DNA from: a virus
Length of the DNA: 64,000 nucleotides
IMG/VR virus record: IMGVR_UViG_3300045988_149288
Reading direction: 5' to 3' (one strand)
This document shows positions 1 through 64,000 of the stretch, piece by piece. A model generated the notes under the pieces. It was not told the origin of the DNA. It saw nothing but the letters and a program-made list of their open reading frames with translations, and searched no databases. Numbering within the stretch: position 1 is the stretch's first letter; every line of letters starts with the position of its first letter. The translations under genes were made by a program, and so were the position numbers.

Positions 1-82
1 AGCTAGCTTTTCAGCTTCAGCCACACATTCACGTTCTGTCTTACAATTACTCAAAAACTTGATATAGTCATCAGTTATTAGC

Positions 83-220
83 ATCATCAATTTCCTTCAT
101 AATAAAATTTCCATTTGCGTCTAGCTTATAATGAAAAACACGTCTCTCAGCGTCCCACACTTCGAGGTATGTTATACCGTTATCACGGTATTTGTCTACT
201 TTTTCGGTTTTCTTAGCCAT
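83..220 (-). CDS. small hypothetical protein (45 aa)
   Basis: ATG (rc of 218-220) overlaps stop of upstream gene (TAATG); short ORF MAKKTEKVDKYRDNGITYLEVWDAERRVFHYKLDANG... Confidence 0.2.
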
Positions 221-636
221 TATGCGTCAATCTCCTGAATAATAACCTTTAACGGCTTTCCAGCAGCTTGGATTCTTTCGATATTGCACTTGACGCCATA
301 GCTTGTACCGTTCCAGAATGCAATAGCACCGTCACAGGCTTCGCACATGGCCTTATCCTTGACCTGGTAGAATTCCTCGCCGTACTTTCCCTGAGATTGC
401 TCCCATAAAGAAACGACGTTTGGGAACTCACAGCGCCTCGGTTTTTCCGTGGACGTATAAACTGTTACCCGGTCAAAACCGTGAGCTTTAAGGTACTTCT
501 GTGCGAGAATATCGACGCCGTAGCAATCGCCTACGATAACATTGACATCCTGTTTCATTAAATCGTCCAGGCATGCCATCATTTCCGGGTTTAGTTTCTT
601 AATTTTTGAACTACCCGATATAAAAACAGTTTTCAT
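220..636 (-). CDS. Rossmann-fold SLOG/LOG-like (YpsA/DprA-like) protein
   Basis: Pattern ISGSS...IVGDCYGVD...GFDRVTVY typical of SLOG/LOG Rossmann domains; tightly coupled to neighbours. Confidence 0.3.
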   Translation of the reverse strand: MKTVFISGSSKIKKLNPEMMACLDDLMKQDVNVIVGDCYGVDILAQKYLKAHGFDRVTVYTSTEKPRRCEFPNVVSLWEQSQGKYGEEFYQVKDKAMCEACDGAIAFWNGTSYGVKCNIERIQAAGKPLKVIIQEIDA

Positions 637-939
637 TTAATCCTCTGCAGATTCTTCAAAAGTTGGAACTACTCCGTCTTCTTTTGCATATTTTATGATT
701 GTTCCAAATGCCTCATTGAATTCTTCTGTGTCTTTGTATTCTTGACGGTAAGTACCAAGTTGAATAACATAATGATCTGCATAAACTTCTATGTAATTAA
801 CCTGGCTAAAACGGACTGTCCAAGCCCAAGAACCAAGTTTTTCCCCACAATCAGACATGCCGATTACCTTATAAGGTAAATCGGCAGATTCAATCATATC
901 ACAAATGTAACTTAAATCATAATCGTAATATGGCTTCAT
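637..939 (-). CDS. hypothetical protein
   Basis: 100-aa ORF, stop-start overlap with neighbours. Confidence 0.3.
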   Translation of the reverse strand: MKPYYDYDLSYICDMIESADLPYKVIGMSDCGEKLGSWAWTVRFSQVNYIEVYADHYVIQLGTYRQEYKDTEEFNEAFGTIIKYAKEDGVVPTFEESAED

Positions 940-1382
940 AGTCTTTTACCGCACTTTGGACAAAAATCGATATATTCGCTGCCATAATATTCAGCTTTAA
1001 TATCGCTTTTAACCAGTGACATAATAAAATATAGCCCAGTTTCGGACTCTTTAGTCACCCTTTGCTCAAAAACATCTGATAAACTGAAGTTTTGACCGCA
1101 TTGCATTCCGTAAACATTCTCAGACATCGTGCAATAAGGACATGTCTTCTTACCGATATTTCCGGCCTTAGGATGAACATGCGCCATAGACACATAATGT
1201 GTAGGATATTTTTCGTCTTGTACTTCAATCATATTAACGGATATTGTGGTTAATAAACCAATCGATTTCGTTAAAACTATCGGCATTGACAACCTTATTT
1301 CCCATACCGTCATAGACATAGAAGCTAGAACGGTTAAGCATGAGGTTATACTGTTCGATACGGAACTGCATTTTGCCAACAT
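936..1382 (-). CDS. Zn-ribbon hypothetical protein (true start probably internal, ~1230)
   Basis: CPYC...CGQN and CPKCGKRL Cys pairs; N-terminal 50 aa look out-of-frame and overlap ORF 1234..1452. Confidence 0.3.
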   Translation of the reverse strand: MLAKCSSVSNSITSCLTVLASMSMTVWEIRLSMPIVLTKSIGLLTTISVNMIEVQDEKYPTHYVSMAHVHPKAGNIGKKTCPYCTMSENVYGMQCGQNFSLSDVFEQRVTKESETGLYFIMSLVKSDIKAEYYGSEYIDFCPKCGKRL

Positions 1383-1439
1383 TTACGCCAACAATCTTGC
1401 CGTTATCATCATGGAGATATTCAACTTTCTTCTTAAACA

Positions 1440-2267
1440 TTATGCACCACACATTTTTACAAAGTCTTCTTCGGAAATAAGGGTCGTTCCTTGCTTACGG
1501 GCTTTTTGAGCCTTGCTCGAAGTGGAATTCGGATCGGCGAGCACGAGGAAGTTCGTAGTCTTCTTCATGGTTTCATCAACGACACCGCCGTTGTTTTCGA
1601 CCAATGCCCAGAGTTCCTTACGAGAACGGGAAGCCGCACCAGTGAAACAGAAAGACTGACCGTTGAGAACACCCGCGACAGGAGCCTTCGGAACGAGAAT
1701 GGAGATATACTTCAAAGTTTCTCGCATGTCGGATTCGAGTGCCTTCAGACCAGCTTTGAGCTTATCGGACGTAATTTGACCCACGCCTTCGCAAACATAA
1801 TTGTTACAGTTGATGAAGTCTTCGAAAGTGGTCAATTTCTTCGCATCGATAATCCTCTGGACGATTCTTTCGCCAAGGCCTGAGATGTTATAGCCCGAGA
1901 TAAATTGAGCCAATGTGGCTTGTTTATGGGCTTCTATTTGAGCCTTAATGATTTCAGCGGAACGTTTGCCGTAACCTTCAAGATTTTCAATCTTCTTGTA
2001 GTCAATCTTGTAGAGGTCCGAGATAGACTTGAAAACGCCAGCGTCATAAAGAGATTCAATGGTAGTCAAGCCAAGTTCCATAATCTGAAGCTTTTCAGTC
2101 CATTTCGAAATACGACCGGAAAACTTGCTCTTGCACAATTCGTTAGTGCAATAAAACTGTTTATGGTTTTCGGAAACTGCCAAATCACCGCCGCAAATCG
2201 GACAAACGGTCGGCATGTTCCAGTTATGAAGGCTTGCTAAAGTTTTAACGTCCATTGTAATCTCCAT
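1440..2267 (-). CDS. NAD-dependent DNA ligase C-terminal module (Zn finger, HhH, BRCT), stand-alone
   Basis: CPICGG..C..C Zn finger, HhH repeats, BRCT-like GQSFCFTG; no adenylation domain; start placed at ATG MEITMD preceded by TTTGCTATATTG motif (track start is TTG). Confidence 0.7.
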   Translation of the reverse strand: MEITMDVKTLASLHNWNMPTVCPICGGDLAVSENHKQFYCTNELCKSKFSGRISKWTEKLQIMELGLTTIESLYDAGVFKSISDLYKIDYKKIENLEGYGKRSAEIIKAQIEAHKQATLAQFISGYNISGLGERIVQRIIDAKKLTTFEDFINCNNYVCEGVGQITSDKLKAGLKALESDMRETLKYISILVPKAPVAGVLNGQSFCFTGAASRSRKELWALVENNGGVVDETMKKTTNFLVLADPNSTSSKAQKARKQGTTLISEEDFVKMCGA

Positions 2268-2315
2268 TGTATGACTACAATATAGCAAATTTGGCAAGCA
2301 TTGTCAATGGTAAAT

Positions 2316-2510
2316 TTATGGGTTATCTATCGGGACGAGCTTCCATCCATATTTTCCGCACCTTTCTCTCGCGAATGCTGCGGCTTTTTCGTCGTCAGTC
2401 CAGGTTTTCACGTTTTTATCCATCATATACTGATATGTATTGGAATTCGTAGGAAATACCGGACCATTAGGAAAATCAAACTGTACTGTCCAAATATTAT
2501 TACATGTCAT
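2316..2510 (-). CDS. hypothetical small protein
   Basis: 64-aa ORF. Confidence 0.25.
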   Translation of the reverse strand: MTCNNIWTVQFDFPNGPVFPTNSNTYQYMMDKNVKTWTDDEKAAAFARERCGKYGWKLVPIDNP

Positions 2511-2688
2511 CTTGAATTACCTTTTCTGAAAATTCTTCGAGCTTATCTAGGCTCTTTTCTGCTGCGACGCGTTCTTCTGTAACGACGTCGGTATCAAATC
2601 TATCGAGATGAAGCATGGCCCTAGCCAATTCTGCGGCCGGGAACATTTCCATCATTGTTTTCGGTCTTTCTTTATTTTCTTCGTCCAT
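2500..2688 (-). CDS. small acidic hypothetical protein
   Basis: ATG at 2688 immediately downstream of TTTTACTATATTTT motif; upstream part of track ORF overlaps uvsX and is probably not coding. Confidence 0.3.
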   Translation of the reverse strand: MDEENKERPKTMMEMFPAAELARAMLHLDRFDTDVVTEERVAAEKSLDKLEEFSEKVIQDDM

Positions 2689-2712
2689 AATAATAAAATA
2701 TAGTAAAATAAA

Positions 2713-2737
2713 AGGGCCCATTTGGACCCTTTTATTT
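2713..2737. terminator. bidirectional rho-independent terminator downstream of uvsX
   Basis: aaaagggcccatttggaccctttta hairpin flanked by A-run and T-run. Confidence 0.5.
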
Positions 2738-2755
2738 ATTTGTTCTGGAAAACAA

Positions 2756-3949
2756 CTACATATCGTCGTCGTCTTCAGCGAGAATATCACCGTCGAGTTC
2801 GTCGAGGTTAGCACCAGTACGGTTAACCATAGCGATACCTGTATTTTCACTGAGGTCTTCGTAACCCGCATTCATAAGAGCGAGAACGTCTTCGTTTGCG
2901 TTGATAAGTACCTGTTCTTCGAATGCGAACTTGGATTCTACATAGTGCCTGAACGTTTCATCCTTATAGAGAGGAATCCAGAATTTAGCACAGTAGAGTT
3001 CTTCTTCCTTCCACATTCTTTCCGGCTTGCCAAGTTCACCAGTTTCAGGATCAACCTTGGTGTCATAACCGATACGTGCATAATAACCCGGCTTCGGCTT
3101 GTAAACTACGCCACATTCCATGGCTTCATCCAAAAGTCCGTAGTACGGAGATACACCACCTGCATGAAGGATAAGATACTTGGTCTTGACGAATTCCTTA
3201 GCGGAACGACCCTTAGCAACAGCACAGGTAACGACCTTACCAAGAACATTCTTGCCCTTGTCACGTTCCTTCTTAGAGGAGTAACCGAGAACAATACCGT
3301 CAGCGTTAAAGATAATACGCATACCGCCAGGAATCTTATACGGGTCGCCGAACATTTCAAGAGAAGCATAAACGTGGTTCATGACGAGAGTCGTGAAACC
3401 GCCACTCAAAATAATGTTTGCGAGTTCGTTTTTGAATTTTGCGGAAGACATGTTAACAGCGGAACTTCCCTGTTGAGCCTTTTCAAGAACCTGGTCTTCG
3501 ATAATCGGACCCCAGGAGTCAAACAATACGAAAGTATTGCGACGTTGCTGAAGCGAGCCACACTGAGCCGAGAGCTTAGCGATGAACTGCTTAATTTTCG
3601 GAATGCTGTTCGTAGGACCGTGAACACCGACTTCATCCATGTTAATTCCGAGCTTCGTAAGAAGGTCATAGTTAACGGAGTTTTCAGTATCGACAATGAA
3701 ACAGTCCATACCAGAATCCTGTGCAGCCTTAAGAACTGAATAACCAATCATGGACTTACCCCAGCCGGAACCGGCAGCAATCATGCTGATTGAACCCTTC
3801 TTAATACCACCCTTAATTTTACCAGAAAGAACGAGGTTAACCGAAATACAGTTCGTACTAAGCCATTCCACAGGAATACGCTCAGTATGAAGAAGATCGG
3901 CCAAATCCTTATCTTTCTTCATTTTCGCCAAAAGCGCGTTTTTTGCCAT
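2756..3949 (-). CDS. uvsX: UvsX-like RecA-family recombinase
   Basis: Walker A AAGSGWGKSM; blocks VNLVLSGKIKGG, HAGGVSPYYGLLDEAMECGVVYKPKPGYYAR and KFWIPLYKDETFRHYV align to T4 UvsX from memory. Confidence 0.85.
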   Translation of the reverse strand: MAKNALLAKMKKDKDLADLLHTERIPVEWLSTNCISVNLVLSGKIKGGIKKGSISMIAAGSGWGKSMIGYSVLKAAQDSGMDCFIVDTENSVNYDLLTKLGINMDEVGVHGPTNSIPKIKQFIAKLSAQCGSLQQRRNTFVLFDSWGPIIEDQVLEKAQQGSSAVNMSSAKFKNELANIILSGGFTTLVMNHVYASLEMFGDPYKIPGGMRIIFNADGIVLGYSSKKERDKGKNVLGKVVTCAVAKGRSAKEFVKTKYLILHAGGVSPYYGLLDEAMECGVVYKPKPGYYARIGYDTKVDPETGELGKPERMWKEEELYCAKFWIPLYKDETFRHYVESKFAFEEQVLINANEDVLALMNAGYEDLSENTGIAMVNRTGANLDELDGDILAEDDDDM

Positions 3950-4072
3950 TTTTTACCTATTATTTTATTTTGTCATCGAATTTGTCATCATGAGCTTTAA
4001 TCGGCTAACGTACTTTGAATCGCCCTTTTCATTGTACTTTTGCTGTTAGTCAGAATATTTATAATATAGAAA

Positions 4073-4094
4073 AAATGGTAAACTTTCATTTACC
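4073..4094. terminator. hairpin terminator followed (minus strand) by promoter-like TTTTTTCTATATTATAAATATT
   Basis: atggtaaactttcatttaccat 8-bp stem. Confidence 0.45.
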
Positions 4095-4115
4095 ATTCTT
4101 AAATTTGTTCCGATT

Positions 4116-4478
4116 TTATCGGCCGAGGAACTCATTGAGAACTTCACCTTCCGACGGATATAAATCACGGTACGGATTATGATATTCTGCTTTCTGTTTT
4201 ACGAATTCACTCTTTTCCGTCTTTTCGACAACGAAATCCTTATCAATCTTTGCAGCGGGTGCTTCAAGAATTTCCTTAGATTCCGTAATCTGTTGCGGCT
4301 TAATCAAACCTTCAGCAGCCTTAGGCTTTGATGATTCGTTAATCTGCGGAGCCGGAGTTTCTTGGTGAACGGCTTCATATTCCTTGAGCTTAGTCTTATG
4401 CTTTGTCCACATGTGAGAGCCAAGCTTCATACGGTTTTCAAAAGTTTCACCACAAATAGGGCAAGTTACTTGATCCAT
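4116..4478 (-). CDS. C2H2-type zinc-finger protein
   Basis: CPICGETF...H...HK.K.KEY resembles N-terminal module of HEG-like 53173..54093 and ORF 36658..36963. Confidence 0.45.
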   Translation of the reverse strand: MDQVTCPICGETFENRMKLGSHMWTKHKTKLKEYEAVHQETPAPQINESSKPKAAEGLIKPQQITESKEILEAPAAKIDKDFVVEKTEKSEFVKQKAEYHNPYRDLYPSEGEVLNEFLGR

Positions 4479-4490
4479 AGTCTACTCCAA

Positions 4491-5111
4491 TTATTTCTTT
4501 TTAGTATTCTTCTTTGCAGGCTTCTTCTTGTTCTTCTTTCCGTTAACTGCCTCATTTTGGCGGGGCTTAGTTTTCTTCGGAGTGCTTTTGCCTGGCTTGA
4601 CAGTTTTCTCAGTCTTCTTCTTGGTTTCATTTGTTGTTTCCTTACGTGAACGCTTCTTTTCAGTCGGCTTCTTGACCGGCTTAAGAGCCTTTGCAATCTT
4701 CTTCAGATCTTCATCGGAAATCTTGTCGGTTTCCTTTTCAACGACCTTCGGAGTAGCAGGAACTTCAGCCTTAGCCACTTCCAATGTTTCTGGAGTTTCA
4801 GCGAGAACCTTGCCAGCGAGCTCTTCTGTTACAGTATATGTCGGTTCCAATTCAACCATCGGTTCCGGCTTATTTGCTTCTTCGCAAATAATGTTTCCGG
4901 CTTCCATGATGTCGCATGCTGTCTGCTGACATTCTGCTTCATGCTGAGCTGGATCTTCTTCATATCCTTCAATCATAGAGTCAAGCGGATTTTCGTCAAG
5001 CTTAACGATTTCCGGCTTCTGTTCACGCAATGCCTTGCGGAGCAAGAAATATCCGATTACAACCAAGATTACGGCGAGCGCAATCAAACCAATTACTAAT
5101 GTAGTATTCAT
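4491..5111 (-). CDS. membrane protein with Lys-rich histone-H1-like tail
   Basis: N-terminal TM helix LVIGLIALAVILVVIGYFLL; C-terminal KKPTEKKRSRK...KKNKKKPAKKNTKKK. Confidence 0.45.
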   Translation of the reverse strand: MNTTLVIGLIALAVILVVIGYFLLRKALREQKPEIVKLDENPLDSMIEGYEEDPAQHEAECQQTACDIMEAGNIICEEANKPEPMVELEPTYTVTEELAGKVLAETPETLEVAKAEVPATPKVVEKETDKISDEDLKKIAKALKPVKKPTEKKRSRKETTNETKKKTEKTVKPGKSTPKKTKPRQNEAVNGKKNKKKPAKKNTKKK

Positions 5112-5159
5112 TTTTTCACCTCATTAAAATATAACTTGTGTATTGTATATATAAAATTT

Positions 5160-6236
5160 CTAACTGAAAAACTCGAACATTGTCGGTCGTTCCAAATTAA
5201 TTTCTTCCTTCGGACCTAACCAACCAGCGATTCTGAACATCGTATCGAAAAGCTGACAGAAAGATTTTCTGAATGCGGTTTCATAGTCAATCTCAAAGTA
5301 TTTATTAAATTCTTGCGGCCAAGATTCGAGATATGCGACTGCTTCAATCGGCGAAGTTTTTCCGTCCATATCCTTGGCTACAATCTTCTGAGATGGCTTT
5401 ACATATACATATCGTAATTTGGAATTATTACGAATCGGGTTATATTTCAACCTGTCCTTAGTAACGATATAGTTGTAGATAATCGAAATCTTTGCACCGA
5501 AAATGAGACCAGTCGGAAGAATCAAACCATGGTCCATGTAATAGTCCATGAGCGTCTCGTATTTCATATCGAATGGCGTCGTATTCATCGCGCTTTCAGA
5601 ATACAGTTCTCTGAATTTGTCCATAGCGATTGTCGTATATTTCGTATAGTTCTTAATACCGATAACCGACGAAATAACGTTCAAATCCGAGCTCTTGAAC
5701 TGGTCATAAACCTTATAGATATATTCCTGCGCTTCTTCCTTACCGATACCATCACAGATTTTGAATGCGAGTTCTTCAGCAGCCGTTTTACAGAAGTCAG
5801 GCATGATCGATTTCTTAATAGGAACGCCCATAATTTTATGCTTCATGTGGTCAAGCGGGTACAATGAACCTTCGCTGTCGATAATGTTACCGATATACAA
5901 CTTCTTGGCAAAACAGAACATGTTTTTGAAGATGTTTTCACGGTTGAAATTAATCTTATTGACAGTATGGAACTGCTTGGCTCGAATGTCGAGAATCTTA
6001 TCGAAGAAACGCTGGAACACGTCCTCGCATTTCTGGAAATAGCTTCGATATTCCTCTTCGTTCGTAATCGATAAACCAGATTCCATCAAACGCTTCTTTA
6101 GCTCAATAATCGAAAAATAAACTGAGTCCGTATCATTATGGATCGCACAGACATCGCGACCTTTCACGACAAGAGGACTCATGTCGTTCATTTGAAATTT
6201 ATCAATCTTTACATCTAATGCTTTCTTAAATTTCAT
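5160..6236 (-). CDS. family-B DNA polymerase, C-terminal cistron (43B-like: motif C, thumb)
   Basis: Motif C HNDTDSVYF; start ATG at 6236 one nt after TAA of upstream cistron (GAGGATTAAAATG with SD GAGGA); first 35 codons of track ORF are out-of-frame overlap. Confidence 0.8.
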   Translation of the reverse strand: MKFKKALDVKIDKFQMNDMSPLVVKGRDVCAIHNDTDSVYFSIIELKKRLMESGLSITNEEEYRSYFQKCEDVFQRFFDKILDIRAKQFHTVNKINFNRENIFKNMFCFAKKLYIGNIIDSEGSLYPLDHMKHKIMGVPIKKSIMPDFCKTAAEELAFKICDGIGKEEAQEYIYKVYDQFKSSDLNVISSVIGIKNYTKYTTIAMDKFRELYSESAMNTTPFDMKYETLMDYYMDHGLILPTGLIFGAKISIIYNYIVTKDRLKYNPIRNNSKLRYVYVKPSQKIVAKDMDGKTSPIEAVAYLESWPQEFNKYFEIDYETAFRKSFCQLFDTMFRIAGWLGPKEEINLERPTMFEFFS

Positions 6237-6237
6237 T

Positions 6238-8445
6238 TTAATCCTCAATACCGAGAAGGTCCGTGTCCTTGTTGAATTCATAAGCATAGATTTCCATTTC
6301 ATCATTACCGCGAAGAACAGTAATCTTTTCATAGAAATCAAACTTATATGTCTTTTCTTCTGTAATAATGGAAACTGTCGAGAATTCCTTAACTACATCC
6401 TTGAGCAAGAACGGAGAAACATAGTATTCATTGAGATTCTTAGTCAACCAGTCTCTCAAGGTAACACGAGCACAACGGCAAATAGCACGAGCAACATCTG
6501 GGTCATACAATGCGAAGCTGTTTGCAAGAGATACACCGTAAACCGAGTTAATGATGAGCTTTTTAGTCATCTGTCGATTATGATACAAATGTTCACCAGC
6601 CTTATCGCCTTTCTTGTGACATTCCTTTTCCTTATTCTTATATACCTTACGTTCTGCAAACACCTGCTTAACAACGTTCGGAAGAATACCGTCATCGCGG
6701 TTATAGAAACCGAGTTCTGCAACGTCTGTCGGAATAACCTCACCTGATTCAATCTGTTCCTTGGTCGGATGAACAACCTTCAATTCCGGAGAGATATGGA
6801 ATTCCATAATGTGGTGCGGATATGACGAGGTAATATCGAAAGACATACAGTCGTCATGTCGACCAGGATAGTCATAGCAATAACCTGCCTTTACCTGGAA
6901 TTCTGGGAACGGATGAGGATCCTTCTTATACGCTTCCCATGCGGCAAGGAAATCCTTTTCAGTTTTCCAATGCTCGAATCTTCTCTGTCCGACAAGTCGC
7001 TTGATTGTATCATAATCATACTTTCCTTCAGTCTGAGCTTCCTTATAAGCATCATAGAAAACACGGAACTTACAATAGTCCTTATAACGTTTTGCGCCCG
7101 GTTCCCATTCAGTGTTCTGGAAGTAATCGTTTCCGTCCTTATCCTTTACGATATAGCAACGTTCGTTTCTCCACCAGTCAACATGATGGTCTTCACGGTC
7201 ATTCAAAACACGGTTGGTCTTATGTAAGAATTTTAAGATATAACCAGTAGTCGTAGGAACCTTCTGTTCAACCTTATCGAGAGTAACAAGGCAATCGAAT
7301 GCATATTCAATAATAAGGTCGAAGAGCTTGTTTTTCTTTTCAAGGTCGACCATAATCATAACGTCTTTTCTGTTATACTTCAGGAAGTTATTACCGTCAA
7401 TCTTGTAGGTTTCAGAAATTGCACCGCTATATTCCAACTTTTGATCATTCAATTCGAGGTTGGCAACATAGTTAAGGGAATACGAAGAAAGAGGCGGATG
7501 AGATCCGAAGACTTCGTACAGTTTCATGTAGTCAAGAGAATACAAACCAGGAATCGTGTACTTCGTTCCAAGTTCAACGTTTTCCATCTTGCGGTCAGTA
7601 ATCTTTTCAGCCACAGGCATCATGCCGAGAGGAGACAGATTCTTTTCCCATTCAACCTTGATGTCGTATTTCTCTCTGAGAACTTCACAACGACGCATGA
7701 TATAGGGAATATCGTATGCGAGCGAGTTCCAACCTGTAATGATGTCAAAATGATTATTGGCGAACCACTTAATCCATTCACGGATAAGTACCATTTCTGA
7801 CTTACAGTACGTATAATTCGGTAAATCCTTCGGGTCATCTGTATATCTGATTGTGCTCCAGGTATAAGATTGACCGGTCTTTGTAGAATAACAAGTAATG
7901 GCGTTAATTGGCCACTGAGCTATTTCAGGAGACGGGAAGTCATAAGAAACGAAACAGCTATCATCATAGGGAAGCCATTTCTGAACTTCAATGTCATAAA
8001 CGAAATACTTGTCATGGTCAAACTTCATATCGAAATCAATAAGACTGATGTCGAGAGTCTTCTTGGTTTTCTTTTCGCAGACCTTAATCAATGTTTCGTC
8101 ATAATACTTACTTCCTGACGCAACTTCAATATCGAAGAAACAGATATTCCATTTGCTCATGTCAACTTGGAGTTCTTCGTTATCGTATAGTTGGTGCATG
8201 TATTTGACTTCTGGACGCAAATTACCTTCACATACGCCTCTAAGACCCATAAGGGAATTACGGTCACTATAATCGAACCGTATCATCGGTGTCTTGTGAA
8301 TGTCAGTAATATTGCTCTTCTTTGAAGGATCCGGCCTGTAGCACCAGTTATGAAATTCAACTTCTTTAAAATCAATATCATCTTGGGCTTTAAAATAGAG
8401 CTTTTGTTTTTTAAAGTCCCAGTAACAATTCTTAAATCCACTCAT
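6238..8445 (-). CDS. family-B DNA polymerase, N-terminal cistron (43A-like: 3'-5' exo, pol motifs A and B)
   Basis: Exo I FFDIEV, Exo II GWNSLAYD, pol motif A DITSSYP, motif B KLIINSVYG. Confidence 0.85.
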   Translation of the reverse strand: MSGFKNCYWDFKKQKLYFKAQDDIDFKEVEFHNWCYRPDPSKKSNITDIHKTPMIRFDYSDRNSLMGLRGVCEGNLRPEVKYMHQLYDNEELQVDMSKWNICFFDIEVASGSKYYDETLIKVCEKKTKKTLDISLIDFDMKFDHDKYFVYDIEVQKWLPYDDSCFVSYDFPSPEIAQWPINAITCYSTKTGQSYTWSTIRYTDDPKDLPNYTYCKSEMVLIREWIKWFANNHFDIITGWNSLAYDIPYIMRRCEVLREKYDIKVEWEKNLSPLGMMPVAEKITDRKMENVELGTKYTIPGLYSLDYMKLYEVFGSHPPLSSYSLNYVANLELNDQKLEYSGAISETYKIDGNNFLKYNRKDVMIMVDLEKKNKLFDLIIEYAFDCLVTLDKVEQKVPTTTGYILKFLHKTNRVLNDREDHHVDWWRNERCYIVKDKDGNDYFQNTEWEPGAKRYKDYCKFRVFYDAYKEAQTEGKYDYDTIKRLVGQRRFEHWKTEKDFLAAWEAYKKDPHPFPEFQVKAGYCYDYPGRHDDCMSFDITSSYPHHIMEFHISPELKVVHPTKEQIESGEVIPTDVAELGFYNRDDGILPNVVKQVFAERKVYKNKEKECHKKGDKAGEHLYHNRQMTKKLIINSVYGVSLANSFALYDPDVARAICRCARVTLRDWLTKNLNEYYVSPFLLKDVVKEFSTVSIITEEKTYKFDFYEKITVLRGNDEMEIYAYEFNKDTDLLGIED

Positions 8446-8447
8446 AG

Positions 8448-8462
8448 TATCAAATATAGAAA
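8448..8462 (-). promoter_or_regulatory. upstream motif TCTATATTTGAT (TAnnTTTG-like) before DNA pol
   Basis: member of recurring TTTACTATATTTG motif family 5-40 nt upstream of ATGs. Confidence 0.4.
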
Positions 8463-8463
8463 A

Positions 8464-8493
8464 AACCTACAAACGATTAAGTTTGTAGGTCTT
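8464..8493. terminator. bidirectional terminator
   Basis: aacctacaaacgattaagtttgtaggt hairpin + T-run. Confidence 0.55.
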
Positions 8494-8513
8494 TTTATTC
8501 CAAATTTCTTCAA

Positions 8514-8720
8514 TTATGCATTCAACGTCTTGATGAAGGTCTGCATGTCCTGGAAAGCCTGGAGGTAACCAGCCTTGAATTCAGCCTTTTCAGCCGGAAC
8601 TTCGGTCTTGCGGACTTCATCGATCTTTGCGACCACGATTTGCTTGATTGCACGGAGGTTGTTAACAACAACGTCTTCGGCGTCAACTGCATCATTAAAG
8701 TTATTAGCATTAGTCATCAT
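8514..8720 (-). CDS. hypothetical protein
   Basis: 68-aa ORF. Confidence 0.3.
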   Translation of the reverse strand: MMTNANNFNDAVDAEDVVVNNLRAIKQIVVAKIDEVRKTEVPAEKAEFKAGYLQAFQDMQTFIKTLNA

Positions 8721-8733
8721 AATTTGTTTTCCT

Positions 8734-8964
8734 TTATCGTTTAGTTAACCATATGTTATAGGTTCTTGTGTCTTCTTTTTGTGTCTTCGCATTGTCAGGA
8801 ATCATAGATTGATATTCTTCCGGAATTTCAGAAAAATCTGGAGCTTGCTCATACTGTTTCCACACATTGGTATTGGCAATAGCATTGGCTATTTCCGGCA
8901 TACCTTCTGTAGCTTCTTCAATATCAAGCGGAAGTCTTCTCTTTCTGCTGTACTCTGGTATCAT
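8734..8964 (-). CDS. hypothetical protein
   Basis: 76-aa ORF. Confidence 0.3.
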   Translation of the reverse strand: MIPEYSRKRRLPLDIEEATEGMPEIANAIANTNVWKQYEQAPDFSEIPEEYQSMIPDNAKTQKEDTRTYNIWLTKR

Positions 8965-9214
8965 ATCTAAATTTTATCCTTCCTTTACTCATATCGTAGA
9001 TGTTAACGCCGATGAGGCATTTGTCACCTGGGGTGATATGAATATGCTTAACACGAATTTTACCAGATATTGTGCAGAGCACTCTCTGGCCATTTTCGAG
9101 TTCTACGTCAAACATCGCGTTAGGGCGGGCTTCCAAAACCGTGCCGATAACATCGACTTCTGACAAGTTTTGTTTTTCTGCTTTATCTTTTTTATTAGTT
9201 TTATTTTTCTTCAT
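8924..9214 (-). CDS. infA: translation initiation factor IF-1 homolog (S1/OB domain) with Lys-rich N-extension
   Basis: GTVLEARPNAMFDVELENGQRVLCTISGKIR...ITPGDKC...YDMSKGRIKFRY closely matches bacterial IF-1. Confidence 0.8.
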   Translation of the reverse strand: MKKNKTNKKDKAEKQNLSEVDVIGTVLEARPNAMFDVELENGQRVLCTISGKIRVKHIHITPGDKCLIGVNIYDMSKGRIKFRYDTRVQQKEKTSA

Positions 9215-9216
9215 TT

Positions 9217-10227
9217 TTAATTCGCAGCTGTCTCAAGCTCAGCATTAGTGGTCGTGTTTTCTTCAGCAGATGGCATTTCAAAAGTTGATTCTCCGTCAGC
9301 AACGACTTCGAATTCTTCTACAGGTTCATTAGATTCTTCAATTTTTTGCTGTGCTTCTTTCTTTTCTTCAGATAGCTTTTTAATTCTTTCACTATTGGCC
9401 TGCACCAAAGCAAGACGTTTAGCACCTTCGTCAACCTGGACGGAGGATTGCTTTGTAAGCGTGCTTCCCAATTCACTCAGATCTGCGGTTTCGAGCATTG
9501 CATCGAGGTTAGCTTTCTTTTGTTTCAAGATTTCTTCTTCAGATTTCGCAGGTTCTGCTTTTTTAACAACTCTGGGCTTCGTTACTTGTGGTGCTGCAGC
9601 AGCTTCAGCAACTTTTTCAGTTTTTGCTACTGCGGGCTTTTTCTTAACAACAGTCTTCTTTACAGGAGCCGGAGGAGTTACAACTACTTCCGGTTCTTTT
9701 TCTTTGTAAATAATCTTCGGAGCTGGCGGAGGTGGATTCATGATTTCATCACACATATCCAACATGCATTCATTGAGCTTCTCAAGGCCAGTCATTCCAT
9801 ATTTAAAAAACATTGCGGTCATTTTCTCTTTCATTTCATCGATAAGAGAAAAAGCTTCAGAAAAAGCGGGGTTATTAATATAACCCGCACTTTCTGCAAT
9901 ACTTTGTGGCTTTTTAGCTGGACGTCTGCGAACAGGCGCCGGCTCTACATAATTATCATCGTCAAAATCGGGTTCAGCAGGCATAGGAGCAGGACGCGGG
10001 GCCGGAGCCGGAGCAGGACGCGGAGCAGGCCTTGGTGAAGGACGCTGCGTACGGTGAGCTTCGTTAATTTCCGGAACTTCATCATTATAAAAATCATCAT
10101 CTTCTAGCTCATCGACAGAAACTGTCTGAGCTGTAGACTTATAATTCTTATATGCCTCGAGTTGCTGTTCTTCGGTATAAGACGGGTCGTTTTTATGTAG
10201 AAAGCTTAAAAAATCACCTTTACTCAT
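9217..10227 (-). CDS. Pro/Ala-rich disordered protein (possible scaffold-like)
   Basis: PRPAPRPAPAPAPRPAP repeats, charged C-terminal coiled-coil; TATAAATA-type motif upstream. Confidence 0.4.
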   Translation of the reverse strand: MSKGDFLSFLHKNDPSYTEEQQLEAYKNYKSTAQTVSVDELEDDDFYNDEVPEINEAHRTQRPSPRPAPRPAPAPAPRPAPMPAEPDFDDDNYVEPAPVRRRPAKKPQSIAESAGYINNPAFSEAFSLIDEMKEKMTAMFFKYGMTGLEKLNECMLDMCDEIMNPPPPAPKIIYKEKEPEVVVTPPAPVKKTVVKKKPAVAKTEKVAEAAAAPQVTKPRVVKKAEPAKSEEEILKQKKANLDAMLETADLSELGSTLTKQSSVQVDEGAKRLALVQANSERIKKLSEEKKEAQQKIEESNEPVEEFEVVADGESTFEMPSAEENTTTNAELETAAN

Positions 10228-10235
10228 AATTATAC

Positions 10236-10252
10236 CTTATTTATAGAAGTTA
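10236..10252 (-). promoter_or_regulatory. T4-late-like TATAAATA motif upstream of 9217..10227
   Basis: minus strand reads CTTCTATAAATAAGGTATAATTATG. Confidence 0.4.
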
Positions 10253-10272
10253 TTTTCAAAATATAGAAATTT

Positions 10273-11019
10273 TTAAACTAACTTCGTCTTTACCTTGTCA
10301 ATTAATCCGATTTTCTTTGCTTCGTTTGCCGACATGAAGTTATCGAACGAAGTAAGTTCACGGAGTTCTTCAGTAGTCTTTCCAGTCTGCTTCTTGAACA
10401 CACGATTCATGCTATCAGTCCAGTTCTGCAATTCCTTCTGGAGAATGCTAACGTCCTTGAGACGACCAGCAAAACCATCGGCGACAATACCAGCCTGATG
10501 AATCATGATACGAGAAGACGGGAAAGCATAACGATGGCCAGGAGTTCCATTAGCGAGAATAACAGAAGCCATGCTCGAGCAAGAACCACATGCAATCGTA
10601 TTGATAATAATACCCTTACGCTTCAGTTCGTCCATGACGTCGATGAGTGCGAAACCAGCGTCGCAATCGCCACCAGGAGAAGAAAGGTAAATGGTAACAG
10701 GTTCCTTCAGGTCATCATCGTAGAACGAGAGACGCTGGATAGTACGGATAGCGATACTCCAGTCAATAGCGCCCGTAATCCAAATACAACGCTTGACTTC
10801 GAAGTAATTCTGACGCATGATTTCGAAATAACCGCCCATTTCACCAAGAGGAATTCCCTGTTGTTCAGGTTCTTCCGGCTGACCTTCAGGAGGAACAGCT
10901 TCAGGATTTTCCGGACCTACAGGAGGCATTTGACCCGGATTCGGAGTAACCATCGGAGCAATCGGTGCTTCTACTGGCTTATTATCAGATTTCTTCTTTA
11001 CGATGCGCTTTAAAGACAT
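10273..11019 (-). CDS. ClpP-family serine protease
   Basis: IYLSSPGGDCDAGFALIDVM, active-site-like GSCSSMASVI, RIMIHQAG. Confidence 0.7.
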   Translation of the reverse strand: MSLKRIVKKKSDNKPVEAPIAPMVTPNPGQMPPVGPENPEAVPPEGQPEEPEQQGIPLGEMGGYFEIMRQNYFEVKRCIWITGAIDWSIAIRTIQRLSFYDDDLKEPVTIYLSSPGGDCDAGFALIDVMDELKRKGIIINTIACGSCSSMASVILANGTPGHRYAFPSSRIMIHQAGIVADGFAGRLKDVSILQKELQNWTDSMNRVFKKQTGKTTEELRELTSFDNFMSANEAKKIGLIDKVKTKLV

Positions 11020-11320
11020 TTAAATATCCTTCATTATTTAAGTTGATTTCAATTTGCTTCTTGGATTTCGATCTTTCTTCAACATCGATCTCCGGGTCGA
11101 ATCTAAGTTTGAACGGACCAGCAGACAATAACGGCTTTCCATACTGGATAACTGTATCATTGCCAGAATACAGGACATACCTAAATCGTTTTGTGACATT
11201 GCGGAATTTGACATTCACGAAGTTTTCGTCCAAGGACAAAACCGTGTATTCGTTACCATCAACGCCTTTGTAAGTTTTTCCGACTTCAAATTTCATGTTA
11301 CACCAATTTGTTCTTTTCAA
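10985..11320 (-). CDS. hypothetical protein
   Basis: 111-aa ORF. Confidence 0.3.
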   Translation of the reverse strand: MKRTNWCNMKFEVGKTYKGVDGNEYTVLSLDENFVNVKFRNVTKRFRYVLYSGNDTVIQYGKPLLSAGPFKLRFDPEIDVEERSKSKKQIEINLNNEGYLNVFKAHRKEEI

Positions 11321-11522
11321 GGAAAACGCTAATCTTATGGTTAAGGTCTTCGTTCTTCAAGAAAATTGCCTTAAGTTCTTCGTCGTTATAGTTATCGTAA
11401 TTCTTTACGAAAACCTTCGCGTATTCCGAAAAATTCTTGTAGACATCTTCCAGAACAGACGCATAGACGGTCTTAACAAGGTTCAGAGGTGTTACTTCCT
11501 TTTGATTCATTCGAATATTCAT
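11298..11522 (-). CDS. hypothetical protein
   Basis: 74-aa ORF. Confidence 0.3.
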   Translation of the reverse strand: MNIRMNQKEVTPLNLVKTVYASVLEDVYKNFSEYAKVFVKNYDNYNDEELKAIFLKNEDLNHKISVFLEKNKLV

Positions 11523-11763
11523 TTACTAGATCCTTTAGTTTTTCGCAGAATTCTGCGTCAGTTTCAAATTTGGGCAAAATAGAAATAACATAAACCATCC
11601 AATCGTTAAGATTCTTCGGATGTACGATATTGTCTGTAACGTGATTAGCTTGTGCCACCATATCCTTCAAGGCCGCGAGGGTTTTCGGATTATTGATTGC
11701 TTTCAGATAATCCTTTTCCTTTCGGAACAACGGTTGCATTTTTACTGGTTTATGTTTCTTCAT
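11473..11763 (-). CDS. hypothetical protein
   Basis: 96-aa ORF. Confidence 0.3.
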   Translation of the reverse strand: MKKHKPVKMQPLFRKEKDYLKAINNPKTLAALKDMVAQANHVTDNIVHPKNLNDWMVYVISILPKFETDAEFCEKLKDLVNEYSNESKGSNTSEPC

Positions 11764-11766
11764 ATT

Positions 11767-12240
11767 TTACTCGACGATTTCAAGTTCTTCCGGGTCTGTC
11801 ATCGGTTCTGGGCCATTCGACGGTTGGGTATTCTCGAGATACTTACCAGCATAGAGCACAGCAGTTTCACCTTGAATAGTATCAACCATGTCCTGAATTC
11901 CAGCCATGAAGGCGGACTCATTAGACTCTTCAGTTTTTTCCTCGACGTTGATATTCATCTTGTCGTAGGCTTCGAATACAGCTTTATTAATCTTGTCCGC
12001 AAGCGGCTTCTTAATAGGCTGGACGAAACACAGCTCACGCTTGTTATTCACGTTCTTAGGGTAAATAACGTAACGCTTGCCGTAGTAGTCCATCAATGTA
12101 AGGCCAGTAAGTAGAAGTTCGTGGTCAAGAATAACCTGACACTTGCCGAGCTTTCCGTACTTTACATTGTAGGGATAAATTTTGACTTTTGTTACTTCCA
12201 TATTACGGTAAATCCTTTCTGTACTCTTCGAGAGCTTCAA
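11767..12240 (-). CDS. spoVG: SpoVG-like protein
   Basis: MEVTKVKIYPYN...CQVILDHELLLTGLTLMDYYGKRYVIYPKN...KINKAVFEAY matches SpoVG N-terminal domain pattern. Confidence 0.6.
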   Translation of the reverse strand: MKLSKSTERIYRNMEVTKVKIYPYNVKYGKLGKCQVILDHELLLTGLTLMDYYGKRYVIYPKNVNNKRELCFVQPIKKPLADKINKAVFEAYDKMNINVEEKTEESNESAFMAGIQDMVDTIQGETAVLYAGKYLENTQPSNGPEPMTDPEELEIVE

Positions 12241-12658
12241 TATCCTTTGTAACCTTCATCAGGTCGATTTCCTTTGCCACAGCAATGGAAATGATGTCAT
12301 TGAAGATACTCTGCACAGCAGGAACAGGTTCAACATCTGCGACTTTAATCATACGTTCTACGACTTCTGCAGAAGGAACCGGATGTTCATTAGTTACATT
12401 GCCACTTCCATCAACAAAATTCTTGAGGAAGTCATTAAGATAGAAAATAGCCTTTCCCAAATCCTGATACGGTGTTGCATGTTCAGGATCGGTCTTTACC
12501 TTATCAAGGTAGCGCATGGAATACTTCCATACATTTGCACAGTCACAATCAAGATAGCGTGTAATAGTAATAGTTTCAATTCCAGATGCGTTATTACAGT
12601 AATGATCAGGGTGATTAACGGCTCGGTCAATTTTTTTAAGCTGTTCTTCAGTATGCAT
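12203..12658 (-). CDS. hypothetical protein
   Basis: 151-aa ORF. Confidence 0.35.
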   Translation of the reverse strand: MHTEEQLKKIDRAVNHPDHYCNNASGIETITITRYLDCDCANVWKYSMRYLDKVKTDPEHATPYQDLGKAIFYLNDFLKNFVDGSGNVTNEHPVPSAEVVERMIKVADVEPVPAVQSIFNDIISIAVAKEIDLMKVTKDIEALEEYRKDLP

Positions 12659-12674
12659 TGTATTTTACCTTAAA

Positions 12675-13088
12675 TTATTTAAATGTTTCGTTAGAGTTCA
12701 ATGCTTTTAAAATATTTTCTTGCAATTCATGAGACTTATTGGCATGGTCTGTCAACTTCTTATCGAAAGCCCGGTCTTCTCGAATTTCTTTATTACGAGC
12801 AAGAGCCTGACTGATACGAATAGGAAGGAATACTGCCATAAAATAACCGAACGCCATCGCAATGTATGGAACGATGTCGGTCATAAAATACATTATTCCT
12901 TTCTTGAGTGTATCTCCAAACACGCCAAATGAGCCTAAAACTAAGGTATAAACCACGGCGCTAATAAGAGAACCGATAATGAGTTTCTTATTGGCCTTGA
13001 TTTTAGACCAAAATGTTTTCATTTTGGTCTGAAAACCCTTCATCTTAGTCTTGAAATTTGACTTATTTGTCTGCTTAGATGTCTTCAT
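12675..13088 (-). CDS. membrane protein (2-3 TM)
   Basis: hydrophobic segments LIIGSLISAVVYTLVLGSFGVF and PYIAMAFGYFMAVFLPI. Confidence 0.35.
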   Translation of the reverse strand: MKTSKQTNKSNFKTKMKGFQTKMKTFWSKIKANKKLIIGSLISAVVYTLVLGSFGVFGDTLKKGIMYFMTDIVPYIAMAFGYFMAVFLPIRISQALARNKEIREDRAFDKKLTDHANKSHELQENILKALNSNETFK

Positions 13089-13404
13089 TGTCTTCCAAGA
13101 TTACTTCCACTGCCGAATCAGGAATCTGGTAATACTTAGTCTTAACGTAAGCACCCTTATCATTCTTCGCAGCGATGTTAAGTTCGATTGCACGCAAGTC
13201 CGTAAAGATAATGCGGTCACCAACAGATACAACACACGGAATACGGGAATCCGTGACAGGATTGTACTTGCCTGGGCCAACGGCAACAACTTCACCATAA
13301 ACAAGCTTACCCGAGCTATCAAGTTCCGGAATATAGATACCGCCAGCGGTCTTAGTGTCACCGTTACGGCGCTTTACAAGCACATAGTTATCATTCATCT
13401 TCAT
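13075..13404 (-). CDS. groES: GroES-like co-chaperonin (copy 1)
   Basis: VLVKRR...TKTAGGIYIPE...GEVVAVGPGK...VGDRIIF matches GroES. Confidence 0.75.
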   Translation of the reverse strand: MKMNDNYVLVKRRNGDTKTAGGIYIPELDSSGKLVYGEVVAVGPGKYNPVTDSRIPCVVSVGDRIIFTDLRAIELNIAAKNDKGAYVKTKYYQIPDSAVEVILEDNEDI

Positions 13405-13418
13405 AGTTAAATTTCCTT

Positions 13419-13748
13419 TTACTTAATTTCTTCGTTATCGTCAAGAATGCAGGTACATTCGTTTTCTGGAACCTTAACAAGTTTGAGCTTAGATACGTTT
13501 CCGTTTTCGTCCTTGACAGAAACCGTAATTTCTGTAGCGACACCTGGATTATAAATCACACGGTCACCAACCTTGAGGTTGATGGGCGCAATCTTATTGG
13601 TGTAAGGATTGAATTTACCCGGACCAAGCTTTACGATGGTACCAAGGGCCATAGGAATCGTTCCAATTCGGGGAATAAATAAGCCTCCGACAGTCATTTT
13701 GTCGAAAGGTTCCTCTTTTACGAGTACGTTATTTTCTGTAGTTTTCAT
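13419..13748 (-). CDS. groES: GroES-like co-chaperonin (copy 2)
   Basis: VLVKEEP...MTVGGLFIP...GTIVKLGPGK...VGDRVIY; tandem paralog. Confidence 0.75.
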   Translation of the reverse strand: MKTTENNVLVKEEPFDKMTVGGLFIPRIGTIPMALGTIVKLGPGKFNPYTNKIAPINLKVGDRVIYNPGVATEITVSVKDENGNVSKLKLVKVPENECTCILDDNEEIK

Positions 13749-13758
13749 CTCAGTTTCC

Positions 13759-14400
13759 TTAAATTTTAAATAGAAAGTCTTTCTTAGTGTACTTTGTGCT
13801 CTTATCGATGCACGAATTATTTATTAAAAACGTGTCGCCGATTTCGCAAATGGACTTTTTCTTGTCCTGACCGAAGTGCCAGATCTTTCCATTCACATTT
13901 AAATTCATCTTTCTGGGGTCATAATAAGAAACAACGACGTCGGGAACAGACTCCGCGATTTTACGGAACCTATCAACTTCATCGTTGTACATCTCATCGA
14001 TATTGGTTGTCCACCAATTCCATTTTTTAATATTAACACTAGGGTCAATTCCAGACGCACCGCCAAATACATGCTTATCTACCATAACTACTTGCCCATC
14101 TAACCTAGTTGGCGTACAAAGTTTGCGCTGGAATGACCTTAGTGAATCTTTAACTTTTTCAAATTTCAAATCAAGCGGCATATCAGATTTCATATCACAA
14201 CCACCATATACATACAGCACGTTTTTGTAATGCTGTCCGAGGTAAACCAGAAAACGCCTAGTCATCTCGTAGTCTTCCGATATGCCGCTTATACACAATA
14301 CATCAGCAGGGAGAAATTCTTCATCGAGTAATTTCTTAAAATCAGCAAACATGTGCTTGCTAGGCTTAAGATTCAAATTATTGATGAAGAAACAATCCAT
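13759..14400 (-). CDS. hypothetical protein
   Basis: 213-aa ORF. Confidence 0.35.
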   Translation of the reverse strand: MDCFFINNLNLKPSKHMFADFKKLLDEEFLPADVLCISGISEDYEMTRRFLVYLGQHYKNVLYVYGGCDMKSDMPLDLKFEKVKDSLRSFQRKLCTPTRLDGQVVMVDKHVFGGASGIDPSVNIKKWNWWTTNIDEMYNDEVDRFRKIAESVPDVVVSYYDPRKMNLNVNGKIWHFGQDKKKSICEIGDTFLINNSCIDKSTKYTKKDFLFKI

Positions 14401-14403
14401 GCT

Positions 14404-14580
14404 TACTTAGTCCAGATAGTAGTCCACTTTCCACCGATAAACTGTTCAATCTTGACAACTGAACGAAGACGCGGATTCTTGTAAGATTCCATGAGTTCTT
14501 CAGTATAGCAGTCAGAAGTAAACGGTTCACCATACGGTGTACCAGTTTCATCAACGTGATAGCGAGTAATGCGCCACATT
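14404..14580 (-). CDS. small hypothetical protein (59 aa)
   Basis: ORF below the track threshold, stop/start-coupled to neighbours. Confidence 0.2.
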
Positions 14581-14851
14581 AGGCCATAACCTCCTGTTGA
14601 AGTGTACGATAGAGAGCAACCATATTGCGGTCGAGTTCAGAACGCTTGTGCTTGCCACGAAGAACCTTTTCAGCCATATAGCAGATAGTTGCTTCAGTCT
14701 GAGAAAGTGCAACGAGACTTGAACGAGCATAACGGGTATGTTCCGGATTACGGACTTCCATACCTTCGAGCTGCAGACGGTCGCGGGTTTGTTCATTGCC
14801 GGTTGTGACCACATAGGCCTTACCGGTCTTACGATTCATAGCATAATTCAT
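14579..14851 (-). CDS. hypothetical protein
   Basis: 90-aa ORF; upstream CTATATTTG motif and AGGAGA SD. Confidence 0.4.
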   Translation of the reverse strand: MNYAMNRKTGKAYVVTTGNEQTRDRLQLEGMEVRNPEHTRYARSSLVALSQTEATICYMAEKVLRGKHKRSELDRNMVALYRTLQQEVMA

Positions 14852-14939
14852 ATTAATCTCCTATTATTTGCTTGGTAATAACAAATATAGTTAAATACCT
14901 GTAAATTATTTTTTAACATAGGAAAAAGATTTGAATTTT

Positions 14940-15512
14940 TTACAGGGCTGAGATTGGGAATAATATGAGTTCATTTTTAAGAGATAAAAGCTTGTCCATC
15001 ATAGACTTAACGAATTCATGATGGGCATCCGAATTTTTATCAAATAACGGATCTGTTTCATCTGTATGATTAACTATCTTACAAAGCTGACCAAGAGCCT
15101 GGTCATACTTGTTTAATACATGGAAAAATTCCAGAAGCCTTTCAAATGTAAACCATTCTCGGAATTTAGCGACGTTTTTGAAAGCTAACGTCTGATATTT
15201 ATCGATACCGTCCTTAAAAAACATATCATCGAAATACTCGTACATTTCTTGCCGAGCAGGACAGCCATAAGTATAATGTTCTTGAATAAATGAGTCGGCG
15301 ACGTAAATAATTCCGACCTTATTATCATCGGTTACGGCGATTTTGACATCGTGCACGCCAAAGGGCACAACAATACACGTACCATATACCTTAACATACG
15401 GAAATTTCAATTTAGTCGTATGTAGTGCGGTTTCAACAATTTCTATAACTTCCTTATTAGGGAAAGTTCCCCAGTCTTCACGAATTAATCTGTCTTTTTT
15501 CGCCATATACAC
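14940..15512 (-). CDS. hypothetical protein
   Basis: 190-aa ORF. Confidence 0.35.
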   Translation of the reverse strand: MYMAKKDRLIREDWGTFPNKEVIEIVETALHTTKLKFPYVKVYGTCIVVPFGVHDVKIAVTDDNKVGIIYVADSFIQEHYTYGCPARQEMYEYFDDMFFKDGIDKYQTLAFKNVAKFREWFTFERLLEFFHVLNKYDQALGQLCKIVNHTDETDPLFDKNSDAHHEFVKSMMDKLLSLKNELILFPISAL

Positions 15513-15557
15513 TTACCGTAATACATTGTACTACACAAGCATAATATAGTAAACAGA

Positions 15558-15586
15558 CGGGCGTTTGTAAACCCGTCTTGCTATAT
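15558..15586. terminator. bidirectional terminator
   Basis: agacgggcgtttgtaaacccgtct hairpin. Confidence 0.55.
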
Positions 15587-16119
15587 TATTTTAGTCTTTC
15601 GATTATCTTCTGAACAATTCCGTTATATCCATCCTCAGTTCCATCAGCGACTTCATAATGTAGGCCGTTTGAATCCAAAAAATCAAGCAATCGACCGTCA
15701 ATAGCCTTAGCTTCCTCTTCAGTTTGGTTTCGACCGTTAGGATTATATTTCTTGGCACGCTTTACAAAAATATTGAATGTATTTTTATATTTCTTCGCTT
15801 CATAAAGGCACACATCCTGATACGGTTTTTCATCAGTATACATTGCACCCATAGCAATCGGACTATCGGTAACAATCACATCGACTTTTCCGAGAAGTCT
15901 GGCAACTTTAAGGCATTGCTTACCCGTGACATACAGCTGACAGAACTTGAGCGGAAACTGATCATCCTGCCATACCCTATCCTTGGCATATTCTGAGACG
16001 TATTCGCAATCAACTCCAGCCATTTTAAGTTTTGCAAAAATATAAGCGGCTCCGGTTGATTTTCCCGAGCCTGGACCTGCATAAAGATTAACTAATAATG
16101 TGTCTTTCATAATTTTCAC
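15586..16119 (-). CDS. P-loop nucleotide/nucleoside kinase-like protein
   Basis: Walker A YAGPGSGKST. Confidence 0.5.
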   Translation of the reverse strand: MKIMKDTLLVNLYAGPGSGKSTGAAYIFAKLKMAGVDCEYVSEYAKDRVWQDDQFPLKFCQLYVTGKQCLKVARLLGKVDVIVTDSPIAMGAMYTDEKPYQDVCLYEAKKYKNTFNIFVKRAKKYNPNGRNQTEEEAKAIDGRLLDFLDSNGLHYEVADGTEDGYNGIVQKIIERLK

Positions 16120-16122
16120 CTG

Positions 16123-16213
16123 TGATACAAATATAGTAAAGTTTTTATTACATTTCGTAACGTTTATAAAAATCTGTATTTACAAAAACGCTTCGGTTTG
16201 CTATATTTATTAA
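16123..16213. promoter_or_regulatory. divergent promoter region carrying the CTATATTTG motif in both orientations
   Basis: minus: TTTACTATATTTGTATC before 16119; plus: GGTTTGCTATATTTATTAATATG before 16215. Confidence 0.5.
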
Positions 16214-16214
16214 T

Positions 16215-17402
16215 ATGAAAATTGATTTATCGACTATCAAAAATGACCTTCTCACTTCTGGTATGAAACTTGCTTCCGCTATCGAAAGCAAGGGTTATGA
16301 AGCATACCTGGTTGGCGGTTGCGTTCGTGATATGGTTCGCTGGTCTCTCGGCCAGAGCGGTTTTCCTGATATTCATGATATTGACATCAGTACGAACATG
16401 CCTATCGAAGAACTTCAGAAAACCTTCAAGACCGCATCCAACAACGGTGAGGCTCACGGCACTATTCTGGTTTTCCAGGACGGTGAACCTTTCGAGGTGA
16501 CTCAGTTCAGAACCGACGGTGCATATACTGATGGTCGTCACCCCGATTCAATCACTTTCGCCAAGACTTTCAAGGAAGACTGCTTACGTCGCGATTTTAC
16601 CATCAACGCTATGGGACTTAGCGGCAAGGGTGAAGTGATTGACTATTACGGTGGTATCGCTGATGTCGAAAACGGTATTATTCGAGCTGTCGGCAAGGCA
16701 GAAGATCGTTTTGCTGAAGACTACCTTCGAATTTTCCGTGGTGTTCGCTTCATGGTCAACTTCGATTATTCTTTGGCTGATAGCACTTACGAAGCGATGA
16801 AGACTACTGCTTCTACTTATACCTATAAGCTGGATTCTCTGTCTTATCCTCGTATTCGTGGTGAAATTAGCAAGGTCAAGAACCCTTCTAAGAATCTTGC
16901 GAAGTTCTTCTTTACCTTGAACCATACTGGTGTTCTTAACTGGCTTACTACTTTCAGAAATGTCGATGTTCCTGCAATGATTAAGCGTTTGGAATCTGTA
17001 AAGCATCTCAACGAAGATAACATTTTCGCTGTAATCGCTTTCGGTGAAGAACCTGAAATGCTTGAACGCCTTTCTGCTACTCGCGAAGATTCTCGTCTTC
17101 TCAAGTGGTATAATTACATGCTCAAGAAGCTGAAGGAAACAAACGAGAACATTAGCTGGGATAGTATTGTTAAGTTCGTTGAGGGTGATTACAAGACACT
17201 CCTCGAAATGACCAAGATTATTCCTGCATGGTATCATCGAATTCCTATCGCTCTGAAGCTGAAAGACGATAAGCCTGATTTACATGCCATCGTCGAAAGA
17301 GTTCAGAACGAATTAGGTATCAAGCCAAGTGCTAAGTTCGGTCTTGCGGTTGACGCACTTCTCGAACAAGAATACGAAGCGAAAGCAACGAAAATCCAAT
17401 AA
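16215..17402 (+). CDS. cca: CCA-adding tRNA nucleotidyltransferase / poly(A) polymerase family
   Basis: Head-domain motif YLVGGCVRDMV...DIDI and class-II NTase body; plus-strand gene in a minus-strand block. Confidence 0.8.
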   Translation: MKIDLSTIKNDLLTSGMKLASAIESKGYEAYLVGGCVRDMVRWSLGQSGFPDIHDIDISTNMPIEELQKTFKTASNNGEAHGTILVFQDGEPFEVTQFRTDGAYTDGRHPDSITFAKTFKEDCLRRDFTINAMGLSGKGEVIDYYGGIADVENGIIRAVGKAEDRFAEDYLRIFRGVRFMVNFDYSLADSTYEAMKTTASTYTYKLDSLSYPRIRGEISKVKNPSKNLAKFFFTLNHTGVLNWLTTFRNVDVPAMIKRLESVKHLNEDNIFAVIAFGEEPEMLERLSATREDSRLLKWYNYMLKKLKETNENISWDSIVKFVEGDYKTLLEMTKIIPAWYHRIPIALKLKDDKPDLHAIVERVQNELGIKPSAKFGLAVDALLEQEYEAKATKIQ

Positions 17403-17404
17403 AA

Positions 17405-17436
17405 AACAAACCCGGTTTTTAACCGGGTTTTCATTT
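17405..17436. terminator. bidirectional rho-independent terminator
   Basis: aaaaaacaaacccggtttttaaccgggttttcatttt. Confidence 0.7.
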
Positions 17437-17681
17437 TATGCGATTGTTTCCCAACTGATTGTAATCATCTTTGAATCTTCATCTATTCGCATGAACTTAA
17501 ACTCAAATTCATTGAATTCGATGTCTTTTCGATTCAATGCTGGTAGTTTCACTTGGCTTTCGAGAATCGGCAAGCACTTTTCGCGGAATCGAGTGATTTG
17601 GCGAGAAGCTCCTGGAGTTCCTTCAGCTTCGTCAACAATAGTACATTTCTTTGTTTTCTTATCAACTCTTACAATAACCAT
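17436..17681 (-). CDS. hypothetical protein
   Basis: 81-aa ORF. Confidence 0.3.
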   Translation of the reverse strand: MVIVRVDKKTKKCTIVDEAEGTPGASRQITRFREKCLPILESQVKLPALNRKDIEFNEFEFKFMRIDEDSKMITISWETIA

Positions 17682-18121
17682 CAGATTCTCCGTTTAATTT
17701 TGATTTCATTTTCCTGGTCCACAAAATGTTCCTTCATGTATGCGACCTTATCAGCCGGTACATTGTGAACATTCTGGAATTCATTATCCATACGGTAAAT
17801 CGTAACTTTAATGTCACGAGCTTCCGCTTCTCTCAAATACGGTTTCAAATCCTTACGGGTTACGAACGTATTTGCGACGATAACATACTGTGCACCTTCA
17901 TCAAAAGCCCTAAATACTCTTTCAAAACAGTTTTTATGGGCATAATAAAGTTTACTAGTATGGAAAACGTATTCGCCCTTATCGTTATACCAATAATCAT
18001 CTGCCTCTACGTGCTCGACTTTGAAGCCTTGCTTTTCGAGGTCAGCTTTCAGCGTTTTGGCATAAGTAGACTTTCCGGAACCAGGTATTCCACGAACAAC
18101 AATCAATGTCTGTGTATTCAT
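17681..18121 (-). CDS. pnk: polynucleotide-kinase-like P-loop kinase (Pnk kinase domain only)
   Basis: Walker A VVRGIPGSGKSTYA; resembles T4 Pnk kinase domain in size and motifs; lies next to RNA ligase. Confidence 0.6.
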   Translation of the reverse strand: MNTQTLIVVRGIPGSGKSTYAKTLKADLEKQGFKVEHVEADDYWYNDKGEYVFHTSKLYYAHKNCFERVFRAFDEGAQYVIVANTFVTRKDLKPYLREAEARDIKVTIYRMDNEFQNVHNVPADKVAYMKEHFVDQENEIKIKRRI

Positions 18122-18339
18122 TTGATTTCCCTTGAGGAAACCAAATAAAAATCTGGTTTCCTATTCTGTTAACCTATATGCCGCAGCAACCAACAGAACA
18201 TTCAGTAAATAGAATTTAAAGAATATTCCGAAGACTGACCTACAGCCTAATTCCTCTCGACTTGTTCCTATTGAAGATATGATTAGAAACACAAATTCCA
18301 ATACGAACAATAACGTTCCATATTCAAATATAGTAAAAA

Positions 18340-19572
18340 TCATTCTTCAATAGTCCTTTGCACGTTAGAAGGTTCCAATTTTTTGTGTACAGCACGCTTT
18401 ACAGAAACAAAGCTCTTGTCATTGCGAGAAATACACTTGATAGCCTGCATAATAGCCCCTACATCGCTTTTATAGTGTGCTGTGGCATATTCATAGCGAG
18501 AACGCTGGTCTTCAACAGCCTTCATGGTTTCACGAGCTTCAGAGACGACTACTTCAGTTAATTCTGCTACCCTTTTACGTACGCTTTCGGCGTATTCACG
18601 TAATTCCGGGAATTCTTCAGGAATATACAAAACTTCGTCGTCAATCGGCTTGTAACCCTTTGTCTTGTCGACATTGGCATGGAAGAAATCCTTTTCACAG
18701 TCGTAAGCTACCCAGATATTCCATTCACTAAGGCATTCGAGCATTTTCGCAAGCTGGCACCATTCATCAGACTTTACCTTAATCTTGAAACCGTGTTCCG
18801 GGAAAGTGATAACGTAACCTTCCTGGTTTGACGGAAGCTTGGTTGCGATATTTCGAGCTTCATTGAAAGTATCGAATTCGTAAATCTCCGCCATCTTGAT
18901 TCCCCAAGCATTAGCATAGACACGAAGTCCGGTAATGTGTTCTTCTTCGTCAGTTTCATTATCGATAACAGCGAGCAGCACAAGGCCTTCGAAGTCATAA
19001 CGGATCGGATGGAAATCCTCGTTATAAACGATTTCGAACAGGTAGGTCTTCTTCGGGTTCAAGAGTTCCTTTTTGATATGCTGGTCAAACCAACGCTGTC
19101 CCCAGATTGCCTGGTCAGAATCGAAAGAACCGCCGGTTTTCAACTGCCAATGTTTCAGATACGGATTCCAGAATACGATACCCAAAGACCCGTCAACCTT
19201 TTCCATAGTATGGAAACGAATAGACTTCAGAATCTTTCGGATGTCAATCTTCTTCTGGTACTTCATGACCTTCTTTGCGAGTTCCGTCAGTTCGCCAGTC
19301 TCGCTGTCAATCAGTTCACCGTAGTTGAAGAACTTATCGAACGGACGAGCTACGATTTCGCCGGTTTCAGAATCGAAAACGATACCACGGGAGGTGAGAG
19401 TAATCTCATCCCAATCCGAAGTATATACTGTTTCTCGAGTATACTTGAAACCAACGAGCTTACCGTACCAGTGAGCTGTGATTCGTCCTTTTTCTGCCGC
19501 CTTCAAATACTTACGAAGCTTGTGCTTCTTCTGTATTTTCCTTAGCAGGTTCTTCAACTTTTCCGTTATCAT
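18340..19572 (-). CDS. rnlA: RNA ligase 1 (T4 RnlA-like)
   Basis: Motif I EKVDGSLG (KxDG); N-terminal RGIVFDSETGEIVARPFDKFFNYGE aligns with T4 Rnl1 [28 protein letters not shown]. Confidence 0.8.
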   Translation of the reverse strand: MITEKLKNLLRKIQKKHKLRKYLKAAEKGRITAHWYGKLVGFKYTRETVYTSDWDEITLTSRGIVFDSETGEIVARPFDKFFNYGELIDSETGELTELAKKVMKYQKKIDIRKILKSIRFHTMEKVDGSLGIVFWNPYLKHWQLKTGGSFDSDQAIWGQRWFDQHIKKELLNPKKTYLFEIVYNEDFHPIRYDFEGLVLLAVIDNETDEEEHITGLRVYANAWGIKMAEIYEFDTFNEARNIATKLPSNQEGYVITFPEHGFKIKVKSDEWCQLAKMLECLSEWNIWVAYDCEKDFFHANVDKTKGYKPIDDEVLYIPEEFPELREYAESVRKRVAELTEVVVSEARETMKAVEDQRSRYEYATAHYKSDVGAIMQAIKCISRNDKSFVSVKRAVHKKLEPSNVQRTIEE

Positions 19573-19786
19573 CTTTTTCTACCTTTTTCTTTGCACCGAC
19601 CTTATGGGTCTTGTCAAGTTCCACATGTTCGATTTTACAACCAGCTTCATATCTTTCCTTAATGAAGCTTTCAAGTTCACCACGAACTTCAGTTTCCGTT
19701 TCACCGTAACGCTTGAAAATAAGCGGTCCAGGAAGTCCATCGATAAAAACAATACACTTATAACGTTCTTTCATTACTTTTCCCAC
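19511..19786 (-). CDS. hypothetical protein
   Basis: 91-aa ORF overlapping gene ends. Confidence 0.25.
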   Translation of the reverse strand: MGKVMKERYKCIVFIDGLPGPLIFKRYGETETEVRGELESFIKERYEAGCKIEHVELDKTHKVGAKKKVEKDDNGKVEEPAKENTEEAQAS

Positions 19787-20442
19787 ATGGCATCGATTTT
19801 GACCAGTTCATCAATGCTTACGGGACGATACCATGCTTCCCAGCTAACATTGTTTTCAATCAACCGCATATCGTCCTGGTCAATAACACTGGTTTTATTG
19901 AATTCGTGTGTATGACCATGCACGACATAATCGATTTGACGACCTTCGTTGAGGTACTGGTTCAGAGCCGTAGGATCTCCGGAAGTACCATCATGTTCGT
20001 TAAGTGTTTTATCGTAGTTAAAATGCTGGAACAGATAATTCTTACCGTTATATGTCAAGAAAATATTGTCCTTTACCATTGTGATGTTCGGGAACATAGT
20101 GTCCTTAACCGGATAGAGCTTCTTAAACAACTGATAGTCATGATTTCCACGAATCATGTACATGTGCTTGAAATTCAACTTATTCGTGTAATAGTCACCG
20201 AAAACTTCGAGCAACTTGCTACCAGGAGTACCAAGAGTAAAGTCACCGAGAAAGATAACGGTATCATTCGGTGAAACGGTCGCATTCCACTGCTTAACGA
20301 TGTCTTCGTTCATTTCGTCGACTGTCACATACTTACGGGTACGGTCGAAATGATCTTCATAACTGGTACAAAGCTTTCGATGGTTAACGTGCAAGTCGCT
20401 GACGACAAAAATCTTTTCTGTATTAGGTAATTGTAAATCCAT
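19774..20442 (-). CDS. calcineurin-like metallophosphoesterase
   Basis: Motifs VVSDLHVNH, GDFTLG, RGNHD, GHTHE; start placed at MDLQLP preceded by TTATATTTGCAAT motif. Confidence 0.7.
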   Translation of the reverse strand: MDLQLPNTEKIFVVSDLHVNHRKLCTSYEDHFDRTRKYVTVDEMNEDIVKQWNATVSPNDTVIFLGDFTLGTPGSKLLEVFGDYYTNKLNFKHMYMIRGNHDYQLFKKLYPVKDTMFPNITMVKDNIFLTYNGKNYLFQHFNYDKTLNEHDGTSGDPTALNQYLNEGRQIDYVVHGHTHEFNKTSVIDQDDMRLIENNVSWEAWYRPVSIDELVKIDAMWEK

Positions 20443-20461
20443 ATTGCAAATATAATAAAAA

Positions 20462-20490
20462 TAAGGCATTTTGTAAATGCCTTATTTTTT
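20462..20490. terminator. bidirectional terminator
   Basis: aaggcattttgtaaatgcctt + T-run. Confidence 0.55.
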
Positions 20491-20655
20491 ACTCCTGAAC
20501 TTCGGCCAGTTATAACAAATTAGTATCAGAAACAGTGTTTCAAGAATTACGTAAACCATTGAAAACTGTAATTGTAACAACTTACAGAAAATGAACATTG
20601 TTACAAGTACCGATAAAAATGTGTTAATAACGAATAATGCGAATTTTTCCATGCT

Positions 20656-21771
20656 TTATTTATTAAGGTAATCTTCAATAATCTGCTCGTGATGGAAACC
20701 CATCTTCGGGAGGTCATTAACATCGAACCATGCAGCATCCTTGGCGTCGTCACCGGCCTTTGCGAGCTTCTTTTCCTTGCCAGATACCTTCACAGACACT
20801 GCTGTATCGATAATACGCAAGCGTGGGTCAAACATGTGGCTGTAGGTCTTAATCTGCTCAAACTTTTCAACCGGAAGGTCCAGGGACGTTTCTTCGCGGA
20901 ATTCACGCTGTGCTGCATGTTCCAAAGAAGCATCTGCTTTTTCCGGAAGTCCGGTTTCCTTATTAGTATAGTCGGTCGGATTAAAAAAACCACCGGGTGT
21001 GCAGAAGTAGTTCATGTAAGGCGGTTTCTTACGGCGAATCAACAGAACTTGGTCACTAGAAATACCGACAATATCGACGGTATTGGCGAACTTGCCCCAG
21101 CCCTGCTTCTTGTAGTTTTCAAGCCACTGCTTTTCGAGTTCTTCGTAATTGGACGGGTTCTGGTCATAAAGGCTGTTAGTCTTGATAGGCATATCACGGT
21201 CATCAGTCAGTTCGCCTTCTTTACGGATATATTCGAAAACCGGCTTGCTGATATACTGCTTCACATCCTTGTAATGACATTCAGGATTTCTGTAGAAAAT
21301 ATCACGAGCTTCGCTACTGGAAATATCGCCCTTGAGACCGAGATCGAGCAAAGAACAACCTTCACGCTTTTCGATACCAGTCGGAAGACCAGGATAACGA
21401 ACACAGACAATAAACTTGTAATTCTTCAAGAGACGGTCGCTAAACTTCCACTTCTTATCGAGCAATGCCTGCCATTCGTCTTCACCGATAACGATAGTAA
21501 TATCTGTATCTTCGGTTCCGAACTTGGAAGTAATGAATTCATAAGTTCTGTTATTCTGGATAAGAATAGTCGGATTCAACTTACGTGCCTTCATCGCAAC
21601 TTCAACCATAGCGGCACGTTCATTCACTGGCGTCTTGTAATTCTTTTCATCTGTATTGGAAACGATGACATAAAGTTCATCGCCTTTACGAACCTTCTTG
21701 CTCACAGCCTTGATAATAGCTTCATGAGCGTGTGTAATCGGATCAAATGCACCACCAATCAAATACTTCAT
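20656..21771 (-). CDS. bifunctional NMN adenylyltransferase / Nudix hydrolase (NadM-Nudix, NatV-like)
   Basis: N-terminal GGAFDPITHAHEA (HxGH nucleotidyltransferase); C-terminal Nudix box AAQREFREETSL. Confidence 0.8.
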   Translation of the reverse strand: MKYLIGGAFDPITHAHEAIIKAVSKKVRKGDELYVIVSNTDEKNYKTPVNERAAMVEVAMKARKLNPTILIQNNRTYEFITSKFGTEDTDITIVIGEDEWQALLDKKWKFSDRLLKNYKFIVCVRYPGLPTGIEKREGCSLLDLGLKGDISSSEARDIFYRNPECHYKDVKQYISKPVFEYIRKEGELTDDRDMPIKTNSLYDQNPSNYEELEKQWLENYKKQGWGKFANTVDIVGISSDQVLLIRRKKPPYMNYFCTPGGFFNPTDYTNKETGLPEKADASLEHAAQREFREETSLDLPVEKFEQIKTYSHMFDPRLRIIDTAVSVKVSGKEKKLAKAGDDAKDAAWFDVNDLPKMGFHHEQIIEDYLNK

Positions 21772-21772
21772 A

Positions 21773-22141
21773 TTATCTCCCAAAGAAATTTCCACAATGA
21801 GTTTCGACATCACCCATGACATCGCCCTTAACTGTAATGTTTCCGGCTTTTGTTTCTACATCGCCCATAACATCACCGCCAATTTCAACATTGCCAGCTG
21901 AACATTCAACATCACCGTCGACATCACCCTTTACAGTAATATTATGTCCTTTACAGGTACTGATAATGTCGCCATTAACGGTAATGTTGATAATCTTATC
22001 AGTTACTTCAATGGTCTTGGTACCGATAGTGATATTGTTACCATTGATACTAACATCACCAACAGGGTTATGAATTTTATGGCCATTAATTTCGATGCTC
22101 TTTACACCACCGAGACCTTTAAGAATATTCTCTTCAGACAT
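21773..22141 (-). CDS. bactofilin-like beta-helical repeat protein
   Basis: Repeats VKGDVDGDVE / IGGDVMGDVE / VKGDVMGDVE typical of bactofilin (DUF583) windings. Confidence 0.5.
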   Translation of the reverse strand: MSEENILKGLGGVKSIEINGHKIHNPVGDVSINGNNITIGTKTIEVTDKIINITVNGDIISTCKGHNITVKGDVDGDVECSAGNVEIGGDVMGDVETKAGNITVKGDVMGDVETHCGNFFGR

Positions 22142-22180
22142 AGCTGTTCCTTATGTTTTTACGAAATATAGTAAAAAGAA

Positions 22181-22200
22181 AGGGCTTTGTAAGCCCTTAA
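22181..22200. terminator. terminator
   Basis: aagggctttgtaagccctt. Confidence 0.5.
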
Positions 22201-22201
22201 A

Positions 22202-22474
22202 TTATTTTACTGTATAAGTTTGTCCTTCGTACTCAATTGTTCGCTCATGTTTCGGGTTCCTAACTTCTTTAGGATCCATCTTAAGCGAAAATCCGCTTGT
22301 CGTTTCCGTAGTAATCTTTCGGCTGTCATCTTTATATCCGAAACACGGTCCTGTTCCAGCAGAGTCGGCATTAGTATGCATATCTTTAATGACAATACAC
22401 GAAATACCGAAAACAAATGCAAGAATCAATAAGATGCACCAATGTTTTTCTCTTGAAGAATTCCACATTTTCAT
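22202..22474 (-). CDS. small membrane protein
   Basis: TM WCILLILAFVFGISCIVI. Confidence 0.35.
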   Translation of the reverse strand: MKMWNSSREKHWCILLILAFVFGISCIVIKDMHTNADSAGTGPCFGYKDDSRKITTETTSGFSLKMDPKEVRNPKHERTIEYEGQTYTVK

Positions 22475-22478
22475 TGTA

Positions 22479-22889
22479 TTACCTCTTTATAAATTTTTCA
22501 TAATCAGAAAGTACGCTTGCTTTGTATTTTTCCTTTTCAGCATTATAAATCAGCATTTTTGTATAAAGCCATTTAACTATGCTGAACGGTGACTTCAAAA
22601 TTATCAAACATAATTTGAAAAAGTTATATACAACAGCCATGCCGGTAATTCCTTCGAGCAGCTGCACAATCATCATGACAACACCCGTATTTACATAACA
22701 CCATGCCAGATAGCAGAAGAACGAATGTTCATGTAAATAACAGTTTCGCTGAGCACAAAGAATCGTATGCTGTTCAAGGTGCATACAGATACATGTTGCC
22801 GCAATTGTGATGATTATTGCCGGAAGCCAGTCATATAGGAATAAATCCAGCACATCATCATTGTCATCATCTTTATAATCCCAATACAT
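22479..22889 (-). CDS. membrane protein
   Basis: multiple hydrophobic helices. Confidence 0.35.
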   Translation of the reverse strand: MYWDYKDDDNDDVLDLFLYDWLPAIIITIAATCICMHLEQHTILCAQRNCYLHEHSFFCYLAWCYVNTGVVMMIVQLLEGITGMAVVYNFFKLCLIILKSPFSIVKWLYTKMLIYNAEKEKYKASVLSDYEKFIKR

Positions 22890-22891
22890 TC

Positions 22892-23212
22892 TTATCCCTT
22901 ATATTTGAAGTAAGTTCTGAATAACCACGGAGCCTTTCTAATCTGATTTGTCAGCTCTTCAATAGCACGATATGTAAAGACTTCTCTATTTTCGTCATCG
23001 ATTTTTACGGTATCGCCGTAATAAAGCTCATTGAACAGTTTAACAAATTCGTCATTAGAAAGATACTTCTGACGGTCATGAATTTCTACAAGTTTTTCCC
23101 GGACAGACTTTGCATTGTCTGTAACGACAGCATTTGCTGCACAGTATTGGGAAGTAAATACACCGATAACGACACCGACCAAAGTGCTGAGGATTATTGC
23201 CAGAATTACCAT
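22892..23212 (-). CDS. membrane-anchored protein
   Basis: N-terminal TM MVILAIILSTLVGVVIGVF. Confidence 0.35.
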   Translation of the reverse strand: MVILAIILSTLVGVVIGVFTSQYCAANAVVTDNAKSVREKLVEIHDRQKYLSNDEFVKLFNELYYGDTVKIDDENREVFTYRAIEELTNQIRKAPWLFRTYFKYKG

Positions 23213-23215
23213 GAT

Positions 23216-23776
23216 TTACCCCTTAAGCACAGTAGCATGACGGGAAGCTGTAACGGTTGTAAGTTCGACACCAGTAGCGTCAAAAATACTGAGCTTCGTA
23301 GAACTGAAAGAAACTGTAAAGTACGGATTCTGACTCGGCGCTTCAATCGTCAAATCCAGAGCACTAATGCCAGTAACCTTGACCTTTTCATAAACATAAG
23401 AACCATAAGGAATACTCGGATTCAGCTTGAACTGGTCGACAACAAGCTTGTCAAGCATATAACCATTCTTCAAAGCGTCAATCCAGAAAGCATAATCGAC
23501 GATGTTTGCTGCCTTGAAAACAATCGAGAAACAAAGATTAGCTGAATCTGTGAATTCACGCATAGCATCAGATTCACCCTTCGTATTTGCCGCCATCGGA
23601 GCACCGTCTACACGATTAACACGACTGCTAAGATGTTCACTCCAAGCATTAATCAAAGTCTTGTTAGCGATATACTTGGAATTCGTGTTTTCACCGAATT
23701 CAAAACGAAGTTTCATTCCATATCCGTAGTCACGGGTAGCAGTTTCTTTTTGAGGGTAGATTTGCTGGTTATTCAT
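23216..23776 (-). CDS. hypothetical protein (possibly virion structural)
   Basis: 186-aa ORF directly downstream of a 638-aa gene; upstream TTTACTATATTATAC + AAGGAA. Confidence 0.3.
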   Translation of the reverse strand: MNNQQIYPQKETATRDYGYGMKLRFEFGENTNSKYIANKTLINAWSEHLSSRVNRVDGAPMAANTKGESDAMREFTDSANLCFSIVFKAANIVDYAFWIDALKNGYMLDKLVVDQFKLNPSIPYGSYVYEKVKVTGISALDLTIEAPSQNPYFTVSFSSTKLSIFDATGVELTTVTASRHATVLKG

Positions 23777-23837
23777 AGTAGTTCCTTTTGTTTATGTGTA
23801 TAATATAGTAAATTCGCCTATAAATGTCAACCCAAAA

Positions 23838-23867
23838 AATAAAAGGCCGACTTGCGTCGACCTTTTA
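23838..23867. terminator. terminator
   Basis: aaaaggccgacttgcgtcgacctttta. Confidence 0.5.
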
Positions 23868-23899
23868 CCCATCACACATCCGAATTATCCACACACTTC

Positions 23900-25816
23900 T
23901 TACTTATCTGCTTCGGAGAACAGATTAATAAGCGTGTCCTTGCTCAACTGAGTCAAGTCAAGAGCAACTTCAGTCTCAGTATCGGAATCATCGACAAATG
24001 TAAAACCTGCTCTTTCGAGAATCGGCTTCAGGTCGACGAACGAACGACACTTGTTCTTGAGGTTCTCAATATACACGTCTGCATATTCTTGACTCGGGAC
24101 ACGTCCTCCTCCCTGGGTAAGGTCCATGAGATAGACTTTGTTGTCCACGATCAATGCACACTGCTTGTCGCGTTCGTTATCCACCGGAACGATGAATTCA
24201 GCGACAACATTGTTCGGGTCAACCTTTGCACTTACCCTGTATGCGTCATTCTTCTTTTTCTTTTGACGAGCGACGAAGAACTTAAACTGGGACTTTGCGG
24301 AACCATTGTACTGACTTACGGAAATCTTTCCATCCGGGCACTTGCAGTCGATGTAGAACAATTCTGTTGCTTCAGGGTCTGCATTAGTCATGTCGCCAGA
24401 GAAAATAATCTTATTTTCACGGTCAGTGAATGATGCGTTCCAGCCATAGCTACTACCGTTAATATCAGCCATATGAAGGTCGAAGTCACGAGTACCCCAT
24501 TCGTTACGCCAATAGATACCGACGATATTGTGATCGTCAGCCATATTGACAGAGGTACCGAACGGATAGTTACCGATGAAGTTTTTTTCTGACGTTGGGA
24601 CGGTCAGATTGATATTCAACGGATAACGAACAGTACATGCCTTACCCTTGATGGAATTGACAATGGAATCTTCGAGCATTCCATAGAGTACCATCAGGTA
24701 AGAATTCATGGACTGGCTTGTAGCCGGAGTGTCCTTGCGGATCCACATCTTGCCGTTACGAATTACGTACATCTTGCCGCGAGCGTTCTGGAGCTTAGCA
24801 AGAATACCTTGCATGAGAGTAATCTTCTTGAAGTTGGTGATTTCACCCTTTTCAAGACGAGCACGTACATCGTCCAGCTTCTTCTGTTCAGAAAGTACGG
24901 TTTCCCAGAAACCGGCAGTGAACGGCTTATGGTCAGTAACAGCCAAACGACGGATATGGTTAATAACCGATGAATTCGACTTCTTGCCAACAACAGCGGC
25001 CTTAAGCTTTGCTGCAGCCTTTCTGAAAGCTTCATTCTTGAAAACAGACGACTTACCAGCATCCTTCTGATTCTTGAATGCCAAGAACAGAGGCTTGAAG
25101 CGGTAGAAAATTGAAGCGAGTGCATGACACTGCTCTTCCGACAGTTTAGTGAAGTCGACGCTTTCAGCCTTTTCCTTAATCATGCGGATAGTCTTCTTGT
25201 CCTTGATGAGCATAGCTGCACCAGTAGCCTTGAAGACAAAATATCGAAGCATGTTAAACGGATCCTTACCGTAGAAACCAGTTGCATCCATCAGGGCGAT
25301 GGTTGCTTCCTTATTCTTAATGGTATCAATATCGAGACCATAGGTCTTGAAGCGCTTCTGTTCGGTAATGAAGCCAACAAGTGCGTTAACGGTTTCAGTT
25401 TCAAGAGCGATACCAGCCTGGAGCATCTTAACACAACGGTTATAGATTTCTTCGTCAGTTGCCGGCATAATCACCTTGAAAGAGTCATATGGGATTTCAA
25501 CGTCCGGAGCGTTGTTCGGAACGTATGTTTCACCCGTATAATCGGTTCCGTAGGTCGAGGCGTAATGAAGAAGTTGATCTACCAACAATTCAAAACGCGT
25601 CTTAGACGTGATGTCGGACCATTTGGCGTAGAAAGTCTTATTGTAATTTGTCTTCGCTTCAGCCTTGACCCAATCGAGTGCGAGCTTGGAACAACAATCC
25701 GGGTGGATAATCCAACCGTACTTTGCGGATTCAGCGTTGACATCTTCAAAAGAACGCTTTGAGTTACCTTCTGCCTTAGGCATGACATTGAACATTGTAA
25801 TCAACTTAAGATTCAT
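23900..25816 (-). CDS. large hypothetical protein (638 aa)
   Basis: long ORF with 100-nt leader containing GAGGAA SD; no recognisable motif. Confidence 0.4.
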   Translation of the reverse strand: MNLKLITMFNVMPKAEGNSKRSFEDVNAESAKYGWIIHPDCCSKLALDWVKAEAKTNYNKTFYAKWSDITSKTRFELLVDQLLHYASTYGTDYTGETYVPNNAPDVEIPYDSFKVIMPATDEEIYNRCVKMLQAGIALETETVNALVGFITEQKRFKTYGLDIDTIKNKEATIALMDATGFYGKDPFNMLRYFVFKATGAAMLIKDKKTIRMIKEKAESVDFTKLSEEQCHALASIFYRFKPLFLAFKNQKDAGKSSVFKNEAFRKAAAKLKAAVVGKKSNSSVINHIRRLAVTDHKPFTAGFWETVLSEQKKLDDVRARLEKGEITNFKKITLMQGILAKLQNARGKMYVIRNGKMWIRKDTPATSQSMNSYLMVLYGMLEDSIVNSIKGKACTVRYPLNINLTVPTSEKNFIGNYPFGTSVNMADDHNIVGIYWRNEWGTRDFDLHMADINGSSYGWNASFTDRENKIIFSGDMTNADPEATELFYIDCKCPDGKISVSQYNGSAKSQFKFFVARQKKKKNDAYRVSAKVDPNNVVAEFIVPVDNERDKQCALIVDNKVYLMDLTQGGGRVPSQEYADVYIENLKNKCRSFVDLKPILERAGFTFVDDSDTETEVALDLTQLSKDTLINLFSEADK

Positions 25817-25924
25817 AACATTTCCTCATTAAAAGTGTTAAAGCGAGAAGTAGTATTTATTTGCCTAAATTATAATGATATAGGAACATCTTTTGCTTTA
25901 ACGGGTTAAAATATAGTAATTATT

Positions 25925-25952
25925 GAGGGTTTTGTAAACCCCTATTTTTTAG
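25925..25952. terminator. terminator
   Basis: gagggttttgtaaacccctatttttt. Confidence 0.5.
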
Positions 25953-26133
25953 TTTTTTCCTTGGTTACTTTCTTCTTCAAGGAGTTTTCTGTTTCCAACG
26001 TACTTCCCATAAAAACTTACCGCTCGGATCGTGTTAGAATAGTTTAGGGATTGAGTTCTGTTTGACGATAAACAACCCGAACGGTCTGTATAATATAGCA
26101 AGTGCTTTGTCTGTTGTAAACCCTATATATGAA

Positions 26134-26162
26134 AAAAGTAGAGCCGGTAGACTCTACTTTTC
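26134..26162. terminator. terminator downstream of patatin gene
   Basis: aaaagtagagccggtagactctactttt. Confidence 0.5.
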
Positions 26163-26177
26163 ATTCAAATTCCGATG

Positions 26178-27053
26178 TTATCTATTTTTTATAAAATCCA
26201 AAACATCTTTTTTGACTGTTTCATAGTAGTCTTCCCAAATATTGATGACCGTTGTAAGATTCGAACTGCTTACGTCGTCCATCTTCAGCTTCTTTTTGTA
26301 TTTAGGGCAAGCGTTAAATACATATTTGTCGCCAAGTATCGCCTTCGCTTCGTAAATCGGAGATTTACTGGCTCGCGCGGCCCAATCCGAAATGATGTAT
26401 TCAGCCCAACCGACCAAGGACTTGTTTCCGGAATCAGTATTCGGTGTATCGAGACCGGTTCCGAAATTCAAAATCTTGATGTCCTTGTGGTTCTGCTTGA
26501 ACTGACCTGCTAAAAGAACGTCTGTACAGTTATTGGCCCACATGCCACCGTCGCAGAACGAATTTCCCTTATCATCAACAATAACGTCGAAATAGGTCGG
26601 AGCACTGCAACTTGTCAAAATGGCGAACCATTTATTTGTATCAGTATCGCCGAGGTCCCATACCTTTTCTACGGATTCTCCGTTCATGTATGTAACCGGG
26701 ATAAATGTCGGTTTCTTCCAGTCTGAAACCTTACCATTGAAATTCTTTTTCAAGAGAGCTTTCAAATTGGAATTATCATAGGTCGGACAGGACGGTTTCA
26801 AACGCTTATACCAGGAATACTTAGTAAAAATCTTGCTAAGGTTTGCCTTGTAGAGTTCGAAAAGGTCATGTGCCGAATATCCTTCAGAAAGACCGCCAGC
26901 AATGATAGAACCGGTACTTGTTCCAGCAAAAGCCGTTGACAAATCACCGAGTTTCTTACCGAGGTCCTGTTCAAGACGACACATAAAAGCTAATGGGCCG
27001 ATTCCGAGAGCACCACCGCCTTCAACTGAAATACATAATTGTTTCTTTGCCAT
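26178..27053 (-). CDS. patatin-like phospholipase
   Basis: Oxyanion GGGALG, nucleophile elbow GTSTGS (GxSxG), catalytic DGG in FCDGGMW. Confidence 0.8.
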   Translation of the reverse strand: MAKKQLCISVEGGGALGIGPLAFMCRLEQDLGKKLGDLSTAFAGTSTGSIIAGGLSEGYSAHDLFELYKANLSKIFTKYSWYKRLKPSCPTYDNSNLKALLKKNFNGKVSDWKKPTFIPVTYMNGESVEKVWDLGDTDTNKWFAILTSCSAPTYFDVIVDDKGNSFCDGGMWANNCTDVLLAGQFKQNHKDIKILNFGTGLDTPNTDSGNKSLVGWAEYIISDWAARASKSPIYEAKAILGDKYVFNACPKYKKKLKMDDVSSSNLTTVINIWEDYYETVKKDVLDFIKNR

Positions 27054-27093
27054 ATTTTCTCCTATACTATTTATAAGAGAAAAATGACCAGAA

Positions 27094-27573
27094 TTATGCT
27101 AAATTTTTCAATATCATGGTTTCAAGCTCGAAATCATTCATGCTCTTTTTATATTCAAAACTATCATCATGTCCAGAAAGTCTCGAATATGGAATTCCCA
27201 TAGAATCCCAGATTTTATGCTGCATAACTATCCAGCCATTCTCAGCATAAAAATCTTCCCATCTATTAAGAAATTCAATCAAATCATTTAGCTTAGATTT
27301 TGTCAGCCATTCCAACATTTTAAAGACATTATCTTTATGGTCAAAAATCATTATTGCACATCTGTCTTTAATGGGCATAAGAGTACATGTGACCATAATT
27401 TCAAACTTTTCTTCATCTTCATACCAGCTGAGTTCAACCTCAAATCGATTATCCTTATCACGAAGACAAATACTTTCATGGGTTTGAGAAGTATTTATAC
27501 TCATGTAATAATTATCTGGTTTAATTCGAAGAATATAGTTTTGAAAATGCTGAAATGTATATGCGTCAGACAT
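27094..27573 (-). CDS. hypothetical protein
   Basis: 159-aa ORF. Confidence 0.35.
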   Translation of the reverse strand: MSDAYTFQHFQNYILRIKPDNYYMSINTSQTHESICLRDKDNRFEVELSWYEDEEKFEIMVTCTLMPIKDRCAIMIFDHKDNVFKMLEWLTKSKLNDLIEFLNRWEDFYAENGWIVMQHKIWDSMGIPYSRLSGHDDSFEYKKSMNDFELETMILKNLA

Positions 27574-28019
27574 TACTTCTTACCTAGAAGCTTATTAAAG
27601 GCATTTACGAGCTTACTGATTTCGTCTTCACCGTGTGTAGGTTCATAATCAATACTTGTATCATAAACAACACGACGTTGAACTGGTTCTTTCTTCATTT
27701 TTTCCTTATGTTCATTCATAAGTTTTTCAGCAAGTTCATATGACGGAATATAAAATCCAACATCCCATGAAGCATCTTTTGAACAAATATGAGGTTTAGA
27801 TTCTTCTTTCCAAAGACAGCTATCACGGTATCTTAAGTATCGTTCCATATTATAGGTCAAACGAAACCAAGTCTTCGAACCACTATTTATCTTACGGTAT
27901 TCAACAACAAACCATGACGGGTCTCGGTTTGCAATACTTGGAGAAACATCAAAATCGAACACTGGATATTCAAATGTACCAAGTTCTATAATACGATATT
28001 CATAAAGTGATTTTTCCAT
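27573..28019 (-). CDS. hypothetical protein
   Basis: 148-aa ORF. Confidence 0.35.
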   Translation of the reverse strand: MEKSLYEYRIIELGTFEYPVFDFDVSPSIANRDPSWFVVEYRKINSGSKTWFRLTYNMERYLRYRDSCLWKEESKPHICSKDASWDVGFYIPSYELAEKLMNEHKEKMKKEPVQRRVVYDTSIDYEPTHGEDEISKLVNAFNKLLGKK

Positions 28020-28064
28020 ATAATAAAATATAATAAAAAATATATTATTTGTTAATATATTATT

Positions 28065-28934
28065 TTAATTATCTTTATTTTCAACATATTCCCATTTTAA
28101 TTTTTCATTAGTTATAGGATCTCTACCTGCAGTTTTTCTTGTTCCATGTAAAACTTCTATAATTTTTGATGCTTTTTTAGCCCATTTTTTTGCATCAATA
28201 ATTGTTTTAAAAATCATACCATTATTTACGCACCGTATAGGTTTATATCTTGTTTCCCATGGATTCCAACCAGTTTCACGTTTTTCTTTATATTTTTCTC
28301 TTGCTAAAATACTATGTTCTTCAAGTTTATTTGGATTTGACCACGTAATTTTATTTGAATTCCTAATTTTTTCACGCCATTCCAGATTATCTTTATTTTT
28401 ATCTATATTATTTCGTAATGTATTACAAATAGTTTCATAATATTCAGAATTAGTCTTATATGTATTTTTCATACCTATTGATTTTCTATTTTTTATTTCT
28501 GGATTATTTGCTATTTGTTTTAACTTATTTTTTATTTTTTCTTTTTCTTCTTCTGTTCTATTTTTCCACATGTTATATGAAATTTCAGATTGCTGTTTTC
28601 GACGTTTATCATCAAAAACAGTACAATGATATTCATTTCTTATAATTTCATAAGTTCTTGATGAAATTTTTGATGTATATGTATTATTTAATGACAAAAA
28701 TATCCACATTGCACATGCGGTTTTTTGACATGGCCAAATTTTATAGCAAAGTATATGTGCAATAAAATGTTCTCGTGGTGTTAATAAAATAAAATTATGC
28801 TTATTTGAAATATATTGTGGAAAAATACATTTTGGAAATATATGATGTTTTTCATAATATATACCATTATGCTTACATCTATTTTCTAATTTTGCCTTTT
28901 TAATCAAATTTATATAAATTTTTCTATAATTCAT
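28065..28934 (-). CDS. HNH-like homing endonuclease (AT-rich islet)
   Basis: YYEKHHIFPKC motif; strongly AT-rich relative to flanks; TATAAATATAAT directly upstream of ATG. Confidence 0.5.
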   Translation of the reverse strand: MNYRKIYINLIKKAKLENRCKHNGIYYEKHHIFPKCIFPQYISNKHNFILLTPREHFIAHILCYKIWPCQKTACAMWIFLSLNNTYTSKISSRTYEIIRNEYHCTVFDDKRRKQQSEISYNMWKNRTEEEKEKIKNKLKQIANNPEIKNRKSIGMKNTYKTNSEYYETICNTLRNNIDKNKDNLEWREKIRNSNKITWSNPNKLEEHSILAREKYKEKRETGWNPWETRYKPIRCVNNGMIFKTIIDAKKWAKKASKIIEVLHGTRKTAGRDPITNEKLKWEYVENKDN

Positions 28935-28945
28935 ATTATATTTAT

Positions 28946-28968
28946 AATAAAAGGGGTTTTGACCCCTT
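28946..28968. terminator. terminator
   Basis: aaaaggggttttgacccctttatt. Confidence 0.55.
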
Positions 28969-28970
28969 TA

Positions 28971-30083
28971 TTAAAAAACATAACCATCGCGACTTATACC
29001 TGTAGTTACATCACGTAAAATGCATGGAATTACTTCATTTGAACGTGTAATAATAACTTCATGGCCGATTTCAATACCCATATATTCAAGCATATCAATA
29101 TTACACATATTTGCACGTTGAATTGTTGCACCACATAATTCTACTTTTTCTACAATAGCAACCGGAGTCAAATTGCCATTCTTGATAGACCATTCAATGT
29201 TAAGGATCTTGGTCTGAGCAAGAGAATACTTCGGCTTCAAAGCGATAGAGAATTCCGGGAGGTAATTCGTTTCAAGATCTTCATAATCGATAACAGAAGT
29301 CTTCCAAACAAGACCGTCAATCTGATAATCGCGTTCTTCATGCCAAACCTGGTCCATAATGGCAACAGCCTTATCGCCAGTCATAGAGTCGAGGTCATAA
29401 ATTTTGTATTCGACGACATCGAAACCCTGCTTGGTCATCCAGTCGAGCATATCGACCTGAGTATGAAATTTAGTGTTCTTCGGGCGAGCTTCATAAACCT
29501 TGATATTGAGCTTGTCACAATCAGAACCATCGAGATGCTTCATAATACCAGAAGCGGCATTACGACAGTTCTTGTACTTCGGGAAGAACTGTTCCTTAAC
29601 GGACTTGTAGAGCAAAATTTCACCACGGATAGTTCCGGTAAATTCCTTATCCTTAAGCTTCTTGACAGCACCTTTCATTTTGAGGATATTATCGGTAATA
29701 TCATCACCGTATTCACCGTCACCGCGAGTAATGCCCTGAACGAGCTTACCGTCAACGTATTCAAGAGCAATAGAACAACCGTCAAGCTTCAAAGGAGCGA
29801 CGACAAATTCATGACCGGCCATACGACACTTATTGAACCAGACGTTCATTTCTGGAGCCGTATTGGCCTTATTCTGAGAGCCCATGATAATGTTGTGTTT
29901 TACTTTTTCAAATCCTTCGGTATGATCCTTACCGACTTCCTTCAAAACATCAGAATCAGGATAATTGGTTTTGAGTTCATCCCAGAGAGCATCGAATTCG
30001 ATGTCGCTCATAATCGGGGTGTCGGAGTTATAGTAGGCATCTTGTGCCTGGCGGATTTTAGCTTCAAGTTCGTTCTTATTCAT
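28971..30083 (-). CDS. NAD-dependent DNA ligase N-terminal module (Ia, adenylation, OB), stand-alone
   Basis: Ia-like YYNSDTPIMSDIEFDALWDEL, motif I APLKLDGCS (KxDG), TRGDG; start set at MNKNELEAK after TTTTTTACTATATTG. Confidence 0.8.
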   Translation of the reverse strand: MNKNELEAKIRQAQDAYYNSDTPIMSDIEFDALWDELKTNYPDSDVLKEVGKDHTEGFEKVKHNIIMGSQNKANTAPEMNVWFNKCRMAGHEFVVAPLKLDGCSIALEYVDGKLVQGITRGDGEYGDDITDNILKMKGAVKKLKDKEFTGTIRGEILLYKSVKEQFFPKYKNCRNAASGIMKHLDGSDCDKLNIKVYEARPKNTKFHTQVDMLDWMTKQGFDVVEYKIYDLDSMTGDKAVAIMDQVWHEERDYQIDGLVWKTSVIDYEDLETNYLPEFSIALKPKYSLAQTKILNIEWSIKNGNLTPVAIVEKVELCGATIQRANMCNIDMLEYMGIEIGHEVIITRSNEVIPCILRDVTTGISRDGYVF

Positions 30084-30115
30084 GTTATACAATATAGTAA
30101 AAAATATAGGCCTTG

Positions 30116-30382
30116 TCAACCCATTTTTTCTAAAGCATTGAGAATACAAAAATCATGCTTAAATGCAAGATTTTCTTTTTCAACGTCCATATCGTATTTC
30201 TTGTCACCCATTTGGATAATCTTATAAGAAGAATTTGCGATATGAGTATCGCTTTCTCGCGTCCACGAATACGTATAGCCACCAATCAGTTCTTGTTTAA
30301 GGGTTCTCCGTATAAGTCCATGAATATAACAATCACAGTCGTCTTTAACACCATCTTTGTCAATTATTGTTACTAGAATCAT
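30116..30382 (-). CDS. hypothetical protein
   Basis: 88-aa ORF. Confidence 0.3.
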   Translation of the reverse strand: MILVTIIDKDGVKDDCDCYIHGLIRRTLKQELIGGYTYSWTRESDTHIANSSYKIIQMGDKKYDMDVEKENLAFKHDFCILNALEKMG

Positions 30383-30761
30383 TCAGATTACACTCCATTT
30401 CGTAAATATCTGTCTGGTTCAGAATATATAACTGCGCTTTCTTGAAATCCGTACCGTATTTCAGAAACATGTCATAAAGTACATCGGTAGTGACATCCAT
30501 TCCTGGATGTTTATCATAAAACTCAATAATACTATAATTCGGTTTCATGCCGGTTTCGAGAATATACGACATTCCATAAACCCACAAGTCTTCGACACGC
30601 ATTCCGTTTCGAATAATACTCTGTGCCCATTCATTACAACGTTTTTTATCTACATTACCAGTCCGGGCTTTCTCTTCGTAAAAACAATAACGCATTACGT
30701 CTGGTGCATAATCAGCCCAGTCGTCAACGTCTTTAAAATATTCTGAAAATGTCGACATCAT
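30360..30761 (-). CDS. hypothetical protein
   Basis: 133-aa ORF. Confidence 0.35.
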   Translation of the reverse strand: MMSTFSEYFKDVDDWADYAPDVMRYCFYEEKARTGNVDKKRCNEWAQSIIRNGMRVEDLWVYGMSYILETGMKPNYSIIEFYDKHPGMDVTTDVLYDMFLKYGTDFKKAQLYILNQTDIYEMECNLNDSSNNN

Positions 30762-31087
30762 AAAGACTCCAATGCTAATATAGAATAAAAATAATTAGTA
30801 AACGAGGCACGTTGTTCTTTATCATCCAATTTAAACTTCATTTTGTTTATTTCAGCTGTACACGGAAATGTAAAATGTATTGAATTAGGCTGATTTTTTG
30901 GCTTAGGTTTCTGTCCCCAAATTTTTTCGCCCTTATGTTTGGATGGAGGAGCCGGAGTATAACAGAAATTTTCTACAATATACAAATCAATCGAAATAGG
31001 TTCGGTACTATTCCAAAAATTATAACTATAGTGAATACCTGTAACACTATATGTCGAACCATTAATTTTAACTTTTACTACTGCCAT
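30758..31087 (-). CDS. hypothetical protein
   Basis: 109-aa ORF. Confidence 0.35.
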   Translation of the reverse strand: MAVVKVKINGSTYSVTGIHYSYNFWNSTEPISIDLYIVENFCYTPAPPSKHKGEKIWGQKPKPKNQPNSIHFTFPCTAEINKMKFKLDDKEQRASFTNYFYSILALESL

Positions 31088-31097
31088 ACGTATAATA

Positions 31098-31130
31098 TAG
31101 AAAAAGGGTCGACTTACGTCAACCCTTTTA
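31098..31130. terminator. terminator (GTCAACCC hairpin family)
   Basis: aaaagggtcgacttacgtcaaccctttta. Confidence 0.55.
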
Positions 31131-31151
31131 TTTTTATAGGAGAAATCCTGA

Positions 31152-32801
31152 TTAGCGGCGGCGGCGACGCGTTGCTTCGGAAATGACGGACGGATCGTTC
31201 ATCAAATCAGCGAGGTTGCGACCGATAGAAGAAGTATTGAATGCGGCAGATTCCTTAGTCGGATCTTCCTTCGGCTGTGGAGTTTCCGGACGAGCTTCGT
31301 CCTTGGCTTCGTTTACGACTTCAGCTTCAGCCTTTTCGACCTTCGGAGCGCCGGAAACACCAGCGAGTCGGGCACCGAACATAGAACCGAGAACGGTCTT
31401 AAGGTCCATACCGAGAGAATCGGTCAAACCGCTAGAAATCTGAGTAAGCGTCTTGGTAATATCGCCGGTAAGCTTTGCGGTACCACTTTCACCGTACATG
31501 TTGATGTTACCAATCTTTTCCATCGGCTTAGCAACTGCGGCAGCGACAGCCGGGAGCTGTTCGAAATACTTTTCGATGGTCTTGAGCTGCATTTCCTGAC
31601 GAGCTGCGTCACCATACTTCTTCATGGCTTCAGCCTTCTGGTCAAGAGCTGCTGCTTCTGCAAGACCCTTAGCCTTTACAGCATCAGCCTCAGCTTCACC
31701 TTTAGCCTTAGTAGCTGCGGCTTCAGCGAAAGCCTTTTCCTTATCAGCTTCAGCCTTGGCGATAATTGCCTTAGCTTGCTGCTGCTGGGTAAAGAGTGCT
31801 GCTTCAGCTTCCTTCTGCTGCTTATAAAGTTCAGCATCAGAACGCTGCATCTGAGCCTGCTTATCGGCTTCAGCCTTCTTCTGAATTTCAGCTTCGAGTT
31901 CCTTCTGACGGACAGCTACCATACGTTCGCGAATTTCAATCTGTTTTTCCTGCTTTGCAACTTCTGCAGCTGCTGCGGTAATATTGATGGTCTTCTGCTG
32001 TTCCTGCTTCTGAATTTCATAAGCGGCATCAGCTTCGGCCTTCTTAGTATCAGAAATTCGCTTAAGGTCAGCCTTCTTAACTTCGAGGTCGTTCTGCTTC
32101 TGAGCGATTTCAAGGTTTGCTGCAACCTGAGCGTCGTTTGCGGTCTTTGCTGCTTCAGCTTGAGCAATCTTCACGTCACGTTCTGCATTTGCTCGAGAAA
32201 TTGATGCAGCCTTCTGAATAGCCACTGCCTTATCGACACCGAGGTTTTCAATAACCTTACCGTCATCGGAGAAGTTCTGAATATTGAAGGTCTTAACGAT
32301 AATACCGAGTTTTTCAAGGTCTGGAATAGCATTTTCGAGAACCTTTTCAGAAACCTGCTTTCGATCCGTAACCATGTCGACCAGATTCATCTGACCAACA
32401 ATCTCACGCATATTACCCTCAAGCACGTCAACAATCATCGCCTTAATCTGTTCAATCGGTTTATTGAGGAAGTTCTGTGCAGCTTTCTTAATTGCTTCAG
32501 GTTCATCAGAAATCTTCGCATTAACAACAGCGTCAACTGTTACATTAATGTAGTCCTTGGTCGGAACTGCCTGCTTAGTCTTGACGTCAATCGGAATCAA
32601 CTTCAAGCTAAGAACGTCAGCACGTTCAAGGAACGGGATCTTGAAACCAGCATGTCCGATAATTGTTCGAAGCTGTCGGAAACCCGAAATAATAATTACT
32701 TCATCCGGCGCCGCCTTAATGTAAGACGTAATGAAGAGGATAACGAGGAAAAGTACGAGCAGGCCGATACCCGCACCGATGAGGATATTTGAACTAATCA
32801 T
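31152..32801 (-). CDS. flotillin (SPFH/band-7 domain + EA-rich flotillin repeats)
   Basis: N-terminal TM, SPFH-like region, long EAxxK/AEAA coiled-coil repeats typical of FloT/YqiK. Confidence 0.75.
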   Translation of the reverse strand: MISSNILIGAGIGLLVLFLVILFITSYIKAAPDEVIIISGFRQLRTIIGHAGFKIPFLERADVLSLKLIPIDVKTKQAVPTKDYINVTVDAVVNAKISDEPEAIKKAAQNFLNKPIEQIKAMIVDVLEGNMREIVGQMNLVDMVTDRKQVSEKVLENAIPDLEKLGIIVKTFNIQNFSDDGKVIENLGVDKAVAIQKAASISRANAERDVKIAQAEAAKTANDAQVAANLEIAQKQNDLEVKKADLKRISDTKKAEADAAYEIQKQEQQKTINITAAAAEVAKQEKQIEIRERMVAVRQKELEAEIQKKAEADKQAQMQRSDAELYKQQKEAEAALFTQQQQAKAIIAKAEADKEKAFAEAAATKAKGEAEADAVKAKGLAEAAALDQKAEAMKKYGDAARQEMQLKTIEKYFEQLPAVAAAVAKPMEKIGNINMYGESGTAKLTGDITKTLTQISSGLTDSLGMDLKTVLGSMFGARLAGVSGAPKVEKAEAEVVNEAKDEARPETPQPKEDPTKESAAFNTSSIGRNLADLMNDPSVISEATRRRRR

Positions 32802-32838
32802 TTGTGTTCCTTTTGTTGAGTTTTTATTTGTTAAGAGC

Positions 32839-33579
32839 TTAATCGTTCAGCCATGAGTTCTCCATTGCAATGAAGACACAGCAGATTACGATAATAACCG
32901 TTGAGAAAATAAGCCAGAAGTAAAGTACAGTGTGTTTCCAACTGAATGACTCTACCGCCTGGTCAATGCGTACACCATCTCGATATTCAGCATCATTCAT
33001 CCGATGATTATCAATATTGGCATAAACAGTTCCAGTATAGCTTAAAGACCTACAATAATAAACATATCTCTTATGATGAGCAAAATTAATCGTCTTTACA
33101 TAATGACCTTCCGGCAATTTCGGGAATTGACTGTAATAAAAGTCCTTCTTGATGAAATTGACCTTATCAACAGCCCAATCCTTGGCACCGTGATAGTCCC
33201 AGGTCCAATATACCTTGGTATGACAGCTACGTGTCTTACCAGAACCAGTACAGACGAGCTTTGTGTGCATCGTATAGACCTCAAGCACTCGATGTATCGA
33301 CATATACTGGCCAGGCAAACCGTTGTCCGTAACGCTTCCTATTGCATTAACGGTGCCGTATGCCAAAGTATGCCCAGCATTGGTTTTAAAAGCATATTCA
33401 AACTGTGTGGAATCGTTATCGATCTTTACAGCCTGATTATACTTGGCGTTATGTTCGTCCTGCCAAATACCCATCCTGTTCCCGACATAGAAACCTACGC
33501 CGAGGGAGATAAGGGCGAAAATGAGGGCGATAATAACTTCGCGCTGGGTTACTTCAATATTGGTATTACCAAGATACAT
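32839..33579 (-). CDS. membrane protein (N- and C-terminal TM helices flanking a soluble domain)
   Basis: TM IIALIFALISLGVGFYV and VLYFWLIFSTVIIVICCVFIAM. Confidence 0.4.
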   Translation of the reverse strand: MYLGNTNIEVTQREVIIALIFALISLGVGFYVGNRMGIWQDEHNAKYNQAVKIDNDSTQFEYAFKTNAGHTLAYGTVNAIGSVTDNGLPGQYMSIHRVLEVYTMHTKLVCTGSGKTRSCHTKVYWTWDYHGAKDWAVDKVNFIKKDFYYSQFPKLPEGHYVKTINFAHHKRYVYYCRSLSYTGTVYANIDNHRMNDAEYRDGVRIDQAVESFSWKHTVLYFWLIFSTVIIVICCVFIAMENSWLND

Positions 33580-33583
33580 TTAT

Positions 33584-34135
33584 TTAGTCCTTGAGAAGTC
33601 CAGTAGGTGCGTCAACAGGCGCATTCTTGAATTCGAGGAATTCATAATCCTTTTCTTGATACCCGAGAATGCTTAAGAACATACGAGTCGGGAACATACG
33701 AACATGTTGCTTGTATTCACGAACATTCGAATTGTAATACTTACGGTGTGAAGAAATACGGTTTTCAGTCATCGCAAGTTCCGTCATATAACGGTCATAA
33801 TTCTCGATACTGCGAAGCTGAGGATAGCGTTCTACAACGCCCTTGATATATGCAGAAGCATTAACATTGCCATTGCCTTCACTTGGCGTACGAGCCTGAG
33901 ACAACTGGACAAGCACTTCAGCTTCATGCTTGTTATAGGATTTGACTGCTTCAGCCAAATTCACGAGCAAACCGGATCTACGGTTGTATTCTGCGTTCAA
34001 ATCACTTAGAGAGCTTTCAATAAGCTGTTCCTTTGCGATTGCGGTATTCTGCGAACTCTGAATTCCGAGCACGCCAGCGATGATTGCGGCACCGATGACC
34101 AAAAGGCCTACGAGTAGCATTGTTACGGGTTTCAT
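33584..34135 (-). CDS. lemA: LemA-family membrane protein
   Basis: N-terminal TM plus LemA-like core (LVNLAEAVKSY...ARTPSE...RMFPTRMFLSILGYQEKDYEF). Confidence 0.65.
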   Translation of the reverse strand: MKPVTMLLVGLLVIGAAIIAGVLGIQSSQNTAIAKEQLIESSLSDLNAEYNRRSGLLVNLAEAVKSYNKHEAEVLVQLSQARTPSEGNGNVNASAYIKGVVERYPQLRSIENYDRYMTELAMTENRISSHRKYYNSNVREYKQHVRMFPTRMFLSILGYQEKDYEFLEFKNAPVDAPTGLLKD

Positions 34136-34144
34136 TGGTTTCTC

Positions 34145-34651
34145 CTATTTGTTTAAAAGTTCAGAATAGTCCTTGATAACCTTGGCAGTGTCGACATCAT
34201 CGACCTGATTATCGTTATCTTCCTTGCCAAGAATAAAATCTTCGTTTCCAAGATATTGGAAAGACCAAGAAATTGTCTTTCCATCATGACTTTCAAGTAA
34301 TGGAACAAGAATATAATACTTGCCATTGAATTTCTTATTCTTATCCTGCAATTTCTTCAGAATATCGATAGCCGATTGCTTGATAATCATATTTCGAATA
34401 TCAAGAATATCTTTTTCGGTAAGACGGTTCAAACTATCTGTATATGACCAAAATACGAGCTTATCGTAACGGAACCATTCGTCAACGACCGTGCCATAAT
34501 TCTCTCGCATATAGCTTGTAACGGTTCGTTCTTCCTTCTTCTTTTCGTTTGTCTTTTCGTAATAGTCAATATAGGCCCTAGCAGTAAGGCGATTAACCAC
34601 AATAGTCCAGATTGTCAAGAAAATTACGCCTGTGATAACAAATGCAACCAT
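34145..34651 (-). CDS. membrane-anchored protein
   Basis: N-terminal TM MVAFVITGVIFLTIWTIVVN. Confidence 0.4.
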   Translation of the reverse strand: MVAFVITGVIFLTIWTIVVNRLTARAYIDYYEKTNEKKKEERTVTSYMRENYGTVVDEWFRYDKLVFWSYTDSLNRLTEKDILDIRNMIIKQSAIDILKKLQDKNKKFNGKYYILVPLLESHDGKTISWSFQYLGNEDFILGKEDNDNQVDDVDTAKVIKDYSELLNK

Positions 34652-34687
34652 TTAAGTCTCCGTATTTACGTGTCTAAATATAAAAAA

Positions 34688-34715
34688 AGAGTTGACGTTT
34701 GTCAACCCTTTTTAT
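34688..34715. terminator. terminator (GTCAACCC family)
   Basis: aaaaaagagttgacgtttgtcaaccctttttat. Confidence 0.55.
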
Positions 34716-34730
34716 CAATTATTTACAGGC

Positions 34731-35102
34731 TTATTCTTTTTTGATGTTGTTTATGGTCTGCATAATCTTATTCTGATCTTCTAATGCCTTTACAAGGTGT
34801 TCCACTTGACAGTTCAACTTAACAAGTTCCTGGTTAACAAGATTAAGTCTATCATCTATGGATTCAAGTCTTGTTTTGTGAATATCCACAATTTCTTCAA
34901 GATTTGAAACTTTGAATTTAAGGCTGAGAATGTCATCATGAATAGATTGACTATCCGCATCGCGGTTTACTTTTGTTACTTTTCTATCATCTTCAACTTT
35001 TTTAAATTTGAAGTAAAGATATACACATCCCAAAATCACCGCTACTAACGGAAGCGCAGACGGATTTATCGCCGCTATAATCGCTGTTATCGTATTAGTC
35101 AT
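34731..35102 (-). CDS. membrane-anchored coiled-coil protein
   Basis: N-terminal TM + coiled-coil. Confidence 0.4.
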   Translation of the reverse strand: MTNTITAIIAAINPSALPLVAVILGCVYLYFKFKKVEDDRKVTKVNRDADSQSIHDDILSLKFKVSNLEEIVDIHKTRLESIDDRLNLVNQELVKLNCQVEHLVKALEDQNKIMQTINNIKKE

Positions 35103-35131
35103 AGTTTGTACCTCCTCAACAAATTACAACA

Positions 35132-36448
35132 TTAGTCCTTAAACAGCGTATATCCGGCCTGCAAAAGAATACGTTTCGCTTCGTTGAAATCGTCAACATC
35201 GGAAATTTCTTCTTTATTCTTCCAATATTCTGCTGTTTCCTTATCAATCTGGTCTACCATGAAGGTAGTAACTTCATCAAAAATCTTAAACAATGTTCTA
35301 GTAGTATAGCCACGGTTGAATACAATCTTGAACTTGTCATAGAATTCCTGGATTGTACCTTCGAAAGCACCTCTCTGACCGACATGGAACTTACGGTTGA
35401 GCTGGTTCATACAATACTTGTAGCTTTCGACTACCTGCTTCTTATCGACCTTACCAATTTTGGACTTATCGACAGAACCTTCTTCAGCGGCAACTGCTGC
35501 AATCTTCTTGATAACGCCGATAGGAATCGCGAATCCACCGAAGTTACCGGAGAAACTTCCGAAATAATCGGTATCACGGTCGTCAGAACCGGCGAGATTG
35601 CCAGAAGCGATACGACGCTTTTCTTGTTTTTCAATCTGGTCGATGTACTTCGGATCGTCAAGAGCCTTCATAATACGCTTCAATTCACGTTCAAGAGCGG
35701 TTTCATCTGCATGGATAACCTTATGTCCAGCCATTTCGCCAACCATCTTGGCAACGTAGAAGAATAAGCCCTTATTTCCGATAATACGTTCGGCATCCGG
35801 CATATTTAAGAGGTCTTCGAGCTTATCAAGAACATATTCGCTGAGGCAATAGTTATCGCCAGCCTTACGAGCACGGTGCCAGTCCCAGAATTCGTCAATG
35901 GCTTCTTCATAGCTTCCAGCATAATCCTTAACGACATACGGAGCAAGCCAACGTACAGCCTTATCGTAATCTTTTCCGAAAACTTCCCTAGCCTTTTCAG
36001 GGTCATTTCGGAACATATCAATCATCTGCTGCATAGTCTTGTCCTGACTCGGGTCAAAGGATGAAAGATCATTGCCTTCAGACTTGGCCTTGTAGTATGC
36101 CCAGAAAGTATCAATCATATCATCATACTTGTCTTTATTTTCTTCAACATAGGCATGATTATCATCCAAATCGATATTATACTTCTTTGCCCAATTGTTG
36201 ATATTCCAGTTCAAGTCAATTCTACCAGTGCTTCCCTTCCAATACTTTATATTGAGCATATTAAGTATCTTTTCGGCGTCATCACCATAATAACGCTCGA
36301 TAAACTTGTAGGTCTGGTTAGGTGTAACTTTTCCCTGATTCTTATTGGCAAAATCCTGAAGAACATAGAGAACATTAGCCATTGATTCCCTTCCGAGGGT
36401 TCTATCCGAAGCACGGGACATTTCGTTAATAATATTCTTAAATCTCAT
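35132..36448 (-). CDS. hypothetical protein (438 aa)
   Basis: long ORF; TATAAATA motif upstream. Confidence 0.4.
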   Translation of the reverse strand: MRFKNIINEMSRASDRTLGRESMANVLYVLQDFANKNQGKVTPNQTYKFIERYYGDDAEKILNMLNIKYWKGSTGRIDLNWNINNWAKKYNIDLDDNHAYVEENKDKYDDMIDTFWAYYKAKSEGNDLSSFDPSQDKTMQQMIDMFRNDPEKAREVFGKDYDKAVRWLAPYVVKDYAGSYEEAIDEFWDWHRARKAGDNYCLSEYVLDKLEDLLNMPDAERIIGNKGLFFYVAKMVGEMAGHKVIHADETALERELKRIMKALDDPKYIDQIEKQEKRRIASGNLAGSDDRDTDYFGSFSGNFGGFAIPIGVIKKIAAVAAEEGSVDKSKIGKVDKKQVVESYKYCMNQLNRKFHVGQRGAFEGTIQEFYDKFKIVFNRGYTTRTLFKIFDEVTTFMVDQIDKETAEYWKNKEEISDVDDFNEAKRILLQAGYTLFKD

Positions 36449-36467
36449 AATAACCTCTATATACTAT

Positions 36468-36495
36468 TTATAAAAAAGACTAGAACCCAAAAGTT
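36468..36495. terminator. terminator
   Basis: aaaaagactagaacccaaaagttctagtcttt. Confidence 0.5.
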
Positions 36496-36657
36496 CTAGT
36501 CTTTAATTATTTTTCGATTTTAAACTGCTTTAAATAGTCACATCCATATTTTTCTTTTATATAATTTAATATTGGTTTTATATCATCAGATCTTAAAATA
36601 ATTACATTATTATCTATCATACATTGATATTTTGCTGCATAAATTTCATTTTTAGTT

Positions 36658-36963
36658 TCATCCCATGGATTGTCTTTTTCCATTTTTTACATCTTCTGCA
36701 ATTTGTTGATATGTTGCTTTTCGAGTACAATCTCTTGAACAATATTTGCATAATCCGAGTTTTAAATTAATTAAATTACATTGATTTATTTTACAATATT
36801 TACAATATATTTCATTTTTATCTTGTAAAATATATTTTATATAATAATCTCTAATATTAAATTCAGATGTTTTTGTAATTTTATGATTATATCTTAAATG
36901 TAATGCAAATTTTTGAAAATTATCATTATTATCTATATAATCGCATAAAGCACATTTTATCAT
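36658..36963 (-). CDS. Cys-rich Zn-finger protein, probable truncated HEG DNA-binding module (AT-rich islet)
   Basis: CALCDY..H..H and DYYIKYIL resemble N-terminus of 53173..54093 (CKICNSEF...YYDKYL); AT-rich; preceded by cassette A. Confidence 0.4.
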   Translation of the reverse strand: MIKCALCDYIDNNDNFQKFALHLRYNHKITKTSEFNIRDYYIKYILQDKNEIYCKYCKINQCNLINLKLGLCKYCSRDCTRKATYQQIAEDVKNGKRQSMG

Positions 36964-37007
36964 AAATACTTCCTTTTATTTTTATAGTTATGGGCATCAT
37001 AACTTAT

Positions 37008-37080
37008 TTTATTTATAAAATAAGTTAGGGAAAGGTTGCCGCCTTTCCCAAATAGCAGGAAGTATTTTTGCTATCTGTCC
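37008..37080 (-). promoter_or_regulatory. cassette A: hairpin + CTAACTTATTTTATAAATA + RBS-sequestering IR
   Basis: shared architecture with cassettes B, C, D; IR AGGAAGTAT (37058-37066) pairs with SD region ATACTTCCT (36966-36974). Confidence 0.5.
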
Positions 37081-37087
37081 TTATATA

Positions 37088-37879
37088 TTATTTATAATAT
37101 CTACCCGTTTTTGACATCTGGCGATTTACGTTTTCGATATTCTTTTCACGATAACATGCATAAATCTCGGAAGGTGTCATATTAAGATTTACAAAAATCT
37201 TCATAAACTTAATAAACATCTTATCACCGATTTCTTGAATTTTAAGCGGGTCTTCCTTCCAAGTATCGTAAACGCGCCAATCCTTATAACTCGCACAATT
37301 CTGATACAAGTCACCGACTGCTACGATGAAATCACCGATGAGATACTGAAGACTATTAGAACCGATAGTACCGGTCTTGGTATCTTCAACTGCTAAATCA
37401 TAGAACTTCTGAAGAGTCATCTTCGGACGATACTTGAGGTAAAGCAACTGATTATAAACGAAATGCAATGCGTCAACTGCTTCAGCCTTACCTTCCTTGG
37501 TTACTTCAAAATTGTCCTTTTCAAGCTGTTCCATGAGTTCAAAGAGTTCAGTAACGGTGCTCATCATGAAATAACCTGAACGCTTTGCATTCTGATGGTT
37601 ATCTTCATTATTCGTCGGAGCGAGAGTACCACGCTTTGCAGCAAGAATATTCTGAAGAGCTTCCTGCATATTATACATGGTTTCAAGTGCCGTTGCTTCA
37701 ATATATTCTTCAGGAAAATCCGGAAGCTTAATTTCAGAAGCCTTCAACTGCGGTGGAAGCGGCACTGATTCAGCAAACTTCTTAGCTTCTTCTGCACGCT
37801 TAGCCAGCTTTTCCTGAAGGACTACGAATTCGTCCCTTTCTTCCTGTACGTTTCCGTACATTTCACCTGTACTAATCAT
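37088..37879 (-). CDS. hypothetical protein (possible all-alpha NTP pyrophosphatase)
   Basis: 263-aa helical ORF; weak resemblance only. Confidence 0.3.
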   Translation of the reverse strand: MISTGEMYGNVQEERDEFVVLQEKLAKRAEEAKKFAESVPLPPQLKASEIKLPDFPEEYIEATALETMYNMQEALQNILAAKRGTLAPTNNEDNHQNAKRSGYFMMSTVTELFELMEQLEKDNFEVTKEGKAEAVDALHFVYNQLLYLKYRPKMTLQKFYDLAVEDTKTGTIGSNSLQYLIGDFIVAVGDLYQNCASYKDWRVYDTWKEDPLKIQEIGDKMFIKFMKIFVNLNMTPSEIYACYREKNIENVNRQMSKTGRYYK

Positions 37880-38235
37880 TAGTTAACCTTCTCCTTTCGA
37901 CTCTTCTTGGCCGGACGAGCAACAGGCTGTTCAGTCTTGATTTCATCTGCGGACTTCTGAAGAGTTTCCAATAAATTTTTCTGCATACGGATTGCGTCAA
38001 GAATACGAGTAGATTCTGCCGTAAGAAGAGTTTCATTACGTTCATATTCTTCGTCTGTAAGGCCAAGCAAATCCTTCATCACAAATTCACGAGAGAAAAG
38101 CGGAATAAAACCACTATCCAACTGAGGCATGAACTGCGCGAAAGTTCCCAAAAGCCCCGCAATCTTTGCAGAACGTTCATAATCAAATTTCTTTGATGTC
38201 TTTGTAGTCTTTGTTGTTTTCTTATTTGTTTTCAT
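37879..38235 (-). CDS. hypothetical protein
   Basis: 118-aa ORF; TTTACTATATTTGCAAT 8 nt upstream. Confidence 0.35.
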   Translation of the reverse strand: MKTNKKTTKTTKTSKKFDYERSAKIAGLLGTFAQFMPQLDSGFIPLFSREFVMKDLLGLTDEEYERNETLLTAESTRILDAIRMQKNLLETLQKSADEIKTEQPVARPAKKSRKEKVN

Positions 38236-38298
38236 AATATTGCAAATATAGTAAATAAATTTTTAACTAATTTTTGTTTACACGAAAAACTTCTGAAA

Positions 38299-39396
38299 TT
38301 AAAGGATTTCAAAATACGGTGCATACTTTTCCATCACTTCGACAACCTTCTTATATTCAATCTTGTCAAGATTCTTCGGAAGCATCATACCGCCCTTATT
38401 AATCAAATCTTCACAATGAGAATAATAAAGGAGCTTGTCTTCTTCTCGAGCAATCTTTTCCTGTTCAATAACAAGGTTAAATTCCTTCTTCGGAAGATAC
38501 TTCTTGAAATTCGAAATATACTTAGTATAGACAGACTTCAATTCTTCGGCATGTTCAGGATCTGTTGTTGCGGAAAGAATCAAAAGACCGTTATTGACAT
38601 ATTCCATGACACCAGCACGAGACTGATATGCAAGACCACGCTTTTCACGGATTTCATGATAAAGCGGAGAAGTCAACTTACCGTTAAGCATTTCAAGAGC
38701 GATAACGACATACGGATAGTCCTTCTTAGAAACCGGTCTCCTACAGATTGCAAAAACCGTTTCTTTTTCAGGAGCGGGAACAGGCATCAAATTAACCCTG
38801 TAATCCTTCTTCCAACGAAGATTAACTGTAATCTGCGGTTCCTTTGTCAAGAACTTGACCTTGACACCAGTAGTCTGGCGAGGACCAACTTCGACAATAC
38901 GAACAGGCTTGAAAAGTTCCTTATAGAGCTTCTTAGCGTCTGCAAGAGTAAAATTCATAACGTCTTCAGTCTTACCGAGAACAAGCTCGTTATTGAAGTG
39001 TTGACGAAGAATATTATGGAGCTTACCTTCTACAGGACGGTTATAGGCATCCAAGATTTCCTGATAAACAATCTTCTGTTCCTTTTCGAAAACTTCCTTG
39101 GTAACGTAAGTTTCGAAACCGCTGGTAACGCGTTCAATAAGCAACTTCTTCCATTCCGGAGTAAGATACTTGTCCATGCCAGTAAAATGAACAACGAGCA
39201 AGTCAGTGCTAGTATAAGCATTAAAATTAATGTTATACTTCTGGAAATCATCGAATTGGTCCTGAATGGTATTTGTAATCAAATGTTCCATCAGGTGATG
39301 ACAACCGTGCTGACCTTCCTTTTCATAGCTGGAGCCAGCTTTGAATACGATATACAAGCCAGTCTTCTTAAAAGATTTCTTCTTATAGATATACAT
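38299..39396 (-). CDS. M16-family (pitrilysin/insulinase-like) zinc peptidase
   Basis: Inverted zinc motif HxxEH in GCHHLMEHL near N-terminus. Confidence 0.55.
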   Translation of the reverse strand: MYIYKKKSFKKTGLYIVFKAGSSYEKEGQHGCHHLMEHLITNTIQDQFDDFQKYNINFNAYTSTDLLVVHFTGMDKYLTPEWKKLLIERVTSGFETYVTKEVFEKEQKIVYQEILDAYNRPVEGKLHNILRQHFNNELVLGKTEDVMNFTLADAKKLYKELFKPVRIVEVGPRQTTGVKVKFLTKEPQITVNLRWKKDYRVNLMPVPAPEKETVFAICRRPVSKKDYPYVVIALEMLNGKLTSPLYHEIREKRGLAYQSRAGVMEYVNNGLLILSATTDPEHAEELKSVYTKYISNFKKYLPKKEFNLVIEQEKIAREEDKLLYYSHCEDLINKGGMMLPKNLDKIEYKKVVEVMEKYAPYFEIL

Positions 39397-39417
39397 TGTT
39401 TTTCCTTATATTAATGT

Positions 39418-39912
39418 TTATATTTGTTCAATATTTACACCATTTCGTTTTAAAAATTCGATTGATTTAGAACCTCTATCATATGGTTCAACAAACATAA
39501 CATTTTTTATACCTACAGAATATATAAGTTTTGCACAATTTTCACAAGGTTGATGCGAAACAACCATAGTATAATTATGAATAGGTATATTATTTTTATT
39601 TGCCATTGCTATACAATTCATTTCTGCATGGATTTCTTGTTCATTTGCGAATTCGTGATGTTTGGCTCTCCATTCCATTTCTGGAACTTCCTTCCATTCT
39701 TCTTCCTTATTATCTCGCAGGTAAAACTTTCCGTTTTCAGATTTAAAAATTTCGTTACAGTTCACTTGTCCAGACGGAGTTCCGTTATAGCCGCAAGAAA
39801 TAATACGGCCTTTTTCAACGAGCAATGCAGCAACTTTCATCCTAGAACATTTGCTCAGGTTCTGATATTCCTTAAGAACTGTTTTATAAAGATGTTTATA
39901 CTTGAGTTCCAT
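39418..39912 (-). CDS. cd: dCMP deaminase
   Basis: Zinc-binding HAEMNCI and PCENCAKLI. Confidence 0.8.
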   Translation of the reverse strand: MELKYKHLYKTVLKEYQNLSKCSRMKVAALLVEKGRIISCGYNGTPSGQVNCNEIFKSENGKFYLRDNKEEEWKEVPEMEWRAKHHEFANEQEIHAEMNCIAMANKNNIPIHNYTMVVSHQPCENCAKLIYSVGIKNVMFVEPYDRGSKSIEFLKRNGVNIEQI

Positions 39913-40423
39913 AAAGTATTTCCTTTGGAAGTTCTAAAAACAGTTTACTAATTTTGATTATTTCTTTACGATATAATCGAATATAACGACTTCTATCATA
40001 AATACGATTTCCATGACCATCCCTGTGAAAACCCGTATATAAACGTTTATGATTAAGTTCGTTTTCAACCAAGGCCAAAAGTTTTTTTGGTGATGGCATA
40101 TAAAGTTTATTATCGTTCAAATATAATAATCCAAATTGAAATTTTTTGATAATGCCTTCAATATCGATACGCTGATTATTTCTGTTAATTATATCAACAC
40201 ATAAATATTTATCACCATTATCACCTTGTCCAGTTTTAAGCTGCATATTCCTTGTTTCACCAGTTATCAAATCTCGAATAATCAGGTCTATACCGTCAAG
40301 GTCTTCCTTTGACAAATAACGTGTACATTGAACATTGTACCGGCCTTTAAGACGAGCATTCATACCAATAGCAACAAGTGGCTGTGCAATTTTTCCAGCC
40401 TTTCTAGGATCTTTTTTATTCAT
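39896..40423 (-). CDS. hypothetical protein
   Basis: 175-aa ORF. Confidence 0.35.
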   Translation of the reverse strand: MNKKDPRKAGKIAQPLVAIGMNARLKGRYNVQCTRYLSKEDLDGIDLIIRDLITGETRNMQLKTGQGDNGDKYLCVDIINRNNQRIDIEGIIKKFQFGLLYLNDNKLYMPSPKKLLALVENELNHKRLYTGFHRDGHGNRIYDRSRYIRLYRKEIIKISKLFLELPKEILYGTQV

Positions 40424-40501
40424 ATAATTTCCTCATTAAAAATTGTTAAAAAGAAAAACAAAATAATAGGAAAATTAATTCCTATTATTTTGTCAGTTTG
40501 T

Positions 40502-41116
40502 TTAGAATACTTCTACCCATGCGCTTTGCGGCAAATGGTTAACTGTCACATAAGCGGTACATTTTACAATACCGTTAGGATTAGCTATCCTTTGAGCTTC
40601 AATATTCTTGATTTCTTTTTTCAATTTCGGATCTGACAAAGCATAATCCCATGCAGCGTCAGCATCAACGATGAACATTCTTGTCCAGTCTTTGCTAACG
40701 CAAAGGTACAAGGATAATCCGTCGTTTTGATGGAAATCATATAAAGAACTTATCGGAATTGAACCAGCTACGTAAGATGGAAGGCCCTTAGCATTTTCAA
40801 CCATTTCACAGGATGCAACTTTTAAATCGATCCTATATCCATTTTGGTACCAGTCGCCATTCGACCTATCGAAGTCGGTAAATTCCCAGTTGTCTTTGTC
40901 TTTAAGATGTTTGTTATACTTTACAAGATACTCAGGATTCTGAGTCTTATGCAAAATATTGATTTGCGGCGCAACCTTCTTCACGATGCTGATGAAACCC
41001 TGTTCTTCGGAATTTCCGTATGTATTCGGAATTACCGTAGGCGGATTTGCAATGCAAGCACCCTTAATTAAAGTTGAACTACCATTAAATAATGCAGAAA
41101 TAAGATTTCCTGTCAT
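40502..41116 (-). CDS. hypothetical protein
   Basis: 204-aa ORF. Confidence 0.35.
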   Translation of the reverse strand: MTGNLISALFNGSSTLIKGACIANPPTVIPNTYGNSEEQGFISIVKKVAPQINILHKTQNPEYLVKYNKHLKDKDNWEFTDFDRSNGDWYQNGYRIDLKVASCEMVENAKGLPSYVAGSIPISSLYDFHQNDGLSLYLCVSKDWTRMFIVDADAAWDYALSDPKLKKEIKNIEAQRIANPNGIVKCTAYVTVNHLPQSAWVEVF

Positions 41117-41235
41117 TTATTATCTTTGCTCCAAACCGCTTTTGAAGACTTCAAGATGATAATACAGACTTATACATTAATTTGTAGCTCGTCTGCCTGG
41201 GGCATAGCGGTAATGCCCTAGTTAGATGTCAAATT

Positions 41236-42090
41236 TTACTTTATACTTTTGATAATATTCGTATATTCAATAATGTTGGTTACTAACAATCCAATTCCGG
41301 AATTATTCGCAAATTCATTGAACTTTTTTGCTCTTGGTTCAGGATTATATTCAAACGAGTCAACGACACGATTAATTGCTTCAACATATTCTGTTGGAAT
41401 ATTTTCAAAAGAGATAAGCTTGGAATTTAATAAAAACTGTTCATTGAGATTGTTTTCGTCAAGCCACTTATCAAGCTCTCCGGAATTAACAATCTTTTCT
41501 GCGGTTTTCAGGCCAGTTCCGCGTTTAATTCCCGGAATGTCATCAGACTTATCGCCAGTAATAATCTTTACGAGCAAATCTGTTTCCGGGTTCAATGTTC
41601 CTAAATACTCTTTCTTTATCGCGTCGAACTGGTGATAATTTGGGTAAACAAAAAGTTGCATAAAGTCTCTATCAGAAGAAACATTATAGCATTCCCACTG
41701 TGGATGATACTTCGTAATTACTGCAATTTGATCGTCAGCCTCGGTCTTGGGCACATCTACGAAATAGATATTGGTACCTTCGAACGCTTTTTTCATACGT
41801 TCGAGCAAGTTACCCCAGACTTCAAAAAATTTATCGAAATTAACAATAGATGCGGAACGCTTTGCTGCACGACTGGCTTTATAGCCTTCATAAATGTCCT
41901 TACGCCAACTTGTTCCGTCAATACAACAAAATACCCTATTAGGATTGATTTCACTAATAGCCTTAAAGAAAGATGAGAAGAATGTCGCCTTAAATAACAG
42001 AAACTCCTTTTCTTCAGGTCCAGGAGTTTGCGCAAACAAACAGCGCATAATCATGTTAGAAATATCGAGGGTTAGTATCTTATTACTCAT
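41236..42090 (-). CDS. rnh: 5'-3' exonuclease / flap endonuclease (T4 RNase H-like)
   Basis: PIN-like N-domain with acidic clusters and H3TH GDKSDDIPGIKRGTGLKTAEKI. Confidence 0.85.
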   Translation of the reverse strand: MSNKILTLDISNMIMRCLFAQTPGPEEKEFLLFKATFFSSFFKAISEINPNRVFCCIDGTSWRKDIYEGYKASRAAKRSASIVNFDKFFEVWGNLLERMKKAFEGTNIYFVDVPKTEADDQIAVITKYHPQWECYNVSSDRDFMQLFVYPNYHQFDAIKKEYLGTLNPETDLLVKIITGDKSDDIPGIKRGTGLKTAEKIVNSGELDKWLDENNLNEQFLLNSKLISFENIPTEYVEAINRVVDSFEYNPEPRAKKFNEFANNSGIGLLVTNIIEYTNIIKSIK

Positions 42091-42133
42091 ACACCCTCAA
42101 ATATAGGTAAAAATAATTTTTTAGTCTTTCGCT

Positions 42134-42628
42134 CTATGGAGTTTTATCCGACTTTTTGATTTGGTCCATCAGGCAACGGCTAATAAAACCTTCAATATCA
42201 TTGACATCGGTATCGATATAGTAATATTCCTTCTTCAGTTGTTCAACAGTTCCGAAATAATACTTCTTGATATAGCACTGGGATTTAGTGTCTACTAAGG
42301 AATAACCGGAATTATTGGCGAAGGAATAGAATTCAAGCATTTCATTTCCGTTAAAATATTCACGGACTTTCGCAGCCTGACTGATTATACCTTCCGTCTT
42401 TACCTTGTTGATTGTAGTAGTATCAACAACGTAGTCATACACGTTTTCCTTCATATCGATAACAGTCACCCTCTTGTCGGTGATAGAAATCTTGGATTCG
42501 GTATTCATCGTAGCACAGTAACGAATGTTATCGATTGCCGTACAGATGGCATACGTGTTGAATTCCTTGAAAACCTGGGCGAAGGCACAGGCAGCAGAAA
42601 AGAAAATGGGTAATACGAACTTAATCAT
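42134..42628 (-). CDS. secreted protein or lipoprotein
   Basis: Signal peptide MIKFVLPIFFSAACAFAQ when started at ATG 42628 preceded by TTTTCTATATTGGGTAAT. Confidence 0.4.
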   Translation of the reverse strand: MIKFVLPIFFSAACAFAQVFKEFNTYAICTAIDNIRYCATMNTESKISITDKRVTVIDMKENVYDYVVDTTTINKVKTEGIISQAAKVREYFNGNEMLEFYSFANNSGYSLVDTKSQCYIKKYYFGTVEQLKKEYYYIDTDVNDIEGFISRCLMDQIKKSDKTP

Positions 42629-42797
42629 ATTACCCAATATAGAAAAATGTTGTGTTTTTGTCAATAGTTAAATTAAAGCGAACATGACGATAATACCACC
42701 GAAGAGACCGACAAGGATGAGGGTCGCGATTATCTTCAGTGCTAATTCTTCAATGCCGTTGCCGAATAGATTTTTATCTTCATCTTTTGTCATATCA

Positions 42798-43214
42798 TCA
42801 ACCTGTTGTATAGAGCATTTTCTTGTAATCCAAATAATTCTTAATAGTAAATCCGAGATTCTTAATATTTACCAGCGTTTCTTCGATAAAGTCATAATAA
42901 TACTTCTGAGTATCGTATTCCTTTACTGCTGCCAGATATTTCGAATCCTTATAAATCTGAGATTCGATTTCCTTGGTCGTTCCCCAGCTTACGTTATCGT
43001 TGAACTTGTAATAGTAATAGAGTTCTCCATAAATCTTGTTGAGACTGACCTTTAGCTGCGATACCAGATATTTCTGGGTAGTATACAACTTCGTCCATTT
43101 CTGAATAGTAGAAGGCAATAAGTTATTTACACGCATCACCTCTTCGATATTATCAGGCAATGCCGTATCTTCATCTGCATACTTCTTTAAAACTTCAAAA
43201 TCTTCTACTTTCAT
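42798..43214 (-). CDS. hypothetical protein
   Basis: 138-aa ORF; TTTGCTATATTTAAGC + AAGGA upstream. Confidence 0.35.
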   Translation of the reverse strand: MKVEDFEVLKKYADEDTALPDNIEEVMRVNNLLPSTIQKWTKLYTTQKYLVSQLKVSLNKIYGELYYYYKFNDNVSWGTTKEIESQIYKDSKYLAAVKEYDTQKYYYDFIEETLVNIKNLGFTIKNYLDYKKMLYTTG

Positions 43215-43724
43215 AATTTATCCTTAATGCTTAAATATAGCAAATCCATTACGATTCAATTACAACATATATATAAAATTTCCATGATTTTTTAAAATGA
43301 CAGAATATTTTATTTTTAGTTAAAAAATTTTTTGCAAAAACTTTCTATACTTGGGTTTACATATTCAAGTCTGATTCCTCGGAACGAAGACCAATCCAAT
43401 GGAATTGTCGGTAGAGGGTCAGCCATTGAAAACTTCAGATACGGGTTTTCCAGAAATGAGCTGGAATATCGTTTTGAAACATACTCGGTAACAGCTAGTG
43501 GAAGTATCAGCGAAGTGCAGATTAGCAATCTGCACGTTTAGCCGCCATGGTTTTAACGGATATAGCCGAAGTACAGGATGACCGCCTCGTAAGCCGTTAT
43601 GTAAATCCCGAAAGATTGACGATGAAGCTTTATACCAAAAGTGGAATAGTCATAGTCTGGAAGTTCCTTCTAGGCTTATGATCTCTGAATCGCATTACCC
43701 AAAAGATAGAACAAATAAAAATAA

Positions 43725-43755
43725 AACCTAGTCGTTAAACTAGGTTTTAAAATTT
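43725..43755. terminator. bidirectional terminator closing an ORF-poor region
   Basis: aaacctagtcgttaaactaggtttt. Confidence 0.5.
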
Positions 43756-43926
43756 AACTTTTTGACTTATTCAACTGTTAAATCAACTTCGTCAGCAATT
43801 TCCTGCAATTCTTCAAGTTCTTCATCAGTAAATTTCTTTTTCTTCTTATTCAGAACTGTTTCATCCAATTCCATGGAATTTAACTCGACGAATTCTTCAT
43901 TTGTATTGTACATCATAATTTTCTCC

Positions 43927-44796
43927 TTACATTGGATTCAAATCACCAAGCGGGTCTTCTTTTCTAAACATCTGCTTTGGAATTCGATGTTCAGAATAAT
44001 ATCTATTGAAATCTCTTGAAACTGACATATTCTTGAAATCTTCCGGTTTCAAAGTCGGCCACATACGTGTCCATTTTCCAATCATATAGCTTGGCAAACC
44101 AGCTGCACGAGCAGACTGACCGGATTCGAGAGCCTTCAACAGTTTAGCCAAAATCGGATTATTCTTAGAAACGCAATAAATTCGATTTTCCCTAACACCA
44201 GTTTCCTGTTTCAAGATAACGTTTTTGAGACAGAACTCAACAAGATACTTCTTATCCATCTGAGCGACGCCCGTTTCAGCATTATGAACGGCATAACGCT
44301 CGATATTACCAAGTTCAGGATATTCAGCAGACATCTGGTCAGCCAAACGTTTCCAAACACCAGTATGACAGGTTTCATCAGTATGATTCAAGATTCTACG
44401 ATAACGAAGAATATCATGATAGCTCAAAGCACGTCGTGCAGCTTCCCATTCTTCGTCAGTAAATCCAACAACGCAGTCACGGTAGTAATGGAGCATTTCA
44501 TGAACAAAAGTATTTCTGAATGCTGCAAAAGTACCACAGGCATTGATATTGAGTTTGATTTCTACCGGTTCGATTTTCTTTAAAATGACGTTACCCGGTT
44601 GAGATCTGAAATAACCGTGTACCCTAGTACCCTTGAACCATGAAAAGGAAATCGGTTTCAAGTCACCATGGAAGTATTTCTCGTTAAAAATATTGAAATA
44701 CTTCTTCATGGCTTCGACATTTTTTTCGAATTCCTCGCCGGTGTCTGGGTCAGTAAGCTTAAAGCTTTCTTCTAATAAATTTTCGTTATTTTCCAT
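43927..44796 (-). CDS. SprT-like zinc metalloprotease domain protein
   Basis: HEMLHY (HExxH) in SprT-like context. Confidence 0.45.
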   Translation of the reverse strand: MENNENLLEESFKLTDPDTGEEFEKNVEAMKKYFNIFNEKYFHGDLKPISFSWFKGTRVHGYFRSQPGNVILKKIEPVEIKLNINACGTFAAFRNTFVHEMLHYYRDCVVGFTDEEWEAARRALSYHDILRYRRILNHTDETCHTGVWKRLADQMSAEYPELGNIERYAVHNAETGVAQMDKKYLVEFCLKNVILKQETGVRENRIYCVSKNNPILAKLLKALESGQSARAAGLPSYMIGKWTRMWPTLKPEDFKNMSVSRDFNRYYSEHRIPKQMFRKEDPLGDLNPM

Positions 44797-44803
44797 ACAT
44801 TAT

Positions 44804-45619
44804 TTATGACAATGCTTCAATGCAGGTAATGAACTTCATCGGGATATTTTGGTTAGTAAAGCATGCACAGGAGGACAATTCGTCATCGTCGTCGAATTCC
44901 GGGTCCTTATGGACTGGCCAATTTTCCGGAAGGTCGATTCTGTACATATGCATCTGAGGCATTTCCTCGTCATGGTCTTTTTCCCATTCGATTACAATCT
45001 GGTTAAACATGGACTGGGCGAGGTTATACATTTCGTCATTAAGCTTGTGCTGGGCCATTCTTACGCTTGTGTCTATATCTATATCCCCTCTGAGAATAAG
45101 GACCTTCAAAGCCATCTTACCGTTAATCATGTAGATACGTGGAGGATAGTTGACGCTCTTAGACTTTCTCTTGCAACGGAGACCTCCAGTTTTAATCAAT
45201 TCGTCAGGAGTAGCACTGCTTATATGATAGAACTTGGTAAAATCGAGCTTTCCGAGGAACTTGTTGAAAGTAGCCATGTATTCCTTGTTTTTGAAAAGCT
45301 CAAGTTCATAATAAGGCTTGACGTTATCGACTTCTTCACGTCCCTGACGGAAAATGACTTCATCAGTAGTATAGTTGCCTTCGTCATCAACGAGAGAACA
45401 ATCGTACCAGCCGTTAGCGGCAAAAAACTTGGCAACGTCATGAACATCGAGGTCGTTTTCCTTCAATATCTCCTGGCTGAACTTTACTTCCATTCCGTTT
45501 AGAGTCATACGCTTAGCACAGTTCTGTAATGGAATATGAAATCTTACCCTGAACTTTTTCACAAGTTCCGGCAAGTCTACGAATTTAAGCGATTCCGTTA
45601 AAATATTCAAAAGTCTCAT
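44804..45619 (-). CDS. hypothetical protein (paralog of 45620..46342)
   Basis: C-termini YRIDLPENWPVHKDPEFDDDDELSSCACFTNQ vs YLVRLPESVKVYKDPEYTELEEEVSTGACFTTQ. Confidence 0.4.
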   Translation of the reverse strand: MRLLNILTESLKFVDLPELVKKFRVRFHIPLQNCAKRMTLNGMEVKFSQEILKENDLDVHDVAKFFAANGWYDCSLVDDEGNYTTDEVIFRQGREEVDNVKPYYELELFKNKEYMATFNKFLGKLDFTKFYHISSATPDELIKTGGLRCKRKSKSVNYPPRIYMINGKMALKVLILRGDIDIDTSVRMAQHKLNDEMYNLAQSMFNQIVIEWEKDHDEEMPQMHMYRIDLPENWPVHKDPEFDDDDELSSCACFTNQNIPMKFITCIEALS

Positions 45620-46342
45620 TTATTCTCCAATCATTTTCTTTAAATTCTGAACAGTGTCTTTATATGTTCCACCCGAACTGATAAGTTCAATCCAGGATGG
45701 GTCTAATTTCTGGGTCGTAAAACAAGCGCCAGTAGAAACTTCTTCTTCGAGTTCCGTATATTCTGGGTCCTTATATACTTTTACGGACTCTGGCAGACGA
45801 ACCAGATATGTATTCCTACCGTAAGCTCTCATGGCTTCGATTGTATAATAGACGTTATCCCAGAATTCGTACTTGTTCTTTACATGAGCCGCAATTTCTT
45901 CAAGGCTCCAAAGATATACACGGCCTTCGTTATAAATCGGACCTACCTTGGTCGCATTCGGCTCTTCATCAGTCCATGCGTTTTCCTTATGCGGTCGGAA
46001 TCCAATCTTCGAGAACACTTCGATATTTCTATGAGCTGCACGAAGATATAAACCGTGGAACTGCTTTGCAAATTTCGAATCTGACTTATATTCAGTCCTG
46101 GAATTTCTCAAAACAAGTGACCAGTCGCTATATGCACCGATTCTCCAACCATAGTTATCAAGAAGCTCGTCGAAACCCTTTACGGTGTAGTCAATCTTGT
46201 CGAAAATAGAAGGATCCATTTCGATTACGCTATCCGTCTCGTCGAGAACATAATGGGCAACGTCAATACCGAGCTTTCCCTTCAAGAACCCGACCAGCTG
46301 CTTAGGAGTGGTGGTATGTGTAAGAAATTCAACTAGACGCAT
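45620..46342 (-). CDS. hypothetical protein (paralog of 44804..45619)
   Basis: see above. Confidence 0.4.
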   Translation of the reverse strand: MRLVEFLTHTTTPKQLVGFLKGKLGIDVAHYVLDETDSVIEMDPSIFDKIDYTVKGFDELLDNYGWRIGAYSDWSLVLRNSRTEYKSDSKFAKQFHGLYLRAAHRNIEVFSKIGFRPHKENAWTDEEPNATKVGPIYNEGRVYLWSLEEIAAHVKNKYEFWDNVYYTIEAMRAYGRNTYLVRLPESVKVYKDPEYTELEEEVSTGACFTTQKLDPSWIELISSGGTYKDTVQNLKKMIGE

Positions 46343-46674
46343 TCTTTACCTATAATCAACTTTATATTCTTCTTGATTTCATATGTCAGTGAATCAGGAA
46401 CTATTGGAAGAACCTTGATTGTACTGTCGTCGATAATCATTGTTACATGGCTGTTTCCGAAAATGTAGTAGAAGTTGATTTCTGTTCCTCTGTCTTCCAC
46501 TGATAACGAAAGTGCTTTAGTGTCTTTATTCTCGTTAGTCCTCGACATGATAACATTACGGTCGTGAATCGACTTGTTCATATCCGTAAAAACAGTCTTG
46601 ACATTATTGTAATTAATTGATCGCCAGTTTATATTGTCGTTCATATCATATTTATAAGTGGACAAAAATCCCAT
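46333..46674 (-). CDS. hypothetical protein
   Basis: 113-aa ORF. Confidence 0.3.
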   Translation of the reverse strand: MGFLSTYKYDMNDNINWRSINYNNVKTVFTDMNKSIHDRNVIMSRTNENKDTKALSLSVEDRGTEINFYYIFGNSHVTMIIDDSTIKVLPIVPDSLTYEIKKNIKLIIGKECV

Positions 46675-46700
46675 TTTTATAAATATATCAGTGAGGATTT

Positions 46701-47966
46701 ATGAAATTAACAGAAGCTAAAAAAATACTTGTGGAATATGGATATTTGCTTAAAGAATATTCGCCGCATCAAGAAACATATAGCCATGACAGTGAAGGCT
46801 GGGATGAAGCCGAAAAGCGTTTTAAGGCCGGTGCAGACTTAGTAAAAAAGAAAATTGATTCTTTGGACCTCGAAATTACTTCTGAAAATATGTCAGAACC
46901 CGCTCCGATGAATGATACATGGAATTATACCGTTAGGGCTAAATCTGATAATAATCTGACTTATTATTTTTCATTCCATGAAACTAAGCCAGAACGTCTT
47001 AAAGGAAAAGAAGATGTTAAAGGCGAGATGTATGATTACCGTTATTACGTATCTGTTGACGGTGCAATCAATAAGACTCTTTCGCCTGAAAAATCTTTTG
47101 AAAATTCTATAGATTGCGCTAAAGAAATGATAAATGCGATTGATTCCGTGATAAATATTGATACTTCTGGAGTAATTGCGGTTGCTGATAAGATTAAAGA
47201 TGAGTTAGACCCTTGGACTGCAAAGGGATATACAGTAAATGTTAAGATAAAAGAAGCAAATTATGGACATAATAAAGACTACGAAACATTCCTTGACATC
47301 ATTGTACAAAAGAAACTCAGTGACGAAGTTAGGAAATATACATATCAGGGATTTTCTGAACATTTGGCTGTAGCTTTCACCATTAATGGTAAAACATTAA
47401 AATGGAATATTTCTGCTATAAGAGGACATTCTCCGGAAACGATTTCCGCTGATGAAGGTTCTCTTGATAAAATGACTGAATTGATTCAGAAATATGTTCT
47501 TATAAAATATAATGAAATGCTGAGATCGATGAGCGATTCCAAGAAGCGTGCCAATACAGTCAAACCAGATAATTCTAATAAGAAGAAAGCGCAAGCCCGT
47601 CTTAAAGCACACATAGAGGACTTACTCGAAACCGATCTTATCGGTAATTTCGATAAGGCAGTAGAACTTAATAAGGATTACGTCAACGCCATAATCATGA
47701 AACCTGTTGCAGAAGCAGTAAATGATTATGTATATGATAATTACAGTGACGAAGACGGTAGCGTAGGTACTTGGGATGCTGATGACGCTTGGGATTATTT
47801 CGATGATGACTTTGTTGGTTATATCGAAAAGGAATGGAACGGTAGTATTAAGGACTATTGTGATGAATCCGATATTACAACCCTTGACGAATTACAGGAA
47901 GATGTAAAAGAAAATTGGGATTGGGATAGACCAAGCGAAAGTGCATTAGAATACGACCCATATTAA
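46701..47966 (+). CDS. acidic hypothetical protein (421 aa)
   Basis: plus-strand ORF preceded by TTTTTATAAATATAT...GAGGATTTATG and followed by a terminator. Confidence 0.45.
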   Translation: MKLTEAKKILVEYGYLLKEYSPHQETYSHDSEGWDEAEKRFKAGADLVKKKIDSLDLEITSENMSEPAPMNDTWNYTVRAKSDNNLTYYFSFHETKPERLKGKEDVKGEMYDYRYYVSVDGAINKTLSPEKSFENSIDCAKEMINAIDSVINIDTSGVIAVADKIKDELDPWTAKGYTVNVKIKEANYGHNKDYETFLDIIVQKKLSDEVRKYTYQGFSEHLAVAFTINGKTLKWNISAIRGHSPETISADEGSLDKMTELIQKYVLIKYNEMLRSMSDSKKRANTVKPDNSNKKKAQARLKAHIEDLLETDLIGNFDKAVELNKDYVNAIIMKPVAEAVNDYVYDNYSDEDGSVGTWDADDAWDYFDDDFVGYIEKEWNGSIKDYCDESDITTLDELQEDVKENWDWDRPSESALEYDPY

Positions 47967-47984
47967 TAGTTAATAAATTATAAA

Positions 47985-48015
47985 ATAAAAACCGGTTAAT
48001 TATAACCGGTTTTTA
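47985..48015. terminator. bidirectional terminator
   Basis: aaaaccggttaattataaccggttttt. Confidence 0.65.
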
Positions 48016-48057
48016 TTTACTTGTCTCGTTTTACAAAAATCGTAAATCCAAGGAAAC

Positions 48058-49107
48058 CTAAGAAATCAACATTTGTTTTTTATTTAAACTGTTTAAAAAA
48101 TTACTACCATATTTAAAATTCACATAATCCAAATATTTATCACAGTTTATAATTATTTTAACATTATGTTTTTTCATACAATCATATTTAGCTGCATCTT
48201 TCGTATTTTCAATTAACATTTTTTCATATAAAAATTTTGATTTTATTTCAACAAAAGTATTAAAAACTTTAAAATCTGGAAAATAATAATGTTTTTTATT
48301 ATTCCAATAATATTCAAATTTTTCTGTATGATATTCAAAACGTACATTATGATCTTTTAAATAAATGTAAAATGCAACTTCCCAGCTGCTATCAAACCAT
48401 TTATTATCATAAATATATTTAAACTGTGGCGAAACTGAATTATATTTTTCCATACATGTATTAAACTGTTTTTCTCTAACAACAGCTGCTTTCCATGGAT
48501 GATTAACACCATAATTTTCTAGCCATGTTTTTGCCCGCTTTTCACTAATTTCTTTATTATTTAATGAACATTTATCACCATAACGTTCAATATTAGTATT
48601 ATACATTTTTTCTAAATTATTTACCCATGGCTTATTATATTTTTCTAAACATGTTTGTATAGATTTTTCATGAAAAACTTCTCGATAATTTTCACCATAT
48701 TTTTTAATATTAGTTTTATGTAATTTTTCTTGATTATTATAATTTCTATTTCCATATTTTTCTAAGCATGTTTTATATTGTCCTTTTTCCCGTAATTCTT
48801 TTGAAGCCCAATTATGTTTTACTCCATATTTAGCTAAACATGTTTCTTCTGTCTTTTTACGAACTTCAGGACTATTATGTATTTCTTTAGATATACAATT
48901 TTTACAAATAAATGGAAATTTGAAAAATGTATCAGCTCTTCGAGATACAATAGAATTACATCGTTTACATTTAAATTTAACATGTAATCGATTTACTGAT
49001 TTTATTTTTGGAAGAGTATTAAATAATTCAAAATTATTATTATTGACAATTATTAAATCATTATCTTTTTCAAAATGATCTAGTATTATTTGAATTTCTT
49101 TTTTCAT
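48058..49107 (-). CDS. homing-endonuclease-like protein: Zn finger + repeated KYG modules + PD-(D/E)xK-like C-domain (AT-rich)
   Basis: Five to six repeats of (C/N)LEKYGxxxx; C-terminal YFPDF...VEIK nuclease-like; paralog of 53173..54093; RBS enclosed by IR. Confidence 0.5.
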   Translation of the reverse strand: MKKEIQIILDHFEKDNDLIIVNNNNFELFNTLPKIKSVNRLHVKFKCKRCNSIVSRRADTFFKFPFICKNCISKEIHNSPEVRKKTEETCLAKYGVKHNWASKELREKGQYKTCLEKYGNRNYNNQEKLHKTNIKKYGENYREVFHEKSIQTCLEKYNKPWVNNLEKMYNTNIERYGDKCSLNNKEISEKRAKTWLENYGVNHPWKAAVVREKQFNTCMEKYNSVSPQFKYIYDNKWFDSSWEVAFYIYLKDHNVRFEYHTEKFEYYWNNKKHYYFPDFKVFNTFVEIKSKFLYEKMLIENTKDAAKYDCMKKHNVKIIINCDKYLDYVNFKYGSNFLNSLNKKQMLIS

Positions 49108-49154
49108 ATATTACCTCAGTTATTAGTTATTAGTATGCTGCAACATACTATATT

Positions 49155-49220
49155 ATTTATAAAAAGTTAGACTGACCTTGCAGGGTCAGTCAAGTGTAAC
49201 TGAGGTAACACCTGTCCTTT
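49155..49220 (-). promoter_or_regulatory. cassette B: hairpin + CTAACTTTTTATAAATA + RBS-sequestering IR
   Basis: tatttataaaaagttag + gactgaccttgcagggtcagtc + cctgtcc; IR TAACTGAGGTA (49198-49208) vs TACCTCAGTTA (49112-49122). Confidence 0.5.
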
Positions 49221-50366
49221 TTATGATTTACGTCTTACGCAAATCGTAAAACCAAGAAAAGCTATTAAATATAAACTAGCTAAAATTAAGTATAATATAT
49301 TACCCGTAAAGGTATTTGCAAGAATTACAGAAGTTATACCAGCTAAACCCCAACCAGAAAGTGTCATTGAATGAACAGTTGATAAACAACTATCACCAAA
49401 TTGCTTAGCTAATAATGATGGCAATACAGAAAAATTACCGCCATATGCAAATTCACAGAATAATATACCACCTACCAATAAAACCGGATTTTGTGTATAA
49501 CATAAAAATGCGCCTAAAATACCAATAGTACATATAACATTATAGCTTCCTTTTCGTCCAATATAATCACTGGCCGTACTCATTCCAAATCGACCGCCGA
49601 CATTTGCAACAGCGGTAGCAGCCATGAGTGAAGCAATAGCAGTATATCCAGCATTTAAAAATAAGCTTTTTTCCTGTGAAATCAAAGCGAGTCCGCACGT
49701 AATGTTGATAAAGAACATGAACCAGATGGAAATATATTCTTTCGTCAGGAATTTCGCTTTCCATAGGTTCTTATAAGGAACAGCGGTATAGATGGTCGAA
49801 ATAAATGCAGGATTCGGTCTATATAACCAGGAAGAGAAAGACATTACTACAAGGAAAATCAGTCCCATGAGCAAGAATACAACAGGCAACGTAAAGTTTG
49901 CAAGCAAGTATTCAATCATAGGTGCTGCAACAAATTTACCAAGACCGAAACCACAAATACTTAATCCACTAAAAAATCCTTTATGATTTTGAGATAATGA
50001 TAATAATTGTTTAATGGGCGACGTATAACCTATACCAGTGCCGGTTCCCATAAATGAACAACCAATATAATATAATGGTAAAATTCCGGTATAAGATGCA
50101 AATGAGATAGTTAATAATCCTATTGCAAACAAAATTGTTGAAACTATCGCCATTCGTTTAGGAAACATTTCAACGAATCTTCCAAAAACAGCCGCACCCA
50201 TACCAAGGAAGAAAATAATCAATGTAAATCCAATATCAGCGGAGAACTTTGAAATATTAAAAACCTCCATGATATTTTTAGCATATTGCGAATAATTATA
50301 TACACTTCCTAAAACTAATGGAATAAAAATTCCTGGTAAAACAATATTAAATAAATCTTTTTTCAT
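49221..50366 (-). CDS. major facilitator superfamily transporter (10-12 TM)
   Basis: MFS motif-A-like GRFVEMFPKR and DYIGRKG; 12 hydrophobic segments; AT-rich; flanked by cassettes B and C. Confidence 0.65.
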   Translation of the reverse strand: MKKDLFNIVLPGIFIPLVLGSVYNYSQYAKNIMEVFNISKFSADIGFTLIIFFLGMGAAVFGRFVEMFPKRMAIVSTILFAIGLLTISFASYTGILPLYYIGCSFMGTGTGIGYTSPIKQLLSLSQNHKGFFSGLSICGFGLGKFVAAPMIEYLLANFTLPVVFLLMGLIFLVVMSFSSWLYRPNPAFISTIYTAVPYKNLWKAKFLTKEYISIWFMFFINITCGLALISQEKSLFLNAGYTAIASLMAATAVANVGGRFGMSTASDYIGRKGSYNVICTIGILGAFLCYTQNPVLLVGGILFCEFAYGGNFSVLPSLLAKQFGDSCLSTVHSMTLSGWGLAGITSVILANTFTGNILYLILASLYLIAFLGFTICVRRKS

Positions 50367-50377
50367 AATGCAATATT

Positions 50378-50446
50378 TATATATTTAAAAAAGTTAGGGT
50401 AATGCCGCAAACATTACCCAAGCGCTACGGAAAACGCCTGTCCTTT
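50378..50446 (-). promoter_or_regulatory. cassette C (no RBS-sequestering IR evident)
   Basis: atatttaaaaaagttag + gggtaatgccgcaaacattaccc + cgcctgtcc immediately after stop of 50447..50815. Confidence 0.45.
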
Positions 50447-50815
50447 TTAATTAAATGCCTTCGCTGTCATATCTTCGTCATAAAGTTCTTTATACTCATG
50501 CATAAGTTTCAAATTGAAATGCCAATATGGATCTTCTGCATTATCATATTCGATTTTTCCTGTACACTTGTATTCTTCCTTAGGAATATCCCAATAAATA
50601 TCGAGTCCGCCATCTAATTCTTCGATTTTGAGACTAATATTTGGAAGTATTCCATAAGGGTCAAAGATATGCCCGAAAAATCCAGAAATCTGTCGAGAAA
50701 GATATAATACATTATTGCCATTTACTGGTTTTATCAATGCATTATAAATTTTACGTCTGAATTCAATATTATTATCATCGACTATATTACGCCATTCATC
50801 TTGTGTCATTTTCAC
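50447..50815 (-). CDS. hypothetical protein
   Basis: 122-aa ORF. Confidence 0.35.
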   Translation of the reverse strand: MKMTQDEWRNIVDDNNIEFRRKIYNALIKPVNGNNVLYLSRQISGFFGHIFDPYGILPNISLKIEELDGGLDIYWDIPKEEYKCTGKIEYDNAEDPYWHFNLKLMHEYKELYDEDMTAKAFN

Positions 50816-51591
50816 CTCGTCTTATAACCAAAGGGCACCATTTCGGCCTTTATGAATTCTTTATATTTATTCAAACCAATTTCGTTAATTACCCAATTTT
50901 CATCGACTGGTTTTTTAAAATCATAGACAGGTACACAGTCATATTTTGAGTGTTGATTGAATTTATAAAGATAATTCAGAAACATTGCAATGTCGGTATT
51001 GCAATAATCGATAAAATTCTGACATTCAGTTTTGGTAGCAAATCCAATATACTGATTTTTGAGTTTTAAGGCACTTTCGGGGACATTTTGGACTGGGGTG
51101 TATCTTTCCTTGGATAAAAGTGTACACCAGTCCCAGGCTCGTCTATGGCCTCTTATATCGCTTAATTGGATATACCAGGTATTCTTCTTTCCCTGTTCAG
51201 TTCCGATAGTCTTTTTTCCTATTAAATAAGCGTCAACTATCTTCGTAATTTCCTTATATTTCTCAGGATCCGAAAATCTGTTGAATCTGAGGTCATAAAG
51301 GTCAAGTTGCTTCTTGTCGAACTTGAAAATACCGACATCTGAGAAAAATTCGGCATCATCAAACTTTGCATCTCCGACGACAGTCTCAATACGACTGAAA
51401 GACTCGAATCTTTCGTTAAGAATCGAAATATGCTTGTTATTGATATTTTCCTTGATACGATGGTTGTCAACAAAATCTGTAGGTACTAGCCAGACAGCGG
51501 AATCTGTGAACTTCTCACATTCCGACATTACTTTGAGGTAGAACTTTTCACCTTTACCAATATAAGGAGGATTTCCGATTATCGTAAACAT
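50812..51591 (-). CDS. N6-adenine DNA methyltransferase, C-terminal piece (motif IV NPPY onwards)
   Basis: Begins MFTIIGNPPYIG (gamma-class motif IV, cf. M.TaqI FDLILGNPPY). Confidence 0.65.
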   Translation of the reverse strand: MFTIIGNPPYIGKGEKFYLKVMSECEKFTDSAVWLVPTDFVDNHRIKENINNKHISILNERFESFSRIETVVGDAKFDDAEFFSDVGIFKFDKKQLDLYDLRFNRFSDPEKYKEITKIVDAYLIGKKTIGTEQGKKNTWYIQLSDIRGHRRAWDWCTLLSKERYTPVQNVPESALKLKNQYIGFATKTECQNFIDYCNTDIAMFLNYLYKFNQHSKYDCVPVYDFKKPVDENWVINEIGLNKYKEFIKAEMVPFGYKTR

Positions 51592-52010
51592 TTTAAATTA
51601 CTTTCAGTTTCAAGATTGGAAGCAAGTTTCAAAAAGTCCGCGTCTGTATTTATGGTTATCGACCAGTCCCTGCATTGAACTATATCGTTTCGTTTGAAAA
51701 CGACATCACATACTTCTGGCATGATGTCATAAACTGGTTTTTCACGTGTATTATAAATCGCTTCATACTTTTTGGAGCAAATACCGATTCCAGCATACAT
51801 GTTGGGAAATTTGAACATTCCCCAGACACATGGACGTCGACCAAGATTGTCTGTATAATCCTGACTTGAAAAATGACAAATAAGCGGAAGCTGATGATAA
51901 TACACTGACTTCTTTATTTTTTCATTACCTCTTAGAATGGTAATTTTGATTTTATTTTTATTTAAGAACACACTCAGTCTCCAAATTGTGAATAAATTTT
52001 TGAAATGCAT
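51579..52010 (-). CDS. small protein, tandem paralog 3 of 3 inside split MTase
   Basis: C-terminus RNDIVQCRDWSITINTDADFLKLASNLETESNLK conserved with two neighbours. Confidence 0.4.
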   Translation of the reverse strand: MHFKNLFTIWRLSVFLNKNKIKITILRGNEKIKKSVYYHQLPLICHFSSQDYTDNLGRRPCVWGMFKFPNMYAGIGICSKKYEAIYNTREKPVYDIMPEVCDVVFKRNDIVQCRDWSITINTDADFLKLASNLETESNLKCLR

Positions 52011-52293
52011 AATTAGAATCTAATTTAATTGTCCATCCACGACATGAAACGGTATCGCCTTTAAAAAACTCTGCAGCCTTGATATAAAATGGTAGAGTTC
52101 CAGCCATGAATTCTTTATATTCATCTTTATACAATATTACAAACTTGACATAATTACCATTATTGTCATACTCATACCAGCTAAGACAGGTATTATTTAT
52201 CTCTGAATAACAAACATAGAAAGCTTTTGATTTGTTTTTACGTTTAATCCGAACCTTTATTGCTCCAAGTACATATTTTTTACTGCAATACAT
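51958..52293 (-). CDS. small protein, tandem paralog 2 of 3
   Basis: KGDTVSCRGWTIKLDSNYAFQKFIHNLETECVLK. Confidence 0.4.
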   Translation of the reverse strand: MYCSKKYVLGAIKVRIKRKNKSKAFYVCYSEINNTCLSWYEYDNNGNYVKFVILYKDEYKEFMAGTLPFYIKAAEFFKGDTVSCRGWTIKLDSNYAFQKFIHNLETECVLK

Positions 52294-52714
52294 TTTCCAT
52301 CTCCAAATTGTTTACAAGTCTGTCAATATCGCCGCTAGTTTTGATTTCAAGTGTCCAAGTAGGAAATACAACAGTATCTCCACGCTTGATAATATATGTT
52401 GCACGGTCTGGAGTTAACAAACCATAAAAATACCCAGTATTACTTCTATCGATTTCACTTACGGGAATATACTGTACACCAAGGGCATATTTTTCATCTG
52501 GCGGAACATTAGTATGTGGTTTGCCCATCATTAACATGTTTAAATAATCCATAGTGTCTCGCCATTTTTCGGTCAAATCTGGATTATATTTTTTACTGGT
52601 GAAAACTTCTATTCTAAACCAGGGCGCATATTCGACTCTGCTTGAATGTCCGTTTCTAATTACAGTAAACAAAATAGGCTTTGCATGATTTTCAGTAGTA
52701 TCGATAGAACACAT
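52280..52714 (-). CDS. small protein, tandem paralog 1 of 3
   Basis: RGDTVVFPTWTLEIKTSGDIDRLVNNLEMENVLQ. Confidence 0.4.
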   Translation of the reverse strand: MCSIDTTENHAKPILFTVIRNGHSSRVEYAPWFRIEVFTSKKYNPDLTEKWRDTMDYLNMLMMGKPHTNVPPDEKYALGVQYIPVSEIDRSNTGYFYGLLTPDRATYIIKRGDTVVFPTWTLEIKTSGDIDRLVNNLEMENVLQ

Positions 52715-52722
52715 TTGGCCTC

Positions 52723-53172
52723 CTAAGAAACGAATTCAGCAAATCCGCTATTCTTAATATCGGATTCGTTTACTTCTTCCTTTGGCTTCCAGTTTTCAAA
52801 ATCCCATTTGAAAAAGTCAGCACATACAATATTACGGTTTACAATCTTTGCGTATTCAGGTCCAACAATCTCAAGAATTCGTCTTACACATAAATCTCTG
52901 TTATCCTGCATGAGTTCAACACCATAAAGTGTCTTTACCGCATCTTCTGTTGAAATACCTGAAGCAAGGCGTTTTTTTAACATACCTATTAAAATTTGAC
53001 CATTTCCTGCACAAGGATCTAGAAATTTTGCTTTAGGATCTTTCCATTTAACTTCCGGAATTTTGCTAATCATTTGGTTAATAACAGAAAATGGAGTAAA
53101 TACTTCTCCATTTTTCTTTATACGTTCTTTATCACGTATTATACCGTCATTATTTGTAAACAAATCACACAT
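52723..53172 (-). CDS. N6-adenine DNA methyltransferase, N-terminal piece (motifs X, I-III)
   Basis: GEVFTPFSV (motif X), FLDPCAGNGQIL (motif I FxGxG), CADFFKW (cf. M.TaqI ADFLLWEP) then stop before motif IV. Confidence 0.65.
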   Translation of the reverse strand: MCDLFTNNDGIIRDKERIKKNGEVFTPFSVINQMISKIPEVKWKDPKAKFLDPCAGNGQILIGMLKKRLASGISTEDAVKTLYGVELMQDNRDLCVRRILEIVGPEYAKIVNRNIVCADFFKWDFENWKPKEEVNESDIKNSGFAEFVS

Positions 53173-54093
53173 TTAATCTCTCTCTAAAATGATATTCTTT
53201 ATAAAAGATAGCATATTATCTTTATTTTGTAAATAGTCATTTTCTTTAATTCTTATTAACGTAATACCCAATGATAAACATAAAGCATCTTTTTTAGCAT
53301 CACGTTCCCAAATATCTTTAGCTAATGTATTTTCAATAAAATCTGTTTCTTTATAAATGTTTGGGTCAGCATGCCAATATCTGCCATCATATTCAAATGC
53401 TATTTTTAATTCTGGCAAATATATATCTAATTCTCTACCTTTTAAAATGGATCTATCATGCGCTATTATATTACCGTTATAAAATTCACATATCCAAGAA
53501 TATATTTCAAATTCTGCTTTTGAACCAGCTAAATGTTTTTGTATTTTATTTGCTATTTTTTCTTTAACTTCTGGCCATTGAAATGGATTTTCGAAGCCAT
53601 GATTTTTTATATTTGTAGCCTTTATTTTTTCTCTATTAAAATTTTTACCAAATTTTTTACAGGCTTCTTCAGAATGATAATTACCGTTATGTTTCATTCT
53701 TCGAGTTTCTTCTTGTTTTTTACGATTTATTGGATCTGCAAAATTTGAACTATAACCACAATGTTTAATAAATGTATTTACTTTCTTTTCTTTAATTATA
53801 GAAGATTGTGATGGATTTTTTACACCATATTTTTTAAGACATGTATTTTCACGTTGTAGTTTTTTATTTGGGTCTAACATCTGACATTTAACAGAACAAA
53901 ACTGTCTATATCCTGTAGAAATATTAATATAATGTGTTTTGTTATTGCAATCTGGATTATGACAAATATCTTCATTTTCTCGCTTTAGATATTTATCATA
54001 ATATTCTTTACTTTTTAATTTATGAACTGACTTTAAATGACATACCAATGTATGAAATTTGTCAAATTCGCTATTGCAAATTTTACAATACAT
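53173..54093 (-). CDS. homing-endonuclease-like protein: C2H2 Zn finger + KYG repeats + Vsr/DUF559-like PD-(D/E)xK domain (AT-rich)
   Basis: C-terminal ELDIYLPELKIAFEYDGRYWH; N-terminal CKICNSEF..H..H; adjacent to split MTase; RBS enclosed by IR. Confidence 0.55.
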   Translation of the reverse strand: MYCKICNSEFDKFHTLVCHLKSVHKLKSKEYYDKYLKRENEDICHNPDCNNKTHYINISTGYRQFCSVKCQMLDPNKKLQRENTCLKKYGVKNPSQSSIIKEKKVNTFIKHCGYSSNFADPINRKKQEETRRMKHNGNYHSEEACKKFGKNFNREKIKATNIKNHGFENPFQWPEVKEKIANKIQKHLAGSKAEFEIYSWICEFYNGNIIAHDRSILKGRELDIYLPELKIAFEYDGRYWHADPNIYKETDFIENTLAKDIWERDAKKDALCLSLGITLIRIKENDYLQNKDNMLSFIKNIILERD

Positions 54094-54139
54094 ATTTACC
54101 TCGTAATTTTAAAATATTAATTTCCTAGATTAATTTTAT

Positions 54140-54210
54140 TATATTTATAAAAAGTTAGCCAGGAACTAGGAATTCCTGGCAAGCACTACGAGGTATGCCT
54201 GTCCTTTTGT
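54140..54210 (-). promoter_or_regulatory. cassette D: hairpin + CTAACTTTTTATAAATA + RBS-sequestering IR
   Basis: atatttataaaaagttag + ccaggaactaggaattcctgg + gcctgtcc; IR CTACGAGGTA (54186-54195) vs TACCTCGTAA (54097-54106). Confidence 0.5.
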
Positions 54211-54222
54211 TTTATTTATATA

Positions 54223-54996
54223 TTATCTGCCCTTTGTAAAGCGATGATGACATTCATACTCCTGTTCAAAAGCATGATCAACACTATTCAACATATCCAG
54301 ATTATTGATAATAGCCGGAATAGTACCTTCTTTAAATTTCTTTGCGTCATCTGATGTTTTTAAAGAAAGCAATGCATGTAAAATATGGAAAAAACATTCA
54401 ATATCTGTCTTGTCTGAATCTTTTGTAATATACGGTGTTGTTTTGGACGCTCTGACTTTATTCTGAATACTATACACACAGTTTCTGACCATATTCAGTT
54501 TTCCAGAATTTTTATTTACAGTTTCTTTTCGCGAGTTATTATTCCTATAAAGACAGAAGTACATTTCATAACCTTTTGATGTAGTTTCCATCTTCGTCTT
54601 GTCTTTCAAATAATATACATCTTCAGTAATGACATAATCTGCAATAACATTTATAATAACGTCATTATCCGGATGTTTTACCTGGAATACAATCGTTGAA
54701 TATACAAGATTGTCTTGTAAATTTGACTTATCTACATAATATACGAAATTGCCATCTTTATCTACATGCCGTTGATTATCATCTTCTATCGGTGCTCTAA
54801 AAGCGGATAGGTCATAACCACATATTTCAACACCGTTATCTGCAAACAATTTGACTATCCAAGAAACATCATTGGATTTACTTGTCAGTTCTTTCTTAAC
54901 TTTCTTAACCTGTTCAATAACGTGTTGATGAATAAACACTTGCTCATCGAGACAAGCATTAATATCTTTTACAAGTTGTTTATCCACATCTTTCAT
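54223..54996 (-). CDS. hypothetical protein
   Basis: 257-aa ORF. Confidence 0.35.
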   Translation of the reverse strand: MKDVDKQLVKDINACLDEQVFIHQHVIEQVKKVKKELTSKSNDVSWIVKLFADNGVEICGYDLSAFRAPIEDDNQRHVDKDGNFVYYVDKSNLQDNLVYSTIVFQVKHPDNDVIINVIADYVITEDVYYLKDKTKMETTSKGYEMYFCLYRNNNSRKETVNKNSGKLNMVRNCVYSIQNKVRASKTTPYITKDSDKTDIECFFHILHALLSLKTSDDAKKFKEGTIPAIINNLDMLNSVDHAFEQEYECHHRFTKGR

Positions 54997-54998
54997 AA

Positions 54999-55406
54999 TT
55001 AACCGGGCAAAGAATCCAAAGCTTCTTCTGTTTCACTCTGTTGTACTCGCAAATAGATATTGCGATAATCAATGACGTTTTCGTAGATTGCATTAAATAC
55101 GGTCTTGATGTCTCGCAATTCTCTGCTGTTAAACCAGATAGTAAAAGAATCAGCACTACGTTGATTTCCATTACATAGAATCATGCATTGATTATGAAGT
55201 TCAATGCAAAGCTGATTTCCGGGAATATGGAAAAACTTCGAACGTTCAGGACGAATAAAACCGTGATGAATCATAAAAGAATGAACAGTGTCGTGAACTT
55301 CGTCAGAAAACGGAATGGCATCACTTATCGTATTAAGGAAATAAGCATGCTGTTCAGCCGGTGTCATTTCCCTAAAACTTTTTATTTCTTTTTTCTTTCT
55401 AGCCAT
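54999..55406 (-). CDS. hypothetical protein
   Basis: 135-aa ORF. Confidence 0.35.
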   Translation of the reverse strand: MARKKKEIKSFREMTPAEQHAYFLNTISDAIPFSDEVHDTVHSFMIHHGFIRPERSKFFHIPGNQLCIELHNQCMILCNGNQRSADSFTIWFNSRELRDIKTVFNAIYENVIDYRNIYLRVQQSETEEALDSLPG

Positions 55407-55407
55407 A

Positions 55408-55986
55408 TTAATCCAGCTTTTTAAGAGTTTTAATCACTTGCAAATTTTTCTTTGCCATTGCACAAACATATTCTTTATATTTTGTGTAATCTTCTTCAGT
55501 TACGATATTAGATAAACCGTCAACCAATAAGAAGAAAGTATCGACCTTTTCAGGTTCAGTATCTGCGAAGATTTGGATAAATGGAGTTTCCTGTGTAGCA
55601 CGAGCATAATAGTATTTTGCACTATGCTTCTTGCTGACAAATCCGGTCTTGTGACGGATAGTCAAATACAGCTTATTCTGTTTATCTTCTTTCTTCGAAG
55701 CCGAGATATTGTAATTCAGAACGACCGGATGTTCAGAATCTTTCTTACGAATATGAATAGACGAAATTTTGTTTTCGACATACGTATTCTGAATTATTGG
55801 TTGTTCGATTTCGTGATAAACGATTTCATAGCCTCTTGAAGTGATGAGATTTTCAAGAGTTTCGGCGTCTGCCTGATTTTTCGTAAAAATACCTTTATAC
55901 CGTTCAATGGAACGGTCACGCATATCATTGTAGTATTTCTTGATACGCTCAATATTGTCATCTATGATACTTGAAAAACGTGCCAT
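55408..55986 (-). CDS. hypothetical protein (paralog of 55988..56584)
   Basis: GYEIVYHEIE...ISSIHIRKKD...LYLTIRHK vs GYKIIGYSMF...VSLVIQKGDG...YYMTLRGK. Confidence 0.35.
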   Translation of the reverse strand: MARFSSIIDDNIERIKKYYNDMRDRSIERYKGIFTKNQADAETLENLITSRGYEIVYHEIEQPIIQNTYVENKISSIHIRKKDSEHPVVLNYNISASKKEDKQNKLYLTIRHKTGFVSKKHSAKYYYARATQETPFIQIFADTEPEKVDTFFLLVDGLSNIVTEEDYTKYKEYVCAMAKKNLQVIKTLKKLD

Positions 55987-55987
55987 A

Positions 55988-56584
55988 CTAATCCAATGAG
56001 TTAAGAAGGTTTAAAGTTTTCATGTCTTCACGAGCCTTAAAACAGATACCTTGAGAATAATGTTCAGAACTCTGAGTTTGACGAACTTCTTCCATACCGT
56101 TCAGCAACGTAAAGAAAATATCCTTCAATTCGCGACAACTGTCTACACGAATATGACAACGCGGGCGAGCATTCATCGCATTCAGCATTACTAGTTCCTG
56201 TTCTGCCCAATCATCGCTATATTCCTTGTTATACATAGTCTCGTCAAACTTTCCGCGTAACGTCATGTAATAACGACCAGTCTTTTTCTTATTGTTACTG
56301 GCAATATCGACATGATGCTTGATTCCGTCGCCCTTTTGGATAACAAGAGAAACACGGTTAGATTCGAAATTAAACATTGAATAACCGATAATCTTATAAC
56401 CGTATTCTGCCAACATGTCGTTGAAGCGAATAATCTGTTCCTTGTAGATTGCTTCAAGTTCTACGCTTCTAACACGTTTTGATTCGATGACAGCCCGAAG
56501 AGACTGGATCTGCTTTTCGAGTTTTTCTTCATCGCGATGAAATGCGGCATTGACTGAATCTAAGAAATTATTATACATGACCAT
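55988..56584 (-). CDS. hypothetical protein (paralog of 55408..55986)
   Basis: see above. Confidence 0.35.
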   Translation of the reverse strand: MVMYNNFLDSVNAAFHRDEEKLEKQIQSLRAVIESKRVRSVELEAIYKEQIIRFNDMLAEYGYKIIGYSMFNFESNRVSLVIQKGDGIKHHVDIASNNKKKTGRYYMTLRGKFDETMYNKEYSDDWAEQELVMLNAMNARPRCHIRVDSCRELKDIFFTLLNGMEEVRQTQSSEHYSQGICFKAREDMKTLNLLNSLD

Positions 56585-56593
56585 AATATAATA

Positions 56594-56625
56594 AAAAGGC
56601 TGACTTTCGTCAACCTTTTTTATTT
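56594..56625. terminator. terminator (GTCAACC family)
   Basis: aaaaaggctgactttcgtcaaccttttttatttt. Confidence 0.55.
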
Positions 56626-56641
56626 TAACTATTACAGTGTG

Positions 56642-58195
56642 TTAATTTTGTTTCAAAGTTACATTAATTTCATAACCCTTACCGTACTTATAGTTAGGAA
56701 TATACTTAGTAATGAATTCTTCGAAATATTCCTTATTTTCCGGATAAGTAAGGTTATAAGTATTACCGTCCATATCTTCTTCAGCTAGGTCGTAATTCAA
56801 TTCTTTACTACAGAACTTAGTCCAGTTTTCCGGAGTTCCTGTAATCTTGAGAGCCCAGGTTCTTTCGGAATATGTGGTAAAATAAGTAATATAGTTGGAA
56901 TTTTCACCATACGGACCATAGTGACCCCAGTCTGCAACCGGTTCTTCATCAACATCCTGAGAAACAGTAGCCTGTGTATGCTGTTCAGAAACATTCAAAC
57001 CGAAATCGGCAAAGAAATCCTTGATAGCAGCAGTATCTACCCATGTCCAAGATTTACTAGAATCAAAATCGGCCTTTCTGTGAATCATACCAATGGTAGT
57101 GCTACCCATTTGTTGAGCATCCTTACCGAGTGCATTAGCTTCAGCACGTTTTTTCATAGCACGCTGAAGCATTTCCTTACGGGTTTCAGCAGTCTCCTTC
57201 GGAGCTTCTTCACCCTTCTTAGGTCTGTAATCTTCAAGACCATAGGCCTTTGCATTCATGTGATATGTTCTACGGCCTTCCGGTGTACGATTGTCAGCAG
57301 CCTTTGTTGTTTCGTGCTTGATGTAAGTATTGACAATGAGAGTAATTTCGTTAGTCGCTTCGTTGAGAACCGCTTCATAGCCGAGACGCTTGAGGGTTTC
57401 GAGAGCTTCTTCAACCTTGTTCTTATCTTTCTTGTTCTTCTTAGCCCAGAACGGCATCCACTTAGCCTTCTTGTTATTCTTCTTCTTACCGCCACAGCAA
57501 CAGCTTTCGCCGATTTCGAGATTCATTTCCGGATCTATGTAATCGCCAGTAGCGAGACCATCTTCGCCTTCCTTAGCAACAACTTCTTCCGGAGTACCAA
57601 ACTTAGCAACCATGTCGTCGTAAGAAATGGAAGAAAGGAATTCTTCAACTTCTTCCTGATTATCGAAACGATTGATGTCGCCAGTATAGTCAACAGCGAA
57701 GTCAAGCCAAGACATATCCTGTCCGTCAAGTTCACCGTATTCCATACACCAGTCGAAACCGGTTTTTCCGGAATTGTCGCATGAACCACCGGCACAAGAA
57801 GCAGCACCGCATTCATTTACGGACTGTTCATCCTGGACTGCCTGTTCAGGTGTACCGAAGAGTTTAACGAAATCATCATAAGAAGATTCGTCAAGCCAAA
57901 CAGGAACTTCGGTTTCCATCATAGAATCTTCCCAGAGAGCGTCATCACTGTCGAAAGGATAATTCAAATCTTGCAAGCCGTTATAAGGAAGAGAGTCTTT
58001 CCAAAGCTGAAAAACTCCGTCCTTACCGCCGAGTGCTTCGTATTTGTTAAACCAATCACGACCGGTCATATTGGAAGTATCACAAGAACTGTCTCCGCAT
58101 TCATTTACGAAATTATTACGGAAAGAACGGAATTCATCTCTGAACTTCACTGATTCTGGAAGAATCGCATAATTTTGTTTATCGTGAGAATACAT
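56642..58195 (-). CDS. hypothetical protein with duplicated Cys-rich acidic domain and Lys-rich segment
   Basis: Two ~95-aa internal repeats (NECGDSSCDTSNMTGRDWF... / NECGAASCAGGSCDNSGKTGFDW...), CCCGGKKKNNKK stretch. Confidence 0.4.
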   Translation of the reverse strand: MYSHDKQNYAILPESVKFRDEFRSFRNNFVNECGDSSCDTSNMTGRDWFNKYEALGGKDGVFQLWKDSLPYNGLQDLNYPFDSDDALWEDSMMETEVPVWLDESSYDDFVKLFGTPEQAVQDEQSVNECGAASCAGGSCDNSGKTGFDWCMEYGELDGQDMSWLDFAVDYTGDINRFDNQEEVEEFLSSISYDDMVAKFGTPEEVVAKEGEDGLATGDYIDPEMNLEIGESCCCGGKKKNNKKAKWMPFWAKKNKKDKNKVEEALETLKRLGYEAVLNEATNEITLIVNTYIKHETTKAADNRTPEGRRTYHMNAKAYGLEDYRPKKGEEAPKETAETRKEMLQRAMKKRAEANALGKDAQQMGSTTIGMIHRKADFDSSKSWTWVDTAAIKDFFADFGLNVSEQHTQATVSQDVDEEPVADWGHYGPYGENSNYITYFTTYSERTWALKITGTPENWTKFCSKELNYDLAEEDMDGNTYNLTYPENKEYFEEFITKYIPNYKYGKGYEINVTLKQN

Positions 58196-58214
58196 TTAAC
58201 CCCTCCTAATAAAA

Positions 58215-58592
58215 TTAAGCGGTGAATGTGTTCTTTGCGTTAGAAATGTCAACACCGATATGACGGAAGAGGTCAACCATAGTACCACCAGCGTTAAGAC
58301 CAATTTTCTGGTCAACGAAGTTTTCGTACTTGGCCTTAGCGTCAATAGAATCGAACTGGTCTTCGGAAACGACCTGATTCTTGGCGTAGTCAACGATAGC
58401 CTGGACGAGATCTTGAGCAAGGTTCTTGAAACCTTCCTTGAGGTCGCCGTTCTTCACGTACTGAGCAATAATGCTAGCAGCACCGCTCATCGGAGCTTCA
58501 GAAGGCTGAGCCTGAGGAGCAGCAGCAAGAGCAGCTTCTTCGTCGAGCTTCTGGCGCATATAGGTCTTGAAATCTACATCTTTAATATCCAT
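58215..58592 (-). CDS. hypothetical protein
   Basis: 125-aa ORF. Confidence 0.35.
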   Translation of the reverse strand: MDIKDVDFKTYMRQKLDEEAALAAAPQAQPSEAPMSGAASIIAQYVKNGDLKEGFKNLAQDLVQAIVDYAKNQVVSEDQFDSIDAKAKYENFVDQKIGLNAGGTMVDLFRHIGVDISNAKNTFTA

Positions 58593-58619
58593 AATTGTTT
58601 CTCCTAAATTTTTTATTAT

Positions 58620-58970
58620 TTATAGTTCCTTGGCCAGTTCCTTAACTGCGTCCTTGTATTTCTTTATCAGAATACGAGTTTCTGCACCGACTTCAAGAAG
58701 CGGTTTTCCAGCCTTGTAAACACGCTTGTTGGCTTTCATCAAAGACTTGATTTTTCCCTTGTTCTTACTTCCAGTAAGAGTGAACGTTACTTCACCTCCC
58801 TTAGAAACGGTAATAGAACCGATTTCACCGGTTTCATCGGAGCAAGTCATTGAATTGTCAACGATTTTAATCTTGGAATCGCTATAAAAACTGTACTTGA
58901 ATCCAGCCTTTGTAAGAATATCCAAGATTTTGTTTAATTTTGGGTCAATTTCTTTAAAATCTCTAGTCAT
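58620..58970 (-). CDS. hypothetical protein
   Basis: 116-aa ORF; TTTTATAAATAATAT immediately upstream. Confidence 0.35.
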   Translation of the reverse strand: MTRDFKEIDPKLNKILDILTKAGFKYSFYSDSKIKIVDNSMTCSDETGEIGSITVSKGGEVTFTLTGSKNKGKIKSLMKANKRVYKAGKPLLEVGAETRILIKKYKDAVKELAKEL

Positions 58971-58987
58971 ATATTATTTATAAAACC

Positions 58988-59503
58988 TTAGTAAAATTTG
59001 GCATTTTTATAGATGTAGAAATCGACGTCAAAATCGTCACCTTCTTGACCATGTGCTTCGCCGGTCTTTTCCTTTTTCCACTTGGTTTCGTCAATTTCAG
59101 GGAAGAACACATCTGCTTCCGGAAATTCCTGATTAACGTCTGTAACATAGAGATAGTCTACACAGCCCGTATTCATCATCTGGCGATAGATTGTCGCACC
59201 GCCAATAATGAATACTTCTCGTTCGTTTCGTGAGGCCACGTAGTCCATTGCGAGCTGTAATGTGGGTTTTACGACGCATCCTTCAGCCTTGAAGTCAGGA
59301 TTGCTGGAAACTACAACATTTGTTCGATTCGGAAGTGCTTTTCCGATAGATTCAAAACAGCGACGACCCATAATGACACAGTGTCCACTGGTAATTTCCT
59401 TGAAATGCTTCAAGTCAGATTTAATATGCCAAGGCATACAATTTTTGGAACTAATACCGATTTCGTTATTTCGTCCCTTAGCTACAATTAAACTTATTTT
59501 CAT
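58988..59503 (-). CDS. frd: dihydrofolate reductase
   Basis: ISLIVA...NEIG...MPWHIKSDLKHFK...VIMGRRCFESIG...PNRTNVVVS. Confidence 0.85.
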   Translation of the reverse strand: MKISLIVAKGRNNEIGISSKNCMPWHIKSDLKHFKEITSGHCVIMGRRCFESIGKALPNRTNVVVSSNPDFKAEGCVVKPTLQLAMDYVASRNEREVFIIGGATIYRQMMNTGCVDYLYVTDVNQEFPEADVFFPEIDETKWKKEKTGEAHGQEGDDFDVDFYIYKNAKFY

Positions 59504-59513
59504 AATTTAGTCC

Positions 59514-59945
59514 TTATAAAAGTTCTTCAAATTCGGACATATCTAGTTGACGTTCTTTATACATCTTTCGACTTTCACGAATTTTGATTTTGCGTTTTTC
59601 AGTTTCTTTCATTTTTATATACTGATGAGCATTAACGTGTCTATAACAATATTTTAGACATTTGCCCATTTTAATAAGCAATAAATGACAGATATGGTGT
59701 TCTTTCGGAGAAAGTTCAATTTTATTTTCTTTCTTATTGCTTCCGCCTTCGGACCTGGGTATGATGTGGTGGTTTTCGATTTGACCCATTAATAATCTGT
59801 TTTTTGCTCGCTCGATTATCTTATTATAGATTTTTTCGTAATCCAAACTAATATCCCTTGTTGGTAATTGTAGACAGTTCTCTGAGAGCATCTTTCTGAA
59901 TGTTGTTTGACATAAAGAAATCCGATGGTAAACCCAGTATTTCAC
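59514..59945 (-). CDS. HNH homing endonuclease
   Basis: NHHIIPRSEGGSNKKENKIELSPKEHHICH (H-N-H); located immediately downstream of frd. Confidence 0.75.
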   Translation of the reverse strand: MKYWVYHRISLCQTTFRKMLSENCLQLPTRDISLDYEKIYNKIIERAKNRLLMGQIENHHIIPRSEGGSNKKENKIELSPKEHHICHLLLIKMGKCLKYCYRHVNAHQYIKMKETEKRKIKIRESRKMYKERQLDMSEFEELL

Positions 59946-60309
59946 CTATATAATCATTTTTGATTCGATAACAGCTTCTGACTCTCTCCTTTCTGTACAT
60001 TTTCAGGCCATAGCCAATATCTGAAAAACATCTATTGAGTTCATAACCATTAAAAATGCAAGGAACATCCTTATCCATAATATTCTTCATTTTCTGCATA
60101 TTAGTAAGTATCTTTTTAATAATGTCGGTATTGAAGTAATGAAAGTTTATACCAGCAAACAAAGATTCCATCGGAGGTGCATAGGCACAGTAGATAACTG
60201 GAGATTTATCTGTTCCGACAATATTCTTAGCCTGATAGTTAAACGTATAAAAATAGCCAGCTATTACCTGACTAGTATATTCAAGTGCTTCATTAGTATC
60301 AACTGCCAT
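59848..60309 (-). CDS. hypothetical protein
   Basis: 153-aa ORF overlapping HNH gene start by ~100 nt. Confidence 0.35.
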   Translation of the reverse strand: MAVDTNEALEYTSQVIAGYFYTFNYQAKNIVGTDKSPVIYCAYAPPMESLFAGINFHYFNTDIIKKILTNMQKMKNIMDKDVPCIFNGYELNRCFSDIGYGLKMYRKERVRSCYRIKNDYIGEILGLPSDFFMSNNIQKDALRELSTITNKGY

Positions 60310-60351
60310 ACGTTATTTATGTTAATATAGCTTAATTTAAAGGAAAACAAA

Positions 60352-60382
60352 CAAAAAACTCAGTAAGAATACTGAGTTTTTG
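60352..60382. terminator. terminator
   Basis: aaaaaactcagtaagaatactgagtttttg. Confidence 0.6.
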
Positions 60383-60404
60383 AATATAAAGGATTGTTTG
60401 TCTA

Positions 60405-61286
60405 TTACTTCTTGAGAGCGGCTTCGCGGAGTTCCTTCTTGGCTTCTTCGATACGCTTTCTGATCTTTGCATTGATAGCAGTCATAATCGGTTCAAAGAG
60501 CAAGTCAAAACGGGATTCGTTGAGCTTACCAATGAGGTAGTCGCTCTTAGCGTTCAAGTAACGACCCTTACGGTGCCAGTAGTTGTAGGCTTCAGACTTA
60601 GTAGAGTCGTCTTCGGAAGTATCTTCCTCACCTTCGCCTTCAGAACCTTCTTCAGATTCGCCTTCACCTTCAGTACCCTCTTCAGATTCACCTTCACCAC
60701 CTTCTTCGCCTTCGCCTTCGGTACCTTCTTCAGATTCACCTTCGCCTTCAGCGCCGTTATCTTCGTCACCAAGTTCAGCGTCTCCGAAATCTTCGGTGCT
60801 GGCTTCTTCAGATTCGCCTTCACCTTCGCCTTCTTCGGAACCTTCTTCATTGTTGTTTCCAAGGTTTTCTACCTTGTCAGACAAAGTTTGAATTGCGGTT
60901 GTAAGAGTGGAGAGGAGGTCCTTAAGTTCGGTTGTTACACCGGCTTCAGCTTCCTTGGCAGCGCCATCGTCTTCTTCGCCTTCACCCTTGAAATCTTCGA
61001 GGTTGTCGGTATTTTCTTCTTCTTCTTCGCCTTCGGTAGAAGTTTCGTCATCGGACTGAGATTCGTCGTCAGAACCCTCTTCACCTTCAGCACCTTCTTC
61101 TGGTTCTTCAGAAATATCAAGATCTGAATTCTTTTCATCCTCGTTAGAAAGTTCTTCGAGGTTTTCTTCACCAGTAGAATCATCGGAAGTTACCGGCTTT
61201 TCTTCGTCACCGTCCAAGAAGCCTTCATTGAGGCCCTTCTTGTTGGCACGCTTCCATTCTTCAAAAATTTGCTGTTCGTTTTTCAT
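60405..61286 (-). CDS. hyper-acidic Glu/Gly/Ser repeat protein
   Basis: EGEGESEEGTEGEGEEGGEGESEEG tandem repeats; basic helical C-tail. Confidence 0.45.
   Translation of the reverse strand: MKNEQQIFEEWKRANKKGLNEGFLDGDEEKPVTSDDSTGEENLEELSNEDEKNSDLDISEEPEEGAEGEEGSDDESQSDDETSTEGEEEEENTDNLEDFKGEGEEDDGAAKEAEAGVTTELKDLLSTLTTAIQTLSDKVENLGNNNEEGSEEGEGEGESEEASTEDFGDAELGDEDNGAEGEGESEEGTEGEGEEGGEGESEEGTEGEGESEEGSEGEGEEDTSEDDSTKSEAYNYWHRKGRYLNAKSDYLIGKLNESRFDLLFEPIMTAINAKIRKRIEEAKKELREAALKK
60590..60870. repeat. tandem nucleotide repeats (ccttc(a/g)ccttc...ttcagattc units) encoding E/G/S repeats
   Basis: visible periodic repeat in sequence. Confidence 0.6.
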
Positions 61287-61346
61287 ATTTTTAAATCCTC
61301 TATATTCTTATTTATAAAATTTTTAAAAAGGCTCGTTTTTGCAAAA

Positions 61347-61751
61347 TTAAAGGGTATTTCTAAATGTTAACATTTCTGGAGAATTATACATTTCATCAAA
61401 TTTCTTGGTAAGTTCAACACACTTTAAGAAACTTGTCGTGTTATTAGTGATAATATCACGGAAATCCCTATAATATTCGTCAAGAGTAGTCTTGTAGTTC
61501 TTGCTGAGCTTGAACATATCCAGAACTGCAGCACTCTTGAATTCCTTCTTGAGTTGCTTGATTGTAGCTGGGGTAAGGGTCTTGATATAACGTTCAACAG
61601 TATCAACCGCAGCCTTAAGAACGACGTCAGCCTTGATTTCTTTCTTATCAGCACATGTGATAAGACGAGGACTGATGAGAGTATAAATCAACGGATTGTT
61701 TTCCATCGAACTAAACTCTGCAGATTCATTCATTAAATAGTCTCTTAACAT
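61347..61751 (-). CDS. hypothetical protein
   Basis: 134-aa ORF. Confidence 0.35.
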   Translation of the reverse strand: MLRDYLMNESAEFSSMENNPLIYTLISPRLITCADKKEIKADVVLKAAVDTVERYIKTLTPATIKQLKKEFKSAAVLDMFKLSKNYKTTLDEYYRDFRDIITNNTTSFLKCVELTKKFDEMYNSPEMLTFRNTL

Positions 61752-61775
61752 ATTGTTTTCCTTTTGACTTGTCTT

Positions 61776-62591
61776 TTAATTATTTATTGCCTTCTCCAAC
61801 TTAGTTATACGCTTCTTTATGTCAGTAACTACATTATTTGCGATAGTTTGAGCAGCTTCTGCATCTTCAAGAGCGGTTACTCTTTCGTCAAGTGCTGTAA
61901 TTCTTGTACTTAGGTCATGAACACTTTCCTTTAATTCGGCAATATAATTCATGACTACATCGCATTCTTTATTGGTAACTAGGGTATACGGATAACTATT
62001 TGGATTTTCTGGGTCATCAGCAGACGGTTCATAAGTAACTGATAAAACTTTTTCAAATGCCAATTCGCCGATTGGATTAAATCTTAAAACATGGTCCTTT
62101 GTACCGTTTCCAACGAAATATGTCGGATCTGCATAAACTTCCTTGAGGCATGCACTAGTTGCCGAATAATATGCCTTTTTCGCAACTTGAGCAGAAATCG
62201 CAGAAAGTTTACTGTAAATATCCGGCACTGAACTGGCAGCACTTGTCCAATTTTCCCAGTTCTCTCCAACAACCCATGCTGCAGAAAGCATTTCAGAAAT
62301 TCCAGAGAGAGCACTTAATCCACTAAAATCGTTGATATTCAATGCTGTAAAACCAAGTACAGCAGAAATCGAATTCCACATGTTAATGTCTTCGTAGGTC
62401 ACGCAAACGCATTCGTCAGCGGACGGAGGACAACAAGGAGCATTCCAAGGAACCAGTGCTGCAGGTTCGGAATCGTTCCAATGATGCCAGTAACGATAAT
62501 GAGGCCAGTCCGGATGAACATTTGGACCTGGCCAATCCGGTCCGTAAGGACGCGGAGGATAGGGTGGATATGGTGGATAACCGTTATTCAT
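61776..62591 (-). CDS. Pro/Tyr/Trp-rich N-terminus + coiled-coil C-terminus protein
   Basis: GYPPYPPYPPRPYGPDWPGPNVHPDWPHYRYWHHW; TATAAATATAAT immediately upstream. Confidence 0.4.
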   Translation of the reverse strand: MNNGYPPYPPYPPRPYGPDWPGPNVHPDWPHYRYWHHWNDSEPAALVPWNAPCCPPSADECVCVTYEDINMWNSISAVLGFTALNINDFSGLSALSGISEMLSAAWVVGENWENWTSAASSVPDIYSKLSAISAQVAKKAYYSATSACLKEVYADPTYFVGNGTKDHVLRFNPIGELAFEKVLSVTYEPSADDPENPNSYPYTLVTNKECDVVMNYIAELKESVHDLSTRITALDERVTALEDAEAAQTIANNVVTDIKKRITKLEKAINN

Positions 62592-62605
62592 ATTATATTT
62601 ATAAA

Positions 62606-62640
62606 TTTTGAAAACACCCTAAATTTTGGGTGTTTCAAAA
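62606..62640. terminator. terminator
   Basis: aaaacaccctaaattttgggtgtttcaaaaaa. Confidence 0.6.
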
Positions 62641-62662
62641 AATTTTTATATAAAGTATTTGA

Positions 62663-63028
62663 TTAGAGATACTTGGAAGCGATGTCCATAGAATAATCAA
62701 ATGCAGACTTGCGTGGTGCTTCAGCTGGTGCAGCAGGGGTGGCAGAAGTTTCAGTACCAGTCGAAACCGGTGCTTCAGCCGGTTTTGCAGCAGGTGTAGC
62801 CGGAGCTTCAGCTGGCTTAGCGGCAGGAGCCTGAGCTGGCTTAGCAGCAGGAGCAGGAGCCGGAGCAGGCTCATCAGCCTTACGAACATTATAACCAGCA
62901 GCCATTGCGATATTGCGTGCCTGTTCTACCTCATCCTTCGGAAGTTCAACGGTATAACCGTTATTACGAACCATACGCTTTGCTCTGATAATATCTTCAA
63001 CACTGTAATCACTCATATTTTTCCTCAC
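62663..63028 (-). CDS. protein with AKPAEAPA-type Ala/Pro repeats
   Basis: C-terminal PAPAPAPAAKPAQAPAAKPAEAPATPAAKPAEAP; DNA-level repeats 62740-62880. Confidence 0.4.
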   Translation of the reverse strand: MRKNMSDYSVEDIIRAKRMVRNNGYTVELPKDEVEQARNIAMAAGYNVRKADEPAPAPAPAAKPAQAPAAKPAEAPATPAAKPAEAPVSTGTETSATPAAPAEAPRKSAFDYSMDIASKYL

Positions 63029-63055
63029 TATGTTTTGAATGTTATAACTTATTTA

Positions 63056-63973
63056 TTAAATTTTTACTGTGCCATATTTCTTGGCAGTATCATCATTCTT
63101 CGCCCATGCATTTAGAGTTCTCCAAATTTTTTCGCAACGTTGTGCAATTTGAGAATTCGGTTCCTGAATGATTTTGATTGCTGTTTGTGTAACAGAAAGG
63201 AATTCGTCTGTTTCACGGTCATAAAGAACAGAATTACTTCCAGTATCATCACTGAAATATTCTACTTCAATAGGTTCTTCAAGCGGGTCAGGGAAGATTT
63301 GAACTAAATCACAACCCTGTCTCATATATACATTTCCTTCGGCGTCGACTTCAAGACCATCCGCAAGTTCCTCAGTAGTAAACAATTCTTTATTTACACT
63401 CTTGTCTCTATCCCAAGCAGCTTGAATAGCGTCTTTCTTCTGAGAAAAGTATTTAACCATTTTATTCTTACGCCAAGTGTCCTTGCTCTTAAATTTTGTC
63501 CAACTAAACTTACCGTCTTCGGTAGTCACGTCAGCCCAGGAAATACCACCCGGGAAAATATTTTTGGAAAGGTCATAGGCATTATTTGCCTTGCTCAATT
63601 CATCCGGATTTACGATAACATCACATATCGTATCAATATCATTTACGGCGTCATTAATCATAACTGTATTTCCTTCGATTGCGCCGTAAGTGCTATTCTT
63701 GTATTCTGGATCTACATACCAAGTATCACCACTCTTCGTAATATGCATTGTAGCACAAGCATTCTTGTAGTAATTACTAGAAGTAGCAATAGATGAACAG
63801 GTTTCTTCGGAATCAATAACGCAGTTAAACAAACCTTCGATTTTGTTAAGATAATCGACAATACCGGTACTAAATGTCCATTCGAGATACTGTTCCAAAT
63901 ATTTTTTAATAGCATCGATTTTCTTGTTGACCAATTCACGGTTAACAAGAAGTTGCTTTTTCAAGCCGAGCAA
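63056..63973 (-). CDS. hypothetical protein
   Basis: 305-aa ORF. Confidence 0.35.
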   Translation of the reverse strand: MLGLKKQLLVNRELVNKKIDAIKKYLEQYLEWTFSTGIVDYLNKIEGLFNCVIDSEETCSSIATSSNYYKNACATMHITKSGDTWYVDPEYKNSTYGAIEGNTVMINDAVNDIDTICDVIVNPDELSKANNAYDLSKNIFPGGISWADVTTEDGKFSWTKFKSKDTWRKNKMVKYFSQKKDAIQAAWDRDKSVNKELFTTEELADGLEVDAEGNVYMRQGCDLVQIFPDPLEEPIEVEYFSDDTGSNSVLYDRETDEFLSVTQTAIKIIQEPNSQIAQRCEKIWRTLNAWAKNDDTAKKYGTVKI

Positions 63974-64000
63974 AATCTGTTTAATTGTTTCAACACCAAA

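Follow-up and report, generated by a model that had tools for sequence, protein, structure and literature searches.

Few phages are known to encode lipases, and to our knowledge no phage lipase of the patatin type has been assayed. The closest characterised relatives of the phage patatin described here are CBASS effectors, the lipases CapV (AbCapV, PDB 8zr9/9jeh and 9kh6) and CapE (9iom). Like the phage patatin, these are single-domain proteins of similar size that carry a GTSTG serine and a DGG aspartate. CapV adjoins a CD-NTase and bears the signature [FY]KTxH[HN], or KTPH[HN], in a nucleotide-binding hairpin that contains F147 and K149. Arg21 of the GGGxRG loop of AbCapV is needed for both activity and filaments, and the R21A substitution almost abolishes activity (PMC12480259). 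The canonical patatin oxyanion loop is Gly-Gly-Gly-Arg (PMC10291501). In contrast, the phage patatin reads GGGAL at this loop, has SVEKVWD where CapV has its hairpin signature, and is encoded by a stand-alone gene in both phage and host.

The gene lies in a 64-kb window, by which we mean the whole stretch of 64,000 nucleotides that was analysed (Table 1). Its source is a huge, uncultured, T4-like phage of the ruminant gut, with Fibrobacter as the probable host. Fibrobacter is a key rumen cellulose degrader. At the nucleotide level the locus matched none of 50,697 phage records, and only seven records among 50,697 deposited phage genomes match the patatin protein.

Table 1. Features of the patatin locus, in window coordinates
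Feature	Position	Strand	Remarks
Patatin-fold serine hydrolase gene	26178..27053	-	291 aa; ORF, Pfam, AF2, Foldseek, dN/dS
Oxyanion loop GGGALG (aa 12-17)	27003..27020	-	Leu16 at the canonical Arg/Lys position; 44 homologues
Nucleophile elbow GTSTG (aa 44-48, Ser46)	26910..26924	-	G44, T45, S46, T47 and G48 invariant
Clade-specific hairpin S-V-E-K-V-W-D (aa 127-133)	26655..26675	-	At the position of the CapV cGAMP-binding hairpin
Catalytic Asp motif DGG (aa 168-170, Asp168)	26544..26552	-	D168, G169 and G170 invariant
TATAAATA promoter-like motif (T4 late-promoter consensus)	27068..27075	-	14 nt upstream of the patatin ATG
Shine-Dalgarno AGGAG	27059..27063	-	5 nt before the patatin ATG; sequence reading
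Terminator-like hairpin	26132..26161	-	12-bp stem, 4-nt loop, U6; 17 nt past the patatin stop codon
Exchangeable cassette (promoter, patatin, terminator)	26137..27120	-	Differs among otherwise near-identical phages
ORF159, acidic soluble orphan	27094..27573	-	159 aa; upstream of patatin; no demonstrable partner role
ORF148, orphan	27573..28019	-	148 aa; stop codon overlaps the ORF159 start (TAATG)
Free-standing HNH homing endonuclease gene, inserted	28020..28969 (ORF 28065..28934)	-	Between ligase and ORF148
NAD-dependent DNA ligase	28971..30149	-	First of the co-directional block; Pfam DNA_ligase_aden 8e-34 plus OB domain

An earlier, sequence-only reading of this locus had proposed a patatin-like phospholipase with a complete catalytic apparatus, followed by two stop-start coupled genes that might be its partners or regulators. 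The coordinates that it gave for the three ORFs are correct, and GGGALG, GTSTG and DGG are all found in the patatin ORF. That the protein is patatin-like is borne out by HMM, predicted fold and motifs. Pfam PF01734 (Patatin) scores 58 bits against a threshold of 27.7 and covers aa 9-180; placement outside the family, which the earlier reading had named as grounds for dropping the idea, was not seen. The AF2 model (pLDDT 90.8, pTM 0.90) has the three-layer alpha/beta/alpha patatin fold, with Foldseek TM scores of 0.77-0.86 against CapV, CapE and Pat17 (0.84-0.86 for CapV structures and 0.78 for the plant patatin). With 529 homologues at E<=1e-5, the ORF is far beyond chance, and dN/dS against a 99%-identical copy of the same allele is 0.018; the gene is under strong purifying selection. 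Neither a transmembrane segment nor a signal peptide was found in the protein, whose hydropathy maximum is 1.45. Among 44 homologues, G12-G14, G17 and the whole of GTSTG and DGG are invariant or nearly so. Taken together, the sequence predicts a serine hydrolase with a single patatin-fold domain, located in the cytoplasm, in which Ser46 and Asp168 form the dyad and GGG the oxyanion loop.

The catalytic apparatus is complete with regard to the Ser-Asp dyad and the Gly loop, but not with regard to the canonical Arg/Lys of GGGx[R/K]G. Leu16 takes its place in all 44 homologues, with the Gly triplet retained. Among the 120 closest proteins, the loop reads GGGxLG in 107 and GGGICG in 1, and the motif is missing from 12. 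The closest clusters carry L, M, W or F at this position, and R or K appears only in more distant ones. This invariant exchange of the phosphate-binding Arg/Lys for Leu suggests a substrate, or a positioning of it, unlike that of classical phospholipase A2-type patatins. Moreover, the change matches R21A, which nearly abolishes CapV activity, so the phage patatin might be a poor phospholipase or might target something else. The name phospholipase is therefore less certain than the name patatin.

How far does the resemblance to CBASS lipases extend? The PADLOC CBASS lipase profile matches at 8.9e-39, and all seven PDB matches of the single sequence are CBASS lipases. However, identity to CapV is only ~21%, the phage protein is 40-70 residues shorter, and NCBIfam CBASS_lipase (NF041079) scores 105.6 bits, under its curated cut-off of 200. 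In an HMM alignment, which maps positions at the sequence level, the Ser46 region and Asp168 align to S58 and D192-G-G of AbCapV. The ligand-binding residues fare differently: F147-P151 of AbCapV fall in an insertion with no equivalent in the phage family, E207 is matched by an invariant glycine (G183), and R279 falls beyond the aligned region. D159, which contacts cGAMP, has Asp136 as its counterpart at the same spacing and is the sole contact residue with a counterpart. In the clade-specific hairpin, S127, E129, K130, V131, W132 and D133 are invariant across the 44 homologues; D136 and K141 are invariant residues as well. We found no cyclase (CD-NTase) match among the 88 ORFs of the window, which is part of a ~400-kb genome, or among 89 neighbours of patatins of the Leu-variant clade, whereas the same scan identified 26 of 98 neighbours of canonical patatins as cyclases. 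Since the window and the neighbourhoods of the Leu-variant clade gave no cyclase, although the positive control detects them, and since the hairpin signature is missing, we rejected a role as a CBASS immune effector.

Where does the patatin come from? We scanned 185,579 species genomes with two peptide patterns from an alignment of close homologues, one of them NGxS[VE]EKVW. Of the 39 loci recovered, 34 are in Fibrobacter, at 44-54% identity to the phage patatin. The Fibrobacter copies adjoin SecA, a GlgC-like gene, a GH5 cellulase, Fib_succ_major and a lipid A acyltransferase, and phage contigs as long as 431 kb carry other homologues. Some ~400-kb rumen phages that carry the clade are mis-binned in public MAGs. 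By sequence, the clade appears almost wholly restricted to Fibrobacter chromosomes and huge T4-like phages from ruminant and equine guts. A neighbour-joining tree unites the phage copies in one monophyletic group, nested within the Fibrobacter sequences, which makes capture from the probable host, Fibrobacter, the most likely origin of the gene; the direction of transfer is read from this nesting alone, since the tree carries no bootstrap support.

Within the phage, the patatin gene apparently forms a self-contained and swappable cassette that consists of TATAAATA, AGGAG, the ORF and the terminator-like hairpin. Both the TATAAATA motif and AGGAG lie within the 40-nt spacer between ORF159 and patatin. 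The window has 18 copies of the motif where 6.6 would be expected; 17 are on the coding strand, and 13 lie no more than 60 nt from an ORF start. Divergent patatin alleles keep it upstream. UvsX and three homing endonuclease genes of the window have the motif upstream as well, and the window holds no structural gene for calibration; PHROG annotation of the genes behind the motif within the window is uninformative on whether they are late. By analogy with T4, we treat TATAAATA as a putative late signal. A possible promoter variant in other lineages, ATAAACT, is only 2-4-fold enriched and is not relied on. The hairpin past the stop codon folds at -17.8 kcal/mol (z = -3.1), and it was not among the calls of a consensus terminator scan.

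The borders of this unit are those of an allele swap. Sliding identity to the near-identical phage locus L013 is ~99% down to ~27120, 50-90% over the cassette, and 97% again from 26137, so that the edges of the swap coincide with the cassette borders. Patatin alleles of near-identical phages share 72-76% identity and have homing endonuclease genes adjacent. Between alleles, dS is saturated in patatin, as against 0.08-0.15 in the flanks. Saturation of synonymous sites next to flanks with a dS of about 0.1 rules out in-situ diversifying selection on patatin, and indicates instead that whole alleles were imported. Genes resembling homing endonuclease genes adjoin patatin in L013 and L067 and lie two genes off in the window. 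The exchange is probably driven by recombination from homing endonuclease genes that repeatedly land beside patatin.

The two small genes next to patatin behave differently. Because all three genes lie on the minus strand, transcription runs from ORF148 through ORF159 to patatin, and both small ORFs are upstream of patatin, not downstream as the sequence-only reading had it. The stop-start coupling that it described is real for ORF148 and ORF159, which overlap by one base (TAATG at 27573), but patatin is 40 nt away from ORF159. Only 3 protein clusters out of 5.8 billion contain ORF148 and only 5 contain ORF159, all of them from this phage lineage. Neither has a match in Pfam, PHROG, PADLOC, NCBIfam or PDB sequences, and the AF2 model of ORF159 (pLDDT 64) has no meaningful fold match. 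Both are under purifying selection (dN/dS 0.08-0.30 for ORF159 and 0.16-0.32 for ORF148). Neither contains a hydrophobic or transmembrane segment, the maximum over a Kyte-Doolittle window of 19 residues being 0.44 for ORF148 and 1.39 for ORF159.

Further upstream, the HNH ORF matches PHROG 655, a homing endonuclease family (3.4e-28), has a GC content of 24%, and has a copy of TATAAATA beside it at 28939..28946. The whole inserted segment is missing in L009, L010 and L013, in which the ligase stop overlaps the ORF148 start. The likely ATG of the ligase is at 30083, and the gene is called as 370 aa in relatives. Besides the ligase and the homing endonuclease gene, the close neighbours of patatin include RNA-repair genes. 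RNA repair and NAD salvage genes nearby are probable counter-defence modules of this phage. More broadly, the surroundings of patatin in the window are devoted to replication, repair and nucleotide metabolism, and lysis and structural genes are not among them. In 131 neighbouring ORFs from 17 phage loci, the 25 most frequent of the 80 matched PHROG families include no endolysin, holin or spanin, and these neighbourhoods thus lend no support to placing patatin in a lysis cassette.

What, then, does the patatin do? Judged from its sequence, its most likely function is late hydrolysis of a host membrane lipid. The sequence-only reading had put forward lysis, entry or a counter to membrane-based host immunity as possible roles; of the candidate roles, late attack on the membrane seems the most plausible. 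We propose that a huge T4-like phage took up the gene from Fibrobacter, and that the cassette is traded as a unit among close phage relatives via homing endonuclease genes. By analogy with the T4 late motif, the enzyme would be made late in infection and would attack host membrane lipids from within the cytoplasm, cleaving their acyl esters. Its action may aid membrane breakdown and egress, or lipid turnover, and would need neither a cyclic-nucleotide signal nor ORF148 or ORF159. For this reading as a whole, a host-derived cassette that makes a late, autonomous membrane-lipid hydrolase, we judge the chances to be about even.

A host-derived lipase could also serve as a non-lytic auxiliary metabolic gene that recycles host lipids or remodels them, the lipids in question possibly being acyl esters other than phospholipids. 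In that role it would reshape membranes or supply fatty acids over the long infection cycle of a huge phage, perhaps jointly with the LemA and Band_7/flotillin-like genes that lie 4-7 kb upstream. DHFR, dCMP deaminase, NadM-NUDIX and MFS transporter genes are also nearby, and across lineages the neighbours of patatin are mostly nucleotide-metabolism genes. The host origin of the gene and the strong purifying selection on it agree with such a role, and loss of the phosphate-binding Arg/Lys fits a non-phospholipid substrate. However, lipid-metabolism partner genes are linked to patatin in no lineage, and its own T4 late-type motif suits an end-of-cycle role at least as well. We regard the metabolic role as rather unlikely. 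The same motif, which in T4 serves virion proteins, could mark an entry enzyme, that is, a lipase packaged and injected or tail-associated that breaches the host membrane. In L005-L008 the gene does lie between a T4-type portal gene and two fibre-like proteins of >1,200 aa. Yet its neighbours in the window and in most lineages are non-structural, and a bare patatin domain without a recognisable virion-targeting or tail domain makes delivery by the virion quite improbable.

Three further proposals concern regulation. A CapV-like effector might stay inactive until it meets a small ligand other than 3'3'-cGAMP, and then act as a timed membrane-disruption switch or in competitor exclusion. Its best matches in sequence and structure are CBASS lipases, the CapV hairpin is replaced by the invariant SxEKVWD, Asp136 aligns to D159, and a phage would run a risk with a cytoplasmic membrane lipase left unregulated. 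On the other hand, no cyclase lies in the window or by any member of the Leu-variant clade, though the control detects them readily; the CBASS_lipase score is beneath its curated cut-off; the alignment shows Leu for R21 and no conservation of F147, K149 or E207; and the protein is shorter than CapV. Such gating seems improbable to us. The likeness to CBASS effectors, with other probable counter-defence modules nearby, could describe an anti-CBASS decoy that absorbs the host cyclic-nucleotide signal. We rejected such a sponge because its catalytic residues are invariant: a sponge has no need of a Ser and Asp under strong purifying selection. Most nucleotide-contact residues are not conserved, moreover, and the host itself carries a member of this clade as a stand-alone gene on its chromosome, so that we give the decoy next to no credence. 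The suggestion in the sequence-only reading that ORF148 and ORF159 are partners or regulators, or else immunity proteins, of patatin draws on the tight, co-directional packing of the three genes, the TAATG overlap, the lack of a terminator between ORF159 and patatin, and purifying selection on both ORFs. It did not survive comparison among genomes. Both ORFs are orphans of a single phage lineage and are absent beside patatin in all other phage lineages and in Fibrobacter; they remain 93-99% identical while the adjacent patatin allele is replaced, and in L067 a mobile gene of 318 aa sits between them and patatin. Patatin has its own TATAAATA promoter-like motif and terminator, and the translational coupling of ORF148 in close relatives is to the DNA ligase. 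A three-gene module is thus very unlikely.

It is conceivable, if improbable, that the clade is a rewired relative of CBASS lipases, in which SxEKVWD and Asp136 stand where CapV has its cGAMP pocket and sense a different small molecule or protein, and the change from Arg to Leu redirects the enzyme to a non-phospholipid membrane lipid. If this were true, the phage would have captured a host lipase gated by a ligand and would use it to time lysis or to exclude competitors. An arms race, and not passive co-conversion by homing endonucleases, would then lie behind the constant replacement of patatin alleles.

Under our preferred reading of a late, autonomous hydrolase, the gene is a concrete candidate for a late membrane-attack function in T4-like huge phages. 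More generally, the clade is coherent and abundant, with hundreds of sequences, a shared active-site variant and a clear probable host in Fibrobacter. It offers a marker by which a group of ~400-kb rumen phages can be assigned to a host, and a natural contrast to CapV on what makes patatins nucleotide-gated. Our analysis also removes an unsupported story, that of a three-gene operon and a CBASS-like patatin.

Patatins have been described in other phages. In Wolbachia phage WO, a patatin belongs to a putative lytic cassette, beside a holin-like small transmembrane protein and the tail module (PMC9203015). Like the patatin studied here it is phage-encoded, and membrane attack at lysis has been proposed for it (PMC9203015). 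WO patatins are the sole named phage matches in INPHARED, at 27-29% identity (tblastn). However, whereas the WO gene neighbours a holin-like protein and the tail module, the small neighbours here have no transmembrane segment and the region is one of replication, repair and metabolism. Marine megaphage Mar_Mega_1 and huge phage LR745206, with genomes >500 kb, carry a patatin-like phospholipase as an auxiliary gene, for which a role in host virulence has been proposed (PMC9723777). The LR745206 copy is 27.8% identical and thus belongs to a different clade; unlike it, the patatin studied here is from a Fibrobacter-specific clade that was probably captured from the host. Among viruses of eukaryotes, the best BFVD match is a giant-virus patatin, that of Catovirus CTV1 (A0A1V0SAF6; TM 0.83, 22% identity), which is also virus-encoded and single-domain.

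Outside viruses, potato Pat17 (1oxw/4pk9) and iPLA2-beta (6aun) have the fold and catalytic dyad in common with the phage patatin. Patatins of the ATGL/PNPLA1-5 branch do not have the loop arginine and act on neutral lipids, and this likeness may serve as a lead for the substrate of the phage enzyme. Finally, mycobacteriophage LysB is a phage lipid esterase that completes lysis by breaching a lipid layer. It is encoded in a lysis cassette, and it acts on the mycolyl-arabinogalactan ester. LysB has a cutinase-like alpha/beta hydrolase fold, which is unrelated to that of the phage patatin, but it provides a precedent for a lipolytic lysis enzyme.

The 291-aa patatin is a real, well-conserved gene. 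Its product, a hydrolase of the patatin fold whose dyad is intact, is cytoplasmic and under strong purifying selection (dN/dS 0.018 against a 99%-identical copy on a related contig). The protein scores 58 bits against the Pfam patatin model (threshold 27.7). Homologues at E<=1e-5 number 529, and identity is 58-99% for most of the top 120. Its AlphaFold model (pLDDT 90.8, pTM 0.90) matches the CBASS lipases CapV and CapE at TM 0.78-0.86 and plant patatin at 0.78, and neither a signal peptide nor a transmembrane segment was found in it.

The sequence-only reading had credited this enzyme with a complete catalytic apparatus. That description holds for GTSTG (Ser46) and DGG (Asp168), which are invariant in a 44-sequence alignment, but not for the oxyanion loop, GGGALG, in which an equally invariant Leu16 stands in place of Arg/Lys. 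Arg or Lys occupies this position in patatin, iPLA2-beta, and CapV (PMC10291501; PMC12480259), and the R21A substitution in AbCapV, a CBASS phospholipase effector, almost abolishes activity (PMC12480259). When 1.84 billion representatives were searched exhaustively, the loop residue was mostly L, M, W, or F in the nearest clusters (>=35% identity) and mostly R or K in relatives below about 35% identity. The change from Arg to Leu argues for a substrate or substrate positioning unlike that of classical PLA2-type patatins. ATGL-type patatins likewise lack the Arg, and their substrates are neutral lipids.

The patatin has its own putative expression signals. The T4 late-promoter consensus, TATAAATA, lies 14 nt upstream of the ATG and is followed by AGGAG, and a 12-bp hairpin with U6 lies 17 nt past the stop codon. 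The window contains 18 copies of TATAAATA, where 6.6 would be expected, and none of 100 shuffles reached 18. Of these copies, 17 are on the coding strand and 13 precede an ORF start by no more than 60 nt; five lineages keep the motif ahead of divergent patatin alleles. It looks like the phage's own promoter class. Moreover, the patatin gene makes up an autonomous cassette that can be exchanged between phages. Three phages have flanking genes that are 93-99% identical (dS 0.08-0.15), yet their patatin alleles share just 72-76% identity and are saturated at synonymous sites. The break-points between the window and a sister phage, L013 (~27120 and 26137), coincide with the two ends of the promoter-ORF-terminator unit. 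A homing-endonuclease-like gene directly adjoins the patatin in two of the three phages and is two genes away in the window. Whole-allele import by homing-endonuclease-associated recombination fits better than diversification in place. The low-GC genes of L013 and of L067, a relative of the window phage on a 402.7-kb contig, are 35-38% identical and lie on opposite sides of the patatin, that of L067 between ORF159 and patatin; the pair may represent a homing endonuclease family that targets the patatin locus. In the window, TATAAATA precedes each of the three homing endonuclease genes. The HNH gene (28020..28969, GC 24%) has inserted precisely where the ligase and ORF148 meet; three close relatives lack it. 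Directly after the patatin cassette, a very highly conserved 638-aa protein (23900-25816; 97-99% identity, dN/dS 0.02-0.09) had no match in Pfam, PHROG, PADLOC, or NCBIfam.

All three ORFs of the sequence-only reading are present, and ORF148 and ORF159 are stop-start coupled as it described, through a one-base overlap (TAATG). Because all three lie on the minus strand, which carries nearly every window gene, ORF148 and ORF159 are upstream of the patatin, not downstream as had been supposed; 40 nt separate ORF159 from the patatin. ORF148 and ORF159 are real genes (dN/dS 0.08-0.32). Neither had a match in Pfam, PHROG, PADLOC, NCBIfam, or the PDB, and the weak structure model of ORF159 gave no match in a fold search. 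Among 5.8 billion proteins, ORF159 has five homologous clusters and ORF148 three, all from the window's phage lineage. Across 27 phage and 32 Fibrobacter loci, the patatin's neighbors vary between lineages, and only the closest relatives of the window have ORF148/159 beside it. Among close relatives, ORF148 shows translational coupling with the ligase. A partnership with the patatin is therefore not demonstrable for these single-lineage orphans, which are absent from its neighborhood in other lineages.

Features of the window and of two related contigs
Feature	Coordinates	Strand	Remarks
NAD-dependent DNA ligase	30149/30083..28971	-	first in transcription order
HNH homing endonuclease gene	28934..28065	-	second
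ORF148	28019..27573	-	third
ORF159	27573..27094	-	fourth
Patatin	27053..26178	-	last of five
CCA-adding/PolyA_pol enzyme	16215-17402	+	RNA-repair/NAD cluster
AAA_33 kinase	17681-18121		RNA-repair/NAD cluster
T4 Rnl1-type RNA ligase	18340-19572		RNA-repair/NAD cluster
Metallophosphatase	19774-20469		RNA-repair/NAD cluster
Bifunctional NMN adenylyltransferase-NUDIX protein	20656-21822		RNA-repair/NAD cluster
SPFH/Band_7-flotillin protein, 549 aa	31152-32801		membrane-associated trio (31152-34135)
Protein without assigned family, 246 aa	32839-33579		membrane-associated trio
LemA	33584-34135		membrane-associated trio
421-aa gene	46701-47966	+	window has just one other sizeable plus-strand gene
Three free-standing homing endonuclease genes	28020-28969, 48058-49107, 53173-54093		low GC, about 23-26%
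TATAAATA example sites	10238-10245, 36465-36472, 50374-50381, 58975-58982, 62596-62603
L013 gene, 238 aa	6970-7686 (L013)		low GC; N-terminal Cys/His zinc-finger-like motifs, C-terminal nuclease-like segment
L067 gene, 318 aa	9072-10028 (L067)		low GC; DUF7487

The phage of the window is T4-like but distant. Its gp43-type polymerase shares ~30% identity with homologues from cyanophages, it encodes UvsX and Rnl1, and a nucleotide search found no match among 50,697 phage records. The cluster at 16215-21822 probably serves two counter-defence functions, tRNA repair and NAD+ reconstitution. The LemA/246-aa/flotillin trio, kept in relatives and 4-7 kb upstream of the patatin, has a possible link to membrane remodelling. 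Host-like genes unusual for a phage include two Cpn10/GroES homologues, ClpP, IF-1, an MFS transporter, an M16 peptidase domain, DHFR, and dCMP deaminase. The 421-aa plus-strand gene had no family match and has its own TATAAATA (46678-46685); a local GC-skew flip occurs at 47001-48000.

Where did the patatin come from? Scanning two family-specific peptide patterns against one genome per species (185,579 species) yielded 39 loci, 34 of them in Fibrobacter or Fibrobacterales MAGs (44-54% identity, contigs up to 650 kb). There the flanks encode SecA, a GlgC-like nucleotidyltransferase, a GH5 cellulase, Fib_succ_major-domain proteins, and lipid A acyltransferase; these copies are stand-alone chromosomal host genes. 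The other five loci, 60-65% identical, lie on contigs of 173-317 kb (three) or ~2 kb (two) binned as Methanobrevibacter, Prevotella, Bacteroidaceae, or Fibrobacter. Four loci with the phage-type allele, L028 (JAFRFB010000097.1), L030, L032 (JAFXNA010000004.1), and L029, carry the MAG labels Methanobrevibacter, Prevotella, Bacteroidaceae, and F. succinogenes; the L030 contig is 2 kb and the others 173-317 kb. MAG contigs with this allele are probably mis-binned huge-phage contigs, and the long ones look so. All remaining close homologues are on viral contigs from gut metagenomes, of ruminants and others; these contigs reach 431 kb and carry genes for T4-type portal, terminase, and nucleotide metabolism. 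In a neighbour-joining tree without bootstrap, the phage sequences form one clade, nested within Fibrobacter diversity and sister to one Fibrobacter subclade. These sequences are most simply read as one capture event from Fibrobacter, making this genus the probable host. In an unrelated metagenome, a co-directional block (L070; Ga0209125_1001107, 373-5846) opens with TnsB- and TnsC-like genes and ends with a GGGALG-type patatin, which a Tn7-like transposon may carry as cargo.

The best curated matches of the patatin are CBASS lipases, which account for 7/7 PDB single-sequence matches, and the PADLOC effector model matches at 8.9e-39. As a CBASS effector, however, it failed the membership tests. 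The NCBIfam CBASS_lipase match (3e-30, 105.6 bits) is far under the cut-off of 200. CapV binds cGAMP with a hairpin that has F147 and K149 inside an [FY]KTxH[HN] signature, itself present in CapV-type representatives, whereas in the phage family a shorter invariant S-x-E-K-V-W-D appears to replace it. CapV E207 aligns with an invariant Gly, and among F147, K149, D159, and E207 only D159 has a counterpart (D136, same spacing). No oligonucleotide cyclase was detected among the 88 window ORFs or among 89 neighboring ORFs of further Leu-variant (GGGxLG) clade members, a meaningful negative because the same scan found cyclases in 26/98 ORFs next to metagenomic patatins with the canonical GGGx[R/K]G loop. 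Thus, the patatin has no CBASS context within the window.

By analogy with T4, the patatin would be expressed late. Its likely action would be to hydrolyse host membrane lipid esters from inside. We favor the view that this hydrolysis could help membrane breakdown or egress; the main rival is that the enzyme remodels lipids. Against a role in lysis, endolysin, holin, and spanin were not found among the most frequent neighbor families in any lineage, and the window neighbors are replication, repair, and metabolic genes. Patatins are commonly encoded by giant eukaryotic viruses. Among phages, Wolbachia phage WO pairs its patatin with a holin-like gene as a putative lytic cassette (PMC9203015), and marine and other megaphages have patatins listed as auxiliary genes (PMC9723777), but the WO and megaphage proteins are only 27-29% identical to ours, and the Fibrobacter relatives stand alone in their host loci. 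The phage and Fibrobacter patatins are a host-specific, uncharacterised subfamily rather than a new system.

Follow-up and report, generated by a model that had tools for sequence, protein, structure and literature searches.

The analysed window is a stretch of 64,000 nucleotides and forms part of a 418,491-bp viral contig. The contig carries T4-like replication genes (split PolB, UvsX, UvsY, RNA ligase, and NAD-dependent ligase). Its length and these genes therefore make the source a jumbo phage of about 418 kb, from gut or rumen. Five open reading frames lie on the minus strand of the window, exactly at the coordinates where an earlier note had placed a cluster of membrane protein genes. In the order of transcription, they encode a 123-aa protein with a transmembrane (TM) helix and a coiled coil (34731..35102), a 168-aa single-pass membrane protein (34145..34651), a 183-aa LemA-family protein (33584..34135), a 246-aa protein with two TM helices (32839..33579), and a 549-aa flotillin (31152..32801). 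The genes that surround them belong to replication and nucleotide metabolism, not to virion structure.

Two terminator-like hairpins, each overlapping a sigma-70-like promoter, divide this region. The first (cassette 1; 34677..34713, minus strand) has a stem of 13 pairs followed by a T run. Its promoter, read directly from the sequence, is AAAAAGGGTTGAC-AAAC-GTCAAC-TCTTTTTT-TATATT, an 11/12 match to a sigma-70-type consensus that might not hold in a Fibrobacter host. The second copy (cassette 2; 31094..31129, minus strand) has a 12-pair stem, a T run and a 10/12 match, to be read with the same reservation about the host. The motif occurs at four sites in the window (eight hits with both strands counted, against 0.34 expected). 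We propose that cassette 1 ends an upstream transcription unit and starts a four-gene operon. Likewise, cassette 2 is proposed to end this operon and to act as promoter of the next gene (30758-31087). Within the operon the intergenic gaps measure 4-37 bp, with the 37 bp ahead of flotillin. The 168-aa, LemA, two-TM and flotillin genes are predicted to form one transcription unit for four membrane proteins, proposed to be early or middle.

The cluster had been described as flanked by terminators. A strong terminator does follow the flotillin gene (31129-31102). However, the other one (34713-34684) is internal to the cluster and separates the 123-aa gene from the 168-aa gene. A distance of 29 bp, without a terminator, separates the 123-aa gene from the 438-aa gene upstream (35132-36448). 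We propose that the 123-aa gene belongs to the upstream unit with the 438-aa gene and not to a conserved module.

T4-type PeSLs are promoter-early stem-loop regulatory cassettes, in which hairpins overlap sigma-70-like promoters between genes. The cassettes of the window are similar: short intergenic hairpins overlapping a sigma-70-like promoter and recurring in a T4-like genome. They also coincide with points where relatives differ in gene content. In contrast with the T4 elements, the motif is specific to this phage group, and its promoter and terminator are predictions only. The relative L034 keeps both cassettes, the first at the same position and the second just past the flotillin gene. 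The presence and absence differences among relatives fall exactly at these hairpins.

The 123-aa and 168-aa proteins have one N-terminal TM helix each, as had been noticed before. Only weak coiled-coil matches were obtained for the 123-aa protein in Pfam, PHROGs and NCBIfam. Its gene turned up only in L004, L032 and L112, three copies of one and the same phage. Relatives with 89% (two-TM) and 96% (flotillin) identity lack it; in L033, L034 and L042, the next gene after the 438-aa gene, at a distance of 80 bp, is the 168-aa gene. The 168-aa gene is the first of the operon. Its product has a TM helix at residues 1-19, a bulk predicted to be cytoplasmic from the charge bias, and no match in Pfam, PHROGs, NCBIfam or PADLOC. 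The 168-aa gene was found only in the clade of the window (7 of 80 IMG/VR two-TM loci), always directly upstream of LemA. Two phages with 96.5% identity in flotillin have 54% in this protein, and a further comparison of the gene gave a dN/dS of about 0.44. By these sequence measures, the gene is fast-evolving and clade-specific.

The product of 31152..32801 had been named a full-length flotillin with an SPFH domain, and the searches bear this out. Pfam Band_7 (6.7e-22) and Flot (5.4e-10) both exceed their gathering cut-offs. NCBIfam FloT matches at 8.8e-73 over model positions 7-475 of 477, with a score of 246 bits that lies under the equivalog cut-off of 700. Residues 29-469 align with human flotillin-1/2 at 2e-47 (cryo-EM cage structures 9L3G and 9BQ2). 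The order of domains is an N-terminal membrane anchor, the SPFH domain, a Glu/Ala-rich coiled coil, the flotillin C-terminal region, and a low-complexity tail that ends in RRRRR. Bacterial and eukaryotic flotillins of the FloT/YuaG type share this order. However, the phage protein is encoded by a jumbo phage and carries the extra C-terminal tail. It also differs in its neighbours: no NfeD partner gene adjoins it, and the genes upstream are LemA and two-TM.

The phage flotillins form a monophyletic group, with cellular flotillins of the Fibrobacterales type (68-73% identity) as its sister. The genes of these cellular relatives are neighboured by Fib_succ_major proteins, HrpA, SbcC and DsbD. Most likely, then, the ancestor of this phage group captured the gene once from a Fibrobacterota-type host, as the phylogeny suggests. 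In the phage clade the tails have about 40-65 residues and a basic end, whereas the cellular relatives have no tail. We propose that this tail was gained after the capture. Judged from the flotillin similarity alone, the host of the phage is probably a member of Fibrobacterota (Fibrobacter). The dN/dS values of flotillin (0.09-0.16) indicate strong purifying selection.

The LemA assignment of 33584..34135 is likewise upheld. PF04011 matches at 1e-26 (94 bits against a cut-off of 26.2), phrog_1383 at 1.8e-29, and PDB 2ETD, the LemA of T. maritima, at 8e-20. The protein has an N-terminal TM helix and then the helical LemA domain, which it has in common with 2ETD. Strong purifying selection acts on this gene too (dN/dS 0.09). 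No named cellular relative is as close to it as that of flotillin. We considered orthology with MamQ and rejected it (54 bits against a cut-off of 250).

The annotation of phrog_1383 is "virion structural protein". This label, together with the RefSeq product names for EFDG1, EfV12-phi1, ZJGS2 and EA1, would fit proteins packaged in the virion. However, the GenBank versions of the same genes say "LemA family protein" or "hypothetical protein". The genes sit among early and nucleotide-metabolism genes, outside the structural modules, and all the products have TM helices. The literature search found no report of LemA in Schiekvirus virions. We regard a role as virion components as extremely improbable.

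The TM helices expected at both ends of the two-TM protein (32839..33579) were found. Its supposed TPM-like nature was not: neither the protein nor ten members of its family had a Pfam match, TPM/DUF477 included. The AF2 model, a confident one (pLDDT 88.5), places an all-beta domain between the two helices, for which no solved structural relative was found. The protein matches phrog_3886 (4.3e-47), a family of 906 representative clusters. A YWTWD motif is conserved in two alignments, and the homologues have long basic C-terminal tails. It is, as far as such matches define it, a previously uncharacterised protein with its own family. Its dN/dS of 0.05-0.10 also indicates strong purifying selection. 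In bacteria, LemA can have a TPM (DUF477) neighbour, the partnership meant in the earlier note. The phage arrangement resembles this pairing, since the LemA gene is followed by the gene of a membrane-anchored protein with a domain predicted to be extracytoplasmic. Nevertheless, the phage partner is predicted to be all-beta and lacks a TPM_phosphatase match.

We made a positive-inside analysis of 74 LemA, 78 two-TM and 26 flotillin sequences. Across the LemA family, the K+R count is 2.8 ahead of the TM helix and 1.2 past it. The LemA domain is predicted to face away from the cytoplasm, and the beta-domain of the two-TM protein is predicted to be extracytoplasmic; the long basic tails of the two-TM homologues also speak for this topology. 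Accordingly, flotillin is predicted to have its bulk on one face of the membrane, and LemA and its partner to have theirs on the other. Contact between flotillin and the pair would therefore involve TM helices and short tails at most.

In 5/5 deposited phages, 11/11 genome-bin loci and 75/80 IMG/VR loci, the two-TM gene directly follows LemA. In this, the phage-borne subfamily differs from the LemA family at large: a partner with the order TM, beta-domain, TM nearly always follows. The neighbours of the pair are variable (42 clusters downstream and 39 upstream). The pair was found in temperate siphophages, Herelleviridae and jumbo phages. In Schiekvirus, it sits among genes of nucleotide and NAD metabolism. 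In the temperate siphophages (38-40 kb), it closes the early module and directly precedes RinA and terminase. On this distribution, LemA and two-TM are obligate partners and make up a conserved, widespread and self-contained cassette that moves among phages.

Flotillin joins the pair only in one group of jumbo phages of 350-420 kb. No flotillin lies within 5 kb of 72 of the 80 pair loci, and 15 of the 23 viral flotillin loci have no pair. Among close relatives, L118, L121 and L015 carry flotillin but not the pair. Relatives whose flotillin is 78-80% identical lack the pair: their gene order is 438-aa gene, cassette, flotillin, or else PolyA_pol and then flotillin. Between two phages, flotillin has a dS of 0.2, out of line with its neighbours (at least 1.0). 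These observations do not support the earlier idea of a complete set, or of a dedicated five-gene system. The conserved unit is LemA and two-TM only. Flotillin accompanies it in one phage group and is mostly apart from it elsewhere, the 168-aa gene is restricted to a clade, and the 123-aa gene to one strain, beyond the hairpin.

The same data could mean that the host-derived flotillin and the LemA/two-TM cassette are independent accessory genes. They would act separately and be neighbours through a shuffling hot spot bounded by the hairpin cassettes. Each part occurs alone in most of the phages that carry it, the neighbours of the pair are highly variable, and the 123-aa gene and the 168-LemA-two-TM block were gained or lost exactly at the cassettes. 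Modular shuffling of this kind fits both the cassette-bounded differences and the flotillin dS discordance. However, the trio is kept in two sub-clades with different flanking genes (identity of 73% for LemA, 47% for two-TM and 69% for flotillin), with the pair directly upstream of flotillin in both. The short gap before flotillin, the single predicted transcription unit and the location of all the products in the same membrane also speak against separate action. We consider independence possible, although rather unlikely.

Phage T4 uses Imm and Sp, membrane proteins made early in the lytic cycle, to exclude superinfecting phage. The operon could be a device of this type, or an anti-defence one. 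An outward LemA/two-TM complex, clustered or stabilised by flotillin, would block DNA entry or neutralise membrane-acting abortive-infection effectors. The patchy occurrence of the pair in unrelated phage types, its position with early genes, and its variable presence between close relatives are consistent with such a role. So is the prediction that the domains lie outside the cytoplasm, on anchors in the cytoplasmic membrane. The fast evolution of the 168-aa protein, predicted to be co-transcribed, suggests an arms race. On the other hand, LemA and two-TM are under purifying and not diversifying selection, and no homology to known exclusion or defence proteins appeared in PHROGs, Pfam, NCBIfam or PADLOC. 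Prophage exclusion genes are usually in the lysogeny module, but in the temperate phages the pair lies outside it. Exclusion or anti-defence as the main function seems unlikely to us.

Within the LemA family, a process has been assigned to MamQ only (PMC4902198). It organises membrane proteins ahead of the invagination of the magnetosome membrane and is needed for normal formation of that membrane (PMC4902198). The phage LemA is also encoded beside other membrane proteins. The flotillin, for its part, is homologous over its full length to the cage-forming flotillin-1/2. Flotillin cages and a MamQ-like LemA might thus drive invagination or vesiculation of a phage-built compartment for replication or assembly. 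A jumbo phage genome and a neighbourhood of replication genes would suit this idea; other jumbo phages reportedly house their genomes in vesicles and in compartments that resemble a nucleus (PMC12931631). Nevertheless, close relatives that share the replication genes lack the module, which is therefore not essential for replication. The LemA/two-TM pair is also present in siphophages of 38-40 kb. A compartment of this kind is very improbable.

Our tentative preference, at nearly an even chance, is that the operon conditions the host membrane during infection, including a two-sided scaffold. The retention of the trio in two sub-clades, the purifying selection on its three genes, the early placement of the pair, and the bacterial precedents of MamQ and pspA-ydjGHI speak for this reading. 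Two parts of different origin are joined in the operon, the mobile LemA/two-TM cassette and the flotillin, most likely host-derived. From its homology to the solved flotillin/SPFH cages, flotillin should assemble into a large oligomeric dome that encloses a membrane patch from the cytoplasmic side. The cytoplasmic membrane would carry the bulk of LemA and of the two-TM protein on its outer side. Since their genes are adjacent, we infer that the two most likely form a complex. After infection, a phage-built scaffold would thus have flotillin cages inside and LemA/partner complexes outside, possibly at the same patches. During the long jumbo-phage cycle, as host expression declines, it may preserve the organisation, the seal and the energised state of the host membrane. 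Secondarily, it might make the membrane refractory to the entry of superinfecting DNA or to membrane-targeting abortive-infection effectors.

The literature search found no paper describing this system. In the pspA-ydjGHI operon of B. subtilis, the gene of an SPFH protein directly follows those of two membrane proteins, which anchor the SPFH protein and work with it to protect the membrane against stress (PMC8581546). The phage operon also has membrane protein genes directly upstream of its SPFH gene, a likeness of operon logic only and not of family membership. However, the phage flotillin has its own anchor, whereas YdjI is soluble and binds the membrane through its partners YdjG and YdjH. 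The phage operon also lacks a PspA gene.

LemA and flotillin are confirmed at this locus, carried by a phage and encoded among replication genes. It is therefore reasonable to assume a phage function that is directed at the membrane. During infection, the phage probably reshapes the membrane of its host cell.

The five co-oriented ORFs of the earlier note are all present on the minus strand, and the SPFH and LemA profile matches, on which that note had staked its reading beforehand, were both obtained. The flotillin (31152-32801) consists of 549 amino acids. Its residues 30-207 match PF01145 Band_7 (6.7e-22, 78.8 bits against a cut-off of 23.6), and the protein also matches PF15975 Flot (5.4e-10, 39.9 bits against 27). 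Likewise, residues 29-469 align with human flotillin-1 of the cryo-EM cage structures 9L3G and 9BQ2. It covers positions 7-475 of the 477 in the NCBIfam FloT model (NF058507), with 246 bits against an equivalog cut-off of 700. By these profile scores, the window protein is a flotillin, yet not a FloT orthologue. Residues 6-24 are hydrophobic (mean hydropathy 3.15) and the N-terminus is uncharged, a pattern common to 26 family members. The bulk of the protein is predicted to be cytoplasmic, with an N-terminal membrane anchor. Homology to 9L3G, 9BQ2 and the QmcA complex 8Z5G suggests that it may form a large oligomeric cage attached to the membrane. None of the genes neighbouring the phage flotillin belongs to the NfeD family, and the cellular Fibrobacterales-type flotillin loci likewise have no adjacent NfeD. 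A low-complexity C-terminal tail ending in basic residues is present in all phage flotillins of the group and absent from the cellular proteins.

The LemA protein (33584-34135) has 183 amino acids and matches PF04011 with 94 bits (cut-off 26.2). It also matches PDB 2ETD, the sole solved LemA structure, at 8e-20. Its score against the MamQ equivalog NF040966 is 54.1 bits, under the cut-off of 250, and residues 88-166 alone match. A transmembrane (TM) helix at residues 7-25 precedes the LemA domain. From a positive-inside analysis across the family, the N-terminus is predicted to be inside and the helical domain outside the cytoplasm; a published topology prediction for the LemA family agrees (PMC3905215). 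The relatives at 66-99% identity all fall within the jumbo-phage clade, and beyond it the identity drops to 52% or less. The only named one among these close relatives is a Clostridia MAG protein (72%), probably from a phage-like contig of the type of L019, a contig in a Clostridia bin. No named Fibrobacter LemA homologue is among the matches, most of which carry no source name.

The third member of the block is a protein of 246 amino acids (32839-33579) with two TM helices, hereafter the two-TM protein. It has no match in Pfam, NCBIfam or PADLOC, and it matches phrog_3886 (function unassigned) at 4.3e-47, with residues 7-244 against positions 5-262 of 263. The earlier note had taken it for a TPM-like partner of LemA. 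This did not hold: neither the protein nor 10 diverse family members match TPM_phosphatase at E up to 0.1. The TPM fold is mixed alpha/beta, and the predicted fold of the two-TM protein is not. Its AlphaFold model is confident (pLDDT 88.5, from a 22-sequence alignment), with a long TM helix at the N-terminus (12-48), a second TM helix at the C-terminus (217-238) and, between them, a domain that is almost entirely beta (51-201). Foldseek found no solved relative in the PDB under E=0.03. The best BFVD match has a TM-score of 0.70 and 269 amino acids; from this equal length only, it may be the product of the gene next to LemA in Lactococcus phage PLg-TB25, a CDS missed by BLAST. Giant-virus ORFans were also matched in BFVD with a Foldseek probability of 1.0 and TM-scores of 0.39-0.45. 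They come from Satyrvirus (A0A3G5ACZ2, A0A3G5ACS0), Tupanvirus (A0A6N1NH03) and Klosneuvirus (A0A1V0SLC3). On this evidence, the protein is not TPM-like.

Deposited labels are inconsistent. They include 'LemA', 'virion structural protein', 'putative repressor', 'transmembrane protein 43' and 'RING-type E3 ubiquitin transferase', and the last two gave rise to the idea of a GIDE/MUL1-like protein. This identity and the TPM-like one were both rejected, for want of any Pfam match to the protein itself or to the 10 family members.

Certain aromatic residues are invariant across the two-TM family, including those of a YWTWD motif, and the jumbo-phage clade additionally carries a CTGxGK...CHT motif. 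Both termini are predicted to lie inside and the beta-domain outside; the long, basic C-terminal tails of several clades support this topology. An exhaustive profile search built on alignment A2 of the family gave 906 representative clusters at 50% identity.

A strong terminator-like hairpin lies directly after the flotillin stop codon (31129-31102). A near-identical one is found at 34713-34684, between the 123-aa and 168-aa genes. Hence, the proposal that the cluster is flanked by terminators was half right: the terminator after the flotillin stands, and the other one is inside the cluster. Both hairpins overlap a sigma-70-like promoter (TTGAC...TATATT). The motif AAGGGTTGAC-N4-GTCRAC occurs at four intergenic window sites (8 hits over both strands, 0.34 expected). 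As a recurring intergenic hairpin-promoter element, AAAAGGGTTGAC-N4-GTCRAC-CCTTTTT-TATATT is found on the minus strand at 23842-23865, 31104-31127, 34687-34710 and 56595-56618. These cassettes may act as promoters and terminators, judging from matches to a consensus that may not apply to the host. They resemble the T4-type promoter-early stem-loop cassettes involved in shuffling. A related contig whose flotillin is 96% identical (L034) has the cassette at the same two positions. In the clade of L118 and L121, relatives with the flotillin only, it lies directly 3' of the gene encoding 438 amino acids. Differences in gene content between related phages (the 123-aa gene, and the block of 168-aa, LemA and two-TM genes) map right at these cassettes.

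The gaps inside the unit of 168-aa, LemA, two-TM and flotillin genes are of 4-37 bp. Given the hairpin-promoter positions, the best-supported transcription unit therefore comprises these four genes, from 34651 to 31152. The best-supported place of the 123-aa gene (34731-35102) would be in the preceding unit, with the 438-aa gene (35132-36448), 29 bp away. The 123-aa and 168-aa (34145-34651) proteins have no family assignment in Pfam, PHROGs, NCBIfam or PADLOC. Each has one N-terminal hydrophobic helix, and their bulk is predicted to be cytoplasmic. The 168-aa gene occurs in no locus beyond the window clade. For the 123-aa gene, the range is narrower still, as only copies of the window phage had it, and it is missing where the two-TM protein is 89% and the flotillin 96% identical.

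With the bulk of the flotillin and 168-aa proteins inside and the LemA and two-TM domains outside, the products of the operon would thus be displayed on both faces of the cytoplasmic membrane. We tentatively favour a membrane-conditioning role, to which we give slightly less than an even chance. The phage would install a two-sided scaffold in the host membrane, and this scaffold would keep it organised, sealed and energised throughout a long infection. Perhaps it would also render the membrane refractory to further insult. Three precedents favour this reading. Flotillins form large cages on one membrane face (9L3G, 9BQ2). Within the LemA family, a process is assigned to MamQ only, which arranges membrane proteins ahead of invagination of the membrane (PMC4902198). 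The SPFH protein YdjI of B. subtilis is anchored by two membrane proteins whose genes lie upstream of its own, and YdjI, its two anchors and PspA act together in membrane protection (PMC8581546). In operon logic, this arrangement resembles the phage flotillin with its LemA/two-TM genes.

The operon might instead serve superinfection exclusion or anti-defence. PADLOC gave chance-level matches only (E 0.0025-0.0097), in coiled-coil regions and with no defence-system identity, and no exclusion family was matched in PHROGs or Pfam. This lack of homology to described exclusion or defence families (PADLOC, PHROGs, Pfam) speaks against such a function, which we consider unlikely. Compartment formation, which the earlier note had raised for replication or assembly, seems very improbable to us.

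To see who carries these genes, we assembled a set of 134 related loci, drawn from deposited phages, GTDB genome bins, IMG/VR and metagenome contigs, in which each ORF was scored against iterated profiles built from the window proteins. In the window, the LemA gene directly precedes the two-TM gene on one strand, with a gap of 4 bp. The same order, LemA immediately 5' of two-TM, appears in 5/5 deposited phages, 11/11 genome-bin loci and 75/80 IMG/VR loci; some LemA copy is found in 79 of these 80. The deposited phages are an Enterococcus Schiekvirus, Lysinibacillus LC76P1, a gut phage contig, Latilactobacillus TMW 1.46 P1 and Lactococcus PLg-TB25. The remaining neighbours of the pair fall into 42 downstream and 39 upstream clusters. 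A constant pair among variable neighbours therefore points to a self-contained two-gene cassette. Flanking genes that were checked for a family gave no Pfam match. The genome-bin loci are mostly prophage-like, with SSB, terminase or portal-like neighbours, and two look cellular (ORFs judged by eye).

The Schiekvirus has the pair among NMN-transporter, NadR-like, ribonucleotide reductase and kinase genes. In temperate siphophages, it closes the early module just ahead of RinA and terminase, outside the lysogeny module. These placements make the pair look like a lytic-cycle function, and the surroundings of the window operon, too, are of an early or replication type. They also bear on whether the proteins are virion components, as the label 'virion structural protein' on phrog_1383 and some RefSeq records would have it. 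This label is not traceable to data and conflicts with the gene context, which is non-structural in every annotated phage examined. We consider a place in the virion very unlikely.

The flotillin lies within 5 kb of the pair in only 8/80 IMG/VR loci, all of them in the rumen/gut jumbo-phage group, and the pair is absent from 15 of the 23 viral flotillin loci. Among flotillin-only relatives (flotillin 78-80% identical), L118, L119 and L121 show the 438-aa gene, the hairpin cassette and the flotillin, and L015 has a PolyA polymerase followed by the flotillin. The trio of LemA, two-TM and flotillin genes is kept in two sub-clades. The window clade has the order 168-aa, LemA, two-TM, flotillin. 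The sister clade, that of L005 and L040, has PolyA_pol, LemA, two-TM, a 136-aa gene and flotillin. Between them the identity is 73% for LemA, 47% for the two-TM protein and 69% for the flotillin, and the flanking genes differ. A bactofilin-like identity of the 136-aa protein was rejected, as it has no Pfam match. In L005, a TnpB/IS605 OrfB-type gene (3610-4881, with a Cas12f-like TNB domain) is found ~1.3 kb upstream of the block.

The phage-type block of LemA, two-TM, 136-aa and flotillin genes is also present on short contigs of Fibrobacter sp. ruminal_MAG_346 (L020) and Prevotella sp. ruminal_MAG_415 (L021). These are GTDB representative MAGs of two different phyla, and against both of them the window proteins give the same percentages and the same coordinates. 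The Clostridia-binned L019 is phage-like too. Therefore, phage contigs appear to contaminate these bins.

In a distance tree of 17 flotillins, the jumbo-phage flotillins of the group form one clade. Its sister consists of two cellular genes, 68-73% identical. The first is from an NCBI MAG named Fibrobacterales, next to a Fib_succ_major paralogous domain, an HrpA-type helicase and an ABC-F protein. The second neighbours SbcC, a glycosyltransferase, DsbD and an ECF-sigma gene. LemA does not adjoin the flotillin at either cellular locus. Because of this sister relationship, and because flotillin is a cellular family, we infer a transfer from host type to phage, for which two cellular sequences were sampled. 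In the simplest history, a phage-borne LemA/two-TM cassette and a Fibrobacterota-type flotillin would have become neighbours in the ancestor of the phage group. Later, the cassette would have been lost or moved elsewhere in some lineages. A degenerate-codon scan of IMG/VR DNA for the pair elsewhere in flotillin-only relatives matched only three already known contigs, and the 416-kb contig was not one of them.

A separate viral flotillin clade, at 41-44% identity, is found on other contigs of 250-413 kb (L122-L134, from IMG/VR). Also, a flotillin ~57-65% identical stands alone in a ~221-kb T4-like pig-gut phage. Flotillin capture therefore appears recurrent among large gut and rumen phages. On the pig-gut contigs (L012-L014, 53-221 kb), the lone flotillin adjoins neck-protein and RegA-like genes.

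Between diverged phages, the dN/dS values are 0.05-0.10 for the two-TM gene, 0.09 for LemA and 0.09-0.16 for the flotillin. These ratios indicate clear purifying selection on the three genes. On the other hand, the 168-aa protein is only 33-54% identical where the flotillin is 88-96% identical; in one such comparison, two phages with flotillins 96.5% identical share 54% in this protein. A further comparison gave a dN/dS of ~0.44 for its gene. Fast divergence beside conserved neighbours is often seen in proteins of host or competitor interactions.

The dS values between the window and L034 differ along the locus. The flotillin has 0.215 (31152-32801 against L034 5781-7421), far below the 438-aa and two-TM genes (at least 1.0). 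It indicates that the region is mosaic, and suggests a recent recombinational exchange of the flotillin between lineages. In the main rival of membrane conditioning, flotillin and pair would be functionally independent accessory genes, joined at a shuffling hot spot. Each is found alone in most phages, their gains and losses coincide with the hairpin cassettes, the flotillin dS is discordant with the adjoining genes, and the bulky domains would lie on opposite sides of the membrane. We hold this explanation to be possible, though less likely than membrane conditioning.

The flotillin was found, by exact-sequence look-up, on a metagenomic contig of 418,491 bp (ENA ERZ27229658:k119_414475). The window encodes a split family-B DNA polymerase, UvsX, a T4-type RNA ligase and a NAD-dependent ligase, together with a dUTPase-like NTP pyrophosphohydrolase and an NMN-adenylyltransferase/NUDIX fusion. 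UvsY and dCMP deaminase are on the flank of the long contig. Its size and T4-like replication genes therefore indicate a jumbo phage with a T4-like replication apparatus. The polymerase, ~30% identical to cyanophage gp43, is encoded by two consecutive ORFs, the N-terminal exonuclease and palm first (5160-6341) and then the C-terminal part (6238-8445); as listed, they overlap by ~100 nt. No near-identical or close deposited phage was found, and megablast gave no match. A virulent lifestyle is plausible.

The host-like auxiliary genes of the window are a cytidylyltransferase-like/NUDIX fusion (20656-21822), a patatin-like phospholipase (26178-27053), an M16 (insulinase-type) peptidase (38299-39396) and an MFS transporter (49221-50366). 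The phospholipase and the transporter are additional membrane-directed functions. A fusion of this NAD-salvage type is known from gut jumbo phages (PMC11662467). The sole large plus-strand gene lies at 46701-47966, the rest of the window being transcribed on the minus strand. Its only match is a weak one to DUF1007 (24.7 bits, cut-off 27), and a local reversal of GC and AT skew (46001-48000) coincides with it.

In the searched literature, a phage-encoded flotillin, a phage LemA or the two-TM family are nowhere described. Neither a comparative jumbo-phage survey nor a gut jumbo-phage study refers to SPFH, flotillin or LemA, and none of the papers containing both 'flotillin' and 'jumbo phage' describes a phage flotillin. 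One phage paper mentions flotillin for a prophage integrating into the host floA, and in one phage genome paper, SPFH-domain proteins are named briefly among putative host-metabolism genes. The individual families are already known, and an operon that combines an SPFH protein with membrane partners is of a known kind. What appears to be undescribed is the obligate cassette of LemA and beta-domain genes, its joining to a host-type flotillin within a clade of jumbo phages, and the tail specific to the phage flotillins.

The flotillins, like the other SPFH proteins, are conserved scaffolds of membranes, and their bacterial roles are still debated. A full-length flotillin, captured and kept under purifying selection, therefore points to a selectable role during infection. 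The jumbo-phage flotillin also provides a natural gain-of-function system in which the function of flotillin can be studied. The LemA family is very widespread and, to our knowledge, has essentially one functional data point, MamQ. An obligate, previously unnamed phage partner gives it a testable interaction and a phenotype to seek. No relative of this partner's beta-domain has been solved, but the fold predicted for it is seen again in ORFans of giant viruses.

A further reading is quite improbable in our judgement. The window's clade of 350-420-kb jumbo phages would build flotillin-caged membrane domains that confine, or are shaped by, the MamQ-like LemA and its beta-domain partner. Such domains would be a phage-made organelle or platform in the membrane, used in genome entry, replication or assembly. 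If true, the LemA/two-TM cassette would be a general viral membrane-remodelling module, so far unnoticed, that reaches across siphophages, Herelleviridae and jumbo phages (906 representative clusters), with fold relatives in giant viruses. For phage biologists, the genes are a candidate membrane-conditioning or exclusion module, common among gut, rumen and dairy phages. The jumbo phage is uncultured, but cultivable Enterococcus Schiekvirus, Lactococcus and Latilactobacillus phages carry the pair, so its function may be tested in them.

What the first reader, a model, noticed from the sequence alone, without database searches (positions are those of the whole stretch)
36964..54210. Fourfold conserved 'terminator hairpin + TATAAATA + RBS-sequestering inverted repeat' cassette at the 5' flank of mobile or AT-rich genes
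Four intergenic sites (37008-37080, 49155-49220, 50378-50446, 54140-54210) share the same plus-strand architecture: TTTATAAAAAGTTAG, then a GC-rich hairpin, then about 20 nt, then (C/T)CTGTCCTTTT. On the coding (minus) strand each starts directly after the stop of the upstream gene (TAA-AAAGGACAGG), followed by the hairpin, then CTAACTTTTTATAAATA (T-run plus T4-late-promoter-like TATAAATA), then the downstream gene. In three of the four sites the Shine-Dalgarno of the downstream gene lies in an 8-11 nt inverted repeat: TAACTGAGGTA/TACCTCAGTTA, CTACGAGGTA/TACCTCGTAA and AGGAAGTAT/ATACTTCCT. The partner arm lies upstream of the TATAAATA box. Read-through transcripts would therefore occlude the RBS, whereas transcripts starting at the TATAAATA box would not. 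This is the translational control logic known for T4 homing endonuclease and late genes, here packaged as a repeated mobile-gene promoter cassette. The cassettes may also act as recombination or homing borders.
Basis: seen in the sequence. Interest (0 to 1): 0.75.

Follow-up and report, generated by a model that had tools for sequence, protein, structure and literature searches.

The report
Kissing-loop leader controlling phage homing endonucleases
Four intergenic repeats in this distant T4-like phage belong to a wider, undescribed family of structured RNA leaders placed in front of selfish nuclease genes, built so that the gene's ribosome-binding site is masked in transcripts arriving from upstream and free in transcripts starting at a late-type promoter inside the element.

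Summary
The four cassettes are real and far beyond chance. A covariance model finds exactly four in 64 kb at 55-73 bits; the next hit scores 22.

The "about 20 nt" is a conserved hairpin, H1, that displays the anti-Shine-Dalgarno sequence in its loop. After the GC hairpin H2 and the TATAAATA box comes a third hairpin, H3. Its loop is the exact Watson-Crick complement of the H2 loop.

Both complementarities (H1 loop with SD, H2 loop with H3 loop) differ between cassettes but match within each one. This holds in 21 independent cassettes from metagenomic phage contigs, nine of which were found blind. No derangement out of about 73,000 reached the observed score.

Folding puts the SD at 0.23 unpaired in read-through RNA and 0.72 in box-initiated RNA, higher in the latter in 20 of 20 cassettes.

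The downstream genes are homing-endonuclease-like. Site 3, before an MFS transporter, is an orphan 5' half: a relative (L120) carries the same 5' half with the matching H3, SD and endonuclease.

The regulatory logic is the known T4 I-TevI/segB/mobE one. The conserved three-hairpin, kissing-loop packaging is new and absent from Rfam. Whether it acts in cis or in trans is unresolved.

The parts
49212..49219 (-). Site 2: invariant 5' motif AAGGACAG, 1 nt after the stop codon TAA (49221-49223) of the MFS gene
49191..49214 (-). Site 2: hairpin H1 (CAGGTGT...ACACTTG). Its loop 49196-49207, TTACCTCAGTTA, is the anti-SD
49170..49191 (-). Site 2: GC-rich hairpin H2, loop CTGCAA at 49178-49183
49154..49170 (-). 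Site 2: CTAACTTTTTATAAATA (late-promoter-like box at 49154-49161)
49132..49149 (-). Site 2: hairpin H3 (AGTATG TTGCAG CATACT). Its loop 49138-49143 is the reverse complement of the H2 loop
49111..49122 (-). Site 2: SD region TAACTGAGGTAA, complementary to the H1 loop; start codon ATG at 49105-49107
48058..49107 (-). Site 2 downstream gene: 349-aa DUF7487 / PHROG 3339 homing-endonuclease-like protein
54213..54220 (-). Site 4: extra TATAAATA box 6 nt upstream of AAGGACAG
54199..54206 (-). Site 4: AAGGACAG
54180..54201 (-). Site 4: H1; its loop 54186-54195, TACCTCGTAG, is the anti-SD
54158..54180 (-). Site 4: H2, loop TTCCTAG at 54166-54172
54142..54158 (-). Site 4: CTAACTTTTTATAAATA (box at 54142-54149)
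54116..54134 (-). Site 4: H3 (ATTAAT CTAGGAA ATTAAT). Its loop 54122-54128 is the reverse complement of the H2 loop
54097..54105 (-). Site 4: SD region TACGAGGTA, complementary to the H1 loop; ATG at 54091-54093
53173..54093 (-). Site 4 downstream gene: 306-aa DUF7487 / PHROG 3339 and 559 homing-endonuclease-like protein
37089..37096 (-). Site 1: extra TATAAATA box overlapping the upstream stop codon, 6 nt before AAGGACAG
37075..37082 (-). Site 1: AAGGACAG
37049..37077 (-). Site 1: H1 (9 bp); its loop 37058-37068, AAAATACTTCC, is the anti-SD
37028..37049 (-). Site 1: H2, loop CGGCAA at 37036-37041
37010..37028 (-). Site 1: CTAACTTATTTTATAAATA (box at 37010-37017)
36986..37004 (-). Site 1: H3 (AGTTATG ATGCC CATAACT). 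Only 4 bp (TGCC/GGCA) are complementary to the H2 loop, so this copy is degenerate
36964..36974 (-). Site 1: SD region AGGAAGTATTT, complementary to the H1 loop; ATG at 36961-36963
36658..36963 (-). Site 1 downstream gene: 101-aa ORF resembling the N-terminal zinc-finger part of the site-4 endonuclease; probably a truncated endonuclease gene
   Evidence: 28% identity over 67 aa, pairwise E 2e-4; no Pfam or PHROG hit
50374..50445 (-). Site 3: orphan 5' half. AAGGACAG 50438-50445; H1 50419-50440 with loop TTTTCCGTAG; H2 50397-50419 with loop TTTGCGG; TATAAATA 50374-50381. It has no H3 and no SD, and lies directly before the MFS gene (49221-50366)
   Evidence: The matching H3 loop (CCGCAAA), SD (TACGGAGAA) and endonuclease gene are present in L119/L120

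Best explanation
Each cassette is the transcribed leader of a free-standing homing-endonuclease gene, and it has two halves.

**The two halves**
- The 5' half is AAGGACAG, then hairpin H1 with an anti-SD in its loop, then hairpin H2, then CUAAC and a U-run. It lies upstream of a T4-late-type TATAAATA box.
- The 3' half is hairpin H3, whose base lies 3-7 nt after the box (mode 4), followed by the SD and the start codon.

**Proposed mechanism**
- RNA that enters from upstream carries both halves. This includes read-through from the preceding gene and, at sites 1 and 4, RNA from an extra box placed 6 nt before AAGGACAG.
- In that RNA the H2 and H3 loops (6-7 nt, fully Watson-Crick complementary) kiss. 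This brings the H1 anti-SD next to the SD, 70-95 nt away.
- A long-range helix then forms that buries the ribosome-binding site, so the nuclease is not translated.
- RNA that starts at the internal box lacks H1 and H2. It begins at or near the base of H3 (at the three window sites, 0-1 nt upstream at sites 2 and 1 and about 3 nt upstream at site 4), which may act as a 5' stabiliser, and has a free SD. Translation is therefore restricted to late-promoter transcripts.
- H2 with its displaced U-run may also attenuate read-through.

**Shown here:** the hairpins, both complementarities, their covariation, the predicted change in SD accessibility, and the association with endonuclease genes.

**Inferred:** promoter use, the transcription start position, termination at H2, and whether inhibition acts in cis.
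For: **Copy number and structure**
- There are exactly four copies in the window.
- H1 and H2 are paired in 100% of 280 cells across 20 sequences. 11 of 14 pairs show compensatory changes. The covariation score is 1.005 against 0.258 when shuffled, and slid controls give 31-45% paired.
- An invariant G.U pair in the base of H1, together with other G.U pairs, shows that the sense-strand RNA is the folded species.

**Self versus non-self complementarity in 21 independent cassettes**
- H1 apex against its own SD region scores 163, versus 91.0 +/- 4.3 for derangements (maximum 110; 0 of 73,480 reach the observed value).
- H2 apex against its own downstream region scores 140, versus 76.4 +/- 4.1 (maximum 101; 0 of 73,491).
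- The result holds in a validation set of 9 cassettes. These were found through endonuclease homology plus a model of the 5' half alone.

**Loop-loop helix**
- On alignments anchored by each hairpin's own stem, 100% of cells pair.
- 5 of 6 positions (six-nt loops) and 4 of 7 positions (seven-nt loops) show compensatory changes. Slid controls give 18-47%.

**Folding**
- A long-range anti-SD:SD helix appears in the minimum-free-energy fold of 11 of 13 read-through RNAs.
- SD unpaired probability is 0.23 in read-through RNA and 0.72 in box-initiated RNA, higher in the latter in 20 of 20 (p = 9e-5).

**Genes and promoters**
- Downstream genes belong to DUF7487 / PHROG 3339, SegE-like GIY-YIG, or look HNH-like by motif.
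- TATAAATA is enriched (18 observed, 6.6 expected). 17 of 18 copies are on the coding strand, and most are intergenic just before start codons.

**Orphan site 3**
- Its loops find their exact partners in L119/L120.

**Precedent**
- The same logic is published for T4 I-TevI/II/III, segB and Aeh1 mobE (PMC2988022).
Against: - There are no transcript data. TATAAATA use, the start site and termination at H2 are all inferred.
- No gp55-type sigma factor was found among the 30 window ORFs scanned against PHROGs.
- A simple cis hairpin would be enough for RBS masking. Strict conservation and covariation of H1, which must open for the long-range helix to form, is not needed in a purely cis model. Loop-displayed complementarity fits bimolecular recognition better.
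- The invariant AAGGACAG and CUAAC have no role in this model.
- The H2 U-run is 4 nt from the stem. True terminators in the window have an adjacent U-run.
- ViennaRNA cannot model the kissing complex, so its contribution is not quantified.
Confidence: 0.6

Rival explanations
1. Trans-acting version. The 5' half (AAGGACAG-H1-H2-U-run, about 65 nt) is released as a small RNA. It could arise as the terminated or processed 3' end of the upstream mRNA, or from its own late promoter placed 6-7 nt upstream. It then binds the late-promoter endonuclease mRNA in trans. Contact starts with H2-loop/H3-loop kissing at the mRNA's 5'-terminal hairpin, followed by H1-loop/SD pairing, which blocks translation. 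This would be an antitoxin-like, tandemly encoded antisense pair, with a separate lock and key for each cassette.
For: - The two-hairpin module folds on its own in all 21 instances.
- H1 is strictly conserved with covariation even though it competes with the cis helix.
- Complementary 6-7-nt loops are the classic nucleation device of antisense RNAs (own knowledge: CopA/CopT, RNA I/RNA II, IS10 RNA-OUT/RNA-IN).
- An exact TATAAATA lies 6-7 nt before AAGGACAG in 4 of 21 independent cassettes: sites 1 and 4, L120 and L151. My own rough estimate of the chance expectation is about 0.01.
- Cassettes that share a genome carry different loops.
- The orphan site-3 5' half is 96% identical to the one in L120, while the adjacent MFS gene is only 78% identical.
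Against: - Most cassettes have no promoter upstream.
- H2 is a questionable terminator.
- No partner for the site-3 loops exists elsewhere in the window.
- The loop repertoire is small, about 9 types among 21 cassettes, so orthogonality is limited.
- The high identity of the orphan is equally explained by recent transfer.
- Every sequence feature is also compatible with action in cis.
Confidence: 0.25
2. DNA-level element. The cassettes are mainly recombination or homing borders, like the PeSL cassettes of T4-type phages. Their conserved blocks and promoter repeats would drive insertion, deletion and exchange of endonuclease modules, and RNA regulation would be secondary.
For: - There are two pairs of alleles with and without the endonuclease. 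One is window site 3 versus L120. The other is L048 versus L022/L013/L039, between nrdD and nrdG.
- Both pairs break inside or just after the TATAAA box. The site-3 junction lies between two similar T-run/box sequences, CTAACTTTTT|ATAAATA and ACATTTTT|AAATATATAAATA.
- The site-3 5' half is a mosaic segment: 96% identical, with a 78%-identical gene on one side and unrelated sequence on the other.
- PeSL provides a precedent (PMC2839356, PMC4122927).
Against: - Recombination borders do not need two independent complementarities between variable loops and downstream sequence.
- They do not need stem covariation with sense-strand G.U pairs either.
- The conserved blocks are only 8 and 17 nt long.
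- This role can coexist with RNA regulation but cannot replace it.
Confidence: 0.1
3. Ordinary terminator-plus-late-promoter intergenic repeats that resemble each other by common descent, with the SD inverted repeats arising by chance because all SDs look alike.
For: - Composite sites of a terminator hairpin, T-run and TATAAATA without AAGGACAG exist elsewhere in the window, at 28946 and 36472.
- All H1 loops are pyrimidine-rich anti-SD-like sequences.
Against: - Self complementarity far exceeds non-self complementarity for both loops: 0 of about 73,000 derangements reach the observed score.
- The result was replicated in a blind validation set.
- Variant cassettes that lack AAGGACAG keep the same four-part logic: L133, L139 and L140.
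Confidence: 0.01

Closest known systems
Late-promoter / RBS-sequestering hairpin control of T4-family homing endonucleases (I-TevI, I-TevII, I-TevIII, segB, Aeh1 mobE; review PMC2988022)
   Same: - The regulated gene is an endonuclease.
- A TATAAATA-type promoter is placed between the 5' arm and the RBS arm.
- Only transcripts from upstream can mask the RBS.
- The purpose is to restrict nuclease synthesis.
   Different: - The published cases are single local hairpins, each specific to one gene.
- Here the anti-SD is displayed in the loop of a conserved hairpin 70-95 nt upstream.
- It is separated from the SD by a second hairpin and the promoter, and assisted by a co-varying loop-loop pair (H2-H3).
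- The whole element is a repeated family with invariant flanking motifs. It serves DUF7487-type, GIY-YIG and apparently HNH-type endonuclease genes in many phage contigs.
PeSL (promoter-early stem-loop) mobile regulatory cassettes of T4-type phages (PMC2839356, PMC4122927)
   Same: - Repeated intergenic composites of a stem-loop, a promoter and an SD.
- They flank non-core, AT-rich genes.
- They sit at the borders of insertions and deletions between related phages.
   Different: - PeSLs carry sigma-70-type early promoters and flank ORFans.
- They have no reported complementarity between the stem-loop and the downstream leader.
- The present cassettes carry a late-type box, precede endonuclease genes and have two long-range RNA complementarities.
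Kissing-loop antisense RNA control (CopA/CopT, ColE1 RNA I/RNA II, IS10 RNA-OUT/RNA-IN, type I toxin-antitoxin pairs; own knowledge)
   Same: - Fully complementary 6-7-nt hairpin loops.
- A loop-displayed sequence that ends up covering the SD and start region of a potentially harmful gene.
   Different: - Those regulators are transcribed from the opposite strand or from a separate locus, and have been shown to act in trans.
- Here both partners lie in tandem on the same strand. Action in trans is only a possibility.
Three-way-junction RNAs with L2-L3 loop-loop contact (for example the purine riboswitch aptamer; own knowledge)
   Same: In the predicted read-through fold an outer helix (anti-SD:SD) encloses two hairpins whose loops are complementary.
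   Different: - There is no evidence for a ligand.
- The junction strand is the promoter sequence itself.
- The resemblance is architectural only.

Membership tests
T4-type late-promoter/RBS-hairpin endonuclease control | The regulated gene is a homing endonuclease | tested here: met
   - Sites 2 and 4 hit DUF7487 / PHROG 3339 'homing endonuclease'.
- The site-1 ORF resembles the N-terminal zinc-finger part of such a protein.
- Site 3 had an endonuclease gene in the relative L120.
- Family members precede DUF7487, SegE-like GIY-YIG and HNH-like genes.
- Nuclease activity and mobility were not tested.
T4-type late-promoter/RBS-hairpin endonuclease control | A late promoter lies between the inhibitory arm and the RBS arm | tested here: inconclusive
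   - A TATAAATA box is present at that position in all four sites.
- The box is enriched, strand-biased and intergenic in the window.
- Promoter activity and a gp55-type sigma factor were not demonstrated (none).
T4-type late-promoter/RBS-hairpin endonuclease control | The RBS is paired in upstream-initiated transcripts and free in late transcripts | tested here: met
   Shown by prediction only, but supported by covariation of the pairing.
T4-type late-promoter/RBS-hairpin endonuclease control | Mapped late transcript start and delayed translation in infection | not testable with these tools
   Needs 5'-RACE or dRNA-seq, and reporter or western time courses.
PeSL cassettes | Consensus sigma-70 early promoter (-35 and -10 hexamers) | tested here: not met
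   The sigma-70 scan lists no promoter-like site within any of the four cassettes. The conserved element is TATAAATA.
PeSL cassettes | A stable stem-loop acting as terminator or attenuator upstream of the promoter | tested here: inconclusive
   H2 is a stable GC-rich stem and is listed as terminator-like only under a lenient rule. The U-run is displaced by UAAC.
PeSL cassettes | Located at the borders of insertions and deletions between related phages | tested here: met
   Two allele pairs break at the box.
Intrinsic (rho-independent) terminator | A U-tract immediately after a GC-rich stem | tested here: not met
   The tail is UAACUUUUUA. In variant cassettes the U-run stays next to the box, at 1-12 nt from H2.
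Any Rfam 15 family | A match at or near the family's gathering score | tested here: not met
   There is no hit at the cassettes with gathering thresholds. With the E-value threshold, run on sites 2, 3 and 4 only, there are only chance-level hits (E > 2).
Trans-acting antisense / type I antitoxin-like sRNA | A discrete small transcript that acts on a separate mRNA | not testable with these tools
   Only indirect hints exist: an upstream box at N6-7 in 4 cassettes and an autonomous two-hairpin fold.

The most novel reading that the evidence does not exclude
The 5' half is a stand-alone small RNA of about 65 nt. It would start at AAGGACAG when a late box lies 6-7 nt upstream, or otherwise be the 3' end of the preceding mRNA. 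It would repress its neighbouring endonuclease mRNA in trans through a two-point contact: first H2 loop with H3 loop, then H1 loop with the SD. That would make it a tandemly encoded, same-strand, antitoxin-like antisense system. Its two variable loops would give each selfish nuclease gene a private regulator, and orphan copies such as site 3 could keep policing incoming endonuclease genes.
Probability: 0.25. Interest if true: 0.85.

Novelty: new variant of a known kind. Interest (0 to 1): 0.68.

Why it matters
Homing endonucleases are selfish nucleases that must be kept nearly silent for phage and element to coexist. So far their control is known from a handful of individually studied T4-family hairpins.

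This finding points to a portable, conserved RNA device that does that job for DUF7487-type, GIY-YIG and apparently HNH-type endonuclease genes across many uncultured phages. Its anatomy is precise and its covariation is unusually clean, including a pseudoknot-type loop-loop helix.

The device offers:
- a new structured-RNA family to curate;
- a natural, reprogrammable two-key switch, with interchangeable H1 loop/SD and H2 loop/H3 loop pairs;
- directly testable predictions about cis versus trans control;
- a sequence marker for endonuclease insertions and their remnants in phage genomes.

Tried and rejected
- **Close relatives.** A megablast of 8 kb around the sites against INPHARED gave no match. 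The polymerase is only about 30% identical to cyanomyovirus gp43, so no annotated close relative could be used.
- **Scan with the 3' motif alone.** Scanning IMG/VR with CTAACTTTTTATAAATA returned 67 new loci (L051-L117), all chance matches with no hairpins.
- **Single-protein search for related loci.** The site-4 endonuclease alone found nothing. An alignment of five endonucleases was needed.
- **Closing helix between the A-run and the U-run.** RNAfold predicted it for three sites. It is not supported across the family, because the A-run varies from 2 to 7 nt and only site 1 shows one compensatory change. I dropped it.
- **Trans targets for the orphan site-3 loops.** Within the window there are only scattered coding-region matches.
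- **MotA-box reading of TGCTTG in the H1 3' arm.** The sequence is not consistent across members, so I rejected this from inspection of the sequences.
- **Small ORF starting after AAGGA.** It is present only at site 2, so I rejected it.
- **gp55-like sigma factor.** None was found among the 30 window ORFs scanned against PHROGs.
- **Host from MAG labels.** The identical L119 and L120 sequences were binned to two unrelated taxa, so this is uninformative.
- **Typing error.** The first loop-loop alignment (A4) contained my typing error in the site-1 row. I replaced it with A5 and A6.

Full report
**1. The observation**

Reading the four sites on the minus strand confirms the shared architecture.
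- AAGGACAG occurs five times in 64 kb, four of them at the sites.
- CTAACTTTTTATAAATA is exact at sites 2 and 4 and slightly altered at sites 1 and 3.
- A covariance model of the 5' half (A1/R1), run without filters, finds exactly these four at 55-73 bits. The next hit is 22 bits.

The window is a phage only distantly related to T4.
- Its gp43-type polymerase is about 30% identical to those of cyanomyoviruses. UvsX, RNA ligase, NAD ligase, dCMP deaminase and DHFR are also present.
- It has no close relative in INPHARED.

TATAAATA is enriched: 18 copies observed against 6.6 expected. 17 of 18 lie on the coding strand, mostly in intergenic DNA just before start codons.

**2. The real anatomy**

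The '20 nt' between AAGGACAG and the GC hairpin is itself a hairpin, H1.
- Its base is invariant (C-G, A-U, G.U).
- Its upper stem varies with compensation.
- Its 10-12-nt loop contains the anti-SD.

H2 follows immediately.

Its loop is the reverse complement of the H2 loop:
- site 2, CTGCAA/TTGCAG;
- site 4, TTCCTAG/CTAGGAA;
- site 1, only GGCA/TGCC.

The SD region, ending 0-4 nt before the ATG, is complementary to the H1 loop over 9-12 nt at sites 1, 2 and 4.

Site 3 has H1, H2 and the box but no H3 and no SD.

Sites 1 and 4 also carry a second TATAAATA exactly 6 nt upstream of AAGGACAG.

**3. A family, not a local oddity**

Pattern scans of IMG/VR, JGI metagenomes and GTDB genomes returned about 16 distinct cassettes. 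All fold as two adjacent hairpins.

On the model-based alignment of 20 sequences:
- 100% of 280 cells are paired;
- 11 of 14 pairs show compensatory changes;
- the covariation score is 1.005 against 0.258 +/- 0.029 when shuffled;
- slid controls give 31-45% paired.

The invariant G.U, and other G.U pairs, would be C.A on the other strand. The folded molecule is therefore the sense RNA.

No Rfam family matches (for the whole window; for sites 2-4).

**4. Lock and key**

For 12 independent cassettes, the summed longest complement between each H1 apex and its own SD region was 97, against 54.5 +/- 3.3 for derangements. For the H2 apex it was 78 against 45.3 +/- 3.1. No derangement reached the observed value.

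I then built a blind validation set.
- Loci encoding relatives of the endonuclease came from alignment A3.
- They were searched with the model of the 5' half only.
- Nine new independent cassettes emerged. All lie on the endonuclease strand, mostly directly upstream.
- Every one shows both complementarities.

| Set | H1 apex vs own SD | Derangements | H2 apex vs own downstream | Derangements |
|---|---|---|---|---|
| All 21 cassettes | 163 | 91.0 +/- 4.3 (0 of 73,480 reach it) | 140 | 76.4 +/- 4.1 (0 of 73,491 reach it) |
| The 9 new ones alone | 66 | 39.1 | 61 | 31.9 |

One H2 in the new set (L164) was mis-parsed. Its true match is 6 nt.

I also aligned loops anchored only by their own stems.
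- The loop-loop helix is 100% Watson-Crick.
- 5 of 6 positions (12 cassettes with six-nt loops) and 4 of 7 positions (5 cassettes with seven-nt loops) change compensatorily.
- Slid controls give 18-47%.

An earlier version of this alignment contained my typing error in the site-1 row and is superseded.

Three cassettes that lack AAGGACAG still keep the same four-part logic: L133, L139 and L140/L148.

**5. What is regulated**

- The genes after sites 2 and 4 are DUF7487 / PHROG 3339 'homing endonuclease' proteins.
- The 101-aa ORF after site 1 resembles the N-terminal zinc-finger part of the site-4 protein.
- In the family, the downstream genes are DUF7487, SegE-like GIY-YIG, or HNH-like by motif.
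- Several cassettes sit between nrdD and nrdG, a classic endonuclease insertion site (PMC2988022).

Site 3 precedes an MFS transporter. L119/L120 carry an identical 5' half followed by three things:
- an H3 with loop CCGCAAA, the reverse complement of the site-3 H2 loop TTTGCGG;
- the SD TACGGAGAA, which matches the site-3 H1 loop;
- a 255-aa endonuclease gene, and only then the MFS ortholog.

Site 3 is therefore a deletion derivative. The junction lies between CTAACTTTTT|ATAAATA and the similar ACATTTTT|AAATATATAAATA at the 3' end of the endonuclease gene.

A second pair behaves the same way. L048 (nrdD, 5' half, nrdG) and L022/L013/L039 (with the endonuclease) break just after TATAAA.

**6. 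How it most likely works**

RNAfold of read-through RNA replaces H1 by a long-range anti-SD:SD helix that encloses H2 and H3 in 11 of 13 cassettes.

| Site | Read-through fold (kcal/mol) | Local folds only (kcal/mol) |
|---|---|---|
| 2 | -40.4 | -26.4 |
| 4 | -31.2 | -21.7 |
| 1 | -37.8 | -29.1 |

SD unpaired probability is 0.23 in read-through RNA against 0.72 in RNA starting 5 nt after the box. It is higher in the latter in 20 of 20 cassettes (p = 9e-5).

For the window the values are:
- site 1, 0.21 to 0.84;
- site 2, 0.00 to 0.61;
- site 4, 0.02 to 0.53.

Several window genes have TATAAATA-N4-ATG, and H3 usually begins with AG 3-5 nt after the box. This suggests that late RNAs start at or near the base of H3.

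Together this is the I-TevI/segB/mobE logic (PMC2988022), extended by a kissing-loop clamp.

H2 scores as terminator-like only under a lenient rule. Its U-run is displaced by UAAC, and in variants it tracks the box instead. I therefore treat termination as, at most, attenuation.

**7. What remains open**

- H1's strict conservation, the loop display of both recognition sequences, and the exact upstream box at N6-7 in four cassettes fit a trans-acting small RNA at least as well as a cis clamp. Sequence alone cannot decide between them.
- The invariant AAGGACAG and CUAAC are unexplained. They could form a protein- or RNase-binding platform.
- The orphan site-3 5' half is 96% identical to L120's, while the adjacent gene is 78% identical and the other flank is unrelated. 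This points to recent transfer or strong constraint.
- A recombination-border role like that of PeSLs (PMC2839356, PMC4122927) is supported by the two breakpoints. It cannot account for the RNA covariation, so I regard it as an additional property.

**8. Verdict**

The element is a new, well-supported structured-RNA variant of a known regulatory principle.

Noticed in passing
window 43340-43750 (+ strand); cow-rumen-2 match at 43509-43613: A strong Rfam hit to cow-rumen-2 RNA (RF02947, 107.5 bits against a gathering score of 66). It lies on the strand opposite to all neighbouring genes, inside a gap of about 700 nt, and is followed by a hairpin plus T-run at 43722-43749. The block 43346-43427 just upstream is 83-87% conserved in L026, L119 and L120. 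Together these look like one larger non-coding RNA gene of about 380 nt carried by these phages.
   Followed up: partly
window 62596-62603, 58975-58982, 28939-28946 (minus strand): Three genes have TATAAATA followed by exactly 4 nt and then ATG, with no SD. This suggests leaderless late mRNAs and a start site at the fifth nucleotide after the box.
   Followed up: partly
window 49221-50366 (-); L120 4944-6089; L026 12988-14133: A phage-borne MFS transporter gene (Pfam MFS_1, E 2.5e-22), AT-rich (GC 0.28). It travels with endonuclease cassettes in three otherwise different contexts, at 74-78% DNA identity.
   Followed up: partly
L133, L139, L140/L148 (upstream of their DUF7487 genes): Variant leaders that lack the AAGGACAG/CTAAC motifs but keep the anti-SD, H2, the box, an H3 with a complementary loop, and a matching SD. 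For example, L133 has CTTACTCC/GGAGTAAG and TTGCCG/CGGCAA. The architecture therefore outlives the sequence motif.
   Followed up: partly
L013, L022, L039 (nrdD-nrdG intergenic endonuclease gene): The endonuclease reading frame stops after 45-48 codons and appears to continue after the stop in all three relatives. This could be a conserved pseudogene or possibly recoding.
   Followed up: no
window 28939-28975 and 36465-36504 (minus strand): Composite sites of a terminator hairpin, T-run and TATAAATA without the cassette motifs. Here the U-run abuts the stem. Terminator-promoter fusion seems to be the general intergenic grammar of this phage.
   Followed up: no
window 46649-46685: Divergent TATAAATA boxes lie 22 nt apart, at 46649-46656 (minus) and 46678-46685 (plus). 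The plus-strand box is the only one of its kind in the window and lies just before the only long plus-strand gene (46701-47966).
   Followed up: no
window 50812-51591 and 52723-53172 (minus strand): Two separate ORFs both match DNA-methyltransferase PHROG 11371, at different parts of the profile, in the AT-rich stretch between sites 3 and 4. L001 and L120 carry endonuclease-methyltransferase fusion genes. Methyltransferase fragments seem to travel with these endonucleases.
   Followed up: no
L126 3413-3488; L149 1550-1618: Further orphan or variant 5' halves. L126 has AAGGACAAG and lies after an endonuclease gene, before a TATAAATA-N4-ATG gene. L149 has no TATAAATA and runs straight into an AGGAGG SD.
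   Followed up: no
L119 and L120: Identical phage sequence was binned into MAGs of two unrelated taxa (Candidatus Coprovivens and Succinivibrionaceae). Host assignment from these bins is therefore unreliable.
   Followed up: no
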